In this document: piece after piece, positions 1 through 64,000 of the stretch
How the letters are laid out: each line of letters starts with the position of its first letter
How positions within the stretch are numbered: the stretch's first letter is position 1
NCBI GenBank assembly: GCA_965204285.1
Contig: OZ241980.1
Span: forward strand, 4,269,987 to 4,333,986
Direction: 5' to 3'
DNA length: 64,000 bases
DNA from: Candidatus Poribacteria bacterium
GTDB lineage: Bacteria; Poribacteria; WGA-4E; WGA-3G
Position numbers and translations under genes: made by a program
The notes under the pieces: model-generated
The model's database searches: none
The model's input: only the letters and a program-made list of their open reading frames with translations
Told to the model about the DNA's origin: nothing

Positions 1-114
1 TTTAGAAATTAAGGTCCAAAGCGCAATGAATTGCGCGAGCACAAACAATACAACTTCACAGAAATGTCTTTTTTAAGCTTTACCAAAAATGACTCTGACA
101 CATAAAAAATGGTG

Positions 115-143
115 TTGACTCTTTTTGACATCTTTGTTACAAT
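115..143 (+). promoter_or_regulatory. sigma70-like promoter, TTGACT-17nt-TACAAT
   Basis: Seen in sequence: TTGACT (115-120), 17-nt spacer, TACAAT (138-143), about 115 nt upstream of the first CDS start. Confidence 0.4.
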
Positions 144-260
144 TTCTCTGGTCTTGATAGATTTTCACAATAACAGAGTGGAGTCTACCAAATCCTCTTA
201 TGTGCTGCTGTGTTACCTACCTCAACGCGCAGCATTACTATAATAAAAGAGACGAATAAA

Positions 261-1076
261 ATGAGAACGCAAAAGTTCAAACCTATCTTGATCGCAATCA
301 CCGCTATCGTATACCTTTTCCTTATTGTTCAAAATAGCGAGGCTATTCGGATTGTTGAGATGGACCCAAGCCATGGTACCGAAGTTTATTCTTCTGGGGG
401 TGTCAACTACCATACAGCTTATGTACGAACGACTGAAGGTTTAGACTCCGTAGAATGGTACGTTGGTGCTGAATTAGCACATACGAGTGTAATGACGAAT
501 GGTGAGACAGAAGCTTATTTCTCTCCCTACTGGTTAGGAGGCAATCTGCAAGGGATAGATTATACGATCACTGCCGTTGCAATTTCTGACGAGGATGAGG
601 ATGAGGATGGCGAACCGGATACGGACAGTCGTTCCTATGAGTTAAAGGTCTGGGAGTCTGTTGTGGTGCCGCTCGTTTCTAACCACACCAATACTTCTGG
701 ATACGTAGAAATTACCAAACTCTACTATGATTCGGGATCCGCCGTTTGCGATGGTAACATCTATGTGTATAATCTGAGTTCCGACGAAACGTATGATATA
801 GTAGACTGGGGTGGCCGCCTTTCATGCTATGCAACTAACGATGGCCAAGTCCTTGCACCCGATGAGAAAAAGCATATATGGGGAGGGACATTAGGTCCCG
901 GTGAAACTTTTAGTAAATCCATAGCTCTCTCCATGGATCTTGCCTCAAGAGGTGCAAATGATGGGACACAGTACACGATGCAAGCCGATTATTGGATAAA
1001 CTTATCAACCGGTGATGACAATGAGGTAGATGGTGTTAACGTTTCGGATACCCATGGTTTCACATATCACCCCTAA
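261..1076 (+). CDS. hypothetical secreted/anchored protein with acidic DEDEDEDGEPDTD linker
   Basis: ORF track 210..1076. ATG at 261 precedes a hydrophobic segment (ILIAITAIVYLFLIVQNSEA) that looks like a signal peptide or anchor. No recognisable catalytic motif. Confidence 0.5.
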   Translation: MRTQKFKPILIAITAIVYLFLIVQNSEAIRIVEMDPSHGTEVYSSGGVNYHTAYVRTTEGLDSVEWYVGAELAHTSVMTNGETEAYFSPYWLGGNLQGIDYTITAVAISDEDEDEDGEPDTDSRSYELKVWESVVVPLVSNHTNTSGYVEITKLYYDSGSAVCDGNIYVYNLSSDETYDIVDWGGRLSCYATNDGQVLAPDEKKHIWGGTLGPGETFSKSIALSMDLASRGANDGTQYTMQADYWINLSTGDDNEVDGVNVSDTHGFTYHP

Positions 1077-1089
1077 TAGGAGGTTACCA

Positions 1090-2091
1090 ATGATCAGAAA
1101 GTTGATAACCTACTGTCTGCTATTATGCTTTCCGAGTCTTGCTGCCGCCAAAATCGTGTTCATTTCAAATCGAGATGGTGGCAACAATATCTATATGATG
1201 GACGATGATGGCAGCAATGTCCAGAGACTCACCTTCACAGAGGCTCCGCAAGTCGATGGGGGACCTATTTGGTCCCCCGATGGCACACGCATTGCGTTTG
1301 AGAGAGATACAGATGCGGCTAAGCGTAAAACAAATCAAAAGTATGATATATTCCTGATGGATGCCGATGGCAGCAACGTGCAGCAGCTTACAGACGATCA
1401 CGCACTGGATGGCACAGGTACGTGGTCCCCGGATGGGCATCGTATTGCATTTACCAGCACCCGAAACAAGGGGTTTGATATCTATGTAATGGATATTTTA
1501 ACCCGAGAAGTTGAGCAACTGACGCACAACCCAGGGAATCGAGAATGGGCTAAGAGACCCTCCTGGTCGCCCAATGGCAAATATATTGCCTACGAACAGG
1601 CGATCAACGGAGGCTTTTTAAATGCGGGGACAACGATCTATATAATGAATGCAAACGGCAACGGGGCAAAAGAGCTTGTTCCCCCTCATAATGAGTGGTC
1701 ACGCGCGTCCCCCCGCTGGTCGCCCGATAGCAAATCTATTTTATACCACGAGTCACATTTCGCTTTAGTCGGGCAGATCACAAAGAAGGTTGCCAGCAAT
1801 GTTGTGATTCAGCGGCACGGTAGCAAAACACGGAGGATTTTAAATACTCCAAAAAATTGGTTAGTTAATAATGTGTGTTGGATGGATAACGGAAAACAGG
1901 TGCTGATTGCCGCGCGGGAAGGTATAGATGAGAAGAATGACATCTATCGGTATCACCTTGTTACCGGACAGATAACTAACCTTACAAACCATCCAGCATC
2001 TGACTACTCAATGGATTGGATCAGTGATGATGTGCTGTCTGTAACGCCACAAGGCAAAAAAACAGTCCAGTGGGGAGCACTTAAGAAGTAA
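1090..2091 (+). CDS. TolB-like PD40 (WD40-like) beta-propeller periplasmic protein
   Basis: Repeated W-SPDG/SPNG PD40 motifs (IWSPDGTRIAF, TWSPDGHRIAF, SWSPNGKYIAY, RWSPDSKSILY). Signal peptide (CLLLCFPSLAAA). ATG at 1090 preceded by TAGGAGG. Confidence 0.75.
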   Translation: MIRKLITYCLLLCFPSLAAAKIVFISNRDGGNNIYMMDDDGSNVQRLTFTEAPQVDGGPIWSPDGTRIAFERDTDAAKRKTNQKYDIFLMDADGSNVQQLTDDHALDGTGTWSPDGHRIAFTSTRNKGFDIYVMDILTREVEQLTHNPGNREWAKRPSWSPNGKYIAYEQAINGGFLNAGTTIYIMNANGNGAKELVPPHNEWSRASPRWSPDSKSILYHESHFALVGQITKKVASNVVIQRHGSKTRRILNTPKNWLVNNVCWMDNGKQVLIAAREGIDEKNDIYRYHLVTGQITNLTNHPASDYSMDWISDDVLSVTPQGKKTVQWGALKK

Positions 2092-2144
2092 ATTCACCAA
2101 TACCTAATGTGCATTTGGTGTTGATTTAGCAGATTGCATCAGAA

Positions 2145-2184
2145 GAGAGGCAAGTAACGGGACGGTTACCTGCCTCTCTTTTTT
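2145..2184 (+). terminator. Rho-independent terminator, 14-bp stem (1 mismatch) plus T6
   Basis: GAGAGGCAAGTAAC-gggacg-GTTACCTGCCTCTC followed by TTTTTTG, 54 nt after the TolB-like stop. Confidence 0.6.
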
Positions 2185-2281
2185 GTTATTGGTATTCTCT
2201 GCCTCAGTTTTATATCCCAATTTATTTGCCATTTTTTCATCTGTGTGGTATCCTATATCTTCAAGGAGGAATACGGAACCT

Positions 2282-3040
2282 GTGGCATCTATTAATGACA
2301 TCGCAAACGAATTTATCCGAGAAGAAATTGAAGAATACCTTGAACGTCCCGATGAGATTGAGTTTTTCATTGAGATGTTCACCCAAGCAACGCCCGAAAT
2401 GCAGGACATCGCCGCTGCACTGATTGATGGTGACCATCACACCGTTGATGAATTAACACAAGAATCACTCGCGGAAGGTACAGAAGCATTGGAAATTATG
2501 GACGACGGACTGATTTCAGGGATGGGTATCGTTGGCATTAAGTTTCGCGAGAACTTTATTTTTGTGCCCGAAGTGCTTGCATGCGCCCGTGCAATGAAAG
2601 CAGGCATGGCACATATTGAACCTATACTCTCCGATTCAGGAATTGAACCTGTCGGCACGGTGATTATGGGCACAGTCAAGGGGGACCTACACGACATTGG
2701 CAAAAACTTGTGTATCATGATGTTGCGAGGTGCAGGTTTTGTCGTCCACGATTTGGGCGTAGATACCTCCGAAGATGACTTTATAGAGGCAGTGGAAGAA
2801 TACGAAGCACCAATCTTAGGGATGTCCGCACTGCTAACGACAACAATGCCAAATATGGGCAAAACAATTGATGCTTTTATTGACGAAGACCTGCGTGAGG
2901 AAGTCAAAATTATGGTCGGCGGTGCTCCTGTTACACAAATATTCGCTGATGATATGGGGGCTGATGGATACGGTAAGGATGCCTTGGCGTGTGTTGCGCT
3001 CGCAAAACATTTTCTTGAGGCAGAAGATGAAGAATGGTAA
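2282..3040 (+). CDS. corrinoid (cobalamin-binding) protein, MtaC/MtmC/MtgC-like cognate corrinoid protein of a methyltransferase system
   Basis: B12-binding DxHxxG motif (GDLHDIGKN) and downstream S-x-L / GG elements (MSALLTT, MVGGAPV). B12-binding N-terminal cap-like helical region. Likely GTG start at 2282, 7 nt after AAGGAGGA. The ORF-track 2183 start would add a hydrophobic leader that I judge spurious. Confidence 0.7.
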   Translation: MASINDIANEFIREEIEEYLERPDEIEFFIEMFTQATPEMQDIAAALIDGDHHTVDELTQESLAEGTEALEIMDDGLISGMGIVGIKFRENFIFVPEVLACARAMKAGMAHIEPILSDSGIEPVGTVIMGTVKGDLHDIGKNLCIMMLRGAGFVVHDLGVDTSEDDFIEAVEEYEAPILGMSALLTTTMPNMGKTIDAFIDEDLREEVKIMVGGAPVTQIFADDMGADGYGKDALACVALAKHFLEAEDEEW

Positions 3041-3064
3041 AACCGTGTCAGGTATTTTTTGTAG

Positions 3065-4963
3065 ATGAAAAAAATAGACAAAACAGAATACGAAAAACGA
3101 CTGAATAAAATTACAGAGATTTTTGAAGAACTCGTTGTCCACGCTGACGAACAGTCAAGCTACCGTTGCCCTTACAAAAATCGCTTTGACCACTGCACGG
3201 CAAAATTCGGCTGCCGAAACCAACGTAAAATTGATGAAGGCACGGGACTCCTATGCGTAGGAGATGACAAGTTAGATTATCGCAGTGCATGGGAAATCGA
3301 CCCAAACGACGAGACAGGCCAGCCACACCAGAAAGCGAAAGGCACAATCACTTGTAAAGGTAAAACATATCAACTCTCCCCCGGAAAAACCGTCTTTGAC
3401 TATGCAGATGATTTAGCCGTACAAGTTCCTACCTCGTGCTTCCGAACAGGGCAATGCCACGAATGTATCGTTGAGATCAAACAAGGTATGGACAGCCTTC
3501 GTCCACCCAACGAGGCAGAGGCATTTCTCCGAGACAACTATCGACTCGCCTGCCAAGCCGTTGTCCTGAACGTAGATGAGCATATTGAATTCACACCGCT
3601 ACGGCGCACGCCAAAAATTCTGACACATATCGGCACAGAAAACGACACACCCCTATCTCTGAATCCGTTGGTCACACATCGCGATGGAATTGTCTATTAC
3701 GACAACGAACCCGTTGATAGATTTCGGGGGCACATCTATGGACTTGCATTAGACATTGGCACGACGACTGTGGTAGCGAATCTCGTGGATTTAGAAAGCG
3801 GCGAAACTGTCTCTGTAAGTTCATTTGAAAATCCACAACGTTTCGGTGGAAGTGACATCATGCACCGAATTTCTTATGATGGTGAGTTTGAGGGTGAATT
3901 ACGTAAATCGCTGATAGCAGCATTGAATAGTCAAATCATGGAGATGTGTGAAAGACACAACTTTGTTCGTCAGGAAATTTATGAGATCGTTGTAGCAGGT
4001 AATACAACCATGCGCGACATCTTTTTTAGACAAGATGTCCAAAGCATTGGGCAGAAACCGTATAAATCCGTCATTGAGTATGAATATCGTGACGGTATCC
4101 GTTCAACGACATCACTGACCGAGAAATCTCGTAGACTCGGTATTCGTTCCAATCCGAAAGCGATGGTCCATAGTTTACCGTTGATTGCAAGCCACGTTGG
4201 AGCAGATGTTGCAGCAGATTTAGTTGCAGTTGACATGCAATCACAAGACGAAGTTATTATGCTGGTTGATGTTGGCACAAATACTGAGGTCGTTGTTGGC
4301 AATGCAAAGCGGATGGTTGCGGCCTCGTGTCCAGCCGGTCCTGCGTTTGAAGGCGGTGGCATAGAATATGGGATGCCTGCTTACCCGGGGGCAATTGAAT
4401 CGGTGAAATGGGTTGACGGTGAGATTGGCTACGAGACGATTGGTAAAGAAATACCGCAAGGCTTATGCGGTTCGGGGCTAATTTCCCTACTTGCTGAACT
4501 TCGCCGCCACAATCAGATGAGCGCAAAAGGCGTTTTTGCTGATAGAAAACAGCGGATAATGCCGCTTTTACCTGAACACGGTATTACCTTCTCACGCGAT
4601 GACGCAAGCAACTTAGCACAAGCAAAGGCAGCAAACTATTGTGGGCAATACATTGTTCTCCGCCATTTCGGTTGTTCTCCGCAAGACATCACTAAACTCT
4701 ATTTAGCAGGCGGTTTTGCCAACTATGTTAACGTACAAGATGCCATTGACATCGGTTTTCTTGCACCTGTCCCTCAAGATCGGATTGTCAAAATTGGGAA
4801 CGCAGCAGTAGGTGGTGCAAAAGCAGTCTTACTTTCAAGAGAAAAACGGGCGGAGATTGAAAAATTCGTCCAAAACATTGAACATATTGAACTTGAAACA
4901 ACCCCTGATTTCTTTGAGATATTTGTTGATGGGTGTCAATTCAAGCCGATGTCTATGGAATAA
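3065..4963 (+). CDS. RACo/RamA-like ATP-dependent reductive activator of corrinoid proteins (COG3894-type): N-terminal [2Fe-2S] ferredoxin plus ASKHA ATPase
   Basis: Plant-type ferredoxin Cys pattern CFRTGQCHEC...LACQAVV. An extra N-terminal Cys cluster (CPYKNRFDHCTAKFGC). ASKHA phosphate motif (LALDIGTTTV). Confidence 0.65.
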   Translation: MKKIDKTEYEKRLNKITEIFEELVVHADEQSSYRCPYKNRFDHCTAKFGCRNQRKIDEGTGLLCVGDDKLDYRSAWEIDPNDETGQPHQKAKGTITCKGKTYQLSPGKTVFDYADDLAVQVPTSCFRTGQCHECIVEIKQGMDSLRPPNEAEAFLRDNYRLACQAVVLNVDEHIEFTPLRRTPKILTHIGTENDTPLSLNPLVTHRDGIVYYDNEPVDRFRGHIYGLALDIGTTTVVANLVDLESGETVSVSSFENPQRFGGSDIMHRISYDGEFEGELRKSLIAALNSQIMEMCERHNFVRQEIYEIVVAGNTTMRDIFFRQDVQSIGQKPYKSVIEYEYRDGIRSTTSLTEKSRRLGIRSNPKAMVHSLPLIASHVGADVAADLVAVDMQSQDEVIMLVDVGTNTEVVVGNAKRMVAASCPAGPAFEGGGIEYGMPAYPGAIESVKWVDGEIGYETIGKEIPQGLCGSGLISLLAELRRHNQMSAKGVFADRKQRIMPLLPEHGITFSRDDASNLAQAKAANYCGQYIVLRHFGCSPQDITKLYLAGGFANYVNVQDAIDIGFLAPVPQDRIVKIGNAAVGGAKAVLLSREKRAEIEKFVQNIEHIELETTPDFFEIFVDGCQFKPMSME

Positions 4964-4991
4964 AAAAGACGTAAGGAGAAAAGACACAAGC

Positions 4992-5993
4992 GTGGAAACT
5001 TTTCGTGAACGTATAAAATCTGATAAACCGATACTATATGATGGCGGATTTGGATCGCAGCTTTTTGCTCGTGATATTGAACTCGCCAACAGTGCACTTG
5101 CTAACGAATCTCATCCTGATGATATTGTAGGTATCCATTTAGATTATATCAGTGCTGGTGCTGAGGCAATCGGCACAAATACATTTGTCGTGTCCCCTCT
5201 TCACCTGGAAATGGCAGGACAGGATAAATCAGATGCGCAACGACTCACACGACTTGGCGTGGAGCATGCAAAGCGTGCAGTTGGGGCAAGTGATAAACAA
5301 ATATACATTGCCGGTTCTGTTGGACCATCGCCAGGTGCTATTGAAGCAGATAGTGGCGATACAACTTTCGGTATTCCAAATGCTGACGTTAGGGAAGCAC
5401 ATAAACTGGTAATCTATACGCTTGCAGAAGAAGGTGTTGATTTTCTCTGTCTTGAGACAATGTTTTCTGCGAAAGAAGCCGCTATCGCTGTTGATATTGC
5501 CCGCGAGACAGACCTACCGATAGCGGTGAATATGACATACAAATGGACGAAAGAACGCAGCACAGGCAAAGAGATTTATAAAACCGACTGGGGACATTCT
5601 GCTGCCGACTTACTCCAAATGCTTGCCAGCGGTGAATTTTCGGGAGGGGACTCACTTTTAGATTATGTTAATATTATCGGTCTAAACTGCGGCGCAGAAT
5701 CAAAGCGAACGGAACATTCGGGCATGCCGTACGCCATCACTGGTACCGAGCAACTCCATGCCGCATTATCAGAAATAGGTATCAACGGCAAACGCATGAT
5801 GGCATATCCAAACGCTGGAATGCCCGAACTTGATGAAAATTATGAAACTGTCTATACACAAACATCAACAGAGATGGCTGGTCATATCCCCGCACTCATT
5901 GAAGCAGGTGCATACATAATCGGGGGTTGTTGTGGCACTACGCCTTCACATATAAAGGCTTTCCGTGAGGCAATTGATGCGAACGCGCGTTAA
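4992..5993 (+). CDS. homocysteine/thiol S-methyltransferase-domain protein (Pfam S-methyl_trans; MetH N-terminal-module-like, zinc-dependent)
   Basis: YDGGFGSQL, ISAGAEAIGTNTF, IGLNCG and C-terminal GGCCGTTP (the Zn Cys triad arrangement of MetH/BHMT). Start placed at GTG 4992 after TAAGGAGAA. The ORF-track start 4812 overlaps the previous gene by 150 nt. Confidence 0.65.
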   Translation: METFRERIKSDKPILYDGGFGSQLFARDIELANSALANESHPDDIVGIHLDYISAGAEAIGTNTFVVSPLHLEMAGQDKSDAQRLTRLGVEHAKRAVGASDKQIYIAGSVGPSPGAIEADSGDTTFGIPNADVREAHKLVIYTLAEEGVDFLCLETMFSAKEAAIAVDIARETDLPIAVNMTYKWTKERSTGKEIYKTDWGHSAADLLQMLASGEFSGGDSLLDYVNIIGLNCGAESKRTEHSGMPYAITGTEQLHAALSEIGINGKRMMAYPNAGMPELDENYETVYTQTSTEMAGHIPALIEAGAYIIGGCCGTTPSHIKAFREAIDANAR

Positions 5994-6597
5994 AATTTGT
6001 GGCATAATCAATCTTACAGATGCAGAAATAGCAATAGCAGCAGGTGCAGATGCCCTCGGATTTATTTTTGTGCCGGAAACGCCACGTTACATAAAACCCA
6101 CCGATGCAGCTGAAATCATCCGCGCGTTACCTCCGTTTATTACAACAGTTGGCGTTTTCAGGAATGTTGAACACGAAGTCATTGAGGGTATTGCTATGCA
6201 AACCAGTATCACATCTATTCAATTACATGGCGGAGAATCACCAGAATTTTGCACACAAATATCACTACCTGTCGTTAAGGTATTTGAACTACAAAACGAA
6301 AGAGATTTACAAACCTTAAACGATTATAACGTGAGTGCATATCTCGTAGATAAACCAAAATTCATCTCAGGTGGGACGATCAATTTGGAATTAGCACTGA
6401 AGGCGCGACATCAAACAAAAAGGTTGATCCTTGCTGGCGGTTTAAACCCAGAAAATGTCGCTAAAGCGATCAAATATGTTAAGCCGTATGCTGTTGATGT
6501 TGCCAGTGGCGTTGAATCGGAAAAACGTAGCAAAGACCCAAGAAAAATTAAGGCGTTCATCGGAGCGGTTAGACGAGCTGATGAAGTAAGAACGTAA
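5977..6597 (+). CDS. trpF: N-(5'-phosphoribosyl)anthranilate isomerase
   Basis: VKICGI...AGADALGFIFVPETPRYI, typical TrpF N-terminus; about 205 aa. Overlaps the end of the upstream methyltransferase gene (stop 5991-5993). Confidence 0.7.
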   Translation: MRTRVKICGIINLTDAEIAIAAGADALGFIFVPETPRYIKPTDAAEIIRALPPFITTVGVFRNVEHEVIEGIAMQTSITSIQLHGGESPEFCTQISLPVVKVFELQNERDLQTLNDYNVSAYLVDKPKFISGGTINLELALKARHQTKRLILAGGLNPENVAKAIKYVKPYAVDVASGVESEKRSKDPRKIKAFIGAVRRADEVRT

Positions 6598-6599
6598 AG

Positions 6600-7097
6600 A
6601 TGCAAACAATAACCTTAACCTATAAAAGACTGCCGAATCGGGTTAATTATTTCAAACAGCAACTGCTTTATGAAGACGAAAGGGTTATTGTCACATCTCA
6701 ACGCGTAAAACCATCCTCTCCAATCATTTTAAACGGTGAAACAGTTTTAGATGATAATTACACTGCAATCTGGTTTGTGTTTACAGGATTGTGGTACGAC
6801 ATCGGTAAAATCTATAATCTTAAGGATGAATGGACAGGATATTATTGCGATATTATGAAACCCGTTAAGCGGAGTCCAGATCAATTCGAAATTGTTGACC
6901 TATTTCTTGATTTGTGGGTAACCCCCAATGGTAATTATGAAATCCAAGATGAAGATGAGTTTGAAACCGCCCTTGAAGAGGGTATTATAAGCACTGAATT
7001 AGCAGAAAAAGCGAGGCATGCGTTAGACGACTTAATCAGTGAAGTCGTGTCAGGAAAATTTCCGCCCGAATTTGTGAAAAATTTTGGAGCTCAATAA
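6600..7097 (+). CDS. DUF402 (FomD/Ntdp-like nucleoside-diphosphatase fold) protein
   Basis: Family-like YxD..KP...W.DLxLD pattern (YCDIMKPV...DLFLDLWVTPNG). Call from memory of the family. Confidence 0.4.
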   Translation: MQTITLTYKRLPNRVNYFKQQLLYEDERVIVTSQRVKPSSPIILNGETVLDDNYTAIWFVFTGLWYDIGKIYNLKDEWTGYYCDIMKPVKRSPDQFEIVDLFLDLWVTPNGNYEIQDEDEFETALEEGIISTELAEKARHALDDLISEVVSGKFPPEFVKNFGAQ

Positions 7098-7114
7098 ACA
7101 ATTGGAGACTTCAC

Positions 7115-8323
7115 ATGTCTATTTTAGCAACCAATGGCGGTGAACCGATCCGCACCAAACCTTATCCTACATGGCCTACCCTTGATCCTGCCGACACAGA
7201 AGCATTTGAAAGTATCTACAACAGCAGGCAATGGGGTGTTGGCGGGACAAAAGTGCCTGAATTTGCGAAACAATTTGCTGAATTCCAAGGCGCAAACTAT
7301 GGTGTTTGTGTAAATAGCGGCACCACAGCACTCTATATTGCTTTAAAAGCGGCGGAGGTAGGTCCAGGCGATGAAGTAATTACTACTCCGTATACATTTC
7401 AGGCTACCATCGTTGCCATCCTGATGACACATGCAGTGCCTGTTTTTGTAGACACTGCACCCGACAGTTTTCTGTTGGATATTTCCAAAGTGGAAGATGC
7501 CATCACAGAAAAGACGAAAGCGATCCTACCTGTTCATATTGCCGGTTATCCTGCTGATCTTGACGCGCTCGTAGATATTGGCAATCGACATAATCTAAGG
7601 ATTATTGAGGACTGCGCGCAGGCGCACGGTGCTGAATGGCGTGGCAGAGGTGTTGGGAGTTGGGGAGATTTCGGATGTTTCAGTTTCCAATCATCAAAAA
7701 ACCTATGTGCTGGCGAGGGCGGAATCGTTTTGATGAATGATAGAGAACTCTATGAACGCGCCTGGGCACTCCACAACTGTGGACGCACACCACCTGATGC
7801 AGAATCCGGCAATATAGAACCGTTTGGCGGAAATTTCAGAATGACAGAATGGCAGGCGGGACTCCTCCTCTCACGCTTAACACGACTTGAGGCTGAAACT
7901 AACCACAGACACATGAATATGCGCTGGTTAGACGGTTGGTTCGGTGAAATTCCGGGTATCAAGGTAACACCGCTTGATCCGCGTGCAACGAGATGCGGTT
8001 CTCACGGCTACAAGACGATTTTCGATTCAGAAGAGTTTGAAGATATATCGCGTAGCACGTTTATCAGCGCGATGCGCGCAGAAGGCATTCCTATCGGATA
8101 TTGGTACAGCACGCCGATGTATCGTGCCTCGTTTCTTTCCTCTAATCTTTTTGGCAGTGACCTTGATTTTTCAGATGTTCACTGTGCCGAAACCGAAAAA
8201 ATTTGTCAATCAGGACTTGCCTTTGGTCAAAATGTTTTAATGGGAACAGAGGAAGATATGGAAGACATTATTAAGGCGGCAATAAAAATCAGACGTAATG
8301 TGGGCGAATTAAAGAAAGGTTGA
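7115..8323 (+). CDS. DegT/DnrJ/EryC1/StrS-family PLP-dependent sugar aminotransferase
   Basis: GTTALYIALKA, DCAQAHGAEW, catalytic-Lys motif FQSSKNLCAGEGG. Confidence 0.8.
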   Translation: MSILATNGGEPIRTKPYPTWPTLDPADTEAFESIYNSRQWGVGGTKVPEFAKQFAEFQGANYGVCVNSGTTALYIALKAAEVGPGDEVITTPYTFQATIVAILMTHAVPVFVDTAPDSFLLDISKVEDAITEKTKAILPVHIAGYPADLDALVDIGNRHNLRIIEDCAQAHGAEWRGRGVGSWGDFGCFSFQSSKNLCAGEGGIVLMNDRELYERAWALHNCGRTPPDAESGNIEPFGGNFRMTEWQAGLLLSRLTRLEAETNHRHMNMRWLDGWFGEIPGIKVTPLDPRATRCGSHGYKTIFDSEEFEDISRSTFISAMRAEGIPIGYWYSTPMYRASFLSSNLFGSDLDFSDVHCAETEKICQSGLAFGQNVLMGTEEDMEDIIKAAIKIRRNVGELKKG

Positions 8324-8453
8324 TAATTACACGCTGTATAGCAAATAGTGGAGATTAACCACGAAAAATTGTATTTTTTTACAATTTTACTATCCTTTTT
8401 ATATCTCAAGGACTCTATAGTGTCAAAAGCATCTATGATAAGGAGATTTTAAA

Positions 8454-9020
8454 ATGAGTAATGAACGTGAAACCCAAAAGGAAGTCCGCAGAATTGTCCG
8501 AATGTTAGAAGCAACAACAAGACATCTTGAAAAAGCTTCTATATTAGACGGTTTGTCCAGTGGAGAAGCAAGGTGCATCCGACAATTCAACAATGCCCTG
8601 GCACGATTATATGATTTAGAGGCATTGCCTGAAGGATTGTTCGATCCCTTAGACGAGGATGCGTCTGTCGGGGATATTGGTCAGGCATATCATCAAGTTG
8701 CCACGTATCTCAAAGAAGCCACAAGTTTTGATTTCGATTTTGATTTTAAGAAAGAGAAGGAAACGATCGGCAACGTGATGAAAGATGTTGGCGAAGTTGT
8801 AACTCGTTCTATCTTCAGTATGAGGGAAACGGATTCGGAGGATGATGAATCATCAGGATCAGCGACGGTGGAAGTTGTTGAAGTAGAGGATGATGAGAAA
8901 CCGGATCCCGTTGAACCACGGCTGGACAAATTAGAGGAACAGATGGAAACTGTTGTCGAGATTCTTCAGGAACTCCGATCCAAAAAGAATAAAAAGGATG
9001 AGAAGGGTGAGAAAAAGTAG
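8454..9020 (+). CDS. hypothetical acidic coiled-coil protein
   Basis: ATG preceded by AAGGAG. FDFDFDF and a D/E-rich C-terminus. No known motif. Confidence 0.5.
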   Translation: MSNERETQKEVRRIVRMLEATTRHLEKASILDGLSSGEARCIRQFNNALARLYDLEALPEGLFDPLDEDASVGDIGQAYHQVATYLKEATSFDFDFDFKKEKETIGNVMKDVGEVVTRSIFSMRETDSEDDESSGSATVEVVEVEDDEKPDPVEPRLDKLEEQMETVVEILQELRSKKNKKDEKGEKK

Positions 9021-9085
9021 AGTGAACGCCATTCGCGCGTGATGAAGTAAAACAAAGGATCCCTTCAATCTTATAGGAGGATACT

Positions 9086-9886
9086 ATGACACGCATACAA
9101 TACTGGGGGCTTGCCGCCCTCATTATTCTATTGACTGGAGCCGCCATTCTATTGACTGGAGCCGCCGTGATGTGGTATCGACACGGACTTGCAGAAATCC
9201 GCCAACTTGAACAAGAGGCTGCAGCAGCAGAAAAACTGTTAGCGGAAAGCAACAAGGAAAAAGAAACGCCTGAGGAAGTTAACGCTGACAGTGTCAACAC
9301 TGAAGAAGATGATAAAGTGAAAGTATCTGATGCAGATATAGAGAAATTTCTCAAGGAACTTGCTGCGGAGGGAAAAATCTCTGAGGCAGACGTAGAGAAA
9401 TTAGTTGCGGATGTTGCTGCGGAGGAGGAAGAGGTGAAGGACACTCTCTCGCCTGAAGAGTTAGCAAAACGAGAGAATCGGCGAAAAGCGCGGGAACTCT
9501 GGGACAAAATTGGCAATATAATTGGCGGAGGTATACACTCTTCAACGCATCCAGAAGAGATGCAAGAGTTGGTTCGCCTTTTTGAAGAAGCCGCAGGAGG
9601 TCCCACCATACTTACCGACATGAATAATTTAGCAACGGTACTCCATAAATATATGGACACAAACGGTAATGTGCGTACTTCCGATCTCTTAAAAATTGCA
9701 GATGCCCATGAATCCGTACCCGGCGAATTTGGCGAATTCATGACCGCTCCTGCAACGTTTTATCGTCAGTTAGCACAATATGCCACTACTAAAGGCTACG
9801 ATGAAATTAATATTTACGAGATAATTACAAATCCTCCTGATGACTTTGAAAAAGTTCTGAAGGAGTATTATGAGTCGACCAAATGA
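9086..9886 (+). CDS. hypothetical membrane-anchored acidic protein
   Basis: AGGAGG RBS. N-terminal TM helix containing a perfect 2x21-nt tandem duplication (ILLTGAA twice). E/K-rich coiled coil. Confidence 0.5.
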   Translation: MTRIQYWGLAALIILLTGAAILLTGAAVMWYRHGLAEIRQLEQEAAAAEKLLAESNKEKETPEEVNADSVNTEEDDKVKVSDADIEKFLKELAAEGKISEADVEKLVADVAAEEEEVKDTLSPEELAKRENRRKARELWDKIGNIIGGGIHSSTHPEEMQELVRLFEEAAGGPTILTDMNNLATVLHKYMDTNGNVRTSDLLKIADAHESVPGEFGEFMTAPATFYRQLAQYATTKGYDEINIYEIITNPPDDFEKVLKEYYESTK

Positions 9887-10065
9887 TGCCTAAACCTCGC
9901 GGAGGGTTTTACGACATTATAGTCCAACCGATAATTATGGACACACTTTAGCATCTGTCTGCTCTCCCCTCGCTTGCGGGGCGGGATAAGAGGGTAGGCT
10001 TTTCATGTGTCCGCTTAATTGTCGAATCTTCTATAATTCTCTATTTCTTGTGGTTTTATTGGTGT

Positions 10066-11973
10066 TTACCAATGCTTAAACGAATACATCCGCTGTCCGA
10101 AAGATAAACCCAAAATCGCCCATAAACTGCCCATGACAAATTCACCCAACATTGCACCAAAAAATAGCGGTAATGCCTTACGGTATGCACCAATTCCGCC
10201 GTGCCGGACAAGTATGGACTTTATTACCCATGCTAAGAACACAGGAAACCAAAGCCTCCCAAAGTTCCAATTGCCAGCAAGCGGATAGGCGAGTGGGTGA
10301 AGTTGCCACCAGATAAAACGCAATCGCATAAAAAGTGTGCTTAAAGTCAGAACAATGCCGAATCCGAAGAAGCCGAGATGCCGCCATTCTGTTTCACTCG
10401 GAAATGTCAACCAGCGTTGAAGGTCATTAAACGCTTCTTGCCCACGCCATGTTCCCAAACTTCCGTGTAGATAGCCAGCGTGTAGGAAGGCGACAAACCC
10501 AATAAGCAGTCCAATAACAGACGATCCCCACATGACCCAAAGCAGTTGACGACTGTTGATTGCACCTTTTTCAGCAAGCTTAAAACCTTCAAGTTGATTC
10601 GGCATCGGTTGCGAACGATAGTTGCGGGTAAACCCGTAGAGGAATGCAAATCCCGTTAAGGTTTGTGCCCCAATCTTCCTTGAACCGAAAAGTGAAGTTA
10701 GGAAAAAACTTGGACCGGCACGATAGAAATCCTGTGTCGGTGTTCCGAGTTCTGCCCGCATCCGTGTGAACGCCAAAACCAGTATGAAATGGATACTGAA
10801 AAATCCAACGATTCCCCACCACGACATGCCTGCCTTTAGGCAAAATCCAAACACAATGGCAATACTAATCAGAAATCCGAAAAACGCACTGCGATACCCT
10901 ATCGGTTCACTTGACGAATCAAGGTCAGTTCTCATACCAATGATATTGCGAAATACTTTCCATAAGTGCTTATGCGTTATCCAAAGTGCAAAGAAACACA
11001 GTCCAAAGTATGCACCAAGCGATTGCATATCAATATGCGGGTAACCAGGTGTTTGGTTCAAACCTGACATAGCCCCGAATATAAGTTGCACTTTCCAAAA
11101 AAGATAGAACACCCAGCAAGATAACGACAAATCAAGCGGCATTAAAAAACCGATGCCGATGGCGTAAGGATTTAGGTGAATAGGGGTTGAACCAATTGCG
11201 TTTAAGGGTTTTTCAGTAAACAACCGCCCAATGTCATGTCGAATAGGAATCGCGGGAACAAAGGGAAAAAGGAAATTCATCCCGTTTAGCAGGTCAAGTC
11301 CTAATCCTACGCCGAATCCGATCCAAAGGAGTCTATTACGGTAGAAAACACTGCCTTTCGTCATTTCAAACGGAAGTAAAATAATAGGGTAACTCAGTTT
11401 TTCGTGTTCAATCCACTGTTTTCGGAGAATCGCGCTCAGCATTATCATAGAAAAAGCGAGCGCAGAAAAGAAAAGTAACCAGAACAGGACAGGCGTGAGC
11501 CATGCCCGAATGTGATCTATTTCAAACAGATTCGATGTGCCTTCGTAATAACCTGTCAAGGCATTGCGATCCATCACAGCAATCCAGTCCGGTATATGCC
11601 GAAAGAAAAGGGATTGCCACTCATTTTCAGGTGTAGCGAACCAACTTGCATGCCCAAGAATACACATCGTTGCCTGCAACAAATCATGTCCGCAGACAAC
11701 GCATGCAAGCGTTACCATGAGATATGTTGTAAGCATTTCTCCTTGTGTCAGCTGCCATTTCGGAAGATATCGTGTTAGGAATAGGTTACAGATTGCAACA
11801 AGGAATAGCGTAAAGACGGCGTTGAAAAAGATCGCCATCGTGGTAGGATATTGTGTTGTCCAGACAGTTTCTGTTTGAACAACAAGGTATATATTGAGGG
11901 GAAGCGACAGCAGACCTATAATTATGGCTCGCCAGGTGATATTTTCAGTTGATAAGCGAGGCGATTTATCCAT
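10066..11973 (-). CDS. large polytopic integral membrane protein (at least 12 predicted TM helices), function unknown
   Basis: 635-aa ORF with many hydrophobic segments. Possibly a DUF678x-type family; not assignable by eye. Confidence 0.55.
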   Translation of the reverse strand: MDKSPRLSTENITWRAIIIGLLSLPLNIYLVVQTETVWTTQYPTTMAIFFNAVFTLFLVAICNLFLTRYLPKWQLTQGEMLTTYLMVTLACVVCGHDLLQATMCILGHASWFATPENEWQSLFFRHIPDWIAVMDRNALTGYYEGTSNLFEIDHIRAWLTPVLFWLLFFSALAFSMIMLSAILRKQWIEHEKLSYPIILLPFEMTKGSVFYRNRLLWIGFGVGLGLDLLNGMNFLFPFVPAIPIRHDIGRLFTEKPLNAIGSTPIHLNPYAIGIGFLMPLDLSLSCWVFYLFWKVQLIFGAMSGLNQTPGYPHIDMQSLGAYFGLCFFALWITHKHLWKVFRNIIGMRTDLDSSSEPIGYRSAFFGFLISIAIVFGFCLKAGMSWWGIVGFFSIHFILVLAFTRMRAELGTPTQDFYRAGPSFFLTSLFGSRKIGAQTLTGFAFLYGFTRNYRSQPMPNQLEGFKLAEKGAINSRQLLWVMWGSSVIGLLIGFVAFLHAGYLHGSLGTWRGQEAFNDLQRWLTFPSETEWRHLGFFGFGIVLTLSTLFMRLRFIWWQLHPLAYPLAGNWNFGRLWFPVFLAWVIKSILVRHGGIGAYRKALPLFFGAMLGEFVMGSLWAILGLSFGQRMYSFKHW

Positions 11974-11999
11974 ACGTCTGTATCGGTTTTTGATAGTGT

Positions 12000-13970
12000 T
12001 TAGAACGCACGTTCAACGCCAATAAAAAGCTGCGGTTGAGGTGATGTATCTGACGGTGAATCAAGCGGAAATGCCAACTCAATACGAAAGATACCTGCGT
12101 CGCTTACCTGGGAAACGCTACCGCGCAACCCAAATCCTACGCTCGGTTTTACTTCTTTTATATCAAATGTATTATAACTATCCCAGATGTAACCGATATC
12201 CGTGAATGCAGTTGCACTCAAAACGAGGCCAAGATCAACGATACGGTCTTTGATAAAAGGCTTAGCAAAGAATGTAGCAACCTTGGTCAGACCGTCATTC
12301 ATCTTTCTGAAAAAGTCACCGCCGCAAAGGGTACGGCTTTCTATACTTAGCACCATCATTTTTTCACCGTTAAACTGTCGCAGTCCGTATCCACGCAAAC
12401 CGTTGACAGCACCTAAGACAACTTGGCTTTCACCGCGCCATCCAAACTGCATCTCCGATTTAAATTGAGCGACAAATGTCTGTTGAAAATCAAATAAACC
12501 GTTCTCACGAAATCCTGTGTCTACTCTATAAATATCACCTGTGTTGAATACATCTCGGAAAAATAATGCACTTCGTGCTTGAAGGACAGAACGTTCAATT
12601 TGATTAGTAAAACTTGTTGCAAATTTAATAAGCGCTGTTCCAAAAAAACGATTCTGACTCACCCAACCACCATTTAAACCGAGGTCTGCATAATATTCGG
12701 TGCGCTCAGAACCAAACAGTGGAGAAGCATATCCAAAGGAAGTGCTGAATTGAGAGCCACTCAAAAAATCTTCATCTCCTCCCATTCCTCTGAGGAATCG
12801 TGTTTGATGAAACCCAACATTCCTCCGCCCCAAGGTTATCCCTACACGTTTGATGTTACGATTTAATGGCGCTGCGTCGGATTGGGCAATAGATTCAATT
12901 GACAGATAACTTTTACGGTGTGAATTTACCCAGAGTCCTATGTAGTTTTGATGATGACGGTCGCCAAAGTACCGAAGTATATTTCCGGATGTCTTGTGGA
13001 GGGTTCGCTCAAAAGTGTCTGTTTCTTTGCCGTCTTCATACCAACGGACATGATTTATCGATTCAGAGACGCTAAAATTTGTACTCCAACGACTTTTTAA
13101 GGTATACTGGGGTCGTTCCAATAACACACGCCATGAATCACCTTCTCGCTCTTGGATGTATTCACTATCTAAATTCCAATGGGAATCGACGAGGCGAGGC
13201 ATCCGATATTTAAATGTAAATATACCTCGTGTTTTTTCTCCGATTTCGCTAATTCGCTCATATCTTATTTGCCCTGCTTGTCCAGACCCAAAAATATTAG
13301 CTTCTCTGACTTGAGCCAGAAAATACCCACTCTGGTTGTTAATTCCTGGGTCAAGCGCTCCGGTTATAGAAAAAAGTTCTGTAACGGTGACATGAATTGA
13401 GACACTTTCCAATTCTACATCCCACTTCGGTTCTATCTTTGCTGCACCGATATACCGTTTCTGTCTCAGAATCCGTTCACTTTCTTTTTTATCTGCTTCT
13501 ATGTACACATCACCTTTTTCAAATAGCAGTTCACGTAAAATAACGTTATCTCTCGTTTTCGTATTTCCGGACAGTGTAATTGTGCCAATTTTTCCCTCAT
13601 CTATCTCAACCCCGATAAAAACGCCATCCTCATATTTTTTAGGCGATTCGGTCACTCTTGCATAAGTGATGCCTTTGTTGCGTAAAAAACGAGTGATCCT
13701 TTCGGAATCTTCTTTCAATACTTCAACGTCATAAGGTTTTTCTTTTTTTGTTTGCATTAGTTCAAGAATTTGTATTTTAGAAAATGACTGATTGCCTGAT
13801 ATTACAACACTACGGACAATGTTTGCTTGGTCTGCAAAGGCGGATTGTAAGTTGAGACAGAACAACACAACAAGATATAAAAAACTATAGTGTACAAAGG
13901 TGGCAAGGTGGCGCACAAAATAAGCAGGAAAAGTGCAGAAAAAAGAAGAGATCCCTTTAGATTTTTCCAT
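12000..13970 (-). CDS. Omp85/BamA-like outer-membrane protein (POTRA repeats plus beta-barrel)
   Basis: Signal peptide. POTRA-like N-terminal repeats. C-terminal barrel with aromatic-rich strands and terminal ...GVERAF (C-terminal Phe). Confidence 0.65.
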   Translation of the reverse strand: MEKSKGISSFFCTFPAYFVRHLATFVHYSFLYLVVLFCLNLQSAFADQANIVRSVVISGNQSFSKIQILELMQTKKEKPYDVEVLKEDSERITRFLRNKGITYARVTESPKKYEDGVFIGVEIDEGKIGTITLSGNTKTRDNVILRELLFEKGDVYIEADKKESERILRQKRYIGAAKIEPKWDVELESVSIHVTVTELFSITGALDPGINNQSGYFLAQVREANIFGSGQAGQIRYERISEIGEKTRGIFTFKYRMPRLVDSHWNLDSEYIQEREGDSWRVLLERPQYTLKSRWSTNFSVSESINHVRWYEDGKETDTFERTLHKTSGNILRYFGDRHHQNYIGLWVNSHRKSYLSIESIAQSDAAPLNRNIKRVGITLGRRNVGFHQTRFLRGMGGDEDFLSGSQFSTSFGYASPLFGSERTEYYADLGLNGGWVSQNRFFGTALIKFATSFTNQIERSVLQARSALFFRDVFNTGDIYRVDTGFRENGLFDFQQTFVAQFKSEMQFGWRGESQVVLGAVNGLRGYGLRQFNGEKMMVLSIESRTLCGGDFFRKMNDGLTKVATFFAKPFIKDRIVDLGLVLSATAFTDIGYIWDSYNTFDIKEVKPSVGFGLRGSVSQVSDAGIFRIELAFPLDSPSDTSPQPQLFIGVERAF

Positions 13971-16048
13971 TATGCTTCACCTGCAGTTAATGTGCTGGCG
14001 CGGTTAGAAAGAAATCCTTCCAGAAGTAAGAGACAAACTGCTAAAATTAGCAATTCTCCCCAAATTTCCCTGCCATGTCTTTTGATGTCCAGTGCTTCAG
14101 TGTCCAATTCACCTATTTCATTCGTCGAACTGGCTTGTGCGTTTACGCGTTGAGATGCCTGCTGAAGGGAAATTGAAGTTAAATTGGCTTCAGCAGTTGG
14201 GGTGTTGACAGCAAAGAAATCTCGGAACAGTCTATCTTTTGTTTTGACATCTATTTGATAAATACCGGGAAATTCTGTAGCCTCAAAACGTGTCGTACCA
14301 TCTTCACCAATTGGAACCGCTGTCATGGCATTTTCATCTGATGATTCAAGTCTTTTGATCCACGCTCTTCCTCCGGAATTTTCAGGGAAACTGGCAAGGT
14401 AGGCTTCTCCGACGTTTATATTTTTTTCTGTGCCACTGTGCATTACATACAACACACTATGTTGAAGAAGAGGTAAGAAATATGGATTTACAAGTAGCTC
14501 GCTATTATTAGGTTGTTGCTGGAGTCCGCAGTTGAAGAATAAAATATGGCTTTTCCCTTCACGCCGTTCTACGAGAAATGGTGTTTCATCTTCAAAACGT
14601 GCAATAACGGTTGCATCCGATGCTGGCGTTACCGTCATACTCTGGTAAAATTGCGGTCCATATTGACCCGAAAAGACATTCTCAGGAAAAATCTCAAAGA
14701 TAGGGTGCGATTCCTCATATTTGCTGACCTGTTGCGGTATCTGCCATATAATTGGTTGACCGAATTGAACGGGTGTCCATGATAGGTTGTAATTAGTAGT
14801 GCCGAAAACAATTATACTTTTTCCTTGATGGATGAATCCTTGTAACTGTGCTTTAACCTTTGGAGAAATCTTTGGTACATCTGCAAGGAGGATAACATCG
14901 TATCCTTCAAGTGGAAATGTCTCAAATTCTGCGGGAGTGCACTCCGTGGGTTGTATCATAGATGATTGTGCTGGTGCTTCCGTAGTTTGCTTGCTAACCA
15001 TTGGATTCAATACCAAATTTAGATATTCTGTCTGGTCGCCAACACAAAGCACCCGAATTTCACCGAGTGCTTCAAGAGCGAAATATTGCCGATTATCTGC
15101 ATTCAAGCGGTCAGCGGTTAACTCAAAAAATCCAGTATGCGTTCCTGGTGTTGAAAAAGTATGTGTTAAAGTGGTTACTATTGATTCATCTGCTGTAGCA
15201 GAAAATGTCTGTGTTTTCCTTTTCTTATCTCCTACATAAAAAATAAGTGTTGTTTGTGCTATAGGCGTATCAGAATAATTTCTAATCGTGGTGTTCAAGT
15301 GAAACGGTAAATCAACGCCGATTAGTTGATGAGAGGGTAGGATTTCTTCAATATTTGTATTATGTGGAATTCTTTCACTAACAGGTAAAAGGACAATTCG
15401 AGAGCCAGATCGATTTGCAATGGTTTCCCAATTGTTCCAACCGTTCTGCGCAAAATCGGATATTAAATACAGTTCTTTATTTTGTTGAGTTGACTCAGAG
15501 AGAATTTCGTGTGCAAGTTCAACGCTTGGTTGGACGTTTGTAGCGCGATGAGATACTTCCGCGTTTTGAATTGCTGCTATAACACTTTCAAGGTCAGGGG
15601 TAAGTTGCCAAAAAATAGGTTGTGGAATATCCGACATTAAAATGAGACTGGCAGAATCCCCATGCCGAAGTGAACGGAGTATGTCGGTAGCCAAAGTTTT
15701 TGCTTTCTCAAACCAAACACCGTCTACGTCTTGATACCCCATACTGTGGGAATTATCTAAAACAATTACCACGTCAGTTTTGGCTCGCACAGCAGCAAGC
15801 GGAAGACCGAGTGTTAGAAATGGGCGTGCCAAAGCGAGGGCGATTAGTGCCACAATTAACATGCGTAAAAGTAAAATCAGAAGTTGTTTAAGTTGTAGCC
15901 GCCGCACATTTTGACGATGTGCCGCAACCAAGAACATTAAACTACTAAAGTCTACAGTCACCGCTTGGCGGCGGCTCCATAGATGAATAAGCAGCGGAAT
16001 TCCAGCAGCGAATAAACCTAATAGAAATAGTGGGTTAAGAAAAGCCAA
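13970..16048 (-). CDS. BatA-like protein: N-terminal double-TM 'aerotolerance' domain plus von Willebrand factor A domain
   Basis: N-terminus MAFLNPLFLLGLFAAGIPLLIHLW (TIGR02226-like). vWA MIDAS start (VVIVLDNSHSM). Confidence 0.65.
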   Translation of the reverse strand: MAFLNPLFLLGLFAAGIPLLIHLWSRRQAVTVDFSSLMFLVAAHRQNVRRLQLKQLLILLLRMLIVALIALALARPFLTLGLPLAAVRAKTDVVIVLDNSHSMGYQDVDGVWFEKAKTLATDILRSLRHGDSASLILMSDIPQPIFWQLTPDLESVIAAIQNAEVSHRATNVQPSVELAHEILSESTQQNKELYLISDFAQNGWNNWETIANRSGSRIVLLPVSERIPHNTNIEEILPSHQLIGVDLPFHLNTTIRNYSDTPIAQTTLIFYVGDKKRKTQTFSATADESIVTTLTHTFSTPGTHTGFFELTADRLNADNRQYFALEALGEIRVLCVGDQTEYLNLVLNPMVSKQTTEAPAQSSMIQPTECTPAEFETFPLEGYDVILLADVPKISPKVKAQLQGFIHQGKSIIVFGTTNYNLSWTPVQFGQPIIWQIPQQVSKYEESHPIFEIFPENVFSGQYGPQFYQSMTVTPASDATVIARFEDETPFLVERREGKSHILFFNCGLQQQPNNSELLVNPYFLPLLQHSVLYVMHSGTEKNINVGEAYLASFPENSGGRAWIKRLESSDENAMTAVPIGEDGTTRFEATEFPGIYQIDVKTKDRLFRDFFAVNTPTAEANLTSISLQQASQRVNAQASSTNEIGELDTEALDIKRHGREIWGELLILAVCLLLLEGFLSNRASTLTAGEA

Positions 16049-16119
16049 TCGTAATCTGCTCCTGTTGATGGGTATTATCTACGAAAGTGGGTTTTATTCA
16101 TTTAAATCCGATCAATTCC

Positions 16120-17613
16120 TCATTCAACAACATCAATTTCAAGCTGATTGAGCGTACGGAAAACACCTTCAGTATATTCAGTCATCGTGTCAGATTCTAA
16201 GGTCCCGCCCCCAAGTTGAATGTGGTTCGCATCGGCGATAATTTGCCCTAATGTAGGATCCATTTGAATCCATGTCCCGACGTAGACTTCTGTCCAAAAA
16301 TGGTAATAAAATGCATCTCCAGCGAAAAATAGCCCTGAACAGATTCGCGCCGGAATTCCGACTGAACGCGCCATTGCTATTAGCAGGACGGTGTGTTCTG
16401 TACAGTCCCCCGAAAACGATTCAAGCGTTTTGAGTGATGAATTGAAACCACCGCTTAATTTTTTATTGCGGATAGATCTGTAAACCCACTCGCATAGCTT
16501 TTTTGCAGCTCGCCAAGAATTAACCTCACCGTCTAAGATTTCTACTGCTTTTGCGTGTATGTTCGGATGGGCGGCTTCAATAAAGGCTGTTGCCGAAAGA
16601 AAAGTTTGGAGTTCTGGATTCTGGATTGGTAAATCAACGCATTTGTCCTCATCAACATTTGGAGTCTCAATGGAAAGTTTTCCTGACCGCTCAGAATTTA
16701 CCTCAAGTTTCTGATGACTGCTTGTCATGATAGCTTCATTTAGGCTACCTTTTGAGAGTTGGACATTCGCTACCAACTGTGATGCGCCCCGTTTCAGTTT
16801 TTTTCCTGTAGGGATAATGCGAGTCCCCAACATAATATCAACCTCTTCAACGGCATCAAGGGCTTTTTCCCTATCTGTTTTCGTTGCCACCATAGAGAAT
16901 CCCATCATATCTGTTGCAGATTTGTAAGTTGTGCCGTCACGGGTAACCCACAAACGAGCGGTAATGCCACCCATAATGTCCATCTTCTGTTCAAGGATAT
17001 AGACCTGTTTTTCTTCAGAATCGTATGTTAAACTCGATTCATCTAAAACCTTAAGTTCTGTTTTGATGGATTGAAGTAGATCGAAACTGAAAGTATTATA
17101 GTTGAGTTTTTCACCAATTTTTAATCGGTCTTTAGATAACAGATAGTTTACTGCGACAGTATCAGAAATCGTATTGTCTGGGACAGCAATTTCTGATTCT
17201 GTTGTTTGACCGTTGAGTGTCGTCTTCATATATGCCACGTTATCTTTAATTTTTCCTTCAACTTTTTTCTCTCCAGATTCATTAGAGGTTGAAACGAAAT
17301 AGCGAGGCATAAAGTTAGAATCTGAATATTCAATACGATTGATCTCAATTTTCATTGTTTTTCCCAATCCCTTGAGTTGCATTACCGTATCTATTCTACT
17401 TCGCAGCATTTCCTCTCCTTGATACTCGGCTTTTTCGAGGTATATATGCATGTAACCTATTTTCATCCCCATCATGCTCAAATTATACCAATGTTCTTCG
17501 GGATGTTTTAACATTTCTTCAAATTTCAATTGTTCAGTCTCCGCAGCTTCGCAAATCAAGCAAAAAACCGTCAACAATAGCGCAGATATCCAGATAAATT
17601 GTGAGCATTTCAT
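16120..17613 (-). CDS. secreted transglutaminase-like cysteine-protease-fold protein
   Basis: Core motif SGDCTEHTVLLIAMARSVGIPARICSG, with FYYHFWTEVY downstream. Signal peptide. Confidence 0.7.
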   Translation of the reverse strand: MKCSQFIWISALLLTVFCLICEAAETEQLKFEEMLKHPEEHWYNLSMMGMKIGYMHIYLEKAEYQGEEMLRSRIDTVMQLKGLGKTMKIEINRIEYSDSNFMPRYFVSTSNESGEKKVEGKIKDNVAYMKTTLNGQTTESEIAVPDNTISDTVAVNYLLSKDRLKIGEKLNYNTFSFDLLQSIKTELKVLDESSLTYDSEEKQVYILEQKMDIMGGITARLWVTRDGTTYKSATDMMGFSMVATKTDREKALDAVEEVDIMLGTRIIPTGKKLKRGASQLVANVQLSKGSLNEAIMTSSHQKLEVNSERSGKLSIETPNVDEDKCVDLPIQNPELQTFLSATAFIEAAHPNIHAKAVEILDGEVNSWRAAKKLCEWVYRSIRNKKLSGGFNSSLKTLESFSGDCTEHTVLLIAMARSVGIPARICSGLFFAGDAFYYHFWTEVYVGTWIQMDPTLGQIIADANHIQLGGGTLESDTMTEYTEGVFRTLNQLEIDVVE

Positions 17614-17700
17614 AGTTATATCCCCTAATTAGATTAAATTTAGATTTCAAATTTATACCTATTGGAGTGTCCACTCCAAAATTATGAGTCAAAGAAATCG

Positions 17701-17766
17701 GGAATCGGAGTTCCCTCCTACAAAGACAGACCCATCTTCTGTAGGAGCGATCTCCGAATTGCGATA
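17701..17766 (-). repeat. copy of a dispersed intergenic repeat family, inverted relative to the 63.6-kb copies
   Basis: GGAATCGGAGTTCCCTCCTAC ... TGTAGGAGCGATCTCCGAATTGCGAT is the reverse complement of motifs at 63631-63790. Internal inverted repeat (CTCCTACA...TGTAGGAG). Confidence 0.6.
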
Positions 17767-17810
17767 TTTATCTATAAAATATGAGTAGACACAGCACTAT
17801 ATTCACTCAA

Positions 17811-18383
17811 TTAAGTCAGAGTTGCCATCGCAACCGTATGTGTGTTTCGTTGTTTAACCTTCCGATAGTTTCCAAATACTTGAATAAAATTGCGTTTAAT
17901 GAATTTTCGAAGCCCAGAAATTGTAACAACATATAGCCTACCATTTTGTTTGAGGTATCGCTTGGCATCAGCGAAGAATCTCTGTAAGAGTTCTTTACCA
18001 ACATTGGCGGGTAAATTAGAAGCTATCACATCAAAATGAACGTCGGGAAGATGGCTAAATCCGTTGCTTAAAAGAACATGGCAATTTTGAAGTCCATTTT
18101 GGTTCACATTTTTACGAGCATATTCTATTGCAACAAAATCTTTGTCCACCATGTAGACATCTGCTGTCTGTGCGCACTTTGACATCGCTACACCAATGGC
18201 ACCGTACCCACATCCAAGGTCAAGACAGGTATCGCCTTCTGCGATTTCTAACTGATCTATCAACAATTGTGTGCCTGCGTCTACAGCTTTTGGAGAAAAA
18301 AGTCCCCACGTAGTTGTAAAAGTAAGGTCGAATCCACGCAATTTCGTGTGAAAGGTGATCTCTGATTGTGTCTTTGGTGCCAT
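17811..18383 (-). CDS. class I SAM-dependent methyltransferase (MTS small-domain, RsmC/RlmG-like)
   Basis: LDLGCGYGAIGV (motif I), VIASNLP (motif IV-like). Confidence 0.6.
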   Translation of the reverse strand: MAPKTQSEITFHTKLRGFDLTFTTTWGLFSPKAVDAGTQLLIDQLEIAEGDTCLDLGCGYGAIGVAMSKCAQTADVYMVDKDFVAIEYARKNVNQNGLQNCHVLLSNGFSHLPDVHFDVIASNLPANVGKELLQRFFADAKRYLKQNGRLYVVTISGLRKFIKRNFIQVFGNYRKVKQRNTHTVAMATLT

Positions 18384-18399
18384 ACTTAGGAGTTTCGCT

Positions 18400-19374
18400 T
18401 TACCACTTTATCAATACACCGAGTGTATCTCCGGGCGTATTCCATAGCAGATCAAAGGCTGCTTTCGCTTCTGTATAGTGAAAACGATGCGTAATCATAT
18501 CAGATGCGCGAATCTCACCTTTTTGTATTTTTTGCAGCGCACGGGTAGCAATATTTGCGCGTGGCTCATCAGTAAGGATGCCTGCAACAAGCCGTTTGCT
18601 CATCATCTTTGACGAATGTAACGGGAGTGGTTTTTGTTGGTAAAGCGCAATGAGTTGAATGATTCCGTATTGACACACCATATCTTGCGCTTGTTCAAAA
18701 GATTTAACGCCTGCATGCCCACCGACACAATCTATAACTAAATCTGCACCTTTCCCATCGGTAAGGCGACGAACTGCTTGGACAGGGTCCTCTTCTTCAG
18801 CGTTTATTGATTCATCTGCACCGAGTTTGAGTGAAAGCTCACATCGTGACGGCAGTGCATCTACAGTGATAATCCGTTCAGGAGAATAACTACGGACGAC
18901 CTGCATCATCAAACTGCCAACCAAGCCTTGCCCCAAGACAACGACTGTGTCACCCTCTTTTATACCTGAAGAGTCTGCCCAAGCAACAGAACTGGTTGCA
19001 AGAGGAAGGAAAGTGCCCTCTTCAAAGCTGACATCTTCAGGAAGCGTAACAATTCGCGCATCAGTTGCGTTGGGTTCAGCAACTACGTATTCAGCATGTG
19101 GTGCCACAACCATCACCCGATCTCCAATATCATAATCCGTAACTTGATCTCCCGCGGCGTCTACAGTTCCCGTAAGGGAATATCCCATGATTGATGGTGA
19201 AACCGCTTCCTCAAGAATGTATCGTCTAAAAAGTTCAGAACCACGGCTTATTAAGGTTGTATCTGTTTTTACCCGTATTTGATTTGTGCTTATGTCTGGA
19301 ATCGGCACCTCTTCTAATTGGATATTGCCGAAGCCTTCTGGTTTAGTTACCCGAAACATGTTTCTAATCTCCAA
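18400..19374 (-). CDS. medium-chain dehydrogenase/reductase (MDR, GroES-like plus Rossmann) family oxidoreductase
   Basis: VVVLGQGLVGSLMMQ Rossmann motif and overall MDR architecture. Zn ligands not obvious. Confidence 0.5.
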   Translation of the reverse strand: MEIRNMFRVTKPEGFGNIQLEEVPIPDISTNQIRVKTDTTLISRGSELFRRYILEEAVSPSIMGYSLTGTVDAAGDQVTDYDIGDRVMVVAPHAEYVVAEPNATDARIVTLPEDVSFEEGTFLPLATSSVAWADSSGIKEGDTVVVLGQGLVGSLMMQVVRSYSPERIITVDALPSRCELSLKLGADESINAEEEDPVQAVRRLTDGKGADLVIDCVGGHAGVKSFEQAQDMVCQYGIIQLIALYQQKPLPLHSSKMMSKRLVAGILTDEPRANIATRALQKIQKGEIRASDMITHRFHYTEAKAAFDLLWNTPGDTLGVLIKW

Positions 19375-19405
19375 AGTTATTCCTGTCAGGGAATGAAATA
19401 AAGTA

Positions 19406-20791
19406 TTATCCTTTCTGTTTTAAACGCTTTACTAAATCTTCACGACTAATAGGTTTATTTAGATCCATTAAATAGATGTGAAAGTTATCACTTCTATCGG
19501 AAACAAATGCTATGTAACGTCCATCAGGTGAGAAAGCAGGTTGAATAGACCTGCCGATGTCGTTTGTGATTCTACGTTCATTTTTCCCATCAGTATCAAT
19601 AAGGTGAATTTCCCAATCCGCATCTCTTGCTGATACATAGGCAATTGTTTTCCCATCTGGTGAGACGGTGGGATTGTAACAATCGTAGCGATTTGGATTG
19701 AAATGTTTTTCGTTCTGTCCATTAACATTTATAGTATAGAGTTGGTGCACGTCATTTCGTGAGGAAACAAACACAATACGTTTCCCGTCAGGAAAGAAGG
19801 CGGGACTTCCTTCATCAGTTTCATTGTGTGTAATACGTTTCGGTTTGATTTGTTCAGGTGTGATTTGTGTGAGGTTAAGTCCATCTTCTAAATCAAGAAG
19901 ATATAATTCCAAATTTCCATCAGTATTTGATTCGTAAACTATTTGGTTACCTGAAGAAGAGGATCGTGGGACGCGTGCGCCAAAACTGATTGGTATAACG
20001 GAACAAGTGATTTTGCTGTGGATATGTGTTACGTTAAAACCTGTATAAATAGGAGTTGAACCACTACTCTGAAGGACTATTTTGACTTCTCGTGACGATT
20101 TTGGTTCACTGCTATAGAATATATGGTTTGGAGTTTTTAAATATGCTGGTGAGTCGTCATTAAAATCTGTAGAGTAGGTTACACGGCGTTGGATCCGACC
20201 ATTTAAATCCATCAGATAAATTTCGCCATTATCAAGACGAAAAGAGGCAAAAGCAATTTGTGTGCCATCTGGCGAGAAAACAGGTGAATAGTTATCGGAA
20301 TTGCCACGTGTAAGCTGTTTAGACGAATAGCTGTCTCCTACAAGCTCGATGATTTTTTGCAAGACCTTAGAGTCTGAAGTGCCTTTTTGAACAATGCTGA
20401 GTATACGAAATGCAGAATCTCTATCACCAAATATGAGATAAGTGCGTGCCAATTCAAGACGAGCAACAATCCGTTTTTCTGGTTGTCCAGTATAAAGTTG
20501 CGAGGCTTTTTGAAACTGCTCAATCGCATCATTATGCCGCCCTAATTCATTATATGCTTTTCCAAGCAACATCCGTGTTCTTGGATTCTTAGGGTCTGCT
20601 TCAATTAAAGCCTCCAATTTTTCCACAGCCTCTCGCGGCATTCCAGCATGGATAAGTGCTTCGATTTTGTTTAAGGAGTTGTCTTGACACCCCAGAATTA
20701 CCAGTATAGCAAGAGATAAACTGCAGCAAAAAATAAATGTGCAATTCAGTTTTACTTTTCGGGTTGCTCTTAGCATATCGAGCCAATCCAT
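19406..20791 (-). CDS. TPR-repeat plus TolB-like PD40 beta-propeller protein
   Basis: N-terminal TPR (LGKAYNELGRHNDAIEQFQKA). C-terminal FSPDG/VSPDG/FFPDG/FSPDG repeats. Signal/anchor. Confidence 0.65.
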   Translation of the reverse strand: MDWLDMLRATRKVKLNCTFIFCCSLSLAILVILGCQDNSLNKIEALIHAGMPREAVEKLEALIEADPKNPRTRMLLGKAYNELGRHNDAIEQFQKASQLYTGQPEKRIVARLELARTYLIFGDRDSAFRILSIVQKGTSDSKVLQKIIELVGDSYSSKQLTRGNSDNYSPVFSPDGTQIAFASFRLDNGEIYLMDLNGRIQRRVTYSTDFNDDSPAYLKTPNHIFYSSEPKSSREVKIVLQSSGSTPIYTGFNVTHIHSKITCSVIPISFGARVPRSSSSGNQIVYESNTDGNLELYLLDLEDGLNLTQITPEQIKPKRITHNETDEGSPAFFPDGKRIVFVSSRNDVHQLYTINVNGQNEKHFNPNRYDCYNPTVSPDGKTIAYVSARDADWEIHLIDTDGKNERRITNDIGRSIQPAFSPDGRYIAFVSDRSDNFHIYLMDLNKPISREDLVKRLKQKG

Positions 20792-20836
20792 TGTAGAATA
20801 GTAACACTTTCAGTATAATTTGATATTTAGATTTTC

Positions 20837-21346
20837 TTAAAGTAAGGAGTGTGTTACAGAATTTCCGTGTTCTAATCTGTCTCTATTTTGTCTATACTTG
20901 GATTTACGCCTACCACGCCATCCGCCACTCACCGCGTATATCCAACATACTATTGCCTGGATAGACGAAGTGACTTTTAGAATCCAAGAAGGGCGAAACA
21001 TTAACTTTTTTCCACTATCAAGTGTCCAAAGATGAATTGAACGATCAGAATCTGTTTCCGTATTTGTCTTATCATTTGTTGTAGTTTCAGCTTGCGCAAT
21101 AGGCTGAAATCGGATTAAATCTTGCCATCCCCTTACCGGATATGAGTTAATATAAAAAATACCAATTGCCGAAGCAAATACAACAAAGATTATACACCCC
21201 TTAACAAATTGATGTAAGTATATCTGTCCAAGTCCGGGGAGAAGTGCTGATAATACCATCGCAGAATAAGAACGAGTTTGAACGGATGGCTCTTGTTTCT
21301 TTATAGAAATGTTGTCAGAGTGAATATCGGATGTTGATTCTTGCAT
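20837..21346 (-). CDS. hypothetical single-pass membrane protein
   Basis: ALLPGLGQIYL...KG TM motif. No assignable family. Confidence 0.4.
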   Translation of the reverse strand: MQESTSDIHSDNISIKKQEPSVQTRSYSAMVLSALLPGLGQIYLHQFVKGCIIFVVFASAIGIFYINSYPVRGWQDLIRFQPIAQAETTTNDKTNTETDSDRSIHLWTLDSGKKLMFRPSWILKVTSSIQAIVCWIYAVSGGWRGRRKSKYRQNRDRLEHGNSVTHSLL

Positions 21347-21349
21347 CGA

Positions 21350-21733
21350 TTAAGTTTCTCCTTGCGCCACAAGATAAACACCGATACAGATAATAATTGC
21401 CCCGATTATGCGAACTCTGGGAATTGATTCTTTGAAAAACAACCATGAAAATGGTATTGTCAGGACATATCCCAAGCTCAACATTGGGTACGCGATACTC
21501 AGTTTAACGCGCGAGAGAATGACGAGCCAGACGAATGTTGTGAAACCGTAGATTGAAATACCACCAATCACATACGGATTTAACATTACCTGCGTCAGTT
21601 TTGGTACTAATTCACGAAATTTGATTACTCCGACCTTGCTGACTCCCTGTTTTAGCAGAATTTGTCCCATGACTGTCAATAAGACATTGAAAAAAAGTAA
21701 TATATAGTCTTTCATATCACTATTATACCACAT
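21350..21733 (-). CDS. small 4-TM DMT-superfamily (EamA/SMR, ArnE-like) transporter subunit
   Basis: 127 aa with four hydrophobic helices. GQILLKQG motif as in ArnE/EamA half-transporters. Confidence 0.45.
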   Translation of the reverse strand: MWYNSDMKDYILLFFNVLLTVMGQILLKQGVSKVGVIKFRELVPKLTQVMLNPYVIGGISIYGFTTFVWLVILSRVKLSIAYPMLSLGYVLTIPFSWLFFKESIPRVRIIGAIIICIGVYLVAQGET

Positions 21734-21787
21734 GTATAAGTGTTTTGCAATTTTGCAGGCATGAATTCAGAACTATTCAAATTTCTG

Positions 21788-21816
21788 TTGCTTTTTGTTT
21801 AAGAAATCGTTACAAT
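21788..21816 (+). promoter_or_regulatory. candidate sigma70 promoter, TTGCTT-17nt-TACAAT
   Basis: In the divergent intergenic region; -10 lies 21 nt upstream of ATG 21837. Confidence 0.3.
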
Positions 21817-21836
21817 TTTCAGACAAGGAGGAGAAT

Positions 21837-22634
21837 ATGGTTGAACTCACACCAGAAGACATTGGATTTTTCAGAGACAACGGTTATTTGATCAAACGGA
21901 ACGTTCTCAACCCTGAACTCATGGAACGAGCACGGGCGAAGTTATGGGAAGGCGCGCCGGAAGGAAGACTCCGCGAAGTCCCAGAAACATGGGTGGGTCC
22001 CTTCAAATCTGAAGAAGAGAATGAAGATAACTCAAATAGACGGAAAGGTTTCCGTTGGAATTACCGTGAACCCGGCGGCGAAGCATGGATGGTTAAACTG
22101 CTTGCGACAGATCCGAATGTCTGGCGAATGGCAGAACAGTTCTTAGGTGAAGGGAACTTGGTAATACCTGAACGTGTGCGTGGTATTTATTGCACATTAC
22201 CTTATGGGGATGTTCCGAAAAAGTCAATAGGATGTCATGTTGATGCACATCCGTTCCATCTTGGCGTTGTTGGCTATATTGATGATGTTCCACCTGAAGG
22301 CGGTGGGTTTACCGTTTGGCCGGGAAGCCATAAAGTATTCTATTACGACTATAAATCGCAATATAAGAACGAGCCGACACCACAATACGACGTTGATCGA
22401 GAACGTCTAAGTAGGGAACAGGGTGTGGATTGCTACGGTAATGCGGGTGATATTGTCTTTTGGCATCATCGTATCGGTCATGCTGCAGGACATAATTATA
22501 CACGCCAGATTCGTCAGGCAGTGTTATATGATTTCAGAAAAACGGAATTGTCAGAGACACAAGAGGAACCACCGAATGAAGATATGTGGCGAGATTGGCC
22601 CGGCATAAAAGCGCTGGAAAAATCTCAGTCTTAG
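21837..22634 (+). CDS. phytanoyl-CoA dioxygenase (PhyH)-family Fe(II)/2-oxoglutarate oxygenase
   Basis: HVDAHP (HxD) ... WHHRIGHAAG distal His. AAGGAGG RBS before ATG 21837. Confidence 0.5.
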   Translation: MVELTPEDIGFFRDNGYLIKRNVLNPELMERARAKLWEGAPEGRLREVPETWVGPFKSEEENEDNSNRRKGFRWNYREPGGEAWMVKLLATDPNVWRMAEQFLGEGNLVIPERVRGIYCTLPYGDVPKKSIGCHVDAHPFHLGVVGYIDDVPPEGGGFTVWPGSHKVFYYDYKSQYKNEPTPQYDVDRERLSREQGVDCYGNAGDIVFWHHRIGHAAGHNYTRQIRQAVLYDFRKTELSETQEEPPNEDMWRDWPGIKALEKSQS

Positions 22635-22662
22635 GATTTGTTAACAATTATACACCCCAGTA

Positions 22663-22684
22663 GGTGCGGTTTCCTAACCGCACC
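22663..22684. terminator. 9-bp perfect hairpin between convergent genes
   Basis: GGTGCGGTT-tcct-AACCGCACC. No clear T-tract. Confidence 0.3.
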
Positions 22685-22711
22685 AAACACCAGCAGAAAA
22701 AGTACTTTTCG

Positions 22712-23533
22712 TTATCTTAACCCTAATTTTTTCAAAGTTTCTGCCATCATTTCATAAGCAATCCGCGCCTTCTCCATCCGCATGTGTGGGAACGTCTCCA
22801 CAGAGATATACTTATCGTAGCCGACTTTTCCCAAACTCTCAGCAAAAGTTCTGAAATCCAACTCGTCCCCCGACTCACCCGGAATTAGAAATGTGCTGTA
22901 GGGATACATCCCTGTTACACCTTTGACGTGGCAATGTGCGGTAAGATGTCCCAATTCTTCGGTAACTTTAGCGATATCTTCTCCCATGTGATAGAAATTG
23001 GTGATGTCGTTGAGTGCCTTCAAGGAGTCGGATCCAACATGTTCAATCAGCAGTGTGACTTTTGGTGATGAATCGATAGTATTTGCTTCGTGATTATGGA
23101 TATTCATCGTAATCCCAAGTTTCTCAGCACGTTGGCAAATCGGTTTTAGCACGTCAACGAGAAGTTTCCATGCAAATGCATCGCCTTTGTCACCACCATA
23201 TCCTGTGAGGAAGTTGACACCGTGCGCACCAAGTGCGACTGCCACGTCTTGGAGCAGTGCATAGTGATCAATTGCTGCCTGTTTATCCTCTATTGCCAAA
23301 TGATATAACCCTTTTCCGGTAAACGGGTTGATGACAGAGACTTCTAATCCGTGGTCGGTTGTCATCGTTTTTACTTCTTTGAGCAGGTTGTCCGTTACTT
23401 CGCCAGAGGGGATGTGTGCTTCTGGTCCACACATCATCTCAATTGCATCATAACCGACTTCGGAGAGTATAGTGATAACTTCTTGTAGTGGGAGGTCTTT
23501 CATGCCTCCTGCATGGTATGATATGCCGATCAT
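22712..23533 (-). CDS. sugar phosphate isomerase/epimerase (xylose-isomerase-like TIM barrel)
   Basis: TIM-barrel AP-endonuclease 2/XylA-like pattern (GYDAIEM...HVK..E..). Confidence 0.55.
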   Translation of the reverse strand: MIGISYHAGGMKDLPLQEVITILSEVGYDAIEMMCGPEAHIPSGEVTDNLLKEVKTMTTDHGLEVSVINPFTGKGLYHLAIEDKQAAIDHYALLQDVAVALGAHGVNFLTGYGGDKGDAFAWKLLVDVLKPICQRAEKLGITMNIHNHEANTIDSSPKVTLLIEHVGSDSLKALNDITNFYHMGEDIAKVTEELGHLTAHCHVKGVTGMYPYSTFLIPGESGDELDFRTFAESLGKVGYDKYISVETFPHMRMEKARIAYEMMAETLKKLGLR

Positions 23534-23596
23534 TGGGTGTTTCCTTTCAAGTAAAGTTTAGGGTGTTTATTTTAAAGGCTTTCCACATATTGATTT

Positions 23597-25051
23597 TTAT
23601 AGATCCTGACTGGCAGTAGTATACGTCTTAAGGTGCTTTAAAGCACTCCCATCGTCCATCACCGATTGTGCGCGCTTGAGTGCTTCGTGTGGGTCCGAAC
23701 ATATCCCTAACAGATAATCTACCATAGCCGTGTTGAGAAGAATCCTATCGTAAATCTGTCCTTTTTCGCCCGATAACGCAGCTACACCTGCTTCTGCAAA
23801 AGCATCCGCGCTAACATTTTCTGGGCGTGGATTCAGAGCATATTCAAACCCATAGATTTTAGGATCGATATCTAAAGCGAAGTCTTCACGTTTGCCTTTA
23901 ATGCATCGAAAACCTTGAGAATAATTGACCGCCATCCTGTCGGGTGTAGAGGGTTTTCCGAGTCGCAGTGCATAATGGCTCGTGCCTTCTTCCCCTTTAA
24001 CAGCAACTGCAGCCTGAAACCCTCGTTCCAACGCCATCTGAAGTAAAGGTTTTTCATAACCAATATGATAATATCCAAGCACCATATAGTTTGCTTTTCG
24101 GGCAGAAAAGAATTGTTGTGCCTTCTCAGTTGCAGCCCATGGTGGTCGTTTCTTGATATGCACCCGTAATTCCCGCACTTTATATGCCCCTGGCGAATAT
24201 TCTCGTTGACTGATATATCCAAAACCAACCGATTTATTGGTGATGAGCGAGGCAGTCTGTTCAAGAGATAGGTCAGTCTTTGCGCCGAGTGCTTGCAAAA
24301 TAGACTCTTCAGTTACCCCATTTTTCGGTGGCATCACATCCACACTATGAAGAAGTGAGGGTTCTCCTAATGCTGCACGGACAGCTGCAACAAAAAGGGT
24401 TGGACGAAAATAACGCGTTGCGCCATCGTAAGGTTGACCAAAATGCGTAAGCGTATCCACATCAATCGGGCGAACCTGCTCAGGTGCAAAATAGGCATCA
24501 AGGTATCCTCGCACCTCCTCGTAAGTTTCTCTGTTCATGCGTTGTCCGATAAGTGCGGCGCCTTTCAGGGCAGGTTTAACATCATCAGTGAGGATAGCCT
24601 CACACATCTGTCGAGTTTCAGCATAACTCAAATGTTTTGCCCTTAATATTTTTTCTAATGCTTTCACGACAATGGCTTCTGTCGGATTTCTCGGAATATA
24701 CCCAGGTTCTGGGTTCATGAGAAATTGAATCTCTTTGGGAAGACGAGGCAATAATGTGGGTTGGTATTTCTGGAATGCTGCTTTTTCCGCGTGGGACCAT
24801 TGCGTTGCCTCAGGAAAATATTTTCGAAGCGTCATTGCAACGAAAAACGCTCCCATCTGTGCCTCAGAAACAGTTTCTTTATCTCCTAATTCACCTTCCA
24901 AAGATTTTAAGATGGTTTCAAGGATAGCATCAGGTTGTGGTCCATCGTTAGGTTTCTTTCCTAAAGGTCGTGTTTGGTGTGGACCTGTGCAGACTCGTGC
25001 TTGTGCTTCAAGCATCTCTTCATTGGGTCCGGGATATTGTGGCGTATACAT
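23597..25051 (-). CDS. divergent glycosyltransferase-family-3 (anthranilate phosphoribosyltransferase TrpD-like) protein
   Basis: Weak resemblance to the TrpD N-terminal helical domain (ILETILKSLEGELGDKETVSEAQMGAFFVAMTLRK) and core (ILQALGAKTDLSLEQ...GFGYI). GTGGD motif not found. Tentative. Confidence 0.3.
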   Translation of the reverse strand: MYTPQYPGPNEEMLEAQARVCTGPHQTRPLGKKPNDGPQPDAILETILKSLEGELGDKETVSEAQMGAFFVAMTLRKYFPEATQWSHAEKAAFQKYQPTLLPRLPKEIQFLMNPEPGYIPRNPTEAIVVKALEKILRAKHLSYAETRQMCEAILTDDVKPALKGAALIGQRMNRETYEEVRGYLDAYFAPEQVRPIDVDTLTHFGQPYDGATRYFRPTLFVAAVRAALGEPSLLHSVDVMPPKNGVTEESILQALGAKTDLSLEQTASLITNKSVGFGYISQREYSPGAYKVRELRVHIKKRPPWAATEKAQQFFSARKANYMVLGYYHIGYEKPLLQMALERGFQAAVAVKGEEGTSHYALRLGKPSTPDRMAVNYSQGFRCIKGKREDFALDIDPKIYGFEYALNPRPENVSADAFAEAGVAALSGEKGQIYDRILLNTAMVDYLLGICSDPHEALKRAQSVMDDGSALKHLKTYTTASQDL

Positions 25052-25140
25052 TTTATGTTCCTCTATTCTCAGTATCTGATTGGTTTAAATATATCACATT
25101 CGGTGGATATAGTCAAATCCCAAATGTCCGTTCAATAAAC

Positions 25141-25169
25141 TTGACAGCAAGTTAGAAAGAAGATATAAT
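25141..25169 (+). promoter_or_regulatory. consensus sigma70 promoter, TTGACA-17nt-TATAAT
   Basis: Perfect -35 and -10 hexamers with a 17-nt spacer, 70 nt upstream of the hen1 ATG. Confidence 0.55.
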
Positions 25170-25238
25170 AATGAACGCTGATACGAAGAAGCCCTATTTT
25201 ATAATTCCGCTATTAGTTAATCCACTCAATTCATCGCA

Positions 25239-26648
25239 ATGCTTTTGACAATCACAACGACTTATTCTCCTGCGACAGACCTTGGATTTCTGTTGCATAA
25301 GCACCCTGAACGACTTCAATCCTTTGATCTTGCTTTCGGGCAAGCGCATGTCTTTTATCCTGAAGCGAATACGGAAAAATGTACAGCTGCCTTATTACTT
25401 GATGTGGATTCTGTTGGGTTGGTCCGTCGTTATCACGGACAGGTGCGGGATAATTTCGCACTGGCGGAATATGTCAACGACCGCCCTTATGTCGCCTCCT
25501 CATTTATGAGCGTAGCAATTGCCAAAGTGTTTAGCAGCGCGTTATCAGGGAAAAGTAAAGATCGTCCTGAACTTGTGGAAACACCGATACCCTTAAGTGC
25601 AAAGTTATCCACGTTGCCGTGTCGGGGTGGAGAAAAGTTCTTGAGACGGCTCTTTGAACCACTTGGATATAATGTGAATGCTGAAAGACACATCTTAGAT
25701 GCACAGTTCACAGATTGGGGTGAAAGTCGTTATTTCAGTGTCACTTTGGATAAAGTTTGCCGTTTGAGTGAACTCCTCACACATCTTTACGTTTTAATCC
25801 CTGTGCTTGATGATGAAAAACATTACTGGGTCGACCAAGCAGAAATAGATAAACTATTGAAACACGGTGGTGATTGGCTTTCCGAACATCCTGAACAGGA
25901 ATCTATTGTTAATCGTTACCTGAAACGTCAACGTAGACTTACCCGTCAAGCACTTGCTCAATTGCGTGAAACAGATGTTGATGAAATTGAAGAACAGATT
26001 CAAGAAGAAGCACAGATTGAAGAGCGCATTGGTCTAAACGAAATCCGTTTAACCAAGACGACTGAGGTAATCAAAGAGTCCGGAGCAAAACGGGTTCTTG
26101 ATTTAGGGTGTGGTGAAGGAAAACTTCTACGAAAACTGATGGCAGAAAAACAGTTTGAAGAGATTGTAGGCGTAGATGTTTCACATCGATCACTAAAAAT
26201 CGCACAGCAGAGGCTGCATTATGATCGGTTACCTGACAAACAGAAGGAGCGCCTCAAGCTTTTTCAAGGGTCTCTCTGCTATCGAGATAAAAGGTTAGGG
26301 GGATATGACGCAGCGGCTGTAATAGAGGTAATCGAACATTTAGATCCTCCACGTCTTTCTGCCTTTGAAAGAGTTCTATTTGAATTCGCACGCCCACAAA
26401 TGGTTGTATTGACAACGCCTAATGTGGAATATAACGTAAAGTTTGAGAATCTGCCAGAGGGACGATTTCGACACAGAGACCATCGTTTTGAATGGACACG
26501 GGAAGAATTTCAATCTTGGGCATCGGATATTTCCAACTGCTTTGGCTATGCTGTTGTGTTTCACCCAATCGGAGAAACAGATGAAGATGTTGGCTCACCG
26601 ACTCAGATGGCTGTGTTTACAGAAGAAAGATCCGAACAGAAAACCTAA
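25239..26648 (+). CDS. hen1: bacterial Hen1 RNA 3'-terminal 2'-O-methyltransferase (RNA repair)
   Basis: N-terminal bacterial-Hen1 domain (MLLTITTTYSPATDLGFLLHKHPER). C-terminal SAM MTase (VLDLGCGEGKLL). Adjacent to pnkp. Confidence 0.75.
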   Translation: MLLTITTTYSPATDLGFLLHKHPERLQSFDLAFGQAHVFYPEANTEKCTAALLLDVDSVGLVRRYHGQVRDNFALAEYVNDRPYVASSFMSVAIAKVFSSALSGKSKDRPELVETPIPLSAKLSTLPCRGGEKFLRRLFEPLGYNVNAERHILDAQFTDWGESRYFSVTLDKVCRLSELLTHLYVLIPVLDDEKHYWVDQAEIDKLLKHGGDWLSEHPEQESIVNRYLKRQRRLTRQALAQLRETDVDEIEEQIQEEAQIEERIGLNEIRLTKTTEVIKESGAKRVLDLGCGEGKLLRKLMAEKQFEEIVGVDVSHRSLKIAQQRLHYDRLPDKQKERLKLFQGSLCYRDKRLGGYDAAAVIEVIEHLDPPRLSAFERVLFEFARPQMVVLTTPNVEYNVKFENLPEGRFRHRDHRFEWTREEFQSWASDISNCFGYAVVFHPIGETDEDVGSPTQMAVFTEERSEQKT

Positions 26649-26699
26649 ATATCATTTCTGACTGTAGTTTGATTAACCATTTGTAATTGATTTTGAAAT

Positions 26700-29264
26700 A
26701 TGCTTATCAAAATTCCTGACCCTTCACTTGTAATCCTCATTGGTGCTTCAGGTTCGGGTAAATCTACTTTTGCCCAAAAGCATTTTAAGCCGACAGAAAT
26801 CCTTTCGTCTGATTTCTGTCGTGGTCTTGTTTCTGATGACGAAACCGACCAGTCTGCAACGGCTGATGCGTTTGAAGTACTGCACTTCATTGCTGCGAAG
26901 CGACTCGCCGCTGGAAAATTGACAGTGATTGATGCTACGAATGTTCAGGCGGAGGCACGAAAATCGTTGCAGGCACTTGCAAAGGAATATCATTATTTAA
27001 CTACTGCTATAGTGTTTAACCTACCAGCTAAACTCTGTCAAGAGAGAAACGATGCGCGTCCTGACCGGAATTTCAAACCACATGTCATTCGTAATCAGAC
27101 CAGTCAACTGCGTAGATCACTACGCGGACTTAAGCGCGAGGGTTTCCGGAACTTTTTATATGTTATGTCTTCACCGGAGGAGGTTGAAGCAGCTCAAGTT
27201 GAACGGCAACCGTTGTGGACAGATCGTAAGCATGAAGTAGGTCCGTTTGACATAATTGGAGATATTCACGGTTGTTTTGATGAACTTGTGGAATTGCTGA
27301 AAAAACTCGGTTATGAAATTTCGAATCAATCGGATGGTGGGATAGTTGTTAGACATCTACAGGATAGAAAAGTCGTTTTTGTTGGAGATTATGTTGACCG
27401 AGGACCAAAAGTGGTTGAAGTGCTACGATTAGTTATGGAAATGCACAAAACAGATATGGCAATTTGTGTTCCGGGAAATCATGATACAAAACTTGTTCGG
27501 GCACTCAGAGGTAAAAATGTGAATCCGACGCATGGGTTAGCTGAGTCGCTTGCTCAATTAGAAAAAGAACCAGAGGAATTTAAGACAGACATAGCGGATT
27601 TTATTGAAGGCATGGTGAGCCACTATGTTCTGGACAACGGAAAACTTGTGGTGGCACATGCAGGAATGAAGAAGGAATTTCAAGGAAGAGCATCTGGGCG
27701 TGTCCGAGAATTCGCGCTTTATGGTGAAACCACTGGAGAAACTGACGAATTTGGCTTGCCTGTTCGGCTTAATTGGGCTGAGGAATATCGTGGTGATGCG
27801 ACTGTTGTTTATGGACATACGCCTGTTTCTGAACCGCAATGGATAAATCGCACCATTAATATTGATACAGGATGTGTTTTCGGGGGCAATCTGACAGCAT
27901 TGCGATACCCTGAAAGGGAACTCGTGTCTGTACCTGCGCGGCAAACCTATTATGAACCAGCTAAATCGCTGCTTGATGAATCGGACAAAAAGGCTTCATC
28001 AGAAAAGCAAATTGATGAAGGAATCTTGGACATTAGTGATGTTATAGGAAGACGAGTGATTAGCACTCGATTAAATCACAATGTAACGATTCGTGAAGAG
28101 AATACTATCGCAGCGCTGGAGGTGATGAGTCGTTTTGCAATTGATCCGAAATGGCTTATCTATTTACCGCCAACAATGTCTCCAACTGAAACCTCAAGCA
28201 AACCAAATCTGCTTGAACATCCAGCAGAAGGATTTGCTTATTATCGGAATCAAGGTGTGTCTCAAGTCGTTTGGGAAGAAAAACACATGGGATCACGTGC
28301 TGTTGTTATTGTATGCAAAAGCACCGAAACGGCAAAAAAGCGTTTTAGCATATCAGATGATAGAATTGGCGTCTGTTACACGCGCACTGGTAGACCTTTT
28401 TTTGACGAGGTATTGATGGAATCTGAACTACTGAAACAAGTCAAACAGGCAGCAGACAGCGCTGATTTTTGGGAAGCATTAGATACGGGTTGGATTTGTT
28501 TGGATTGTGAGCTGATGCCGTGGTCAGTGAAAGCACAAGAGTTGTTACGACAACAGTATGCCCCTGTTGGAACATCCGCAGGTATCGCGGTTCAAGATGC
28601 GATTGGTACTTTAGAAGCCGCAGAGAAACGGGGAATTGAGGTCAAGGATATATTGGACGGTTATCTACAACGCACTGTTGCTGTTAGTGAATATGTCAAT
28701 GCCTATCAACGATATTGCTGGTCTGTGGAATCTATCACCGATCTGAAACTTGCTCCGTTCCATCTATTGGCAACAGAGGGGAATGTACATGTTGATAAAG
28801 ACCATCTGTGGCACATGGAGATACTTTCAAAACTTTGTAACGGTTCTGATGACAATCTGTTATTTGCTACTTCATACGGCACGGTTGATTTAACTAACGA
28901 GAATAGTGAAACTGAAGCGATTCGTAAATGGGAAGACCTTACTGCACAAGGCGGTGAAGGTATTGTTATCAAACCATTGAATTTTGTTGTTAAAGGCAAA
29001 CGCGGACTTGTTCAACCGGCTGTTAAATGTCGGGGTAGAGAATATCTTCGTATAATTTATGGACCTGAATACACATTACCCCACTACTTAGAACGTCTTC
29101 GATCCAGAGGATTGTCGCACAAACGTTCGCTTGCAATCAGAGAATTTGCATTAGGTGTTGAAGCACTTGAAAGGTTTGTACATCATGAACCTTTGTCTAA
29201 GGTTCATGAATGTGTTTTCGGCGTATTAGCACTTGAAAGTGAAACAGTTGATCCGAGGTTATGA
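26700..29264 (+). CDS. pnkp: polynucleotide kinase-phosphatase/ligase Pnkp (RNA repair): P-loop 5'-kinase, calcineurin-like 2',3'-phosphoesterase, C-terminal adenylyltransferase/ligase
   Basis: GASGSGKST P-loop. GDIHGCFDEL / GDYVDRGP / GNHD metallophosphoesterase motifs. C-terminal nucleotidyltransferase region with candidate Lys nucleophile (EEKHMGSRAVV). Confidence 0.8.
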   Translation: MLIKIPDPSLVILIGASGSGKSTFAQKHFKPTEILSSDFCRGLVSDDETDQSATADAFEVLHFIAAKRLAAGKLTVIDATNVQAEARKSLQALAKEYHYLTTAIVFNLPAKLCQERNDARPDRNFKPHVIRNQTSQLRRSLRGLKREGFRNFLYVMSSPEEVEAAQVERQPLWTDRKHEVGPFDIIGDIHGCFDELVELLKKLGYEISNQSDGGIVVRHLQDRKVVFVGDYVDRGPKVVEVLRLVMEMHKTDMAICVPGNHDTKLVRALRGKNVNPTHGLAESLAQLEKEPEEFKTDIADFIEGMVSHYVLDNGKLVVAHAGMKKEFQGRASGRVREFALYGETTGETDEFGLPVRLNWAEEYRGDATVVYGHTPVSEPQWINRTINIDTGCVFGGNLTALRYPERELVSVPARQTYYEPAKSLLDESDKKASSEKQIDEGILDISDVIGRRVISTRLNHNVTIREENTIAALEVMSRFAIDPKWLIYLPPTMSPTETSSKPNLLEHPAEGFAYYRNQGVSQVVWEEKHMGSRAVVIVCKSTETAKKRFSISDDRIGVCYTRTGRPFFDEVLMESELLKQVKQAADSADFWEALDTGWICLDCELMPWSVKAQELLRQQYAPVGTSAGIAVQDAIGTLEAAEKRGIEVKDILDGYLQRTVAVSEYVNAYQRYCWSVESITDLKLAPFHLLATEGNVHVDKDHLWHMEILSKLCNGSDDNLLFATSYGTVDLTNENSETEAIRKWEDLTAQGGEGIVIKPLNFVVKGKRGLVQPAVKCRGREYLRIIYGPEYTLPHYLERLRSRGLSHKRSLAIREFALGVEALERFVHHEPLSKVHECVFGVLALESETVDPRL

Positions 29265-29321
29265 TGTGTCCAAAAATCTTGAGAGTTCAGTAGAATCGCA
29301 ATCCTAATTTGAAGAAAATTC

Positions 29322-30239
29322 ATGAGAATTACAACAAAGATGCAAATGAAGATTAAACATTTCCAATTATACTATTATATACTCATTATCGGCTTCATTT
29401 TTTGGATTTGTGGATGCCAAGATTCATCCTCAGTTATTGATGGATCCAAAAAAGATTCTGAAGTTGTACTACGAGACTATGTACTGTCAGAAGATGAAAC
29501 TTGGGAATCAGAGAAAATCTATATTGTGCACGGAACATTAGAGATTCCATCCAACATAGCCCTTGAAGTATTGCCTGGAACTGTCGTTAAATTCGGTCAA
29601 GATGCACATGTCAATGTGAGAGGAACGCTAAAGATTGGAACACCACTATCACAGGATGGGTTGGGGGAATTAGTCCATTTAACTTCAAATAATAGTAATC
29701 CAGAATCTGGTGATTGGGACGGTATCCTATTTGATCACACACATGATTCAGAAAGTTTCCTAAGGGGAACAGTAATAGAATATGCTACGGTTGCTCTTGA
29801 CATCAAAACAAGTTCTCCAAATGTGGCAGATTGTACATTCCGCTATAATGAAACTGCAATTGCTTTAGATGGTAGTAACGCAAAAATTCAGTATAATGCA
29901 ATTCAAGAAAATAACATCGGTGTATATACCATTGGTCGACAAACCCGTCCTCGAATTGAAAGAAATAACATCACCAAAAATGATACTGGAATTTTCTGCG
30001 AAAATGTTCAGTCAATCATTCAAAATAATAATCTTGAAAACAACAATTACGCGTTAAGTTTAAATGTAAAATTTGATCTTGGAATTTCCAACAATTGGTG
30101 GGGAACAGTTGTTAATGAAGAAATTGATAGGATTATCTTAGATTCTAATGACTCAAACATTATAACAAAACCTCTTGGAACGGTCAATTATGAGCCAATT
30201 GCTGAAACACGTTTCGCAGATGCGGGGCCTCGGGAGTGA
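29322..30239 (+). CDS. secreted/lipoprotein right-handed parallel beta-helix (PbH1) repeat protein
   Basis: Signal peptide. Repeated N-N-I/N-I-T-x-N PbH1-like turns (IQENNIGVYTIG, NNITKNDTGIFCEN, IQNNNLENNNYALSL). Confidence 0.55.
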   Translation: MRITTKMQMKIKHFQLYYYILIIGFIFWICGCQDSSSVIDGSKKDSEVVLRDYVLSEDETWESEKIYIVHGTLEIPSNIALEVLPGTVVKFGQDAHVNVRGTLKIGTPLSQDGLGELVHLTSNNSNPESGDWDGILFDHTHDSESFLRGTVIEYATVALDIKTSSPNVADCTFRYNETAIALDGSNAKIQYNAIQENNIGVYTIGRQTRPRIERNNITKNDTGIFCENVQSIIQNNNLENNNYALSLNVKFDLGISNNWWGTVVNEEIDRIILDSNDSNIITKPLGTVNYEPIAETRFADAGPRE

Positions 30240-30245
30240 AGGATT

Positions 30246-31448
30246 ATGTTGACAATACTGAATGTTTCCCAAAATCATTATATTCGCGGCGGTTCCGATA
30301 GATATTTTTTTACGATGGCGGAATTATTGCAAAAACATGGACACAACGTAATTCCGTTCGCCGCAGCAAACCCCAAAAATGAACACTCTGAATGGGAACA
30401 ATATTTCCCACGTGGAGCCGATTTTGAAAAACCGAAACCGATTGACCTACTACGTTTTTTGTATTCACGTGATGCTGTTAAATCGATTCAAAAGTTGTTG
30501 GACACTACAGATGTAGATATTGCACACTTTCATATTTACTACGGCAAATTGACTGCATCAATTTTGGGAAGCCTTGAAAAAGCTGGAATTCCTCTAATTC
30601 AGACATTGCACGAATATAAATTAACTTGTCCTGTTTATAGCCACTTGTCAAACGATGAGATATGTGAAGACTGTGAAGGAAAACACTTTTGGCGTGCACT
30701 TCCAAAACGGTGTAATAGAGGCTCACTTGCACGTACAGCCCTGAGTGTTACCGAGTCCTATGTTTCACGGCAATTAGGTGCCGTTGAAAAGTTTGACCAT
30801 TTCATTTCCGTTTCCCATTTTCTTCGAAAAAAAATGATACAGTATGGAATTCCTAAAGAAAAGATTTCAACGGTTCATAATTTTGCAGATGTTTCTGACA
30901 TCACGCCAAATTTTTCTATCGGTGAATATATACTCTACTTTGGCAGGGTGCATCGTAGCAAAGGTATTTTGACACTGATAGAGGCTGCAGCTCCACTAAA
31001 ACAAGTCCCACTCTATATCGTTGGTGATGGTGAAGCGATGCCTGAAGTTCAAAAAATTGTAGAACAGAACGGGTGTGAACATATCCACCTGTTAGGCTTT
31101 AAACAGGGTGATGAACTGCAAGAACTGATTCTAAATAGCATCTGCACAGTTTTGCCATCTGAATGGTATGAAAATTGCCCCATGTCCGTTTTAGAATCTT
31201 TTGCTTATGGGAGACCAGTGATCGGCGCGGATATAGGAGGTATCCCAGAATTAATTAAAGACGAAGTTGATGGATTTCTCGTTCCCTCCGCTGGAACAGA
31301 AGCACTTCGAGAAAAATTGTTGTGGATGTTTGAACATAAAGTTGAAGCCGCTGAGATGGGGAAAGCTGGACGCCATAAAATGGAGACCGAATTTAATGCC
31401 GATATTCACTATGAAAAGATCATGAATGTCTATCGGAAGTTTTTGTAA
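30246..31448 (+). CDS. family GT4 (GT-B) glycosyltransferase
   Basis: EX7E region EWYENCPMSVLESFAYGRPVIGADIGGIPELI. Rossmann-like N-domain. Confidence 0.75.
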   Translation: MLTILNVSQNHYIRGGSDRYFFTMAELLQKHGHNVIPFAAANPKNEHSEWEQYFPRGADFEKPKPIDLLRFLYSRDAVKSIQKLLDTTDVDIAHFHIYYGKLTASILGSLEKAGIPLIQTLHEYKLTCPVYSHLSNDEICEDCEGKHFWRALPKRCNRGSLARTALSVTESYVSRQLGAVEKFDHFISVSHFLRKKMIQYGIPKEKISTVHNFADVSDITPNFSIGEYILYFGRVHRSKGILTLIEAAAPLKQVPLYIVGDGEAMPEVQKIVEQNGCEHIHLLGFKQGDELQELILNSICTVLPSEWYENCPMSVLESFAYGRPVIGADIGGIPELIKDEVDGFLVPSAGTEALREKLLWMFEHKVEAAEMGKAGRHKMETEFNADIHYEKIMNVYRKFL

Positions 31449-31687
31449 TAGATCCAAAAACATTTGTTGTTTCCAGTCTGAATCCTATAATCTATTTGTG
31501 CAGTGGATTTCAAATCACCATCAGTCTGGACTAATTAATTCTTCAAAAGTTTGTTCCTTCTTCCTAATGTTTTTCGTCGTATTTAATACTGGATAGTTTG
31601 TATTAATCGAAAAAAAGACCGTAAATAAAACCCTTTTTTGAAGTAGCAAATAGCGTAAAACTGAACGGGATGGTAGATGTAAAATAT

Positions 31688-31716
31688 TTGACATTTATCA
31701 TCTAATATAGTATTAT
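31688..31716 (+). promoter_or_regulatory. candidate sigma70 promoter, TTGACA-17nt-TATTAT
   Basis: Lies in the 387-nt AT-rich non-coding gap, 120 nt upstream of ATG 31836. Confidence 0.35.
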
Positions 31717-31835
31717 TTTTATGAAAATATATTAAACAGTGAACCCTTAAAATAAACTGTTTTGTTGTTTAAGGGTTACTCATAAAGTCAACTTTTCATC
31801 TACATTTAAGTAAATTTTAGAGAAGGAGCATATTA

Positions 31836-32486
31836 ATGTTAAAATTTCAAATTCCCTTAATTATTTTTCTGCTGGGTTGTGTTGTATTTGTTTCGTGTGA
31901 GAGAGCATCTCAAATGTTGGAACCTGCTATGCCGGATATGGATTCCACGGATACTATGGATTCCACGGATACCATGGATACCTCAGACACAGGGATGATG
32001 GATACAGATAAAATGATGGACACCGTTATGGAAGGGGCTCCAGTTGTAATTAACGAATTGATGGCAGATAACGACAATACCGTTCCTGACCCACAAGGCG
32101 ACTATGATGACTGGCTTGAGTTGCATAACCTTACCGATATGGCTTTACCCTTAACAGGACTGTATCTGAGTGACAAAGAGGACAATCCTACAAAATGGGC
32201 ATTTCCTGAAGGTACAGAGATTCCAGCAAATGGGTATTTGATTGTGTGGTTAGATGAAGATCATGATGATGAAAATGCTACAGAAGGACTGCATGCCAAC
32301 TTCAAACTTTCAAAAAGTGGCGAAACGGTCATGCTTGTGAGTCCTGATGCTCAAGGCAATATGGTGCTTGATAGCGTTGCCTTTGGAGAGCAAGAAACAG
32401 ACGTTGCTTATGGACGCTTGCCGAATGGTACCGGTGAATTCCAAGTTGTAGTAGCAACACCAGGTGCGGCAAATTGGGGTGAATAA
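31836..32486 (+). CDS. lipoprotein with Met/Asp/Thr-rich repeat followed by a lamin-tail domain (LTD)
   Basis: Lipobox-like FVSC. MDSTDTMDSTDTMDTSDTGMMDTDKMMDTVM low-complexity tract. LTD-like VVINELMADND...DWLELHNLTD...GLYLSD...GYLIVW. Confidence 0.55.
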   Translation: MLKFQIPLIIFLLGCVVFVSCERASQMLEPAMPDMDSTDTMDSTDTMDTSDTGMMDTDKMMDTVMEGAPVVINELMADNDNTVPDPQGDYDDWLELHNLTDMALPLTGLYLSDKEDNPTKWAFPEGTEIPANGYLIVWLDEDHDDENATEGLHANFKLSKSGETVMLVSPDAQGNMVLDSVAFGEQETDVAYGRLPNGTGEFQVVVATPGAANWGE

Positions 32487-32672
32487 AATCCAAATTGTAA
32501 TCTATATGCTGCAGAAAGATGTTTAGTTCTAAAACTTCTTTCTGAAGTTACAACCAAGTTTAAAAGTGTAAGACTGGGAGATTGAAAGGGATACACTTGT
32601 TGTTCTCTTACATTCTTTCAGTCTTTTCAAATATGGAATTGATTCTCTCATATTCCTAAGGGGATAGATCAA

Positions 32673-35600
32673 TTGATATTTTCAACATATATTGGCTCAA
32701 TACATAAAAAGTCCAAAAGGTTGAATTTGAGACTTACCCAGGTAGGTGGTCTTATTCTTTTTGTGTATATGTTCTTTTTAGGACATCACCAGATGGCAAC
32801 AGCGCAAACTGTTCACATTCCTGACCCAGGTCTCCGCGCTGTTCTTGAATTGGCATTGGATAAAGAGGTAGGTGACGACATCACTCAGGCGGATATGGAG
32901 AGTTTGAAAACACTTCAAGCAGTCAAATCTGGTATTCACGATCTCACAGGTCTTGAGTTCGCAACGAATCTGGAAATCTTAGAGTTTGGACAAAACCAAA
33001 TATCAGATATATCCCCACTTAAAGATTTGATAAAGCTGACAAAACTACGTCTTGGGGACAACCGTGAGATATCAGATGCGTCTCCGCTCAAAAATTTGAC
33101 AAATCTGACGTTCCTGGATATTGATAGTAATCAGGTATCGGATGTGTCTCCGCTCAAAAATTTGATAAATTTGACTTGGTTAGACCTTGACGACAACGGT
33201 ATCTCAGATTTGTCTCCACTTAGCACTTTGACAAAGCTGAGGTACTTGGATCTTGACGGCAACCTTATCTCAGATTTATCTCCACTTAGCACTTTGACAA
33301 ATCTGACATTTCTGGATCTTGATGAAAACGAGATATCAGATTTTTCCATACTCAGTACTTTGATAAACTTGACAGTGCTTGATCTTGAAGGTAACAAGAT
33401 ATCGGATGTGTCCCCCCTCAGCACCTTGATAAATCTGACAGAATTGGATCTACATAACAACAAGATATCGGATGTGTCTCCCCTCAGCAATTTGATAAAC
33501 TTGACAGTGCTTGACCTTCGGGGCAACCAGATATCAGATTTTTCCCCAATCAATGGATTGATAGATAATTTAGTGGAATATTATAACAGCGACCAAACCA
33601 TTCCAACCCATATACCTGAAAATGTGAATCGCGATGGCAACCCAGAACTTGTCCACATTCCAGACCGAGGTCTCCGTACTGCTCTTGAATTCGCATTGAG
33701 CAAAACACCAGTTGAAAACATAACTCAGTCAGATATGGCGAGTTTAAAAGTGCTTCAAGCAAGCAAATGCCGCTATTTAGGATTAGCGGAAGTGGGAGCA
33801 CGAGCGCCAAACCGGTGGGAATGCGGGTTTACTGATGTTACGTCTGGATATAGTATTCAAAATCTAACCGGCCTTGAGTTTGCTACTAATCTGAGAGAGT
33901 TACATCTTGGTCGAAATGAGATATCTGATGTGTCTCCACTCAAAAATTTGACAGAATTAACATACCTTGATCTTGGTAACAACCAGCAAATATCAGATGT
34001 ATCCCCACTCAGAAACTTGACAAATTTGACATTCTTAAACCTTAGATTTAATCGTATATCAGATATATCTCCACTCAAAAATTTGACAAAGCTGATTGAA
34101 CTCGGTCTACGCGGCAATGAATTATCGGATGTGACTCCACTCCGTCCCTTGATAAGCTTGAAGTATCTAAGCGTTAGAGATAATCGTTTATCAGATGTGA
34201 CTCCTTTACGAAACTTGACACAATTGGTAATCCTGAATCTGCGTGAAAATAATATATCAGATGTGACTCCATTCAAAGGTTTGGTGAACTTGACACACCT
34301 TTATCTTAGAGAAAACCAAGTATTGGATGTGTCACCTCTCAGAGATATGATAAATATGAGAGAACTGGACCTTGAAGATAACCAAGTATCAGATGTGACT
34401 CCACTCAGAGATATGACGGAACTGGTATACCTGGATATGGACAGCAACGCAGTACCGGACGTGTCTGCATTAAAAAATATGACAAAACTAAGAATTCTGG
34501 ATTTTTCCGATAACCAGATATCAGATATTTCACCACTCACAGATATGTTATATCTAAGTCGCCTGGATCTTGATGACAATCCAATATTGGATGTGTCACC
34601 TCTCGAAAACTTGACAAGACTGATATGGTTAGATCTGGATGATAACGAGATATTGGATGTGTCACCTCTCAAAAACTTGACAAGACTGACATGGTTAGAT
34701 CTGGATGACAACCAAATATCGGATCTATCTCCGCTTAAAAATTTGATGGAACTGACATACCTGGACCTTGATGGCAACGAGATATCAGATTTATCGCCAC
34801 TCAAAGATATGACAAAACTGGAAGTCTTGGATCTTGATGGTAATAACATATCTGATGTGTCCCCACTCAGTACATTAATAAATCTAATAGAGTTGGATCT
34901 TCACGACAACGAAATATCTGATATATCCGCACTCCAAAATATGACAAATCTGATGGATCTGGATATTGACGACAACCAGATAACTGATGTATCACCTCTG
35001 AAAAATATGATTAAATTAACAATACTTGATGCTGACGGCAACCTGATATTGAATGTGTCCCCACTCAAAGATTTGACAAATCTTACTGAACTGGATCTTC
35101 ACGACAACGAAATATCTGATATATCCGCACTCCAAAATATGACAAAACTCAAAGTGCTTGATCTTCGTGGCAATCAGATATCAGATTTTTCGCCAATCGC
35201 CGGATTGATAGATAATTTAGTAGAATATTATAACAGCAACCAAACATTTCCTGCCTACAAGCGTGAAGATGTGAATCGAGATGGTGTCGTGAATATTACT
35301 GATCTTGTCTTAGCGGCAACTAACTTTGACGATCCTGACTTGACGGTACTTGCTCGGAGAAATCTCTATCCAGATGTTAACAACGACGGTGTTGTGGATA
35401 TCAGAGACTTAGTTCTAATCGCTGCGGAGATAGGTTCGGCTGCTGCTCCAGCACTTAGCAAAAGCTCAATTGAAACATCGAATCTCACTGCCAAAAATCT
35501 CACGCAGTGGATACGGCTTGCCAAGAAACTTGATATGTCCAATCTGCAGATGCAGAAAGGGGTTGCTGTTTTGGAGCAGCTTTTAGCAGTGCTGTCCCAT

Positions 35601-35909
35601 GCAGAGAGGTTACCGAAAGAGACGGCACTATTAATGAACTATCCAAATCCGTTCAACCCAGAGACTTGGATACCTTATCAGCTGGCAAAACCAACAGAGG
35701 TAGTTATTTCTATCCATTCTGTAGATGGGAAGCTTGTTCGGAGGCTGGTGTTAGGGCATTTACCTGTGGGTATATATCGTAGCAAATCTCGCGCTGCACA
35801 TTGGGATGGTCGGAATGAGTCGGGTGAACTTGTGGCAAGTGGTGTCTATTTTTATACACTCACTACTGATAATTTTACGGCTACTCGCAAAATGCTCATT
35901 CAGAAGTAA
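32673..35909 (+). CDS. internalin-like LRR surface protein, in-frame fusion of two paralogous LRR units, with C-terminal dockerin-like pair plus T9SS-type CTD
   Basis: TTG start conserved with paralogs (AAGGGGA RBS). About 33 22-residue LRRs (L..LTNLT.LDL..N.ISDVSPL). A second N-cap (VHIPDRGLRTALEFAL...C...C) at about aa 320. C-terminus DVNRDGVVNITD / DVNNDGVVDIRD then NYPNPFNPETWIPYQL...GVYFYTL. Confidence 0.75.
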   Translation: MIFSTYIGSIHKKSKRLNLRLTQVGGLILFVYMFFLGHHQMATAQTVHIPDPGLRAVLELALDKEVGDDITQADMESLKTLQAVKSGIHDLTGLEFATNLEILEFGQNQISDISPLKDLIKLTKLRLGDNREISDASPLKNLTNLTFLDIDSNQVSDVSPLKNLINLTWLDLDDNGISDLSPLSTLTKLRYLDLDGNLISDLSPLSTLTNLTFLDLDENEISDFSILSTLINLTVLDLEGNKISDVSPLSTLINLTELDLHNNKISDVSPLSNLINLTVLDLRGNQISDFSPINGLIDNLVEYYNSDQTIPTHIPENVNRDGNPELVHIPDRGLRTALEFALSKTPVENITQSDMASLKVLQASKCRYLGLAEVGARAPNRWECGFTDVTSGYSIQNLTGLEFATNLRELHLGRNEISDVSPLKNLTELTYLDLGNNQQISDVSPLRNLTNLTFLNLRFNRISDISPLKNLTKLIELGLRGNELSDVTPLRPLISLKYLSVRDNRLSDVTPLRNLTQLVILNLRENNISDVTPFKGLVNLTHLYLRENQVLDVSPLRDMINMRELDLEDNQVSDVTPLRDMTELVYLDMDSNAVPDVSALKNMTKLRILDFSDNQISDISPLTDMLYLSRLDLDDNPILDVSPLENLTRLIWLDLDDNEILDVSPLKNLTRLTWLDLDDNQISDLSPLKNLMELTYLDLDGNEISDLSPLKDMTKLEVLDLDGNNISDVSPLSTLINLIELDLHDNEISDISALQNMTNLMDLDIDDNQITDVSPLKNMIKLTILDADGNLILNVSPLKDLTNLTELDLHDNEISDISALQNMTKLKVLDLRGNQISDFSPIAGLIDNLVEYYNSNQTFPAYKREDVNRDGVVNITDLVLAATNFDDPDLTVLARRNLYPDVNNDGVVDIRDLVLIAAEIGSAAAPALSKSSIETSNLTAKNLTQWIRLAKKLDMSNLQMQKGVAVLEQLLAVLSHAERLPKETALLMNYPNPFNPETWIPYQLAKPTEVVISIHSVDGKLVRRLVLGHLPVGIYRSKSRAAHWDGRNESGELVASGVYFYTLTTDNFTATRKMLIQK

Positions 35910-36029
35910 GAGATGATTACATCAGGTCTTTTAGTTTGATGTATATGCTGCTTGTTTCTTTCTGAATCCTTGCTTGTAGAAACTTTCAGAATTTCCTGAT
36001 TAACCGAAAACAAAGGAGCAAGAAATATC

Positions 36030-38225
36030 TTGATACTTTTTACATCATATAAAGGATCGCTATCCGAATATTTCTCAAACCGGAATTTAGAATTTACCCG
36101 TGTTGTTATTCTTGTATTTATAGCGTGTGCCTTTTTTGGGGCACCACACCGTATAGCAACCGCACAGACTGTCCACATTCCGGATTCTGATCTTCGCACC
36201 GCTGTTGAGTTAACATTGAACAAAGAGATAGGTGAAGACATCACTCCAGCAGATATGGCAAGTTTGCAAATACTTCAAGCAAGTAACTGTCACTTTTTGA
36301 GGCGATCAGGAGTGCCACGATGGATACCAATACGCCAGAGATGTCCACACAATTTATTAGAATCCCACGTTCAAGACCTAACAGCACTTGAATTCGCAAT
36401 TAATCTGGAAGAGTTACATCTTGCTCATAACCTGATATCTGATGTATCCCCACTCAAAAATATGAAAAAACTGATTGTGTTAGATCTGCACAACAACTTT
36501 ATGATATCTGATGTATCACCACTTAGTGCTTTGACAAATCTTACGCACTTATCTCTTTGGGGCAACCAAGTTTCCGATCCCTCTCCCCTCAGTGTACTAA
36601 AAAACCTCACATATTTATCTCTTGAAAACAATGGAGTATCTGATGTATTCCCACTCAAAGGTTTGACCAACTTGGAGGGACTGGATGTTGAAACCAACCG
36701 AATCTCCGATTTATCCCCGCTCAGAGGTTTGACAAAACTTACGTTCCTTGATTTTGACCAGAATAGAGTATCTGATGTATCACCACTCAAAAACATGACA
36801 GAACTAACACAACTGGATGCATCCGACAACCAGATTTCAGATATATCTCCGCTCAGTGCTATGACAGAAATAACACAGCTGGATATTGACGATAATCAGA
36901 TAATAGATATATCCGCACTCAAAAATATGACAAAAATGTTATGGCTGGATATTGACGGTAACCAGATAATAGGTTTGTCCGCACTCAAAAATATGACAAA
37001 TCTGACAAGGGCGAACATTGATGACAATAACATATCAGATGTGTCCCCACTGGAAAATTTAACAAAATTAGAAAAACTTGATCTTGACCATAACAACATA
37101 TCAGATGTATCACCACTGAAAAATATGGTAAAACTGACATGGTTAGATATTGACGATAACCAGATAATAGATATATCCGCACTCAAAAATATGATAAGGT
37201 TGCAATTGTTGGATTTAGGTGACAATGAAATATTAGATATATCCGCACTCAAAAATATGACGAAATTGACAGAATTAGATCTTAACGACAACGAAATATT
37301 AGATATATCCGCACTCAAAAATATGACAAAACTCAAAGTGCTTGATCTTAACGGCAATCGGATATCAAACATATCCGCACTGAAAAATATGACAAAATTG
37401 ACAGAATTAGATCTTCACGACAACCAGATATCAGATATATCCGCACTCAAAGATTTGACAAATCTCAAAGTGTTGGATCTTCGTGGCAACCATATATCTG
37501 ATTTTTCACCAATCGCAGGATTGATAGATAATTTAGTGGAATATTACAACAGCGACCAAACACTCCCGACCCACAAATTAGAAGATGTGAACCGAGATGG
37601 TATCGTAAATATTACTGATCTTGTTTTAGCCGCATTAAATCTTGACAATCCTGATTTAGCGTCACTCGCTCGGAGAAATCTCTATCCAGATGTTAACAAT
37701 GACGGTGTTGTGGATATCAGGGACTTGGTACTAATCGCTGCAGAGATAGGTTCACCCGCTGCTCCAGCGCTCAGCAAAAACGCGGTTGAAACATCCAACC
37801 TCACTGCTAAAAATCTCACACGGTGGATACGGCTTGCCAAACAGCTTGATACACAAGAGCCGCAAATACAAAGAGGGATTTCTGTTTTAGAACAGTTCTT
37901 AGCAGTTCTGATTGACGTAGAAGTGCCACCAAAAGAGACTGCCCTACTAACCAACTATCCAAATCCGTTCAACCCTGAAACTTGGATACCTTATCAGTTG
38001 GCAAAACCAGCGAAGGTAAATATCTCTATTCATTCTGCGGATGGTAAACTTATTCGTCTGATACCAATGGGGCACTTGCCTGCAGGCACATATCACAGCA
38101 AATCTCGCGCAGCTTATTGGGATGGTCGGAATGACTCAGGTGAGACTGTAGCAAGTGGCGTCTATTTTTATACACTCACTGCAGATGATTTCACCGCTAC
38201 TCAAAAAATGCTAATCCGAAAGTGA
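36030..38225 (+). CDS. internalin-like LRR surface protein with C-terminal dockerin-like pair plus T9SS-type CTD (paralog 2)
   Basis: TTG start and AAAGGAG RBS. Signal peptide and Cys-loop N-cap (NCHFL...RQRCPHN). About 17 LRRs. Same C-terminal module. Confidence 0.75.
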   Translation: MILFTSYKGSLSEYFSNRNLEFTRVVILVFIACAFFGAPHRIATAQTVHIPDSDLRTAVELTLNKEIGEDITPADMASLQILQASNCHFLRRSGVPRWIPIRQRCPHNLLESHVQDLTALEFAINLEELHLAHNLISDVSPLKNMKKLIVLDLHNNFMISDVSPLSALTNLTHLSLWGNQVSDPSPLSVLKNLTYLSLENNGVSDVFPLKGLTNLEGLDVETNRISDLSPLRGLTKLTFLDFDQNRVSDVSPLKNMTELTQLDASDNQISDISPLSAMTEITQLDIDDNQIIDISALKNMTKMLWLDIDGNQIIGLSALKNMTNLTRANIDDNNISDVSPLENLTKLEKLDLDHNNISDVSPLKNMVKLTWLDIDDNQIIDISALKNMIRLQLLDLGDNEILDISALKNMTKLTELDLNDNEILDISALKNMTKLKVLDLNGNRISNISALKNMTKLTELDLHDNQISDISALKDLTNLKVLDLRGNHISDFSPIAGLIDNLVEYYNSDQTLPTHKLEDVNRDGIVNITDLVLAALNLDNPDLASLARRNLYPDVNNDGVVDIRDLVLIAAEIGSPAAPALSKNAVETSNLTAKNLTRWIRLAKQLDTQEPQIQRGISVLEQFLAVLIDVEVPPKETALLTNYPNPFNPETWIPYQLAKPAKVNISIHSADGKLIRLIPMGHLPAGTYHSKSRAAYWDGRNDSGETVASGVYFYTLTADDFTATQKMLIRK

Positions 38226-38342
38226 AGCGAGATGACACAGCAGCATTTTAGTTAGATGTATGCTGCTTGCTTCTGCTTTGAAGCCTTGTGGGTGATACTT
38301 TTCAGCGTTATCCGTTGACCTAAGACATAGGAGTATTATCTC

Positions 38343-40700
38343 TTGAAACTTTTTACATCATATAAGGTATTACTGTCCAAACCTTTCTCAGACCGGAGTG
38401 TAGAATTTACCCGGATTGTTATTCTTGTTTTTATCGCGGGCATGCTTTTTGGGGCATCACACCCGATAGCAATGGCACAGCCTGTCCACATTCCGGACCC
38501 CGGCCTCCGTGCTGCTCTTGAATTAGCACTGGATAAAGAGATAGGTGAGGACATTACCGAGGCTGAGATGGCGAGTTTGAAAATACTTCAAGCAAGTAAC
38601 TGCCGTTTTTTATGGTTGTCGGAAATAGGACACTGGGCTGTAAATAGGCGATGGATATGTCAGTCTGCTGACGATACGTTGGGAACCGGTGATAATATGT
38701 TTGAATATGATATTCGAGATTTGACGGGCCTTGAGTTTGCTACTAATCTGACAGATCTGCATCTTGGCCGGAATCGGATATCTGATATTTCTCCACTCAA
38801 AGACTTGACAAACTTAACATATCTTGATCTCGGACTCAACCGGAGGATATCGGATGTGTCTCCACTTGAAAACTTAACAAACTTGACACACTTGAATCTA
38901 ACAGGTAATCGGATATCGGATGTGTCTCCACTTAAAAACTTAACAAAACTGGTAGACTTGGATCTCCAATACAATCGGATATCGGATGTGTCTCCACTTG
39001 AAAACTTAACAAACTTGATTTTTTTAGATATCCGCAGCAACCAGATATCAGATATATCTCCACTCAAAAATTTGACAAACTTGACACACCTGAGACTTAA
39101 AGAGAACCAAATATTTGATGTTACCCCGCTCAAAAACTTAACAGACTTATCACACCTTAGTCTTCAATCCAATCAGATATCGGATGTGTCCCAACTCACT
39201 TCCTTGGCAAATTTAGTTTATCTGGATCTTGACAGCAACCAGATATCAGATGTATCTGTGCTCAAGAACTTTAAAGAACTGAGACATCTGGATATTTCTG
39301 ACAACCAAGTATCGGATGTATCTCCCCTCCAAGATCTGATATTCCTGGGACGTCTGGATATTGACGATAACCCTCTATCGGATGTGTTCCCGCTCAGAAA
39401 ATTGACTAACCTTGTATTTTTAGATATTGATGATTGTCAGATATTAGATATTTCTCCTCTCAGAGACTTGATCAGGTTGACAGTTTTAGATCTTGATGAT
39501 AATAAGATATCCGATGTATTTCCTCTCAAGGACTTGACAAGATTGGTAGTTTTGGATCTTGATGGCAATGAATTATCGGATATATCTCCACTTGAAAACT
39601 TGACAAGACTGACAGAACTGGATCTTGATGGTAATCAGATATCGGATGTGTCCCCGCTCAAAGTTTTGAGAAATTTAAAACTACTTGATCTTCACAACAA
39701 CCTGATATCTGATTTGGCGCCACTCAGTGACTTAACAAGACTGGCTTTTCTGGATCTTGACGACAATCAGATATTAGATGTGTCTCCACTCAGAAATTTG
39801 ACAAACTTGACGGAACTGGATCTTGATGGTAATCAGGTATCGGATGTAACACCTCTTAAAGATTTAACAAATCTGACAGTGTTAGACCTCCGCGACAATC
39901 AGATATTAGATGTGTCTCCACTCAACGGTTTGGTAAACCTGAAAATCTTAGATATTAGTGACAACCATATATCTGATTTTTCTCCAATTGCCGGATTGAT
40001 AGATAATTTGGAGGAATATTATAACAGCAACCAAACATTTCCTGCCTACAAGCGGGAAGATGTGAACCGCGATGGTGTCGTGAATATTACTGATCTTGTC
40101 TTAGCAGCAACCAACTTTGACGATCCTGACTTGGGCGCACTTGCCCGGATAAACCTCTATCCAGATGTTAACAACGACGGTGTTGTGGATATTAGAGACC
40201 TGGTCCTTATTGCTGCAGAGATAGGTTCCGCTGCTGCACCTACACTTAGCAAAAATTCCATTATAGCAATAGAGCTCACTGCGAAGGACCTCACGCCGTG
40301 GATTGCTCTCGCAAAACAACTTGACACACAAGATATACAGATACAAAAAGGTATTGCTGTATTGGAGCAGCTTTTAGCTGCCCTTACTCTTTCCGAGATT
40401 TTACCGCGAGAGACAGCCCTGTTAGCGAACTATCCAAATCCGTTCAATCCTGAAACGTGGATACCGTATCAGCTGTCAAAACCGGCAGCGGTTACGATAT
40501 CTATTCATTCTGCGGATGGTAAACTTATTCGCTCATTATATATTGGGCGTTTGTCTGCTGGTATCTATCGTAGCAAATCCCGTGCGGCGTATTGGGATGG
40601 TCGAAATGAGTCGGGTGAACTTGTAGCAAGCGGTGTTTATTTTTATACACTCACTGCGGGTGATTATACTGCAACGAAGAAAATGCTTATCAAAAAGTAA
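38343..40700 (+). CDS. internalin-like LRR surface protein with C-terminal dockerin-like pair plus T9SS-type CTD (paralog 3)
   Basis: TTG start and AGGAG RBS. N-cap NCRFLWLSEIGHWAVNRRWIC. About 22 LRRs. Same C-terminal module. Confidence 0.75.
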   Translation: MKLFTSYKVLLSKPFSDRSVEFTRIVILVFIAGMLFGASHPIAMAQPVHIPDPGLRAALELALDKEIGEDITEAEMASLKILQASNCRFLWLSEIGHWAVNRRWICQSADDTLGTGDNMFEYDIRDLTGLEFATNLTDLHLGRNRISDISPLKDLTNLTYLDLGLNRRISDVSPLENLTNLTHLNLTGNRISDVSPLKNLTKLVDLDLQYNRISDVSPLENLTNLIFLDIRSNQISDISPLKNLTNLTHLRLKENQIFDVTPLKNLTDLSHLSLQSNQISDVSQLTSLANLVYLDLDSNQISDVSVLKNFKELRHLDISDNQVSDVSPLQDLIFLGRLDIDDNPLSDVFPLRKLTNLVFLDIDDCQILDISPLRDLIRLTVLDLDDNKISDVFPLKDLTRLVVLDLDGNELSDISPLENLTRLTELDLDGNQISDVSPLKVLRNLKLLDLHNNLISDLAPLSDLTRLAFLDLDDNQILDVSPLRNLTNLTELDLDGNQVSDVTPLKDLTNLTVLDLRDNQILDVSPLNGLVNLKILDISDNHISDFSPIAGLIDNLEEYYNSNQTFPAYKREDVNRDGVVNITDLVLAATNFDDPDLGALARINLYPDVNNDGVVDIRDLVLIAAEIGSAAAPTLSKNSIIAIELTAKDLTPWIALAKQLDTQDIQIQKGIAVLEQLLAALTLSEILPRETALLANYPNPFNPETWIPYQLSKPAAVTISIHSADGKLIRSLYIGRLSAGIYRSKSRAAYWDGRNESGELVASGVYFYTLTAGDYTATKKMLIKK

Positions 40701-40777
40701 TACCAAATCAGGTAATGCCAAACGGTCTTAATTCTGATAAAAATACCTTTTTAAGTGGCTACACTACAAGGAGCAAA

Positions 40778-43408
40778 ATGAGAACATCAATAGTATTATT
40801 TTTCATTTTCTGTCTGCTGTCAACAGCATTAGGTGACATCCAGTTTGAAGAAGTTTCACATCAAGCAGGCATCACCCGCATCGGTGAAAGTTGGGGAAAT
40901 GCATGGGGTGATTTTGACGGTGATGGTTATCTTGACTTATGGGCAACAAACCATAAGCATAAACCGAGCCTTTATCGGAACAACGGTGACGGAACTTTTA
41001 CAGATATTATTGACGAAGTCTGGAACGCGAATCCGCATGCCGATACACATGGTGTCGCGTGGGCAGATTTTGATAACGATGGCGACCAGGATCTAATTGT
41101 GTTATGTGGAAGTGGTGGTGGGAGAACAAGTGTAACTAATCCAACTCAGGATAACCATTTTTACATTAACGAAAATGGTATGCTTATAGAACGGGCGTCT
41201 GAGTTGGGTGTTGTATTTCCACTTTTACGAGGTAGAACACCTCTCTGGTTAGATTGGAATACCGATGGGGAGTTGGATCTTGTTCTAACTGGAATTCTCC
41301 GAATGGATGGGAACGGTGAGTTAGTGGCAGCCTCTTTATTTGAACAGACAACGGGTGGTTTTCAAGATGTAAGCTCTGCTTCAGGTTTTTTGATAGAAAA
41401 AAGTACTTCGTTAGCGCAACTGGTGGATATAACACACGATGGAGTCATGGATTTGGTTGTTCAAGGGAACCCTCATCCGCTGCAAGTATATGACATGTCT
41501 TCAATGTTTTTTAATCCTGTAACAACGCCTAACTTCCCGAAACGTTTTAATGTAAAAGATGCCGTTTATGCCGATTTCAACGGGGATTTGATGTTGGATA
41601 GTTTTCTTGGAAGAGGTGTATCCAGTTCCTACATTGACACACAAAATCCAAATAGAATGGTAGCCGGTATATCTGCCAACATGGAAGAAAAAGGTGTTAG
41701 TTTCAAAGCCGAAGGTGATGTGCATTTTGAAATCTATTCAGCTTGGGCAACTTGGCGTTCTCATCTATTAATTGGTGCCGAAGGACATCAATTAACACAA
41801 TTTGATGGTGAATTTATTGGAACAGACCCGATTCGTAATGTAGCATCTTTCAAATTTGTTCTATCTCCCGATGACCCTAAAGCAGTAGGGCTCAAAAATA
41901 GACCGGAATTTGAAAATCAAAGGATTTATGTCGGTTATGATCATGTGACGGAAAGATGGACCGTCCTGTTTCATACAATGCCTCGTAATAAGATCACTGG
42001 GAATATAACCATGAGTGCGATTATCCATTCATCTCAATCAATATCAGATGTAGAACCCATTAACTTTTCCACATCAGAATTACGGAACAGACCGCAATCA
42101 ATTCTTTTTATTAACGAAGGGAATAAACTTGCATCTACTAACGATGCTTTTGCAAGTGATGTTGTCTCAATTGGTTCAGGTGACTTTGATAACGATATGG
42201 ATGTGGACCTTTACCTCGTACGTTCAAGCAGTGTCGGGAATCTCCCAAATTACCTTTATGAAAACATGGGAGCTGGATCTTTTATTGAACACGATGCAGG
42301 AGGTGGCGCTGTTGCAAGCGAACAAGGAAGAGGACAAAGCGTCGCGGTGGCTGACTATGACAAAGATGGATACCTTGACCTTTTTGTCACGAACGGCAAA
42401 GGAGTGTTCCCCTTTAACAATGGACCTGACCAACTTTTCCGAAATACAGACAGTGGCAACAATTGGCTGCAAATTGATTTGGAGGGAACTGTTTCTAATC
42501 GTGATGGTATCGGCGCGCGACTTTTCGCAACAACACCTGATGGTAAAACTCAATTACGAGAAAACAGCGGAGGTATTCATTGGTGTCAACAGGACCAGAA
42601 ACGTATCCATTTTGGGCTTGCACAGAATGAGAAAGTCAGCGAATTGGTTATCCATTGGCCAAGCGGAATATTCCAAAAGTTGACCAACATAGAAGTTAAT
42701 CAAGTATTACACGTCGTTGAGGATGGGATTCAAACACAGCTTCCAGGGGATGTCAATCGAGATGGGCAGGTAGATATATTGGATCTCCTTGTTGTTGTAT
42801 CGCACTTTGGAGAAGATCCACCTTCAAACGCGCGAAGTGATACCAACAAAGATGGACAAGTAAATCTTGAAGATGTTGTTTGGATTATCAAGATTATTGA
42901 AGAGAACCAGAATAGTAATGCAGCGCCTGTTCAGAGACCTTCAACCCGATCTATTCCGAATACTATGTCAAACGGTATTGCCACGTTGTCGGACACGGAT
43001 ATAGCACTCCTTCATTCCTTTTATCAAAAAATTGAAGAAATGCAAGGGAACTCTACACAAATAGAATTGGTCAAACGATTTTTAAGACATCTACTAATGC
43101 CCGCGGATAATCCGTTGAAAACGAAACTCTATGCGAATTACCCGAATCCTTTTAATCCGGAAACATGGATTCCATATCAACTTGCGGAGGATGTTGAAAT
43201 TACTATACGTATCTATAACACAGCAGGTAAGATTGTAAGGACTCTTTTTTCTGGACATCAAAAATCAGGGTATTACATCACCCGTAGCAAAGCCGCATAT
43301 TGGGATGGTCAGAACGAATTCGGAGAAGCAGTTGCCAGTGGTGTCTATATCTATGAACTGGTAACCCCAAAAACTAAACACACAAAACGACTCGTAGTAA
43401 TAAAGTAA
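40778..43408 (+). CDS. FG-GAP repeat / UnbV_ASPIC (CRTAC1-like) protein with C-terminal dockerin-like pair plus T9SS-type CTD
   Basis: FG-GAP/VCBS motifs (DFDGDGYLDLW, DFDNDGDQDLIV, DYDKDGYLDLFV). ASPIC domain (RDGIGARLFATTPDGKTQLRENSGGIHWCQQDQKRIHFGL...IHWPSG). Then DVNRDGQVDILD / DTNKDGQVNLED and NYPNPFNPETWIPYQLA...GVYIYEL. Confidence 0.75.
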   Translation: MRTSIVLFFIFCLLSTALGDIQFEEVSHQAGITRIGESWGNAWGDFDGDGYLDLWATNHKHKPSLYRNNGDGTFTDIIDEVWNANPHADTHGVAWADFDNDGDQDLIVLCGSGGGRTSVTNPTQDNHFYINENGMLIERASELGVVFPLLRGRTPLWLDWNTDGELDLVLTGILRMDGNGELVAASLFEQTTGGFQDVSSASGFLIEKSTSLAQLVDITHDGVMDLVVQGNPHPLQVYDMSSMFFNPVTTPNFPKRFNVKDAVYADFNGDLMLDSFLGRGVSSSYIDTQNPNRMVAGISANMEEKGVSFKAEGDVHFEIYSAWATWRSHLLIGAEGHQLTQFDGEFIGTDPIRNVASFKFVLSPDDPKAVGLKNRPEFENQRIYVGYDHVTERWTVLFHTMPRNKITGNITMSAIIHSSQSISDVEPINFSTSELRNRPQSILFINEGNKLASTNDAFASDVVSIGSGDFDNDMDVDLYLVRSSSVGNLPNYLYENMGAGSFIEHDAGGGAVASEQGRGQSVAVADYDKDGYLDLFVTNGKGVFPFNNGPDQLFRNTDSGNNWLQIDLEGTVSNRDGIGARLFATTPDGKTQLRENSGGIHWCQQDQKRIHFGLAQNEKVSELVIHWPSGIFQKLTNIEVNQVLHVVEDGIQTQLPGDVNRDGQVDILDLLVVVSHFGEDPPSNARSDTNKDGQVNLEDVVWIIKIIEENQNSNAAPVQRPSTRSIPNTMSNGIATLSDTDIALLHSFYQKIEEMQGNSTQIELVKRFLRHLLMPADNPLKTKLYANYPNPFNPETWIPYQLAEDVEITIRIYNTAGKIVRTLFSGHQKSGYYITRSKAAYWDGQNEFGEAVASGVYIYELVTPKTKHTKRLVVIK

Positions 43409-43420
43409 AAGGCAAAAAAT

Positions 43421-44416
43421 ATGAAAAAAACCTCATTGGTTACTGGTGGAGCAGGTTTTATGGGTGCCCACCTCGTTAATGAGTTACTTCGCGATGAAAA
43501 TCATCAAGTGGTTGCACTTGATGACCTGAGCGGTGGATTTCACGAAAATGTCAATCCAAATGCAACATTTGTTGAAGGTAGTATACTTGATGTTCAACTA
43601 ATAAACCAACTCTGTGAGCAGTATAAATTTAACTATATCTATCATCTTGCGGCGTATGCAGCAGAGGGATTGAGTCACTTTATCAAACGATTTAACTATC
43701 AAAATAACCTTATCGGTAGTGTCAACCTGATAAATGCCGCTGTGAACTATAATGTTAAACGGTTTGTGTTCACCTCTTCCATCGCTGTTTATGGTGAAAA
43801 CCAACTTCCGATGCACGAAGGACTCATACCGATGCCTGAAGATTCCTACGGTATCGCCAAATATGCTGTAGAACAAGAATTGGTCGTTTCTAAACACCTC
43901 TTTGACTTGGATTACACCATTTTCCGACCACATAATGTTTATGGTGAACTTCAGAATATTAGTGATAAATATCGCAATGTTATCGGCATCTTCATGAATA
44001 AAATTATGCAAAATGAACCCTTGGTTATCTTTGGAGATGGAGAGCAGACACGCGCTTTTACACATATCGCAGATGTCGCACCGCATATCGCACACTGCGT
44101 AGATATACCGGAAGCCTCATGTGAAGTTTTCAATGTCGGTTCGGATAAACATGTTTCTGTCAATGAATTAGCACATCTCGTCATGACAGCCATGGAAAAG
44201 GAGGTACCTGTAAAACATCTTCGAGAAAGGGAAGAGGTGAAGCATGCCTATTGCACGCATGAAAAATTCCACAAGGTTTTTGGAGAAACGTCACAGGTTT
44301 CACTTCCAGAAGGTTTAGGTAGGATGACAACATGGGCAAAGTCTGTCGGACCACGGGATTCCACCTTATTTAAGGACATTGAAATTCGCAAAAACCTACC
44401 TGAAGGTTGGAAATAA
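43421..44416 (+). CDS. NAD-dependent sugar epimerase/dehydratase (extended SDR)
   Basis: VTGGAGFMGAHL (GxxGxxG). YGIAKYAVEQ (YxxxK). Confidence 0.8.
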   Translation: MKKTSLVTGGAGFMGAHLVNELLRDENHQVVALDDLSGGFHENVNPNATFVEGSILDVQLINQLCEQYKFNYIYHLAAYAAEGLSHFIKRFNYQNNLIGSVNLINAAVNYNVKRFVFTSSIAVYGENQLPMHEGLIPMPEDSYGIAKYAVEQELVVSKHLFDLDYTIFRPHNVYGELQNISDKYRNVIGIFMNKIMQNEPLVIFGDGEQTRAFTHIADVAPHIAHCVDIPEASCEVFNVGSDKHVSVNELAHLVMTAMEKEVPVKHLREREEVKHAYCTHEKFHKVFGETSQVSLPEGLGRMTTWAKSVGPRDSTLFKDIEIRKNLPEGWK

Positions 44417-44445
44417 TTTTCTCCATCTCTGGATTCCAAATTTGC

Positions 44446-45762
44446 ATGGTGAAAAAACTTCTACGGCACAATACCTTTTGGGTAATGGTGATTACCTTTG
44501 TTGGAATGGGATTAAGTCTACTCACCCGTGCCATCTTGATTCCTAAGCGGTTTGATATCGGCATAACATCAGACGCACTGATTACCGCATTAAAAGTGGT
44601 GTTATTAGTCGATACGGTGGTACGGGAAGGTGCTAAGTTTAGTCTTGTTCCGCTCTTTATCACATGCGAAAAGGAGATGACGGATACAGAATACCTGCGT
44701 TTTACAAATAGTCTACTCAACTTTTTGCTCTGTGTTGGTTTAGGTATATTTATCCTTATTGAACTTTCCGCACCTTGGATTGTGAGGGCATTATCGTCAA
44801 CCATTGATGCGCAGAAGACGACTACACTGTTGCGATTATCTGCCCCATTGATTATCTTTGGATGTGGTAGCACCGTACTGGGTGCGTTGCTGAACAGTCG
44901 GCAGCGTTTTAAGACGGTAGCTCTCCGAAACGCACTCCCTCCCGGTGTCGCCGCTGTAGTATTTTTGTTCCTGTGGCACACTGAAAACTTAGAAAATTGG
45001 ATAGCGATTGCATACACAGGGGGTTTTGTCTTATATTTTGGATGGTTGTGCATCGGGATGTATCGAACGGGACATCGGTTTCAGTTTGAAGGAATTTCCC
45101 TTGATACGCTGCGTTCTTTGAAAAACACGGTTACGCTGCCAACACTCGGTTTCACTGTTCGACAGGTTACGAATCGTTTGTTGGTTGAAGTATCCCTTGT
45201 CTCACAACTCGGAAGTGGGGCAGTTACGCTCTATGAATGCGCTTTCAGGATTTTCTCTGCATTACAGACACTTATCGGGATCAGTATTGCTACAACTGGC
45301 TTGCCGGATATGGCGACACAAGATGTGGAGGATAATCAGCTCAAATTGAGACGCACACTCAAACGGAACATAGCAACAGCATTTTGCATTGCACTTCCAG
45401 TGACATTACTACTTCTTTTGAGCCACACAAAAATTGTCTCGCTTTTGTATACTGGGAATAAATTTGATCACGCGTCAATTCAACAGATCGCGCAAGTACT
45501 CTTCTGGCTCAGCACAGGGATGGTTTTTTCGTGTTTGATACCTGTGTTAAACGCTGGACTCTATGCTCAAAAAGCGTACGGATTGATTTTTAGAAACATG
45601 TTAACGATGGCAGTTTTAAACTTTGCTTTGGCTTATGGATTTGTTAAAGCATGGGGACTTCTTGGTATCGCTTTAGCCGTTTCAGTCACTGCAATTCTTG
45701 CTGTAGCCAATTTGACATATTTACTTCGAAAAACAGGAATAGTCTTGCTACCGAGAGATTGA
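44446..45762 (+). CDS. MOP-superfamily polysaccharide flippase (Wzx/MurJ-like)
   Basis: About 440 aa and about 12-14 TM helices, with typical Wzx/MurJ topology. Overlaps the epimerase stop. Confidence 0.5.
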   Translation: MVKKLLRHNTFWVMVITFVGMGLSLLTRAILIPKRFDIGITSDALITALKVVLLVDTVVREGAKFSLVPLFITCEKEMTDTEYLRFTNSLLNFLLCVGLGIFILIELSAPWIVRALSSTIDAQKTTTLLRLSAPLIIFGCGSTVLGALLNSRQRFKTVALRNALPPGVAAVVFLFLWHTENLENWIAIAYTGGFVLYFGWLCIGMYRTGHRFQFEGISLDTLRSLKNTVTLPTLGFTVRQVTNRLLVEVSLVSQLGSGAVTLYECAFRIFSALQTLIGISIATTGLPDMATQDVEDNQLKLRRTLKRNIATAFCIALPVTLLLLLSHTKIVSLLYTGNKFDHASIQQIAQVLFWLSTGMVFSCLIPVLNAGLYAQKAYGLIFRNMLTMAVLNFALAYGFVKAWGLLGIALAVSVTAILAVANLTYLLRKTGIVLLPRD

Positions 45763-45829
45763 AGCATATTTTTAGTAGAATTGGACTCAACGATTACATT
45801 GAGGACTCGGTTTAATTCTGGACGAATTT

Positions 45830-46810
45830 ATGAGTACTCCTACAAAAAAAGTCAGTGATTACCGTTATCTAATTGTAGGTGGGACAACAAAGGCAGCAAC
45901 TACATCCTTGTTTGCATATCTCGCAGACCATCCCACAATTTGCGGTGCTACCTATAAGGAAACACGATTTTTCCTTGACAGTAACTATCCCTTGCCATCA
46001 AAATATCGATACACTGGAGATTTGGAGGAATACAATCTTCTGTTTTCTTCTTGTGATGATGATCAAGTTCGCCTTGATTCAACACCGGATTATCTGTATT
46101 GCCCACAAGCCCTTGAACGAATCGCTACATTTCTGCCACATGCCAAGATAATTTTTAGCCTTCGCGAACCGATTTCACGTTTAGTTTCATGGTATCGATT
46201 CGCGAAACAAATTGGGAAATTGCCGCAAAACCTAAATTTTGATGCTTATGTAGAAAAGCTTTTTGACATAGAAGAACATTTACAAGTGGACAGTACTTCC
46301 ACAGATGAAAAACCTATCACTGAACAGTACATGCAGGCACTTAGGCAAGGGTGTTATGCCTTATATCTGAAAGAGTATTTTAAACAATTTAAGTCAAATC
46401 GTCTCTACATCCTCTTTTATGAAGACCTTGCCGCATACCCTTCAAAAGTGCTTACAGAGTTATGCAACTTTGCTGGCATAGATGCTAATTTTTATGAGGG
46501 CTACGCATTTAAAGTCACGAATCGTACCGAAACGATGAAAAATTCGGAGTTTCATAAAAAGTATAGAGACTTCCGATTTCGCTTACGTCAATGGACACAT
46601 AACAAGCCTCTAATTCACAATCCTTTAAGGTTACTGAGACGAACAATTGAACCGCTTTATCTTCGATTAAACACACGTCCAACTGAAAACGTCCACATGT
46701 CAGAAGATACACAAAAGCAATTAATAAATTACTACAAAAGCGATGTCCGTGATCTTACAGAATTAATTGGAAAAATACCGCCTTGGGAACAATTTACTTC
46801 GGCCCCGTAG
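45830..46810 (+). CDS. sulfotransferase-family protein (PAPS-dependent)
   Basis: 5'-PSB-like P-loop YLIVGGTTKAATTSL. 3'-PB-like IIFSLREPISRLVS. Confidence 0.6.
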   Translation: MSTPTKKVSDYRYLIVGGTTKAATTSLFAYLADHPTICGATYKETRFFLDSNYPLPSKYRYTGDLEEYNLLFSSCDDDQVRLDSTPDYLYCPQALERIATFLPHAKIIFSLREPISRLVSWYRFAKQIGKLPQNLNFDAYVEKLFDIEEHLQVDSTSTDEKPITEQYMQALRQGCYALYLKEYFKQFKSNRLYILFYEDLAAYPSKVLTELCNFAGIDANFYEGYAFKVTNRTETMKNSEFHKKYRDFRFRLRQWTHNKPLIHNPLRLLRRTIEPLYLRLNTRPTENVHMSEDTQKQLINYYKSDVRDLTELIGKIPPWEQFTSAP

Positions 46811-46853
46811 TACGAAAGTTTCGTGTTAGGTATTTCATTCAAGGAGAGTCAGT

Positions 46854-47759
46854 TTGGTTGATAAGTTAATCCAACTCATGATTGTGGGGACGCAGAAGTC
46901 GGGAACGTCTTCGTTACTGCATTATTTAGCACAACATCCTGATATCTATACGCATCCACAACCAGAGATGACTTTTTTCCTCCAAAATCATGAATATACA
47001 CGCGGGTACGAATCGGCATTTGCTAAATATTTCTCTCAATCTCCAGAAGATAAAAAACTTATTGCCAAAAATGTAATGGTGATGCATTCTCCAGAGATAA
47101 TGCAACGAATTCATGAACATAATCCGGAAATACATCTTGTTGTGCTACTGCGGGAACCTGTGGCACGCGCATACTCCGCCTATTGGTGGGCAAGACGCAG
47201 AGGTTGGGAAAATATCAAGACATTTGAAGAAGCGCTTGCTGCTGAGGAAACACGCCTTGAGGAAGATTGGTTCAAATGGCGGCAGTGTGGGTATCTCAAT
47301 AACAGCACTTATTATCCGCACGTCAAAAGTTTAATTGCACAATTTGGAGAGAGACACGTTCACTGCCTTTTAACCGGTGAATTACAAATAGATCCTCTGA
47401 CTGTTTGTCAACGCCTCTATAAACTTCTCAATATCGGCACCGATTTTGAACCTATCGTGGAAGAAAGACATAACCAAGCAGCAATGCCTCGATCTGAAAA
47501 GTTTAATTTCCTCTTTACACAGTTTCTATCATCTCATAATCCATTGAAACGTGCGATTCGTAAACTTGTGCCAGATGCTGCCGCTTACAAATTAAGAAAA
47601 AAAATCCTAAACTGGAACGACAAACCTTTCACGCCGCCGCCAATGAACCCGAAGACACGCGAAGAATTAAAAAATTATTTTACACCTTTTAATCAAGAAT
47701 TAGCAGAATTATTAGGACAAGATTTATCACATTGGAATGCCCATAAAGCAGTTACGTAA
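46854..47759 (+). CDS. sulfotransferase-family protein (PAPS-dependent)
   Basis: MIVGTQKSGTSSL (5'-PSB, PKxGTT-like). VVLLREPVARAYSAYWW (3'-PB RxxxRxxS-like). Confidence 0.65.
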   Translation: MVDKLIQLMIVGTQKSGTSSLLHYLAQHPDIYTHPQPEMTFFLQNHEYTRGYESAFAKYFSQSPEDKKLIAKNVMVMHSPEIMQRIHEHNPEIHLVVLLREPVARAYSAYWWARRRGWENIKTFEEALAAEETRLEEDWFKWRQCGYLNNSTYYPHVKSLIAQFGERHVHCLLTGELQIDPLTVCQRLYKLLNIGTDFEPIVEERHNQAAMPRSEKFNFLFTQFLSSHNPLKRAIRKLVPDAAAYKLRKKILNWNDKPFTPPPMNPKTREELKNYFTPFNQELAELLGQDLSHWNAHKAVT

Positions 47760-47803
47760 TGCTCAAACCAATAAATACTCCTTATCCGATTAGTATGTGA
47801 AAA

Positions 47804-49153
47804 ATGTTCATAATCTATTTTCTCACAGGTTACGTCGCTTTTGAAGAGTTTGTACTGAAATTTCTGCCTGTCAGTGATGCTGTATATTCTTACCTAAGAT
47901 TCTTAGGAGAGCTACTTATCTATGCGGCATTTGCAAAACTTGTTATTCACAAACTCTACAAAGGAATACCTTTCGTCAAAACAGCGATAGATTTGCCAAT
48001 TATCGGTTTTTACGTTGTGGTATTTCTTTCAATGGTAATAAACCGTTCACCATTGATCGGAAGCATTTATAATATCCGTCCATTTGCGCGGTATATAGTC
48101 CTCTTTTATCTTATTGCTAATTCACCTTTGTCTGAAAAACGCATTGCAACTTTTCTACGGGTAATTTTATGCGTTGGTGTAGCACAACTCTTTGCAGGTA
48201 TGATTCAATGGGCTGGTGGTCGCGGAGCTTTTGACTTCTTCCTTCCGCGTGCGTCAACGCTTGAAGTCGGTGGGTTCACAAAAGAATACAGATTGCTTGA
48301 ACTCGGTCGAGAAATTGGAAGTATCTATGGCACTTTGGGGGATACGGTTATTTACGGGGTGTTCATGATTCTTATCCTCGTCATTTTTCTTTCACGCATA
48401 AGGCGGTTGGAGTATCTGAATTTACTTGGAATAGTCGTTCTGTTGATGTTCATTGCCCGTTCTTACTCACGCGCTGCTACTTTTTCCGCGATTCTTGCAT
48501 GTGCAGCATGGTTCTACTTTCAATACGGTTGGAAGAAAACACTCCGTTTATCATTAGCAATAATACTCGTCTTCGGAATTCTTTTGGCGATAGTGAATCC
48601 ATTTAGCTTGGAATACGTTAATCCGAGAAAAGCGAAAGTTGGTTTGGTTGGGAATGTAACAGGTGTATTTTCTGGTTCTTATGTTCGTATAGCACAAAAA
48701 CAGAGACTTGGTGCCTTAATTGGGAATGTGCCGACAGTACTCGCAAACAAACCGATTTTAGGATATGGTGCAGATCAGAACAGCACGATTGAAAAACTGA
48801 ATATGAGCAAACGTTCATTTCTTTTAAAAGTACTCAGTAAAAAAGGATTTAAAGATGTGTATTGGGTTGCTATTCTCTGTTTTTACGGCCTGTTAGGGTT
48901 GGGTTTATTCAGTTTAATATTTCTCCGTCTTTTTATCGCGGCATTAAGTCTTTACAAGCGCGCAGTTAGTAGATACGCTAAGGAGATCGCGATGATAATG
49001 CTTTGTCTTGTTACAGTAACTGTCTTTTTGCTCTTTTTTAATCGAACACTTGAATTTCGTGGCTATGGGTTCTACTTTTGGCTGTGCGCGGGACTGATGT
49101 TTGCCAGTGATGCTTCACTTAAAACCTATAAACCGCTAAGGATTACTTTATGA
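47804..49153 (+). CDS. Wzy/O-antigen-ligase-like polytopic membrane protein
   Basis: About 10-12 TM helices with a large periplasmic loop. Locus context. Family call tentative. Confidence 0.4.
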   Translation: MFIIYFLTGYVAFEEFVLKFLPVSDAVYSYLRFLGELLIYAAFAKLVIHKLYKGIPFVKTAIDLPIIGFYVVVFLSMVINRSPLIGSIYNIRPFARYIVLFYLIANSPLSEKRIATFLRVILCVGVAQLFAGMIQWAGGRGAFDFFLPRASTLEVGGFTKEYRLLELGREIGSIYGTLGDTVIYGVFMILILVIFLSRIRRLEYLNLLGIVVLLMFIARSYSRAATFSAILACAAWFYFQYGWKKTLRLSLAIILVFGILLAIVNPFSLEYVNPRKAKVGLVGNVTGVFSGSYVRIAQKQRLGALIGNVPTVLANKPILGYGADQNSTIEKLNMSKRSFLLKVLSKKGFKDVYWVAILCFYGLLGLGLFSLIFLRLFIAALSLYKRAVSRYAKEIAMIMLCLVTVTVFLLFFNRTLEFRGYGFYFWLCAGLMFASDASLKTYKPLRITL

Positions 49154-50772
49154 GATATGTTAACCAAGATCGAACTGAGAAACGGAAATTATTCTCATCA
49201 TTTACATTCTTATTTTCTATCATTTTAGTATTATGCCTGCTATTCTTAGTAATTCGTGGTTGTGAAAAAAAATCTCTAATTTCCAGAGGAGTACGCTTTG
49301 AGGTTGACACACAAGCAAAAACGTTTTTGAGAAAAGAACTTTACGGCTTTAATACAAACATGATAAGCGGAGATTATGGGTATCTTGATACAGATTTTTT
49401 TACCTTAACAAAGGCACTTCAACCGAAAACATTGAGATTCCCTGGTGGGACAGTCGGCAATTTCTATCATTGGAAAACCAAAGGTTTTATTGAAAGCGAA
49501 ATGGGGTCAACTCTATATCCTCAACTGAATAAACGAAACAGAGGGAATTACATTAGACTCCAAAAGCGGCGGAACGGTATTATTTCTTTTGATGATTTTA
49601 TGCAGTTGTGCCAAGAATTAAATATTACGCCTATTGTCGTTGTTAATCTGTGGACGGGTACTCCCGAAGAGAGTGCTGATTGGGTGCGTTATGCCAAAAC
49701 CAAAGGATACAAGATTACGCATTGGGAACTTGGCAATGAGTACTATCTTCCACATTATGCCAACAAATTCCGTACTGCAGAAATTTATATGAGAGAAGCC
49801 AAAAAACATGCATTAGCAATGAAAGCCGTTGACCCCAACATAAAAGTGTCTGTATGCGCAACTCCTATAGCTTTCCACAAAGATGGGTGGTTAATAAAAA
49901 CAGCACAACGTAAATGGGATAAAAAACTCGCTGAGAACACTTATCCTTTGACAAATAGCTGGTATGATGCCTACACTGTTCATGTTTATGCATACAAAGC
50001 AGTCCGGAAAACAGATATTGAGAATATGCGAGGCTACCTCTTTGGATGGATTCACTTTGGCATAGATGAAGCAATGGAGTACTATGAGAAATTGTTTCCT
50101 GATAAAGAGATGTGGGTAACGGAGTGGAACATCGCTAATCCTGCTAACCGGGTCGCTAACACACAACTACATGCCATGTATGTCGGCGATTTTTTTCTGA
50201 AATTGCTCAGTATACCAAACATAACACAAGCAAACTTTCACGTGATTACTGGTCCGGGCAAAGGATTTCCAGTTTTTTCGCGGATTACACCTGTATCAAA
50301 ACGCACCTTTTGGAAATATGGCGGGGAACCAGAATCGGATTATGGAGACACAATTCGCCGCACTGTCTACTTCCCTTTTCAATTAATTGGTGAAGCATTC
50401 GCAGAATCAGATACGCAGTTTGCTGTTTCACTACAAAATATGCCAATGCTTGAAGGACAATTAGAGTATAAAGGAAGGCAAATGTCCGCGGTTCAAGTTC
50501 AAGCAATCGGAAACATTGAAACCGTCTACATATTTGTCAGTAATCGCTCTGCAGACGAACTAACACCACAACTTGCTATTGACGGAAAACAGTTGAAAAA
50601 AGAAATTAACTATCGCTATATTGCAAATGAGAGTCTCACAGCGACCAATGGTGGCAATGCTGAAATGGAAGGATCCGGCGAAATTGAGGTGCAAATTCAG
50701 GAATGGACAGGAAATTCTGCAGAACTCACAATTCCTAAAAACAGTTTTGGTGTGATAGAGGTCAAAAAGTGA
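49150..50772 (+). CDS. clan GH-A glycoside hydrolase (GH5/GH30/GH51/GH79-like), membrane-anchored
   Basis: N-terminal TM anchor. RFPGGTVGNFYHW. Acid/base WELGNEYY. Candidate nucleophile region VTEWN. 4-nt start/stop overlaps on both sides. Confidence 0.5.
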   Translation: MRYVNQDRTEKRKLFSSFTFLFSIILVLCLLFLVIRGCEKKSLISRGVRFEVDTQAKTFLRKELYGFNTNMISGDYGYLDTDFFTLTKALQPKTLRFPGGTVGNFYHWKTKGFIESEMGSTLYPQLNKRNRGNYIRLQKRRNGIISFDDFMQLCQELNITPIVVVNLWTGTPEESADWVRYAKTKGYKITHWELGNEYYLPHYANKFRTAEIYMREAKKHALAMKAVDPNIKVSVCATPIAFHKDGWLIKTAQRKWDKKLAENTYPLTNSWYDAYTVHVYAYKAVRKTDIENMRGYLFGWIHFGIDEAMEYYEKLFPDKEMWVTEWNIANPANRVANTQLHAMYVGDFFLKLLSIPNITQANFHVITGPGKGFPVFSRITPVSKRTFWKYGGEPESDYGDTIRRTVYFPFQLIGEAFAESDTQFAVSLQNMPMLEGQLEYKGRQMSAVQVQAIGNIETVYIFVSNRSADELTPQLAIDGKQLKKEINYRYIANESLTATNGGNAEMEGSGEIEVQIQEWTGNSAELTIPKNSFGVIEVKK

Positions 50773-51824
50773 AATTGGATAAAATGCTTTTTGTTGTAGG
50801 GAATAGTCGAAGTGGAACAACAATGATGGGACGTATTTTAGGGAAACATTCTGATGTCTATACTTTTGGCGAACTCCACTTTTTTGGACAGTTATGGTCT
50901 CCTGCATTTTCTTCTGAATTACAAAAACAGAAAGCAGAAAAGTTGGCTTCGCAGCTATTCTGTATTCAACGAGAAGGATACCGGACACACGGCAACCCCA
51001 GTAGTTTTCTGGGAGAATCTCAGAACTTTCTCAATGAATTAACTGAATATCCTACAACACCTGACCGTCTTTTTTCAGCGTTCCTCCAATACGAGGCATC
51101 GCTAAATTGTAAAACGATCCCTTGCGACCAGACACCACGTAATGTGTTTTACATTGAAGACATCCTCCAATTTTATCCACAAGCAAAGATTATTAACATG
51201 ATTCGGGATCCGCGGGATGTACTCCTATCTCAAAAGCAAAAATGGAAACGCCGCTTTCTCGGTGGTAGTGATATGCCAAGAAAAGAGACGTTCCGTGATT
51301 GGATTAACTATCATCCTGTAACGATCAGCCGAATTTGGCATACTGCTGTTACTGCCGGAGATAAATTAGTTGATAGTGAACGAGTTATTTCAATTTACTT
51401 TGAAAAACTTCTTGCACATCCTGAAGCGACAGTCGCTGATGTTTGTGACTTTATAGGTATTGATTACGCTGCTTCAATGTTACAAGTGCCGCAAGTCGGT
51501 TCTTCTGTTAACACAGATAAACCCAATCAACTCGGCATAAATCCGACTCGCACACATAACTGGCACACCAATCACAAAAGTAAAAAAGATTCTGATCTCC
51601 CAACCGAAAGACGAGAATCCCTCAGTTCCACGGAAATTTACATATCCGAAAAAATAAACAGGACGCTGATGGAAAAACATAACTATATTCCTGTTTCAAC
51701 ACGTCCAAACATTTTTAGCTTAGTTGTTAATATCCTCTCATTTCCAATGAAATTAGCGGCAGCTTTCGTTTGTAACCTTGATAGAATGAAAAACATCCGT
51801 GAAACCTTAAAAAGACGTTTATAA
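50769..51824 (+). CDS. sulfotransferase-family protein (PAPS-dependent)
   Basis: VVGNSRSGTTMMGRIL and MIRDPRDVLLS. Confidence 0.65.
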   Translation: MKLDKMLFVVGNSRSGTTMMGRILGKHSDVYTFGELHFFGQLWSPAFSSELQKQKAEKLASQLFCIQREGYRTHGNPSSFLGESQNFLNELTEYPTTPDRLFSAFLQYEASLNCKTIPCDQTPRNVFYIEDILQFYPQAKIINMIRDPRDVLLSQKQKWKRRFLGGSDMPRKETFRDWINYHPVTISRIWHTAVTAGDKLVDSERVISIYFEKLLAHPEATVADVCDFIGIDYAASMLQVPQVGSSVNTDKPNQLGINPTRTHNWHTNHKSKKDSDLPTERRESLSSTEIYISEKINRTLMEKHNYIPVSTRPNIFSLVVNILSFPMKLAAAFVCNLDRMKNIRETLKRRL

Positions 51825-51850
51825 TTCATATATTGACCTGTACGTAGAAC

Positions 51851-52852
51851 ATGATTGCTCAAATTAATTCTGAATATATCACAACGCGTCCAACAAAAGC
51901 GCTAACTCGCCTCATCAGTTATACCTTTTTTGAAGGACGACCTGTGACAACAAAAGGTAGGTGGATAAATCCAGTTGTATTTTCTCTCCTGAAGAAGGCT
52001 GCGAGTAGTAGTAGACGATTCACACCAATTGAGAAACCTATCTTTATTCTTGGGACAGGGCGGAGTGGAACGACAATCTTAGGAATTGTGCTTTCTATGC
52101 ATAAAGATATCGGGTACCTAAATGAACCAAAAGCGATATGGCACCTCATCCATCCACATGAAGACATCATTGGGAATTACAGTCTAAGCCACGCTAAGTA
52201 CCGTCTCAACGCTGAAGATGCAACAGATGAAATGTGTCAACGTGCTGCCCAGATGTTTGGTGCTTATTTGTCATTAACCGGTTCAAAACGTGTCGTTGAT
52301 AAATATCCTGAACTAATCTTCAGGGTTGATTTCGTCCGCGCTCTATTCCCTGATGCGCGGTTTATTTTTCTTGTCCGAAATGGGTGGGATACATGCCGTT
52401 CAATTGCCAACTGGTCAACACGACTCGGTGTTCAAGTCAATGGTGAGAAACACGATTGGTGGGGAGTGGACGACCGTAAATGGAAACTAATAATAGATCA
52501 ACTGGTTACTACCGACGCAGACTTGAAAAACATTGTTGAGGATGTGAAAAATTTTGATCGACACTTAGACAAAGCATCTGTTGAATGGGTATTAACAATG
52601 CGCGAAGGGCTGCATCTAATGCAAAACTTACCTAACTGTACCTACGAAGTTCATTTTGAAAAATTAACATCAAAGCCCCAAGAAGTACTACCACCTCTAT
52701 GCGAATTCTGTGACTTGCTAACAGACAGCACGTTCCTAAATTATGCACAGCATAGCCTAAATCCGGTGCCGCCAAGAGAACCATTTGATTTACATCCGAA
52801 GATAGCACCGATTTTCTATGACACGATGTCAAGATTAGGGTATAATAACTAA
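51851..52852 (+). CDS. sulfotransferase-family protein (PAPS-dependent)
   Basis: ILGTGRSGTTILGIVL and FLVRNGWDTCRS. Confidence 0.6.
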   Translation: MIAQINSEYITTRPTKALTRLISYTFFEGRPVTTKGRWINPVVFSLLKKAASSSRRFTPIEKPIFILGTGRSGTTILGIVLSMHKDIGYLNEPKAIWHLIHPHEDIIGNYSLSHAKYRLNAEDATDEMCQRAAQMFGAYLSLTGSKRVVDKYPELIFRVDFVRALFPDARFIFLVRNGWDTCRSIANWSTRLGVQVNGEKHDWWGVDDRKWKLIIDQLVTTDADLKNIVEDVKNFDRHLDKASVEWVLTMREGLHLMQNLPNCTYEVHFEKLTSKPQEVLPPLCEFCDLLTDSTFLNYAQHSLNPVPPREPFDLHPKIAPIFYDTMSRLGYNN

Positions 52853-52927
52853 GTGGCATTGAAATAAGAGGAGGTTGTCAATGTGAATTATCCACACAAG
52901 TGTATAGTTCACTTGAAAAAGTATAAT

Positions 52928-53452
52928 ATGAGATTTTTGATTCTAATAATGCTTTGCGAATCAGCATTCCTTATCGGGTGCGACCAACGGATGGAACAGT
53001 CCATCATGCAGGTTGTAGTTCCCTCAGAGAGTTCTATAGAAAAAGCAAGATCAGCAATGAAAAAGGTTAATGAAAGACGGACAGAGGCCCAACAAAGGGC
53101 AGAAAAAACAGGTAACTTTTCCACCATACTTACTTCTTCTGAGGACATCTTCAGAGAAGAACTCGGCTTTAGAAAGGGGCTATGGGTTGATTTAGTGGAA
53201 ATATATCGCCAAGAGAATCTGGAAAATGCTACACTATTGGAAGTACTTGAGAACCTACAAGATGCCTTTGCTGAAAAATTAACGGAAGGCACCCTTGGCA
53301 TGTTCTACTTTCAATATATCAGTTCCTTTGATGAAATAATTATTGAATATCTCCGTCTGTCATTTGATTTTCCAGAAAAGAGTGAGAAAGATCTTCTTAC
53401 GCTATTCAGAGAATCTGTGAATGATAGAAAAATTTCCATTGTTTTTCCATAA
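52928..53452 (+). CDS. hypothetical lipoprotein
   Basis: MRFLILIMLCESAFLIGC lipobox. Helical. No motif. Confidence 0.4.
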   Translation: MRFLILIMLCESAFLIGCDQRMEQSIMQVVVPSESSIEKARSAMKKVNERRTEAQQRAEKTGNFSTILTSSEDIFREELGFRKGLWVDLVEIYRQENLENATLLEVLENLQDAFAEKLTEGTLGMFYFQYISSFDEIIIEYLRLSFDFPEKSEKDLLTLFRESVNDRKISIVFP

Positions 53453-53466
53453 GGTTCATTTACATT

Positions 53467-55548
53467 ATGCACGAAACATCTACTGTACAAACACATAAAC
53501 AAGCATCTGAGAAGCGTCCTTTTACCCGACGCGATTTTCTTTCAACCAGCCTAAAAGCCGGTGCAGCGGCTTTCACAACAGCACTTTTACCCAGATTCCG
53601 TGCCGATGCTGCAGGACAATACAATGTGTTGTTTATCATGGTTGACGACCTACGCCCTATGTTAGGCTGCTATGGGCACTCACAGATGCATACGCCTAAC
53701 ATTGATAGACTTGCCCAGCGAGGCACACTTTTCAACCGTGCCTATTGTCAATATCCGCTTTGTAGCCCATCTCGAACCTCTATGATAACTGGGTTGCGCC
53801 CAGAAACAACAGATGTCCTTAATAATTCAGATGATTTTCGGCAGAAATTGCCTGATGTAGTGACACTACCACAGAATTTTAAAAGATACGGATACCATAC
53901 ACAATCTGTCGGTAGAGTTGCCCATCTTCCAAGACTCCAAGATGATGAAAACTCATGGAGTGCTCCGTCATGGAGGCCTACATGGATACCTTTTGACATA
54001 GAGACAACTCCATCTTGGCAGGCACTTGACGTTGAAGACGACGAACTTAGGGATGGAAAAACTGCAAGGCGAGCCGTTCAGGTTTTAGAACAGATTAAAC
54101 ATCAACAATTCTTTCTGACTGTTGGATTTTATAAACCGCATCTTCCCCTGAAAGCACCACGGAAATATTTTGAGTTATACGATACGCAAGACTTTGACTT
54201 ACCCGCTTCTAATATGCCACCTATAGATGCGCCTGAAAGGGCACTCACTAATTGGAGTTCTATCAGAAGATATCAAGATCTACCTGCCGGAACAGAACCA
54301 CTTTCTGACGAGAAAACTTTGGAGTTAACTCAAGCATACGCGGCAGCTACAAGTTACATAGATGCACAAATTGGACGCGTATTAACAAAATTAGATGCTC
54401 TTGGTCTCACTGAAAAAACTGTCATCGTTTTCTGTGGAGATCATGGACATCATCTCGGTGAGCAGGGGATATGGGGCAAGCAAACTTTGTTTGAAGTTTC
54501 GCTCCGTTCACCTCTAATTGTGAGTGTTCCAGGGCAACAGACAGCAGAGACGAATGCCCTATCTGAACTTGTTGACATCTATCCAACGTTGTGTGATGCA
54601 TGTCAACTTCCAATACCTCCACAATTAGAAGGTCTGAGTCTGATGCCAATCATAGAGCAGCCGACACGTCCATGGAAAACCTCTGCCTTTAGTCAATTCG
54701 GTCAAGGAAACTCTATGCGGACAGAACAGTACCGATATACCGAATGGGGAAATAATGGGAGCCTTGGGCTGGAACTTTACGATTATTACACTGACCCGAA
54801 TGAGACAGTCAATATTGCACATCTTCCAGAAAACGAGGAACTTGTTGAACAACTCAGCGAAAAACTGCATGCTGGCTGGCAAGGAGCTCTATCTGATATA
54901 CCGGACCAATTCCATGTTCCACAAACGTTACCGTGGGATATAAACAATGACGGTGTTGTTGATTTCCAAGACCTTGTTTTGATCTCAAGTAATTTTGGTA
55001 CTGAGGCACCTGAAAATCCGAAAGTTGACGTGAATAGAGATGGTAATGTTAACATCATTGATTTGCTCATAGTTGCTGCACATCTCGGTGAATCTACCAA
55101 CACGGGGGCACCTGCAACACAGGCAGAGATTTTCCCAAAACACTTTAGTTTAGTGGATGAATGGCTCACAGAAGCACGTTTAGTGGATGATGGTTCAGAT
55201 GTTTTTAAACTGGGTATCGCTACCTTGGAAGGATTACTTAATATTGTAACTCCAGAAAAAACAGTGCTTTTACCGAACTTCCCGAATCCTTTTAATCCAG
55301 AGACTTGGATACCTTACGATTTAGCACAAGACACGGATGTTCACATCCATATCTTTAATCTGAAGGGCGAATCAATTCGTGAGTTACCACTTGGTTTCCA
55401 AACCGCTGGCACATATAGGTCTCAGGCGCAAGCCGCATATTGGGATGGGCGTAATTCTGAGGGTGAGCTTGTTGCAAATGGAGTTTATTTTTGTACACTC
55501 CACGCGGGACAAACACGAGGAACACGCAAAATGGTAATAAGAAAATAA
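53467..55548 (+). CDS. Tat-signal arylsulfatase-family (Cys-type, C-x-P-x-R) enzyme with C-terminal dockerin-like pair plus T9SS-type CTD
   Basis: TRRDFLSTSLKAGAAAF twin-arginine motif. FIMVDDLRP. Active-site CSPSRTSMITG (53761-53775). GDHGHHLGE. C-terminus DINNDGVVDFQD / DVNRDGNVNIID and NFPNPFNPETWIPYDL...GVYFCTL. Confidence 0.8.
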   Translation: MHETSTVQTHKQASEKRPFTRRDFLSTSLKAGAAAFTTALLPRFRADAAGQYNVLFIMVDDLRPMLGCYGHSQMHTPNIDRLAQRGTLFNRAYCQYPLCSPSRTSMITGLRPETTDVLNNSDDFRQKLPDVVTLPQNFKRYGYHTQSVGRVAHLPRLQDDENSWSAPSWRPTWIPFDIETTPSWQALDVEDDELRDGKTARRAVQVLEQIKHQQFFLTVGFYKPHLPLKAPRKYFELYDTQDFDLPASNMPPIDAPERALTNWSSIRRYQDLPAGTEPLSDEKTLELTQAYAAATSYIDAQIGRVLTKLDALGLTEKTVIVFCGDHGHHLGEQGIWGKQTLFEVSLRSPLIVSVPGQQTAETNALSELVDIYPTLCDACQLPIPPQLEGLSLMPIIEQPTRPWKTSAFSQFGQGNSMRTEQYRYTEWGNNGSLGLELYDYYTDPNETVNIAHLPENEELVEQLSEKLHAGWQGALSDIPDQFHVPQTLPWDINNDGVVDFQDLVLISSNFGTEAPENPKVDVNRDGNVNIIDLLIVAAHLGESTNTGAPATQAEIFPKHFSLVDEWLTEARLVDDGSDVFKLGIATLEGLLNIVTPEKTVLLPNFPNPFNPETWIPYDLAQDTDVHIHIFNLKGESIRELPLGFQTAGTYRSQAQAAYWDGRNSEGELVANGVYFCTLHAGQTRGTRKMVIRK

Positions 55549-55559
55549 GGGAACGGTTT

Positions 55560-57596
55560 ATGAAAAACGATAAGCAACAGAAGACATCTTTTCAACCATT
55601 TACCCGACGGGATTTCCTATCAACAACTTTGAAAGCAGGTGCTGCCGCTTTCACGACAGGACTTTTGCCCAAACTCAAAGCAGACGCTAATTGTCAATAC
55701 AATGTGTTGTTTATCATGGCTGACGACCTACGCCCCCTACTTGGCTGCTACGGATATCCAGAGATGCATACGCCTAACATTGATAGACTTGCCCAGCGAG
55801 GCACACTCTTCAACCGTGCCTATTGCCAATTTCCTGTGTGTAACGCATCCCGGACCTCAATGCTCACTGGGTTAAGACCTGAGACAACAAGGGTGTTTTC
55901 CAATAGAGATAGATTTCGGGAGACGTTACCAAACGCTCTGACGCTCCCACAGCACTTTAAAGCATACGGATATCATACTCAATCGATTGGTAAAATTTTT
56001 CATAATCTTGCAATGCAAGATGACACCTATTCGTGGAGTGTTCCCTCGTGGGGACTGCCGATAACGAATCAGGGACCGTCGCATCCTTCTTGGAAAGCAT
56101 TTGAAGTTGAAGATAGTGAACTTAGTAGTGGTAAAACAGCAAAGCGCGCGATTGAGGTATTGGACGAAATTCAAGATACACAGTTTTTTCTCTCTGTTGG
56201 TTTTCACACACCACATTTACCTTTTTATGCCCCAAAGAGGTATTACGATTTATACAAAAACGAAAACTTCAGTTTTACATCTTCTTCCATCTACCCAAAT
56301 ACGAATATGAGGTTATTCCGAGATATCCCTGATGAAGGCCCTCTCACGGACGCAAAAGCGTTAGAATTAATTCGGGCGTACGCTGCATCAATTAGTTATA
56401 TGGACGCACAAATCGGACGTGTTTTAGACAGGATAGACGCACTCAGCTTGGCAGAAAAAACAGTTGTCATTTTTGCAGGTGACCACGGTTATCATCTTGG
56501 AGAGCATGGCAAATGGGGAAAGAATTATCTTTTTGAAGTTTCCCTCCGATCACCACTGATTGTCAGTGTTCCAGGACAGACATATCAGGGCGTTAAAACG
56601 GATGTCCTCACAGAACTTGTTGACATCTATCCAACATTGTGTGATGCATGTCAACTTCCAATACCTTCACAATTAGAAGGTTTGAGTCTGATGCCCGTCA
56701 TTGATGAACCGACACGTACGTGGAAAACTGCTGCTTTTAGCCAAGTAGGAAGGTCAAACGGGAATTCTATGCGGACAGAACAGTATCGATACACCGAGTG
56801 GGGAAACAATGGAAGACAAGGACAGGAACTTTACGATTATCATACTGACCCGAATGAGACAGTCAATATCGCGAATCTACCAGAAAACAAAGAACTTGTA
56901 GCACACCTCAGAGAACGGCTCCATGCTGGGTGGCAAGCGGCTTTGCCAGATGTACAAGAGCAAGTGCGTGTTCCGCAAACGTTACCATGGGATATAAACA
57001 ACGACGGTGTTGTAGATATTCAGGATCTGATCTTGGTTTCAAACAGTTTTGGGATGGAGACTCCAGAACATACGAAAGCAGATATAAATAAAGATGGAAA
57101 CGTTGATATAATAGATTTATTATATGTCGCATCGCATTTCGGGGAATCTTGCATTGCATCAGCATCCTCGGCATCAGTTTCACAAGAACATGTCAATAGC
57201 ATTTCTGAATGGTTGACTGAAGCACGCCAAGCAGATGACGGTTCTGACGTTTTTCGGCACGGAATTGCGAACTTAGAAGCGCTGTTTAACACCGTAACCC
57301 CTAAAAAAACAACCCTTCTTCCGAATTTTCCAAATCCTTTCAATCCAGAAACTTGGATACCTTATGATTTGGCGAGAGATACAGATGTCAACATTGAGAT
57401 CTATAATCTGAAGGGAGAAATTATTAGAAAGCTAAATATGGGATTACAAACTGCTGGCACCTATCGGAGTAAAACAAATGCAGCACATTGGGATGGACGT
57501 AATTCGGGGGGTGAACTTGTTGCAAGTGGCGTCTATTTTTATTCTCTTAACACTGGTATGGTAAAAGCTATCCGCCGAATGACAATTCTTAAATAA
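55560..57596 (+). CDS. Tat-signal sulfatase-family enzyme with variant C-N-A-S-R active-site motif and C-terminal dockerin-like pair plus T9SS-type CTD
   Basis: TRRDFLSTTLKAGAAAF. FIMADDLRP. CNASRTSMLTG (55839-55853; Ala in place of the canonical Pro). GDHGYHLGE. Same C-terminal module. Confidence 0.8.
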   Translation: MKNDKQQKTSFQPFTRRDFLSTTLKAGAAAFTTGLLPKLKADANCQYNVLFIMADDLRPLLGCYGYPEMHTPNIDRLAQRGTLFNRAYCQFPVCNASRTSMLTGLRPETTRVFSNRDRFRETLPNALTLPQHFKAYGYHTQSIGKIFHNLAMQDDTYSWSVPSWGLPITNQGPSHPSWKAFEVEDSELSSGKTAKRAIEVLDEIQDTQFFLSVGFHTPHLPFYAPKRYYDLYKNENFSFTSSSIYPNTNMRLFRDIPDEGPLTDAKALELIRAYAASISYMDAQIGRVLDRIDALSLAEKTVVIFAGDHGYHLGEHGKWGKNYLFEVSLRSPLIVSVPGQTYQGVKTDVLTELVDIYPTLCDACQLPIPSQLEGLSLMPVIDEPTRTWKTAAFSQVGRSNGNSMRTEQYRYTEWGNNGRQGQELYDYHTDPNETVNIANLPENKELVAHLRERLHAGWQAALPDVQEQVRVPQTLPWDINNDGVVDIQDLILVSNSFGMETPEHTKADINKDGNVDIIDLLYVASHFGESCIASASSASVSQEHVNSISEWLTEARQADDGSDVFRHGIANLEALFNTVTPKKTTLLPNFPNPFNPETWIPYDLARDTDVNIEIYNLKGEIIRKLNMGLQTAGTYRSKTNAAHWDGRNSGGELVASGVYFYSLNTGMVKAIRRMTILK

Positions 57597-57633
57597 AATT
57601 TATTTCATTTTGTTCCTTGGAGGCAGAAAATAC

Positions 57634-59262
57634 ATGTTTGGACGAATATTACTAATATTCTACATAGTTGCAAATTTCTGGTATTTCCCACGCGCCGACG
57701 CTGCTTCGCTAATAAACGTCCCCCTTAATCCAGATATATCTGATTTTAATACTGAAACCTACCGCTTTATTCATCGTTTACTTAATAAACGTGTGGTGTC
57801 GGGTGTGACGCGAGGTTCTTTACCGTTTACGCGAAAACAGGTTGCATCTTTGCTGGTAGAGGTGTCTCAAAAACTTGATAGAGGTGAACTCACTTTAAGC
57901 GTTAACGACCAGAAGCGCTTAAAGGACTTATCAGCCTTTTACTCAGAGGCTGGAACGCAAACCCCTCCCAATCGACGATTACACTTAGGCACACTTACTG
58001 ACAACTCTACCTCTCGTATCTCCTTTGATTTACGGGTTGGACACCAAGAGATCACACGTTTAGTTGATAACGTGTCCGAAGTGCCAAATGTTGAAGGGAA
58101 TATGCACGTTACAACGCTGTATCCACATCTATATGGGCAGTTTGAGGATAGTTTTGCTTTTTCAGGAGATATAGCATATAGGTCATTGTATGGAGACTTT
58201 TTTGACGATGTCTTTGCTGACGAATCGAAGCATAGACAATTGGAAGGAAAACTTAAAAACAGAATTGCTATCAATAGTTATCTTAAGTTTAATATGCCTT
58301 GGTTTGAATTGCAATTTGGACAAGATAATCTCCAATGGGGGCCTGGTTATCATGGAAATTTACTGATTTCCTCAGACCCATTAGCTATTGATATGGTAAA
58401 ATTTCAAACTAACTACAAAACTATATCGTTTACTGCATTCACTGGTGTATTAGAGGACATGTCAGAGGACATCAATGAGAAATATATTTCAGGTCACAGA
58501 ATTGAAGGATATTATTGGAATAGGTTTGGTTTTGGAATATCTGAGGTAGTTATCTATGGCAATCGGTTTGAACCTGGATATTTGAATCCTGTTAACATAT
58601 ATTTCATAAACGAACAGACTATATCACGGTCAGACAGTCGGGCTCCTGGTAGTGGTGATAATGTATTTGTCAGTGTTGATTTTCGGTTACGTCCTGTAGA
58701 TAATTTTGAGATATATGGTGAGTTGATGGTTGACGATGGGAATCCTGCTGTCAGTTTTAAACATTGGGATACGAAGTTTGGTATCCTCGGTGGGATTTAT
58801 CTTACGGACCCCTTTGGACTAACAGACACTGATTTTTACGCAGAATACACTTTTATAAACCAATACGCCTATACACACGTCAATCCTGCAAACGTATATA
58901 AACACTTTACCACGCCAATTGGACATCATATCGGTTCTGATGCAGATAATCTATGGATTGAACTGCGTAGACGTTTTACAGATAAGCTTGAAACCGTTTT
59001 TGGGTACGAACTTGAACGCCACGGTGAAGGAGACATAGACAAAAATCATCTACCTGGTGCACCAAAAGATGATGTGTGGACACCATTATCTGGAATCACG
59101 GAAAGTGAGCATCGTTTAAAAATCGGTTTTAATTGGGTTGCTATTGGTCATTATTCATTTTACGGTGAGTGGGCAAGGATTTGGAGGCGAAATCTCGAAA
59201 ATCGTCAAGATGTACATGAAACTGGAAATGAAATCCAAGCAAAAGCACTTTATAGATTTTAA
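57634..59262 (+). CDS. outer-membrane beta-barrel protein, possibly capsule-assembly Wzi-like
   Basis: Signal peptide. N-terminal helical segment (ETYRFIHRLLNKRVVSG...TRKQVASLL). Alternating amphipathic strands. C-terminal ...ALYRF (terminal Phe). Wzi assignment is from memory of the family and locus context. Confidence 0.35.
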   Translation: MFGRILLIFYIVANFWYFPRADAASLINVPLNPDISDFNTETYRFIHRLLNKRVVSGVTRGSLPFTRKQVASLLVEVSQKLDRGELTLSVNDQKRLKDLSAFYSEAGTQTPPNRRLHLGTLTDNSTSRISFDLRVGHQEITRLVDNVSEVPNVEGNMHVTTLYPHLYGQFEDSFAFSGDIAYRSLYGDFFDDVFADESKHRQLEGKLKNRIAINSYLKFNMPWFELQFGQDNLQWGPGYHGNLLISSDPLAIDMVKFQTNYKTISFTAFTGVLEDMSEDINEKYISGHRIEGYYWNRFGFGISEVVIYGNRFEPGYLNPVNIYFINEQTISRSDSRAPGSGDNVFVSVDFRLRPVDNFEIYGELMVDDGNPAVSFKHWDTKFGILGGIYLTDPFGLTDTDFYAEYTFINQYAYTHVNPANVYKHFTTPIGHHIGSDADNLWIELRRRFTDKLETVFGYELERHGEGDIDKNHLPGAPKDDVWTPLSGITESEHRLKIGFNWVAIGHYSFYGEWARIWRRNLENRQDVHETGNEIQAKALYRF

Positions 59263-59416
59263 GTCGTATCCTGATAAGTTCGCAGTTGTTCCTTACGATT
59301 AGAGTGGAATTACGAACTTCAACTAATAAGACATTTTTAATGAAGATTCATGTTGGTTATCGCATCAAAGAAATTGTTTTATAGGCTTATCTTGGTATCA
59401 TTCGGAAGGATTTAAG

Positions 59417-60538
59417 ATGAAAATTCGCGTATTGGGCATTCGTGGTCTTCCAGCAACTTATAGTGGTTTGGAGACCATCATGGGTGAACTTGCACCGCGC
59501 TGGGTGGAAGCGGGACATGAAGTCACTGTCTATTGCCGAAAAGCAGTTTTTAAAGAGAGACCACGCGAATGGAAAGGTATCAAGTTAGTCTATTTACCCA
59601 GCATTGAACATAAAGTATTTAGCACTCTCAGCCATAGTTTTTTGGCAACTTTACACGCTTCGTTTTCCCCTTCTGATGCTATTCTTGTATGGAATGCTGG
59701 TAATGGTCCCTTTGGTTGGTTTTTCCGTATTGCTGGTAAAAGTGCTGTTATCAACGTTGATGGTATGGAATGGCTTCGTCCAAAGTGGAAAGGTATAGGT
59801 GCTGTCTACTTCAAGTGGGCAGCAAAGATGGCTACTTCCGCGTTTCCGATTGTAATTACCGATGCCGAAGAAATGAAAAGACTCTACCTTGAAGAATTAG
59901 GCGCTGAAACGACATATATTGCTTACGGAGCAAACATTGAGCCATCTGAGCATCCTGAGATCCTTGACAATTATGGGCTTGAATCACGGAATTTCTATCT
60001 TATCGCGAGTCGCCTCGTTCCCGATAATAATGCAGACCTGATTTTGGAAGCATTTGTTAACTCAAATAGCGAGAAAAAACTTGCTATAGCTGGTGGGGCA
60101 GACTATAAAGGTAACAAACTTGAAAATGAATTTTTAGATAAATTGAAAAGTATAGCCAATGAAAACGTGATATTTTTGGGACATATTGATAGTTCAGAAC
60201 ATATAAAGGAACTTCACCATCACTGCTTTGCCTACATTCATGGACACCAATTCGGTGGCATCAATCCATCCATTTTGAAGGCGTTAGGATATTCTAACTG
60301 CATTTTGGCACTCAATACACCTTTCAACCATGAAGTCCTGGAGGGCGGTACTTACGGTGTGCTCTTTGACAAGAATTCAGAAGCGCTCAAAGTCGAAATT
60401 GAGACGTTAGAACAGAATCCAGGGAAGGTTGACGACTTCCGTCGGCGTGCTCCTGAACAGATACGAAAACGATTCAATTGGGACCATATTGCAGAACAAT
60501 ATATTGACGTTTTTGAAAAACTACAGAAGAAAAAATGA
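59417..60538 (+). CDS. GT4-type glycosyltransferase with DUF1972-like N-terminus
   Basis: MKIRVLGIRGLPATYSGLETIMGELAPR (DUF1972-like). C-terminal GT-B domain. Confidence 0.55.
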   Translation: MKIRVLGIRGLPATYSGLETIMGELAPRWVEAGHEVTVYCRKAVFKERPREWKGIKLVYLPSIEHKVFSTLSHSFLATLHASFSPSDAILVWNAGNGPFGWFFRIAGKSAVINVDGMEWLRPKWKGIGAVYFKWAAKMATSAFPIVITDAEEMKRLYLEELGAETTYIAYGANIEPSEHPEILDNYGLESRNFYLIASRLVPDNNADLILEAFVNSNSEKKLAIAGGADYKGNKLENEFLDKLKSIANENVIFLGHIDSSEHIKELHHHCFAYIHGHQFGGINPSILKALGYSNCILALNTPFNHEVLEGGTYGVLFDKNSEALKVEIETLEQNPGKVDDFRRRAPEQIRKRFNWDHIAEQYIDVFEKLQKKK

Positions 60539-60569
60539 AATCTACTAATTTCGGGTAGGATAAAGGATA

Positions 60570-61229
60570 ATGGCACATTTGCCAATAAAATTTAGCGTTT
60601 CCAAACCTGACTTTGCATATATGAACGACACAGCACAGCCTTCAGTTGAAAGACTTTCTTCCTTCTACGCAAAGCGAGGAAAATATTTGCTTGATTTTGT
60701 GGCAGCGTTTTTCTTGATACTTATATTTGCTCCACTAATGATTCTCATTTCAATACTGATTAAACTCTCCTCACGGGGACCAATTTTCTTCTCGCATAAA
60801 CGGGTTGGGAAAAATAATAAACTTTTTGTCATTCACAAGTTCAGAAGCCTCCATATTGATACGCCCTCCTATTCAGAAAAACCCGATTCAACAGAAGATG
60901 TTCGTATCACTTCGGTTGGTAAATGGATTCGTAAAACGAGTTTAGACGAATTGCCTCAGTTATTTAACGTGATTAAGGGTGAAATGAGTCTCGTGGGGCC
61001 TCGTCCAGAAATGCCATTCCTTGCTGAGAATTACGAAGAATGGGAAAATCAACGCCATCTCGTGCGCCCTGGAATGACGGGACTTTGGCAGTTGAGCCCG
61101 CGCCGCCGTGGGTCAATCCGTGAAGGAATTCCTGTTGATTTGGAATATATTGAGAATTTGTCCTTATGGAACGACTTCAAAATATTGCTACGGACGTTCA
61201 AAGTCTTTTGGGACGACAACACCTATTAA
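60570..61229 (+). CDS. polyprenyl-phosphate sugar phosphotransferase (bacterial sugar transferase, WbaP/WcaJ C-terminal-domain type); initiating enzyme
   Basis: Signature LDELPQLFNVIKGEMSLVGPRPE. Single N-terminal TM. Confidence 0.8.
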   Translation: MAHLPIKFSVSKPDFAYMNDTAQPSVERLSSFYAKRGKYLLDFVAAFFLILIFAPLMILISILIKLSSRGPIFFSHKRVGKNNKLFVIHKFRSLHIDTPSYSEKPDSTEDVRITSVGKWIRKTSLDELPQLFNVIKGEMSLVGPRPEMPFLAENYEEWENQRHLVRPGMTGLWQLSPRRRGSIREGIPVDLEYIENLSLWNDFKILLRTFKVFWDDNTY

Positions 61230-61251
61230 CTTTTAGCAGTCTGGTTCTAAC

Positions 61252-61632
61252 TTGCATTTGAACGCATATATGAAACTAACTTTTGGGAATCTCAAAAAGA
61301 TTTTGCAGTGCAGTTTTGGACTTAAGTGTCCACGATGTGAGGAAGGCTCACTCTTTCAAAAACGATTTAAGATGTTTACACGCTGCACAGTGTGTAATTT
61401 GAAGTTTGAACGCGAGCAAGGATATTTCATCGGCGCAATGTATATCAATTATGGTGCAACGGTATTACTTGCGTTTCCCGGTTACTTCATATTTGAAGTT
61501 TTCACATCCATCCCTTTCTCACTTAACTTTGGCGTGTGGGGTTTCATTTCTGCAGTATTCCCTATCTTTTTCTACCGCTATTCGAAGAGTTTGTGGTTGA
61601 ACTTTGACTACACGTTAAACCCAAGTGGTTAA
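61252..61632 (+). CDS. DUF983-like zinc-ribbon membrane protein
   Basis: CPRCEEG...CTVCNLKFEREQGYF followed by a TM segment. Confidence 0.4.
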   Translation: MHLNAYMKLTFGNLKKILQCSFGLKCPRCEEGSLFQKRFKMFTRCTVCNLKFEREQGYFIGAMYINYGATVLLAFPGYFIFEVFTSIPFSLNFGVWGFISAVFPIFFYRYSKSLWLNFDYTLNPSG

Positions 61633-61660
61633 TAGTTTCCAAAAACTATTTTAGATTCAA

Positions 61661-62410
61661 CTACCTTGTGAAAATCTGCCCACGAATGTAGGATGCCTCG
61701 TCAGAAGCCAGGAACGTTAATATTCGGGCAACCCCCGCTGGATCACCGAGTGATTTCAGCGCATTGGCAACTGCAGCCTCCGGATCGTTCCCATCTCGCT
61801 TTGCTGATTCAGCAATTTGTCCAAGTTTGAGCGGTGTAGCAAGTCCACCGGGACATATCGTGTGCATACGGATGTTTGCCCCGACTTGGCCTTCTACAGT
61901 CATCACAAGACCATTAACCCCGCCTTTACTTGAAGCATAAGCGACTGAAGAACTTCCGCCACGCACTCCTGCCCCTGAAGCAATACAGAGGATAACACCC
62001 CCACCACTTCTGCCCATTACGGGAACAGCGTGTTTGATCGCAAAAAAAGTTCCCTTTAGATTTACATCGATTACTGAATCGAAGGTTGCCTCCTCAAAAT
62101 CTTCAATTCGGACGCTTGGGCCGCGTAGCACTCCTGCAGAAGTTACCAATGTGTCAATTCGCCCGTACGCATCGTCTGCAGTTTTTATGAGTTGGGCAAC
62201 TTCAGGCTCGGAGGTGACATCGGTGCGACAGAATTTTGCTATTCCACCGTTTCTTACAATTGCCTTTGAGGTTTCCTGCCCATCAACTTCATTAATGTCT
62301 CCAAGAACGACCTTTGCCCCAGCTTCTGCATAAGCGATGGCAGTTGCAGCACCAATGCCTGTAGAGCCACCCGTAATAACTGCTACTTTACTTGATAGTT
62401 GAATATTCAC
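61661..62410 (-). CDS. short-chain dehydrogenase/reductase (SDR)
   Basis: VAVITGGSTGIGAATA (TGxxxGxG). NAG motif (TSAGV). Catalytic S...YxxxK (YASSK). Confidence 0.8.
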   Translation of the reverse strand: MNIQLSSKVAVITGGSTGIGAATAIAYAEAGAKVVLGDINEVDGQETSKAIVRNGGIAKFCRTDVTSEPEVAQLIKTADDAYGRIDTLVTSAGVLRGPSVRIEDFEEATFDSVIDVNLKGTFFAIKHAVPVMGRSGGGVILCIASGAGVRGGSSSVAYASSKGGVNGLVMTVEGQVGANIRMHTICPGGLATPLKLGQIAESAKRDGNDPEAAVANALKSLGDPAGVARILTFLASDEASYIRGQIFTR

Positions 62411-62552
62411 AGATTATTCTCCCTAATGAATGAAATTTAAAAAAGTATAGAATGAATCTTCTTACAAGGCAAGTGATTTTTGGATGGAGGAATTTAAGGG
62501 AGTTGCCTGATTATATAGATGACAAAGTTAAGGAGGGAATGTTAAAAACAGA

Positions 62553-63452
62553 TTAGCTTTTCAAACTAAAACGATACGGAATACGCAGACGTTGACTCAC
62601 AGCTACTTTGCCCTGCATCGCCGGTGTGAATAATGAGGATTTGAGTGCTTGAATTGCTGCTTCTTCACATCCAAGACCGTTAATTTTTATCACTTCAACG
62701 ACCTGAATGTTTTGCGCTTTTCCATCTATACCGATAGTGGCTTCAAGTACAACCAATCCCTCTTGATGCGTGGCGCGAGCAGATTCGGGATATATCGGCT
62801 CAACTTTTTTGAGGAAGGTAGCGTTTTGAGTCGGTTTATTGATAGTCGGCATGTTTAAAGGAATAGCATCTATCTGTAAATTGTCTAAATCTGGTGCTGG
62901 CACATCCGACTTTCGCTCAGTTTTTTGTGGAGAAAGATCAACAGTTGAAGTAGTAACTGGCTTCGTTTCAACTGGCATTGCAATTGGATATGCAACATCA
63001 GACAAAGTATGTTGTGAAACATTCAAGGTGAAGTTTTCAGTTAATGTCGTAACTTGGGTCAATGTGGTGACCTCTGGAGTTTCAGTCATTGTCACAGGTG
63101 TAGATGGACGGACTACTTGAGGCTGTTGACGATGCAAATGAACAGGTTGCGGTACAACTAATTTATGGATATGTTGTTTAGTAGGAGGACGGATCGCAAC
63201 TGGTTTCGGAGAAGACAGAGAAAAAACATCAATTTGCATAGCATTGCTACTACTATCTGTCGTTTTAACGGAAGATAGACCGATAATTGATATACCTATC
63301 AGATGTAAACTGACTGACAGCATAAATGACGCATTCGGCAAGAAACTACTGAAAAAAAGTTTACCAATGCCAAAACCTTTATGCGAACTATGTTGCTGAT
63401 TCTGTTTTGTGAGAAATCGAAATTTGTTCACAATTTGGACAACGATGTTCAT
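62553..63452 (-). CDS. TonB-family energy transducer (N-terminal anchor, Pro-rich spacer, TonB_C domain)
   Basis: TM anchor. Pro/Thr/Val-rich linker. C-terminus EPIYPESARATHQEGLVVLEATIGIDGKAQNIQVV... Confidence 0.65.
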   Translation of the reverse strand: MNIVVQIVNKFRFLTKQNQQHSSHKGFGIGKLFFSSFLPNASFMLSVSLHLIGISIIGLSSVKTTDSSSNAMQIDVFSLSSPKPVAIRPPTKQHIHKLVVPQPVHLHRQQPQVVRPSTPVTMTETPEVTTLTQVTTLTENFTLNVSQHTLSDVAYPIAMPVETKPVTTSTVDLSPQKTERKSDVPAPDLDNLQIDAIPLNMPTINKPTQNATFLKKVEPIYPESARATHQEGLVVLEATIGIDGKAQNIQVVEVIKINGLGCEEAAIQALKSSLFTPAMQGKVAVSQRLRIPYRFSLKS

Positions 63453-63630
63453 TTTCTATACACCTTTGCTATCTCTTTCAACAAATCCTTTGAAAACCTG
63501 TATAATACTTGTTGTGTCAATACAATTCTATTTTACTTTCTTTTACACTATAAACTGTTAAGCAAATTCCGTGCCATTTATTACGTAGAACGTGGAAAGG
63601 TCTTAATTATTTGGTAGATTACTCTTGCGG

Positions 63631-63827
63631 TAGGAGGGAACTCCGATTCCCGACTACAAACGGGTCGCGATTCGGAGATTGATGACATAATATGCGGCTG
63701 CGATTCGGAGATCGCTCCTAACAATATGCGGCTGTGATTCGGAGATTGATGACACAATATGCGGCTGCGATTCGGAGATCGCTCCTACAATGTGTGGCTG
63801 CGATTCGGAGATTGATGACACAATATT
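63631..63827 (+). repeat. tandem array (about 5 units of roughly 33 bp) of a REP/MITE-like intergenic repeat
   Basis: Repeated GCGGCTGCGATTCGGAGAT core alternating with two tail variants (TGATGACACAATAT / CGCTCCTACAATGT). Same family as 17701-17766. Confidence 0.65.
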
Positions 63828-63902
63828 GGACAAAATATTTACATATCCTAACGGTTTTGGTATAATTTCGGCATAGAGTTGGAGACATCTAAAGGATATG
63901 CC

Positions 63903-64000
63903 ATGAAAATCAAAGATATTCGCGTTGTAGAAATTACGTTAAATCCGAAACCAAAAACACCACGACGCACACCGAATCGCGCTAAGACATTCCGCTTGAA
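63903..64000 (+). CDS. 5' end of a CDS running off the window (MKIKDIRVVEITLNP...), possibly enolase-superfamily-like
   Basis: ATG at 63903 with the ORF open to the window end. Family guess is weak. Confidence 0.3.
   Translation, partial: MKIKDIRVVEITLNPKPKTPRRTPNRAKTFRL

What the first reader, a model, noticed from the sequence alone, without database searches (positions are those of the whole stretch)
43421..61229. Wzx/Wzy-type glycan locus with four sulfotransferases: candidate sulfated-polysaccharide biosynthesis cluster
A same-strand block encodes, in order:
- NAD-epimerase
- MOP flippase
- sulfotransferase x2
- Wzy/O-antigen-ligase-like protein
- clan-A glycoside hydrolase
- sulfotransferase x2
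- lipoprotein
- two secreted sulfatases
- Wzi-like OM barrel
- GT (DUF1972-type)
- initiating polyprenyl-P sugar transferase

Several genes have 1-4-nt start/stop overlaps (44407/44416, 49150/49153, 50769/50772). This indicates translational coupling within one operon.

Four PAPS-type sulfotransferases inside a Wzx/Wzy pathway are rare in bacteria. Sulfated EPS is known in only a few lineages.

Sulfatases and a glycoside hydrolase sit in the same locus. That suggests the polymer is both made and trimmed or remodelled at the surface.
Basis: partly seen in the sequence, partly recalled or inferred. Interest (0 to 1): 0.7.

Follow-up and report, generated by a model that had tools for sequence, protein, structure and literature searches.

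The report
Sulfated surface-glycan gene cluster in Poribacteria
A sponge-symbiont (Poribacteria) genome carries a tightly packed gene cluster, conserved across the phylum, that most likely builds a heavily sulfated cell-surface sugar polymer. Secreted sulfatases sit inside the cluster as an optional cassette.

Summary
**Observation:** confirmed. All thirteen gene calls hold. The four sulfotransferases pass the Pfam cut-offs and keep both PAPS-binding motifs.

**Source:** a Candidatus Poribacteria genome (sponge symbiont).

**Conservation:**
- The core order is epimerase, MurJ-type flippase, ST-A, ST-B, Wzy-like, GH, ST-C, ST-D, then Wzi, a Cps2T-like GT and the PGT.
- The eight upstream genes are intact and in this order in 63 of 71 Poribacteria species genomes.
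- PAPS motifs and GH catalytic motifs are invariant, and there are no pseudogenes.

**Sulfatases:**
- They are not core. They form a cassette of 0-4 ancient S1_7-type paralogues, usually with an orphan helical lipoprotein.
- The cassette always sits between ST-D and Wzi. It is present in 41 of 58 complete intervals.

**Other phyla:** homologous ST-rich flippase/polymerase clusters, each with a clan GH-A hydrolase, occur in cyanobacteria, anammox Brocadiaceae and Geothermobacter. The kind is therefore known; the closest characterised case is the cyanobacterial synechan xss cluster.

**New here:**
- the phylum;
- four STs with only two GTs;
- the embedded sulfatase cassette.

**Unresolved:**
- PAPS supply, because no cysC/cysD lies in the window and the rest of the genome is out of reach;
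- polymerase versus ligase role of the Wzy-like protein;
- absence of Wza/Wzc in the window;
- whether the sulfatases act on the cell's own polymer or on host glycans.

**Scores:** interest about 0.6; a new variant of a known kind.

The parts
43421..44416 (+). GalE-type NAD-dependent sugar-nucleotide 4-epimerase. Its presumed role is to supply the initiating or second sugar.
   Evidence: - PF01370, 3e-49.
- Best PDB match 4zrm, a UDP-glucose 4-epimerase, 8e-50.
- GGAGFMG and YxxxK motifs are conserved in 64 orthologues; only two motif positions show a rare conservative substitution.
44446..45762 (+). MurJ-family MOP flippase, the presumed Und-PP-glycan flippase. The ORF opens at TTG 44407, but ATG 44446 is the likelier start.
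   Evidence: - PF03023, 1e-48.
- TIGR01695, 160 bits, below the 235 cut-off.
- About 10 hydrophobic segments.
- N-terminal comparison with orthologues.
- Wzx (PF01943) takes this place in the homologous clusters of other phyla.
45830..46810 (+). Sulfotransferase ST-A (Sulfotransfer_1 type, resembling heparan sulfate 3-OST/NDST); cytoplasmic.
   Evidence: - PF00685, 52.9 bits.
- PDB 3rnl, 5e-13; NDST and 3-OST also match.
- The PAPS-binding positions of both motifs (TTKAATTSL and RxPxxR..S) are invariant in 67 orthologues; a few neighbouring hydrophobic positions vary conservatively.
- No TM segment or signal peptide.
46854..47759 (+). Sulfotransferase ST-B (Sulfotransfer_1 type); cytoplasmic.
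   Evidence: - PF00685, 47.4 bits.
- PDB 3rnl, 1e-32; HS 3-OST1, 1e-16.
- Motifs GxQKxGTSSL and LREPxxRAYSAY are conserved in 67 orthologues.
47804..49153 (+). Wzy_C-family polytopic membrane protein, the presumed repeat-unit polymerase. A ligase role is not excluded.
   Evidence: - PF04932, 25.4 bits, below the 31.7 cut-off.
- Seven or more hydrophobic segments.
- 50% invariant columns in 69 orthologues.
- 43% identical (E 1e-94) to the equivalent gene in a Pleurocapsa cluster.
- PF01901 O-antigen polymerase sits in this place in anammox clusters.
- No PDB sequence match.
49150..50772 (+). Membrane-anchored clan GH-A glycoside hydrolase with a GH51/GH79-like barrel and a C-terminal beta-sandwich. 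Core to the cluster.
   Evidence: - PDB GH51, 3e-11.
- AlphaFold model pLDDT 76; Foldseek top match GH51 3ug3, E 3e-23, TM 0.60-0.66; GH79 beta-glucuronidase follows.
- NE (E197) and TEWN (E325) are invariant in 70 orthologues.
- N-terminal TM segment 17-35.
- GH42-like, GH5 or ASD1_dom hydrolases occupy the equivalent place in other phyla.
50769..51824 (+). Sulfotransferase ST-C (Sulfotransfer_3 type) with a C-terminal hydrophobic helix.
   Evidence: - PF13469, 104 bits.
- PDB 4gox (annotated 'Polyketide synthase'), 3e-7; TPSTs also match.
- GNSRSGTT and RDPRD..S are invariant in 70 orthologues apart from one sequence at one Arg.
- Hydrophobic segment 315-333.
51851..52852 (+). Sulfotransferase ST-D (Sulfotransfer_3 type) with a conserved 60-residue N-terminal extension.
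   Evidence: - PF13469, 87 bits.
- TPST is the nearest PDB match, 1e-7.
- GTGRSGTT and RNGWD..S are conserved in 72 orthologues.
- 52-57% identical orthologues occur in cyanobacteria, Brocadiaceae, Desulfosarcinaceae and Geothermobacter.
52928..53452 (+). Orphan all-helical lipoprotein ('p189'), restricted to Poribacteria. It is the first gene of the variable cassette.
   Evidence: - Lipobox LIGC read directly from the sequence.
- No Pfam or NCBIfam hit.
- 260 homologues, all unnamed or from Poribacteria.
- Model pLDDT 82; no significant fold match.
- Present in 26 of 41 loci with sulfatases and in 2 of 17 without.
53467..55548 (+). Secreted S1 (formylglycine) sulfatase 1. Architecture: Tat-like signal, catalytic domain, dockerin, C-terminal sorting-type domain.
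   Evidence: - PF00884, 8e-46, plus SGSH_C, Dockerin_1 and FlgD_ig/Por_Secre_tail.
- PDB 6hhm, 2e-90; human iduronate-2-sulfatase 5fql, 2e-61.
- CSPSR motif and RRDFL signal.
55560..57596 (+). Secreted S1 sulfatase 2, an ancient paralogue 65% identical to sulfatase 1.
   Evidence: - PF00884, 5e-47.
- CNASR motif.
- TIGR04183 T9SS type A sorting domain, 26 bits against a 23 cut-off.
- Paralogue groups and their order recur across species.
57610..59262 (+). Wzi-family outer-membrane protein, the presumed surface anchoring lectin or barrel for the polymer.
   Evidence: - PF14052, 6e-27, 95 bits against a 30.1 cut-off.
- Conserved in 57 loci.
- Also present next to Wza/Wzz in the Geothermobacter cluster.
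59417..60538 (+). GT4/DUF1972 glycosyltransferase, Cps2T/WchF-like. A candidate beta-1,4-rhamnosyltransferase acting on the lipid-linked first sugar.
   Evidence: - PF00534 and PF09314.
- NF046071 Cps2T, 3e-51 over its full length, 174 bits, below the 500 cut-off.
- 57% invariant columns.
- DUF1972 GTs are present in the clusters of the other phyla.
60570..61229 (+). Small monotopic polyprenyl-phosphate glycosyl-1-phosphate transferase (initiating PGT).
   Evidence: - PF02397, 1e-62.
- TIGR03025, 260 bits; WcaJ, 230 bits; both below cut-off.
- One hydrophobic helix.
61252..61632 (+). DUF983 small membrane protein. It is conserved immediately downstream; whether it belongs to the cluster is uncertain.
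   Evidence: - PF06170, 1e-8.
- Follows the PGT in nearly all loci that reach this far.

Best explanation
**What it is**
The block is a Poribacteria-wide operon-like cluster that assembles a sulfated cell-surface glycan on undecaprenyl phosphate.

**Proposed route** (steps are marked as inferred where they go beyond homology)
1. The small PGT (60570-61229) puts a hexose-1-phosphate on Und-P. The GalE-type epimerase supplies the nucleotide sugar.
2. The Cps2T/WchF-like GT4 (59417-60538) adds the second sugar, possibly L-rhamnose.
3. The four cytoplasmic sulfotransferases, two of the 3-OST/NDST type and two of the Sulfotransfer_3 type, use PAPS to sulfate distinct positions of the lipid-linked unit (inferred). 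PAPS exists only in the cytoplasm, so sulfation should precede flipping.
4. The MurJ-family flippase moves the unit to the periplasmic face.
5. The Wzy_C-family protein polymerises it (inferred).
6. The membrane-anchored clan GH-A hydrolase processes or limits the chain in the periplasm. Hydrolases play this part in other EPS clusters.
7. Wzi holds the product at the outer membrane.

**Cassette**
The lipoprotein plus 0-4 S1_7-type sulfatases form an accessory, differentially retained cassette. The sulfatases carry a Tat-like signal, a dockerin and a sorting-type C-terminal domain. They are exported to the cell surface. I judge it somewhat more likely than not that they edit or recycle the cell's own polymer rather than only foraging host glycans.
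For: **Shown**
- Every enzyme family is called with Pfam, NCBIfam or PDB support.
- PAPS motifs are conserved in 67-72 orthologues and no orthologue has an internal stop.
- ST-A, ST-B and ST-D have no signal peptide or TM segment. The GH has an N-terminal anchor.
- The eight-gene upstream core is intact and in the same order in 63 of 71 Poribacteria species genomes.
- The same functional set recurs in other phyla, with non-orthologous replacements at the same positions:
  - flippase: PF01943 Wzx instead of MurJ;
  - polymerase: PF01901 instead of Wzy_C;
  - hydrolase: GH42-like or GH5 instead of the GH51-like protein;
  - PGT: MraY-type instead of Bac_transf;
  - STs and a DUF1972 GT are present throughout.
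- The Geothermobacter version sits with Wzi, Wza and Wzz.
- The Jettenia version sits with RmlA, RmlC and a CysQ-like Inositol_P phosphatase. This fits a rhamnose component and PAP turnover.
- Cyanobacteria make sulfated EPS through a Wzx/Wzy cluster that contains STs (PMC8205485).
- Sulfated GAG-like polymers are found in anammox granules without a known producer (PMC7356697).

**Cassette**
- 89 of 90 sulfatases keep the CxPxR or CxAxR motif.
- 67 of 72 copies from multi-copy loci have their nearest relative in another species.
- Paralogue order recurs across species.
- The cassette always lies between ST-D and Wzi, at 11-30-nt spacing in the window.
Against: - No PAPS synthesis gene lies in the window or in 1.6 Mb of related loci. 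The rest of the genome could not be searched.
- No Wza/OPX or Wzc/PCP lies in the 64-kb window.
- The Wzy_C hit is below Pfam's cut-off. That family also holds WaaL ligases and PglL O-oligosaccharyltransferases.
- Only two GTs lie in the cluster, so 'polymer' is inferred rather than shown.
- The flippase could be the housekeeping MurJ.
- The cassette is missing in 29% of complete intervals and in all non-poribacterial homologous clusters.
- S1_7 enzymes with solved structures or known function are catabolic exo-sulfatases (own knowledge). From my own knowledge, Poribacteria carry large sulfatase repertoires thought to attack host matrix (Kamke et al. 2013, not held in the library).
- There is no chemical evidence for any poribacterial polymer.
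Confidence: 0.68

Rival explanations
1. The product is a short sulfated oligosaccharide rather than a polymer. The Wzy_C-family protein then acts as a WaaL-type ligase or a PglL-type O-oligosaccharyltransferase. It would attach a sulfated di- or trisaccharide to lipid A-core, giving a sulfated LOS, or to surface proteins.
For: - Only two GTs lie in the cluster.
- PF04932 is named 'O-antigen ligase', and the hit is weak.
- No Wzc or Wza lies in the window.
- The backbone genes are unusually conserved (Wzy 50%, GT4 57% invariant columns). This looks more like a housekeeping envelope glycan than a serotype-variable capsule.
- The neighbouring genes encode many secreted dockerin/CTD proteins that could be acceptors.
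Against: - Anammox clusters have a PF01901 'O-antigen polymerase' family protein at the equivalent place.
- The Geothermobacter homologue sits with Wza, Wzz and Wzi, which is the full polymer export set.
- Wzi is conserved in Poribacteria.
- A core GH makes most sense with a polymer.
Confidence: 0.18
2. The sulfatases have nothing to do with the cluster's product. They would be host- or algal-glycan foraging enzymes, of which Poribacteria have many. In this reading they entered this intergenic site once in an ancestor and have persisted or been lost by drift.
For: - The cassette is absent from 17 of 58 complete intervals, including close relatives of the window genome (L001, L009, L010, L012).
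- It is absent from all homologous clusters in other phyla.
- The closest characterised relatives are catabolic: 6hhm and iduronate-2-sulfatase.
- The Tat/dockerin/CTD architecture is shared with unrelated neighbours, the LRR and FG-GAP proteins.
- The best promoter-like match of the region (11 of 12) lies just upstream of the cassette at 52818-52846. That would allow separate transcription, although promoter-like matches in the region are no more frequent than in shuffled sequence.
Against: - The cassette always sits at the same site, on the same strand and tightly spaced.
- Several ancient paralogue groups are retained in a recurrent order over divergences of about 65% identity. This argues for selection on the linkage.
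- EPS clusters commonly carry enzymes that act on their own product (established knowledge: PslG, AlgL, BcsZ).
Confidence: 0.35
3. The sulfotransferases act on a non-carbohydrate acceptor, such as a lipid, a peptide tyrosine or a small metabolite. Their position in a glycan cluster would then be incidental.
For: - The nearest solved structures for ST-C and ST-D are tyrosylprotein sulfotransferases and a chain annotated as a polyketide synthase (4gox).
- PF13469 is functionally broad.
Against: - ST-A and ST-B are nearest to heparan sulfate 3-OST and NDST carbohydrate sulfotransferases.
- ST-C and ST-D give weak hits to the Nod-factor carbohydrate sulfotransferase NoeE.
- All four are interleaved with the flippase, polymerase, GH and GT genes in four phyla.
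Confidence: 0.05

Closest known systems
Synechan (xss) cluster of Synechocystis sp. PCC 6803: Wzx/Wzy-dependent sulfated exopolysaccharide (Maeda et al. 2021, PMC8205485)
   Same: - Sulfotransferases are embedded in a flippase/polymerase-type EPS cluster.
- Sulfation is proposed on the lipid-linked repeat unit at the cytoplasmic face.
- The OPX gene lies outside the cluster.
- Cyanobacterial clusters related to it contain direct homologues of the window's genes in Pleurocapsa: Wzy 43%, ST-A 45%, ST-C 49%, ST-D 53%, GH 27% identity.
   Different: - xss has 2 STs, 8 GTs and a PCP. It also has XssQ/R/S regulators, and no glycoside hydrolase or sulfatase is reported for it.
- The window has 4 STs and only 2 GTs.
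- The window has a MurJ-type flippase, Wzi and a core GH.
- No PCP or regulator lies in the window.
- The window has the sulfatase cassette.
Putative sulfated glycosaminoglycan-like EPS cluster of Pontiella sulfatireligans F21 (Kiritimatiellae; PMC7356697)
   Same: - A marine bacterium that carries many sulfatases and also makes sulfated exopolymers.
- A PF13469 sulfotransferase sits inside a GT-rich cluster.
   Different: - One ST and eight GT2/GT4 genes.
- No Wzy, Wzi or GH described.
- Sulfation is mostly N-linked.
- The sulfatases are not inside the biosynthetic cluster.
Homologous, uncharacterised clusters in anammox Brocadiaceae (L070, L079 Ca. Jettenia caeni) and Geothermobacter hydrogeniphilus (L080)
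   Same: - Same module and partly the same order: flippase, ST, ST, polymerase, clan GH-A hydrolase, ST, ST, epimerase, DUF1972 GT, PGT.
- STs are 46-55% identical to the window's.
   Different: - Wzx (PF01943), PF01901 polymerase, GH42-like or GH5 hydrolase and MraY-type PGT replace the poribacterial types.
- Extra GT4/GT2 genes, rmlA/rmlC, a CysQ-like gene, or Wza/Wzz are present.
- No sulfatase cassette.
EPS clusters with a built-in hydrolase or lyase for their own product (Psl/PslG, alginate/AlgL, cellulose/BcsZ); established knowledge
   Same: A periplasm-facing clan GH-A hydrolase is encoded inside the biosynthetic cluster and is conserved with it.
   Different: - The hydrolase here is a distant GH51/GH79-like protein that falls below all family cut-offs.
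- Its substrate would be sulfated.
- No experimental data exist.
Animal heparan sulfate system: several position-specific sulfotransferases plus extracellular editing endosulfatases (Sulf1/2); established knowledge
   Same: - Several STs, including 3-OST/NDST-like folds, are combined with extracellular S1 sulfatases that could edit the pattern.
   Different: - The animal system works in the Golgi on a protein-linked chain, not on Und-PP.
- The bacterial sulfatases are nearest to iduronate-2-sulfatase and 6hhm (S1_7 type by own knowledge), not to Sulf-type endosulfatases.
- This is an analogy only.

Membership tests
Wzx/Wzy-dependent polysaccharide assembly | Initiating polyprenyl-phosphate glycosyl-1-phosphate transferase | tested here: met
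   PF02397, 1e-62, 211 bits against a 27 cut-off.
Wzx/Wzy-dependent polysaccharide assembly | MOP-superfamily flippase in the cluster | tested here: met
   - PF03023 MurJ, 166 bits.
- It is the MurJ type, not Wzx (PF01943/PF13440), and is below the MurJ equivalog cut-off.
- The Wzx type takes its place in homologous clusters.
Wzx/Wzy-dependent polysaccharide assembly | Wzy repeat-unit polymerase | tested here: inconclusive
   - PF04932, 25.4 bits, below the 31.7 cut-off.
- No PDB match.
- Polytopic membrane protein.
- The equivalent gene in anammox clusters is PF01901.
- A ligase or O-OTase role is not excluded.
Wzx/Wzy-dependent polysaccharide assembly | PCP (Wzc/Wzz) and OPX (Wza) export proteins | tested here: not met
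   - No PF02706 or PF02563 among the window ORFs scanned.
- They may lie elsewhere in the genome, as the OPX gene does for xss.
- Both are present in the Geothermobacter homologue.
Wzx/Wzy-dependent polysaccharide assembly | Wzi surface-assembly protein (group 1 capsule type) | tested here: met
   PF14052, 95 bits against a 30.1 cut-off. No PDB sequence match.
PAPS-dependent sulfotransferases | Family HMM above the curated cut-off, for all four proteins | tested here: met
   PF00685: 52.9 and 47.4 bits against a 22 cut-off. PF13469: 104 and 87 bits against a 27 cut-off.
PAPS-dependent sulfotransferases | 5'-phosphosulfate-binding loop and 3'-phosphate-binding motif | tested here: met
   Both motifs are present in all four. 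They are invariant or nearly so in 67-72 orthologues.
PAPS-dependent sulfotransferases | PAPS supply (ATP sulfurylase plus APS kinase) in the same genome | not testable with these tools
   - None in the window or in 78 related loci.
- The source chromosome could not be fetched.
- A KEGG-level 'assimilatory sulfate reduction' module is reported for Poribacteria (PMC8546597).
PAPS-dependent sulfotransferases | Sulfate transfer to a carbohydrate acceptor | not testable with these tools
   This needs enzymology or analysis of the polymer.
S1 formylglycine-dependent sulfatases (S1_7, iduronate-2-sulfatase-like) | Sulfatase HMM and the C/S-x-P/A-x-R formylglycine motif | tested here: met
   - PF00884, 157 and 161 bits.
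- CSPSR and CNASR motifs; 89 of 90 cassette copies keep the motif.
- PDB 6hhm, 2e-90; 5fql, 2e-61.
S1 formylglycine-dependent sulfatases (S1_7, iduronate-2-sulfatase-like) | Maturase (FGE or anSME) available | not tested
   None among the window ORFs scanned.
GH51 / GH79 (clan GH-A) | (beta/alpha)8 barrel plus beta-sandwich fold, with acid/base NE and a nucleophile Glu | tested here: met
   Foldseek GH51, E 3e-23, TM 0.60-0.66; GH79 next. E197 and E325 motifs are invariant.
GH51 / GH79 (clan GH-A) | Family-level HMM membership | tested here: not met
   - PF03662, 19.9 bits, below the 23.1 cut-off.
- ArfA, 59.5 bits, below the 625 cut-off.
- PF22848 only 'faint'.
- It is a clan-level relative, not a member of GH51 or GH79.
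Cyanobacterial xss-type sulfated EPS system | XssS/XssR/XssQ regulatory set near the cluster | tested here: not met
   No two-component or STAND regulator among the window ORFs scanned.
T9SS cargo proteins | Type A C-terminal sorting domain (TIGR04183) | tested here: inconclusive
   - Sulfatase 2: 26 bits against a 23 cut-off. FG-GAP protein: 34.7 bits.
- Sulfatase 1 reaches only Pfam 20.6 bits, below the 27 cut-off.
- Whether Poribacteria have T9SS machinery was not tested.

The most novel reading that the evidence does not exclude
**Reading:** Poribacteria coat themselves with a densely sulfated glycan, up to four sulfates on a two-sugar repeat, resembling glycosaminoglycan or rhamnan sulfate.

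- The coat would imitate the sponge's own sulfated matrix and recognition glycans. The symbiont would then be read as 'self' and not phagocytosed.
- The variable cassette of surface-displayed exo-sulfatases (0-4 paralogues) would tune the sulfation pattern to the host species.
- In a related version, the anionic glycan is the surface anchor for the many dockerin/CTD proteins encoded next to it. This would parallel anionic LPS anchoring T9SS cargo in Porphyromonas.
Probability: 0.12. Interest if true: 0.85.

Novelty: new variant of a known kind. Interest (0 to 1): 0.6.

Why it matters
**Field context**
- Genetically defined routes to bacterial sulfated polysaccharides are almost limited to the cyanobacterial xss cluster.
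- Papers on granular-sludge and anammox EPS state that the producers and genes of sulfated glycosaminoglycan-like polymers are unknown (PMC7356697, PMC10483923).

**What this locus offers**
- Together with its homologues in cyanobacteria, Brocadiaceae and the cultured Geothermobacter hydrogeniphilus, it defines a cross-phylum module. The module comprises a flippase, a polymerase, 2-4 STs, a clan GH-A hydrolase and a Cps2T-like GT. It gives concrete candidate genes, and one culturable organism in which to test them.
- For sponge biology, it suggests that a dominant symbiont phylum makes sulfated glycans. Until now the phylum has been known, from my own recollection of the literature, for degrading them. 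A sulfated coat would bear on host recognition.
- Sulfated polysaccharides also have value as biomaterials.

Tried and rejected
**Led nowhere**
- Exact-sequence look-ups of window proteins to fetch the source chromosome failed. Whole-genome questions (PAPS genes, Wza/Wzc, FGE, a second MurJ) therefore stayed open.
- Two literature searches for PAPS genes in Poribacteria returned only unrelated papers.
- Key Poribacteria papers (Kamke 2013, Podell 2019) are not held. Kamke 2014 holds none of the terms searched.
- The promoter/terminator scan found no more sites than shuffled sequence, so it says nothing about operon structure.
- The Wzy-like and Wzi proteins have no PDB sequence relatives, so polymerase and ligase roles could not be separated.

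**Considered and rejected**
- Recent tandem duplication of the sulfatases: same-locus copies are only about 65% identical, and their nearest relatives lie in other species.
- Membership of the GH in GH51 or GH79: it is below all family cut-offs.
- The idea that ST-rich clusters are unique to this lineage.

Full report
**1. Observation**

| Coordinates | Call | Evidence |
|---|---|---|
| 43421-44416 | NAD epimerase | PF01370, 3e-49 |
| 44407/44446-45762 | MurJ-family MOP flippase | PF03023, 1e-48 |
| 45830-46810 | ST-A | PF00685, 52.9 bits (cut-off 22) |
| 46854-47759 | ST-B | PF00685, 47.4 bits (cut-off 22) |
| 47804-49153 | Wzy_C-like polytopic protein | 25.4 bits, below the 31.7 cut-off |
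| 49150-50772 | glycoside-hydrolase-like protein | see section 4 |
| 50769-51824 | ST-C | PF13469, 104 bits (cut-off 27) |
| 51851-52852 | ST-D | PF13469, 87 bits (cut-off 27) |
| 52883/52928-53452 | lipoprotein | no family |
| 53467-55548 | sulfatase 1 | PF00884, about 1e-46 |
| 55560-57596 | sulfatase 2 | PF00884, about 1e-46 |
| 57610-59262 | Wzi | PF14052, 95 bits |
| 59417-60538 | GT4/DUF1972 | PF00534, PF09314 |
| 60570-61229 | Bac_transf PGT | PF02397, 1e-62 |

A DUF983 gene follows at 61252-61632.

On the three claimed overlaps:
- ATGA at 49150-49153 is real.
- GTGA at 50769-50772 is real if ST-C starts at the GTG. An ATG at 50784 is the alternative.
- The 44407/44416 overlap rests on a TTG start. 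Orthologue N-termini are unconserved there, and an ATG at 44446 is the likelier start.

The promoter/terminator scan gave no more sites than shuffled sequence. Operon status therefore rests on shared strand and spacing of 11-154 nt only.

**2. Source organism**

The GH-like protein has 362 relatives. The best 120 are at least 65% identical, and those that carry a name are 'Candidatus Poribacteria bacterium'. An identical copy lies on a 5,076,652-bp contig. The window is thus from a sponge-symbiont Poribacteria genome.

The surroundings are consistent with this: three tandem LRR proteins and an FG-GAP/ASPIC protein, all with a dockerin and a C-terminal sorting-type domain. I recall eukaryote-like repeat proteins being reported for this phylum; that link is from memory.

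**3. Are the four sulfotransferases real?**

- All four exceed Pfam's gathering scores.
- ST-A and ST-B are nearest to a bacterial ST (3rnl) and to heparan sulfate 3-OST and NDST.
- ST-C and ST-D are nearest to tyrosylprotein sulfotransferases and to 4gox, a chain annotated 'Polyketide synthase'. They also give weak hits to the Nod-factor sulfotransferase NoeE.
- In alignments of 67-72 poribacterial orthologues, the 5'-phosphosulfate loop and the 3'-phosphate motif are invariant or nearly so in all four. No orthologue has an internal stop.
- ST-A, ST-B and ST-D have no signal peptide or TM segment. ST-C has only a C-terminal hydrophobic helix.

They are therefore cytoplasmic enzymes under purifying selection.

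**4. The hydrolase**

- Sequence hits to GH51 arabinofuranosidases reach E 3e-11 and cover the acid/base region.
- The AlphaFold model (pLDDT 76) matches GH51 structures at Foldseek E 3e-23 and TM 0.60-0.66. GH79 beta-glucuronidase follows.
- The NE (E197) and TEWN (E325) motifs are invariant in 70 orthologues.
- All family-level HMMs are below cut-off. I file it as a distant clan GH-A enzyme, not as GH51 or GH79.
- It has an N-terminal membrane anchor.

**5. Comparative genomics within Poribacteria**

A scan of one genome per GTDB species with an ST-D alignment returned 75 loci, 71 of them Poribacteria. A tblastn survey of these loci gave the following.

- 63 of 71 hold all eight upstream genes in the same order: epimerase, MurJ, ST-A, ST-B, Wzy, GH, ST-C, ST-D. 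Most of the rest are cut by contig ends.
- Wzi, GT4, PGT and DUF983 follow in nearly all loci that reach that far.
- Backbone genes are unusually conserved. Invariant columns: GT4 57%, Wzy 50%, epimerase 50%, PGT 49%. The STs are at about 30% and MurJ at 21%.
- This is a conserved envelope trait of the phylum, not a serotype-variable locus.

**6. The sulfatases are a variable cassette**

Copy number between ST-D and Wzi, in 58 complete intervals:

| Copies | 0 | 1 | 2 | 3 | 4 |
|---|---|---|---|---|---|
| Loci | 17 | 18 | 12 | 8 | 3 |

- Close relatives of the window genome range from 0 copies (L001, L009, L010, L012) to 4 (L006).
- The small lipoprotein accompanies the cassette in 26 of 41 loci with sulfatases and in 2 of 17 without.
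- Of 90 cassette sulfatases, 89 keep the CxPxR or CxAxR formylglycine motif. 79 have a twin-arginine RRxFL signal. 88 have the dockerin and the NPFNPET C-terminal domain.
- Copies in one locus are only about 65% identical. For 67 of 72 copies, the nearest relative lies in another species.
- Clustering at 70% identity gives about four large paralogue groups. 42 of 46 loci carry copies from different groups. The window's pair (groups 17 and 20) recurs in that order next to Wzi.
- The cassette is therefore ancient and multi-paralogous, and has been differentially lost. It is not a recent insertion or duplication.
- The nearest solved relatives are 6hhm (2e-90) and human iduronate-2-sulfatase (2e-61). 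From memory, 6hhm is the S1_7 sulfatase of the Formosa ulvan locus. This is the exo-2-O-sulfatase type.
- The lipoprotein family has 260 members, all unnamed or from Poribacteria. It is confidently all-helical (pLDDT 82) and has no fold relative of any weight.

**7. Beyond Poribacteria**

ST-D has 2122 relatives at E<=1e-20. Named sources include Candidatus Brocadiaceae, Ca. Jettenia, Ca. Loosdrechtia, several cyanobacteria and Geothermobacter hydrogeniphilus.

| Locus | Organism | Gene order |
|---|---|---|
| L070 | Brocadiaceae | Wzx, ST-A' (49%), ST-B' (48%), PF01901 polymerase, GH42-like, GT4, ST-C' (50%), GINT1_N protein, ST-D' (54%), epimerase (55%), DUF1972 GT, MraY-type PGT |
| L079 | Ca. 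Jettenia caeni | RmlA, RmlC, CysQ-like Inositol_P, Wzx, ST, methyltransferase, GT4, ST, ST, GH42-like, polymerase, then PGT |
| L080 | Geothermobacter | PGT, Wzi, Wza, Wzz, Wzx, ST, unassigned ORF, GT2, ST-D', GT4, GH5, DUF1972 GT |
| L081 | Pleurocapsa | Wzx, GT2, Wzy (43%, E 1e-94), ST-C' (49%), ST-A' (45%), GT4, ASD1_dom GH (27%, E 2e-22), ST-D' (53%) |

Identities are to the window proteins.

The same functional set recurs with non-orthologous replacement of the flippase, polymerase, hydrolase and PGT. That is the strongest argument here that these genes work together as a flippase/polymerase pathway for a sulfated glycan, and that the hydrolase is part of it. None of these clusters has sulfatases.

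**8. Mechanism**

See Best explanation for the route.

- Shown by homology: the enzyme classes, their predicted location in the cell, and the gene linkage.
- Inferred:
  - sulfation on the Und-PP-linked unit before flipping, because PAPS is cytoplasmic;
  - polymerisation by the Wzy-like protein;
  - rhamnose as the second sugar. The Cps2T/WchF-like GT scores 174 bits, below the 500 cut-off, and rmlA/rmlC lie in the Jettenia cluster;
  - a two-sugar repeat with up to four sulfates, because only two GTs lie in the cluster. Another GT4 lies 13 kb upstream at 30246-31448, and others may lie elsewhere.

**9. Open points**

- No cysC, cysD or sat lies in the window or in 1.6 Mb of related loci. The chromosome could not be fetched.
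- The only outside support for PAPS supply is the report that the assimilatory sulfate reduction module is found in Poribacteria (PMC8546597).
- No Wza or Wzc lies in the window.
- The Wzy-like protein could be a ligase.
- The target of the sulfatases is unknown.

**10. Comparison with the literature**

- The characterised relative is the synechan xss cluster, with 2 STs, 8 GTs, Wzx, Wzy and a PCP. Its authors noted many ST-containing clusters in cyanobacteria and none elsewhere (PMC8205485).
- Pontiella has one ST in a GT cluster and makes sulfated exopolymers (PMC7356697).
- For granular sludge and anammox, the genes behind sulfated polymers are said to be unknown.
- No held paper links Poribacteria with sulfotransferases in any relevant way.

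**11. Verdict**

The kind of system is known. New here are the phylum, the ratio of four STs to two GTs, the core hydrolase recognised across phyla, and the embedded ancient sulfatase cassette. Interest 0.6.

Noticed in passing
window 25239-29264 (+): A bacterial Pnkp/Hen1 RNA repair pair. Hen1 has PF12623 (3e-115) plus a methyltransferase domain. Pnkp follows, with kinase, phosphoesterase and ligase domains (PF16542, 5e-178).
   Followed up: no
window 2183-5993 (+): A corrinoid methyltransferase set: a B12-binding protein, a RACo-type reductive activator (PF14574, 3e-67) and a homocysteine S-methyltransferase-like protein.
   Followed up: no
window 32673-43408 (+): Three tandem leucine-rich-repeat proteins (1078, 731 and 785 aa) and an FG-GAP/ASPIC protein. 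Each has a dockerin and a T9SS-type C-terminal sorting domain, the same tail as the sulfatases. An LRR relative in L001 also carries a cohesin domain. This hints at a cohesin-dockerin surface display system next to the glycan cluster. FG-GAP or LRR genes lie upstream of the cluster in many other species too.
   Followed up: partly
window 44446-45762 and loci L001, L008, L012 versus L004-L007 and L009-L011: The flippase shows two divergent allele classes among otherwise close relatives. MurJ is 89-94% identical in some genomes but only 65-68% in others whose neighbouring genes are 82-94% identical. This suggests replacement of the flippase gene by recombination. It remains unexplained.
   Followed up: no
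window 52818-52846 (+): The best sigma-70-like match of the region (11 of 12: ATGACA, 17 nt, TATAAT) lies inside the 3' end of ST-D, just upstream of the cassette lipoprotein. It might drive the cassette separately. Promoter-like matches in the region are no more frequent than in shuffled sequence.
   Followed up: no
window 52928-53452 (+): An orphan, confidently folded all-helical lipoprotein family of 260 members, found only in Poribacteria and tied to the sulfatase cassette. No family or fold match.
   Followed up: yes
L079 395-4718 (Ca. Jettenia caeni CP129467): In the anammox homologue, rmlA, rmlC and a CysQ-like inositol-phosphatase-family gene sit directly upstream of the Wzx-ST cluster, and an IS element is inserted after Wzx. 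This gives candidate genes for the sulfated polymers reported in anammox granules.
   Followed up: partly
L007, L011, L049, L076 (downstream of ST-D): In a few Poribacteria species, ST-D is not followed by Wzi, GT4 and PGT within 10 kb. Unrelated genes follow, some on the other strand, so the cluster appears split.
   Followed up: partly
window 10066-11973 (-), 13970-16048 (-), 31836-32486 (+): A large DUF6785/DUF6784 membrane protein (5.6e-157), a BatA/VWA protein and a lamin-tail-domain protein. No link to the cluster was seen.
   Followed up: no

What the first reader, a model, noticed from the sequence alone, without database searches (positions are those of the whole stretch)
53467..57596. 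Sulfatases carry both a twin-arginine (Tat) signal and a T9SS-type CTD; the second has a C-N-A-S-R motif
Both sulfatases begin with the conserved TRRDFLS(T)xLKAGAAAF Tat motif, which implies export after cytoplasmic folding. Yet they end in the CTD sorting module. T9SS cargo is classically Sec-dependent, so Tat plus CTD is an atypical route.

The active-site cysteine motif is CSPSR in the first gene (53761-53775) but CNASR in the second (55839-55853). Ala replaces the Pro that formylglycine-generating enzyme (FGE) normally requires. To my knowledge C/S-x-A-x-R is tolerated by anaerobic sulfatase-maturating radical-SAM enzymes (anSME) but not classic FGE. This hints at anSME-type maturation and possibly anaerobic lifestyle.
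Basis: partly seen in the sequence, partly recalled or inferred. Interest (0 to 1): 0.6.

Follow-up and report, generated by a model that had tools for sequence, protein, structure and literature searches.

The report
Tat-exported sulfatases inside sulfated-capsule locus

Summary
Two tandem paralogues (65% identical) each carry a Tat-type signal (TRRDFLS), an S1 sulfatase domain, a type I dockerin and a FlgD-Ig/T9SS-type-A-like C-terminal domain (CTD). The motifs CSPSR and CNASR lie at the stated coordinates.

The organism is a Candidatus Poribacteria bacterium. The architecture is conserved in all 120 listed homologues. In 1.6 Mb of Poribacterial DNA, 34 of 35 sulfatases with this CTD have the RR motif, against 3 of 119 other CTD proteins. 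Sulfatases without a CTD have no signal peptide. So Tat goes with the sulfatase domain, which fits cytoplasmic folding and maturation.

"T9SS" is not established. The CTD scores sit at the model thresholds. Poribacteria lie outside the phyla known to have T9SS, and no T9SS gene was found here or in a 2014 study.

CxAxR is a known variant. Pro and Ala swapped about 14 times among these orthologues, so the maturase tolerates both. No maturase gene could be located, and an anaerobic lifestyle does not follow.

New here: the sulfatases form a variable cassette (0–5 copies) at a fixed slot in a conserved Wzx/Wzy polysaccharide locus with four sulfotransferases and Wzi.

The parts
53467..55548 (+). 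Sulfatase 1 (693 aa): Tat signal + S1 sulfatase + dockerin + CTD
   Evidence: ORF. Pfam Sulfatase 8e-46, SGSH_C, Dockerin_1, FlgD_ig/Por_Secre_tail.
53467..53610 (+). Sulfatase 1 Tat-type signal peptide (RR at 53527-53532; predicted A-D-A cleavage site at 53602-53610)
   Evidence: TIGR01409 scores 16.3 bits against a cut-off of 16.7. Motif and hydrophobicity analysis.
53761..53775 (+). Sulfatase 1 formylglycine motif C-S-P-S-R
53908..53925 (+). Sulfatase 1 'VGRVAH': Arg replaces the active-site Lys that most orthologues keep (GK[IV])
   Evidence: Alignment of 155 orthologues.
54937..55086 (+). Sulfatase 1 type I dockerin (two Ca-binding repeats)
   Evidence: Pfam PF00404, 40.9 bits against 22.9. 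Repeat motifs.
55279..55545 (+). Sulfatase 1 C-terminal beta-sandwich domain (FlgD-Ig / T9SS type A-like)
   Evidence: PF13860 24.4 and PF18962 20.6 (both below the gathering score), TIGR04183 18.8 against 23. Fold model.
55560..57596 (+). Sulfatase 2 (678 aa from ATG 55560; the listed TTG ORF starts at 55491 and overlaps gene 1)
   Evidence: 100% identical to P0001. Pfam Sulfatase 5e-47.
55560..55688 (+). Sulfatase 2 Tat-type signal peptide (RR at 55605-55610; A-D-A at 55680-55688)
   Evidence: TIGR01409 scores 17.3 bits against a cut-off of 16.7..
55839..55853 (+). Sulfatase 2 formylglycine motif C-N-A-S-R (Ala in place of Pro)
   Evidence: The same motif occurs in 22 of 120 homologues.
56991..57134 (+). 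Sulfatase 2 type I dockerin
   Evidence: PF00404, 36.2 bits against 22.9.
57327..57593 (+). Sulfatase 2 C-terminal beta-sandwich domain
   Evidence: PF13860 29.3 (above gathering score 27) and TIGR04183 25.6 (above 23). AlphaFold model and Foldseek search.
43421..45762 (+). NAD-dependent sugar epimerase/dehydratase and MurJ/Wzx-type flippase
   Evidence: Pfam. Syntenic in other Poribacteria.
45830..47759 (+). Sulfotransferases 1 and 2
   Evidence: Pfam Sulfotransfer_1 and Sulfotransfer_3. Synteny.
47804..50772 (+). Wzy-like polymerase (weak hit) and a clan GH-A glycoside hydrolase (GH51/GH79-like)
   Evidence: Pfam. PDB search. Synteny.
50769..52852 (+). Sulfotransferases 3 and 4
   Evidence: Pfam Sulfotransfer_3, 1e-29 and 2e-24. 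Synteny.
52883..53452 (+). Small conserved putative lipoprotein just upstream of the sulfatases; no family match
   Evidence: No Pfam or NCBIfam hit. Orthologues in L003, L006, L007 and L081.
57610..59262 (+). Wzi-type outer-membrane capsule assembly protein, directly downstream
   Evidence: Pfam PF14052, 6e-27. Synteny.
59417..61229 (+). GT4 glycosyltransferase and initiating sugar-phosphate transferase (Bac_transf)
   Evidence: Pfam. 82-88% identical orthologues in the same position.
32673..43408 (+). Four further dockerin+CTD proteins with Sec-type hydrophobic leaders (three LRR proteins, one FG-GAP/ASPIC), upstream in the same extended locus
   Evidence: Pfam. N-termini. Syntenic LRR-CTD genes in L081 and L082.

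Best explanation
These are two tandem paralogues of a Poribacteria-wide family of formylglycine-dependent (S1, iduronate-2-sulfatase-like) sulfatases.

Proposed mechanism:
1. Inferred: the active-site Cys is converted to formylglycine and the enzyme folds in the cytoplasm.
2. Predicted from sequence: the Tat signal then exports the folded enzyme across the inner membrane. This is why Tat signals accompany the sulfatase domain and no other cargo carrying the same tail.
3. Inferred: the C-terminal dockerin-linker-CTD module, which Poribacteria attach to many secreted proteins, takes the enzyme to or through the outer membrane and holds it at the cell surface. The machinery is unknown and may or may not be a T9SS.
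4. Inferred from conserved gene order: at the surface the enzymes remove sulfate from a glycan. The most likely substrate is the sulfated capsule or exopolysaccharide made by the locus that contains them (four sulfotransferases, Wzx, Wzy, Wzi, glycosyltransferases). They would then be accessory sulfation-editing or trimming enzymes rather than purely nutritional ones.

The C-N-A-S-R motif is a functionally tolerated variant of C-x-P-x-R. It shows only that the organism's maturase accepts both forms.
For: Architecture and family:
- Domain hits.
- The closest solved relatives are arylsulfatase 6HHM (E 4e-77) and human iduronate-2-sulfatase, which is subfamily S1_7.

Organism: the named homologues are Candidatus Poribacteria bacterium, and most of the 80 loci are titled Candidatus or uncultured Poribacteria, with the rest 'uncultured bacterium' MAGs.

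Tat:
- TIGR01409 at threshold.
- RR invariant in 120/120 homologues, a weak h-region, a basic c-region and an AxA site.
- A TatA gene lies next to the orthologous cluster in L008.

Tat tracks the sulfatase domain:
- 34/35 against 3/119, p = 2e-29.
- The four sampled sulfatases without a CTD (L008 is N-terminally truncated and uninformative) show no signal peptide.

Locus:
- The order epimerase, flippase, ST, ST, Wzy, GH, ST, ST, [sulfatases], Wzi, GT4, PGT is conserved in at least 11 fetched loci (L002-L004, L006-L009, L011-L014), each from a different MAG. L001 shows only sulfatase followed by Wzi.
- The extended locus recurs in L081 and L082.
- All genes are on one strand with gaps of at most about 155 bp, and there is no excess of terminators.

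Ala variant is functional and near-neutral:
- 22/120 homologues have it, spread over the tree with about 14 Pro/Ala changes.
- All other catalytic motifs are intact.
Against: - No maturase (anSME or catalytic FGE) and no outer-membrane translocon gene was found. Steps 1 and 3 therefore rest on inference.
- A close relative (L082) has the same locus with no sulfatase at all. The sulfatases are therefore dispensable for making the polymer, and the slot could simply be a permissive insertion site.
- The characterised S1_7 members in hand (iduronate-2-sulfatase, a kappa-carrageenan sulfatase) are catabolic enzymes.
- Dockerin and the sulfatase site both bind Ca2+, which is scarce in the cytoplasm. 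Full folding before Tat transport is therefore not self-evident (my inference).
- The CTD resembles FlgD Ig domains at least as well as bona fide T9SS CTDs.
Confidence: 0.6

Rival explanations
1. One reading: these are Tat-dependent cargo of a genuine type IX secretion system, gene 2 is matured by a radical-SAM anSME, and this points to an anaerobic lifestyle.
For: - Gene 2's CTD passes TIGR04183 (25.6 against 23).
- The fold model matches the CTDs of PorZ, PorU, RemA and NucA at TM about 0.5.
- T9SS moves folded proteins, so Tat delivery is mechanistically possible.
- The literature assigns CXAXR to anSME.
- Frequent Pro/Ala swapping fits a maturase that accepts both.
Against: - Poribacteria lie outside the FCB superphylum. 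No Por/T9SS structural genes were found in Poribacterial single-cell genomes.
- None were found in the 64 kb window or in 1.6 Mb of related loci. FGE-domain lipoproteins score 113 bits against the 350-bit GldK cut-off, and the largest ORFs are not SprA.
- Pfam PF18962 is below its gathering score in all six CTD proteins of the window.
- No rSAM+SPASM ORF was found.
- Lifestyle cannot be read from maturase type: strict anaerobes carry many FGE-domain genes plus one anSME.
Confidence: 0.2
2. The twin arginines are incidental and the proteins use Sec like other CTD cargo.
For: - Gene 1 falls 0.4 bits short of the TIGR01409 cut-off.
- No dedicated predictor (SignalP 6, TatP) could be run.
Against: - RR, F at +2 and L at +3 are invariant or nearly so across 120 homologues.
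- The h-region is far less hydrophobic than in the four Sec-type neighbours, and the c-region is basic.
- The motif is present in 34/35 sulfatase cargo and essentially absent from 119 other cargo with the same tail.
Confidence: 0.07
3. The C-terminal domain is not an export signal. It is a structural or adhesive Ig-like domain. The enzymes stay periplasmic or are held by the dockerin alone.
For: - The best sequence matches of the CTD profile in the PDB are FlgD Ig-like domains (E 5e-5), while the PorU CTD scores only E about 1.
- The fold is a generic beta-sandwich.
- No translocon was identified.
Against: - The domain is always strictly C-terminal and ends in a conserved basic residue.
- It occurs on 168 ORFs of very different function in the sampled loci.
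- It reaches the type A sorting-domain threshold in gene 2. This is the pattern of a sorting signal rather than a functional domain.
Confidence: 0.25
4. The sulfatases are ordinary catabolic enzymes for host (sponge matrix) or algal sulfated glycans. Their position inside the biosynthesis locus has no functional meaning.
For: - The characterised S1_7 members in hand are catabolic.
- Copy number varies from 0 to 5, and L082 lacks them.
- L005 and L010 carry orthologues in other contexts.
Against: - The cassette occupies the same slot, between sulfotransferase 4 and Wzi, in at least 11 fetched loci from different MAGs, on the same strand and tightly packed.
- The locus also carries its own glycoside hydrolase, as many exopolysaccharide loci do.
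Confidence: 0.3
5. Gene 2 is an inactive pseudo-enzyme because Ala replaces the Pro needed for maturation.
For: FGE is described as acting on CXPXR.
Against: - CNASR is kept in 22 homologues down to about 66% identity.
- Cys, Arg, the T-G dipeptide, the DD and DHG metal sites and GK are all intact.
- Ala is the standard alternative residue in S1 sulfatases.
Confidence: 0.04

Closest known systems
S1 formylglycine-dependent sulfatases, subfamily S1_7 (human iduronate-2-sulfatase; bacterial arylsulfatase PDB 6HHM)
   Same: Same catalytic domain, with the C-x-[PA]-x-R-x(4)-TG signature and the metal and sulfate-binding residues. These are the best PDB matches (E 4e-77 and 4e-57).
   Different: These proteins add a Tat leader, a dockerin and a CTD. 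Sulfatase 1 has Arg in place of a conserved active-site Lys. The subfamily assignment rests on nearest characterised neighbours, not on SulfAtlas models.
T9SS type A C-terminal sorting domain cargo (TIGR04183 / PF18962) of Bacteroidota and the FCB superphylum
   Same: A strictly C-terminal beta-sandwich of about 90 aa on many unrelated secreted proteins. Gene 2 passes the TIGR04183 cut-off, and the fold model overlaps known CTDs.
   Different: The leader is Tat, not Sec. The host phylum is not known to have a T9SS. Scores sit at or below thresholds. The CTD is always preceded by a dockerin and a conserved helical linker.
Tat-dependent substrates of two-step secretion, e.g. Pseudomonas aeruginosa phospholipases PlcH and PlcN
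   Same: A folded enzyme is exported by Tat and then released across the outer membrane by a separate system. PlcH and PlcN are listed as Tat substrates and secreted factors in PMC6085387. That the separate system is the type II pathway is from my memory of Voulhoux et al. 2001.
   Different: The outer-membrane step there is the type II system. Here it is an unidentified CTD-dependent route.
CXAXR Cys-type sulfatases matured by anaerobic sulfatase-maturating enzymes
   Same: Gene 2 has the C-x-A-x-R signature that the literature assigns to anSME (PMC2459300).
   Different: No anSME gene was found. Sister orthologues and the neighbouring paralogue have C-x-P-x-R, so one maturase must serve both forms. 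From memory, bacterial FGEs have been reported to be more permissive than the strict rule (Rush and Bertozzi 2008; not checked here).
Bacterial sulfated exopolysaccharide loci (synechan xss cluster of Synechocystis; sulfated capsules of Vibrio and Cobetia; Pontiella)
   Same: Wzx/Wzy-type polysaccharide genes combined with sulfotransferases.
   Different: In the synechan paper, 'sulfatase' appears only in the reference list. A cassette of exported sulfatases inside such a locus was not found in the literature I could search.

Membership tests
S1 (formylglycine-dependent) sulfatase | Sulfatase catalytic domain (Pfam PF00884) above the curated cut-off | tested here: met
   157.1 and 161.1 bits against a cut-off of 25.
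S1 (formylglycine-dependent) sulfatase | Signature C/S-x-P/A-x-R followed by the T-G dipeptide, plus metal-binding DD and D-H and the catalytic Lys/His | tested here: met
   CSPSRTSMITG and CNASRTSMLTG, DDLR, GDHG and GK present. Sulfatase 1 has GR in place of GK.
S1 (formylglycine-dependent) sulfatase | Cys actually converted to formylglycine; sulfate ester hydrolysis | not testable with these tools
   Needs mass spectrometry and an enzyme assay.
SulfAtlas subfamily S1_7 | Clusters with iduronate-2-sulfatase-type sequences | tested here: inconclusive
   The best PDB hits are 6HHM and human IDS, and IDS is S1_7. No SulfAtlas profile or phylogeny was run.
Tat (twin-arginine) substrate | Consensus S/T-R-R-x-F-L-K in the n-region | tested here: met
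   F-T-R-R-D-F-L-S in both genes. RR and F are invariant in 120/120 homologues.
Tat (twin-arginine) substrate | Score at or above the curated cut-off of the Tat signal model TIGR01409 | tested here: inconclusive
   Gene 2 scores 17.3 and gene 1 scores 16.3, against a cut-off of 16.7.
Tat (twin-arginine) substrate | Weakly hydrophobic h-region, basic c-region, A-x-A cleavage site | tested here: met
   Kyte-Doolittle 12-aa maximum of 1.15 in sulfatase 2's leader (sulfatase 1's leader is nearly identical), against 2.4-3.3 in neighbouring Sec-type leaders. K/R occur before (A/V)-x-A.
Tat (twin-arginine) substrate | Tat machinery encoded by the organism | tested here: inconclusive
   A TatA gene was found in related locus L008. 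This organism's own genome beyond the window could not be read.
T9SS type A CTD cargo | C-terminal sorting domain above the curated cut-off (TIGR04183 / PF18962) | tested here: inconclusive
   TIGR04183 gives 25.6 (pass) for gene 2 and 18.8 (fail) for gene 1, against 23. PF18962 gives 20.6-24.0 against 27 in all six CTD proteins.
T9SS type A CTD cargo | Ig-like beta-sandwich fold of the CTD | tested here: met
   The AlphaFold model (pLDDT 76.5) has six beta-strands. Foldseek hits include PorZ, PorU, RemA and NucA CTDs at TM about 0.5, but FlgD and other Ig folds score equally well.
T9SS type A CTD cargo | N-terminal Sec signal peptide | tested here: not met
   The leaders are Tat-type. The four other CTD proteins in the window do have Sec-type leaders.
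T9SS type A CTD cargo | T9SS machinery (PorK/L/M/N, SprA/Sov, PorV, PorU) in the same organism | tested here: inconclusive
   - None in the window.
- None recognised in 1.6 Mb of Poribacterial loci.
- None found in single-cell genomes by Kamke 2014.
- The whole genome could not be scanned.
anSME-matured sulfatase | C/S-x-A-x-R or S-x-P-x-R signature | tested here: met
   CNASR in gene 2. Gene 1 has CSPSR, which suits either maturase.
anSME-matured sulfatase | Radical-SAM/SPASM maturase gene in the genome | not testable with these tools
   None in the window and none by motif scan in 1.6 Mb.
Type I dockerin | Pfam PF00404 above the gathering score, with two Ca-binding repeats | tested here: met
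   40.9 and 36.2 bits against 22.9. Two D-x-N-x-D-G-x-V repeats in each.
Wzx/Wzy-dependent surface polysaccharide locus | Initiating phosphoglycosyl transferase, flippase, polymerase, glycosyltransferases, outer-membrane component | tested here: met
   Bac_transf 1e-62, MurJ-type flippase 1e-48, GT4, Wzi 6e-27. Wzy_C scores only 25.4 against 31.7. No Wza or Wzc was seen in the window.

The most novel reading that the evidence does not exclude
Poribacteria have no detectable T9SS, yet they use the dockerin-linker-CTD module as the address label of an undescribed outer-membrane export and anchoring route. That route accepts folded cargo delivered by either Sec or Tat. The Tat-delivered sulfatase cassette would be a surface sulfation editor that remodels the cell's own sulfated capsule, a bacterial counterpart of the animal extracellular Sulf enzymes. 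That anionic polymer could also be what CTD proteins are tethered to, by analogy with A-LPS in Porphyromonas. This would explain why both CTD-cargo cassettes (LRR proteins and sulfatases) are embedded in the same polysaccharide locus.
Probability: 0.15. Interest if true: 0.8.

Novelty: new variant of a known kind. Interest (0 to 1): 0.45.

Why it matters
Poribacteria are dominant, uncultured sponge symbionts, and their many sulfatases are usually read as tools for digesting host matrix. Three points would matter if confirmed.

1. An entire class of CTD-tagged surface enzymes is fed by Tat rather than Sec. This would extend the accepted Sec-only picture for CTD cargo. It also fits a simple rule: sulfatases must be matured in the cytoplasm.

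2. The open question from 2014, how Poribacteria export TIGR04183-like proteins without Por genes, can now be addressed. Conserved cargo sets and complete genomes are available.

3. Exported sulfatases sit inside a sulfotransferase-rich capsule locus. This suggests the symbiont makes and then edits a sulfated, glycosaminoglycan-like coat, which bears on host mimicry and recognition.

The CxAxR point adds nothing new by itself.

Tried and rejected
- **Exact-sequence look-up** of sulfatase 1 and of P0001 found nothing, so the source genome could not be walked.
- **Maturase search.** No radical-SAM/SPASM or FGE-domain gene is in the window (Pfam on about 45 ORFs). Motif scans of 1.57 Mb of Poribacterial loci gave no anSME-like ORF. 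The only FGE-domain ORFs were three non-catalytic ones without the catalytic Cys pair, two of them lipoproteins. NCBIfam places them far below the GldK, EgtB and PvdO cut-offs. One true radical-SAM ORF (L057) does not look like an anSME.
- **T9SS search.** The largest non-CTD ORFs of the loci are an LRR protein and a NACHT/SMEK protein, not SprA. The TPR/PD40 protein at 19406-20791 is TolB-like, not PorE.
- **Literature.** I found no paper describing Tat-dependent T9SS cargo among 36 that hold both terms (only a few were read). None links Poribacteria with sulfatase maturation, and none among the listed hits links Poribacteria with sulfotransferases. Kamke 2013 (PMC3834845) is not held.
- **Promoter and terminator scan** of the cluster gave fewer sites than shuffled sequence and was uninformative.
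- **Rejected ideas.**
  - A lipobox at the signal cleavage site: D-A-N-C does not fit.
  - A sequencing error as the source of Ala: CNASR is shared by the 80-89% identical homologues P0002-P0004.
  - Adjacency of the cargo genes as an accident of this genome: L081 and L082 show the same layout.

Full report
**1. What is there**

The region holds two same-strand ORFs.
- Gene 1 is 53467-55548 (693 aa).
- Gene 2 is listed from a TTG at 55491. That start would overlap gene 1. The ATG at 55560 gives a 678-aa product that is 100% identical to database protein P0001, so I use 55560-57596.
- CSPSR lies at 53761-53775 and CNASR at 55839-55853, exactly as reported.

Both proteins have the same five parts:
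- a leader containing FTRRDFLST(S/T)LKAGAAAFTT;
- a Sulfatase domain (Pfam E about 1e-46) with an SGSH_C extension;
- a type I dockerin with two Ca-binding repeats;
- a conserved linker;
- a C-terminal domain of about 90 aa that begins NPFNPETWIPY.

The two proteins are 65% identical overall, and their leaders are almost identical.

**2. Whose genes these are**

The named homologues are annotated Candidatus Poribacteria bacterium. P0001 sits on a 5.08 Mb contig. A scan of one genome per species returned 80 loci. Most are titled Candidatus or uncultured Poribacteria, and the rest are 'uncultured bacterium' MAGs. Poribacteria are sponge-associated. They lie outside both the PVC and the FCB groupings (PMC3909097).

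**3. The Tat signal**

No dedicated predictor was available, so I used four independent tests.
- The curated Tat model TIGR01409 gives 17.3 bits for gene 2 and 16.3 for gene 1, against a cut-off of 16.7. The four other CTD proteins of the window give nothing.
- The motif fits S/T-R-R-x-F-L. In 120 homologues RR and F are invariant, L is present in 114, and the whole h-region is nearly fixed.
- The h-region is weakly hydrophobic. Its Kyte-Doolittle 12-residue maximum is about 1.2, against 2.4-3.3 for the Sec-type leaders next door. The c-region carries K/R before an (A/V)-x-A site.
- A canonical TatA gene lies a few kb from the orthologous cluster in L008.

I regard Tat targeting as well supported but unproven.

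**4. Tat goes with the sulfatase, not with the tail**

In the window plus 80 loci (1.57 Mb), 168 ORFs end in the NPFNP-type CTD.
- Among ORFs not cut by a locus edge, 34 of 35 with a sulfatase signature have the RR motif.
- Only 3 of 119 without the signature have it, and those are poor matches (Fisher p = 2e-29).
- The four sampled sulfatases that lack a CTD and have a complete N-terminus start directly with the catalytic domain and have no signal peptide.

In this sample, then, Poribacterial sulfatases are either cytoplasmic or Tat-exported. None use Sec. The simplest reading is that they must fold and be matured in the cytoplasm. Both known maturases act there in bacteria (established knowledge of FGE and anSME), so Tat is the only workable way out. 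This part is inference.

**5. The C-terminal domain**

- Scores sit at the thresholds. TIGR04183 gives 25.6 for gene 2 and 18.8 for gene 1, against 23. Pfam Por_Secre_tail is below its gathering score in all six CTD proteins of the window. FlgD_ig is above it in four of the six.
- A profile of the six CTDs finds FlgD Ig domains best in the PDB (E 5e-5). The PorU CTD scores only E about 1.
- An AlphaFold model (pLDDT 76.5) is a beta-sandwich. Foldseek lists FlgD, PorZ, PorU and the RemA, NucA and mirolase CTDs, all at TM about 0.45-0.55.

The domain is therefore compatible with a type A sorting domain, but this is not diagnostic.

The machinery is the real problem.
- Kamke et al. 2014 noted many TIGR04183-like domains in Poribacteria and found no Por structural genes. 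They left the export route open.
- I found none in the window.
- FGE-domain lipoproteins in L010 score 113 bits against a 350-bit GldK cut-off.
- The biggest ORFs are not SprA.
- The whole genome could not be scanned.

"T9SS-type CTD" should therefore be read as "T9SS-like tail, machinery unknown". Reviews state that T9SS cargo uses Sec. I found no report of Tat-dependent CTD cargo. The nearest precedent is the pair of Tat-exported secreted phospholipases of Pseudomonas. That they leave by the type II pathway is from memory.

**6. C-N-A-S-R**

FGE acts on CXPXR, and anSME acts on SXPXR and CXAXR (PMC2459300). But the variant is ordinary.
- In SulfAtlas, Pro is conserved in 87% of S1 sulfatases and is mainly replaced by Ala.
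- Among the 120 closest homologues the motifs are CNPSR 55, CHPSR 42, CNASR 22 and CSPSR 1.
- On a neighbour-joining tree of 155 orthologues the Ala forms are scattered. About 14 Pro/Ala changes are needed, often between nearest neighbours. This is a rough parsimony count on a distance tree.
- The change is a single nucleotide, CCA to GCA.
- All other catalytic motifs of gene 2 are intact.

The substitution is therefore close to neutral, which means the organism's maturase accepts both forms. That favours an anSME-like or a permissive enzyme. It says nothing specific about gene 2 and nothing about oxygen. Strictly anaerobic Kiritimatiellales carry many FGE-domain genes plus one anSME.

No maturase gene was found in the window or by motif in the 1.57 Mb sample. 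That sample is too small to count as evidence of absence.

**7. Where the genes sit**

This is the most informative result, and the finding did not mention it. From 43421 to 61229 every gene is on the + strand, with gaps of at most about 155 bp. The order is:
1. sugar epimerase/dehydratase
2. MurJ/Wzx-type flippase
3. sulfotransferase
4. sulfotransferase
5. Wzy-like protein
6. clan GH-A glycoside hydrolase
7. sulfotransferase
8. sulfotransferase
9. small lipoprotein
10. the two sulfatases
11. Wzi
12. GT4 glycosyltransferase
13. initiating sugar-phosphate transferase

The same order, with 60-88% identical proteins, recurs in at least 11 fetched loci, each from a different MAG. L001 shows only a sulfatase followed by Wzi.

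Only the number of sulfatases changes:
- one in L002-L004;
- two here and in L013 and L014;
- three in L007, L008 and L012;
- four in L006 and L011;
- five in L009;
- none in L082, a close relative in which sulfotransferase 4 is followed directly by Wzi.

Upstream, the extended locus is also conserved. It runs beta-helix protein, GT4, lamin-tail-domain protein, then a variable set of Sec-type LRR proteins carrying the same dockerin-CTD tail (window 29322-43408).

The locus looks like a Wzx/Wzy pathway for a sulfated surface polysaccharide. It has two variable cassettes of CTD-tagged proteins. One cassette is the Tat-sulfatase array.

**8. Most likely function**

The closest solved relatives are arylsulfatase 6HHM and human iduronate-2-sulfatase, which is subfamily S1_7. 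That subfamily removes sulfate from uronic-acid or other sugar residues.

Given the fixed slot in a sulfotransferase-rich locus that also carries its own glycoside hydrolase, I favour accessory enzymes that trim or edit the sulfation of the cell's own capsule. The zero-copy variant shows they are not needed to make the polymer.

Ordinary catabolism of host or algal glycans remains a serious rival, which I put at about 0.3.

**9. Comparison and novelty**

- The catalytic domains are new members of a known family.
- CxAxR is already known.
- The combination of a Tat leader with a T9SS-like CTD is conserved across a phylum and restricted to sulfatase cargo. I could not find it described. It is a new variant of known parts.
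- A sulfatase cassette inside a sulfated-polysaccharide biosynthesis locus was also not found in the literature I could search.

**10. Verdict**

Interest is moderate at 0.45. It would rise if a genome-wide scan confirmed the absence of T9SS genes, or if the sulfatases proved to act on the locus's own product.

Noticed in passing
window 43421-61229 (also L002-L014, L081, L082): Conserved Wzx/Wzy-type polysaccharide locus with four sulfotransferases, a GH-A hydrolase, Wzi, GT4 and an initiating transferase. The sulfatase array is a variable cassette (0-5 copies) between sulfotransferase 4 and Wzi.
   Followed up: yes
window 32673-43408: Three tandem LRR proteins and one FG-GAP/ASPIC protein carry the same dockerin-linker-CTD tail but have strongly hydrophobic Sec-type leaders. 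LRR-CTD genes occupy the same upstream position in L081 and L082.
   Followed up: partly
window 53908-53925: Sulfatase 1 and its closest orthologues (L002, L013, L014, P0102) have Arg where most family members keep an active-site Lys (VGRVAH against IGKIFH). This may mark a different specificity.
   Followed up: partly
L082 18582-20996: A close relative (epimerase 89% identical) has the same locus with no sulfatase gene. Sulfotransferase 4 is followed directly by Wzi.
   Followed up: partly
L010 14355-15782; L017 383-1825; L054 17054-18478: Other Poribacterial S1 sulfatases lacking the CTD start directly with the catalytic domain and have no signal peptide. They appear to be cytoplasmic.
   Followed up: partly
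L010 18175-19059 and 19466-20305; L060 (minus strand, 337-aa ORF): FGE-sulfatase-domain proteins (the two in L010 are lipoproteins) without the catalytic Cys pair. They are far below the GldK, EgtB and PvdO cut-offs, and their function is unknown.
   Followed up: partly
L008, about 13312-13581 on the plus strand (gene on the minus strand): A canonical TatA gene (…VVFGPKRLPEMGKSIGKAIREFK…) lies a few kb from the orthologous sulfatase cluster.
   Followed up: no
window 25239-29264: Hen1 methyltransferase and Pnkp (kinase, phosphatase, ligase): a bacterial RNA repair cassette.
   Followed up: no
window 2183-5993: A B12-binding corrinoid protein, a RACo-type reductive activator with a 2Fe-2S domain, and a homocysteine S-methyltransferase-family protein. 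Together they look like a corrinoid-dependent methyl transfer system.
   Followed up: no
window 10066-17613 (minus strand): A run of envelope-related genes: a DUF6785/DUF6784 membrane protein, a POTRA/Omp85-like protein, a BatA-VWA protein, and a transglutaminase-like protein with DUF3108.
   Followed up: no
window 52883-53452: A small conserved putative lipoprotein (lipobox L-I-G-C) with no family match. In the loci where I found an orthologue (L003, L006, L007, L081) it lies just upstream of the sulfatase cassette, and it is absent from the sulfatase-free locus L082.
   Followed up: partly
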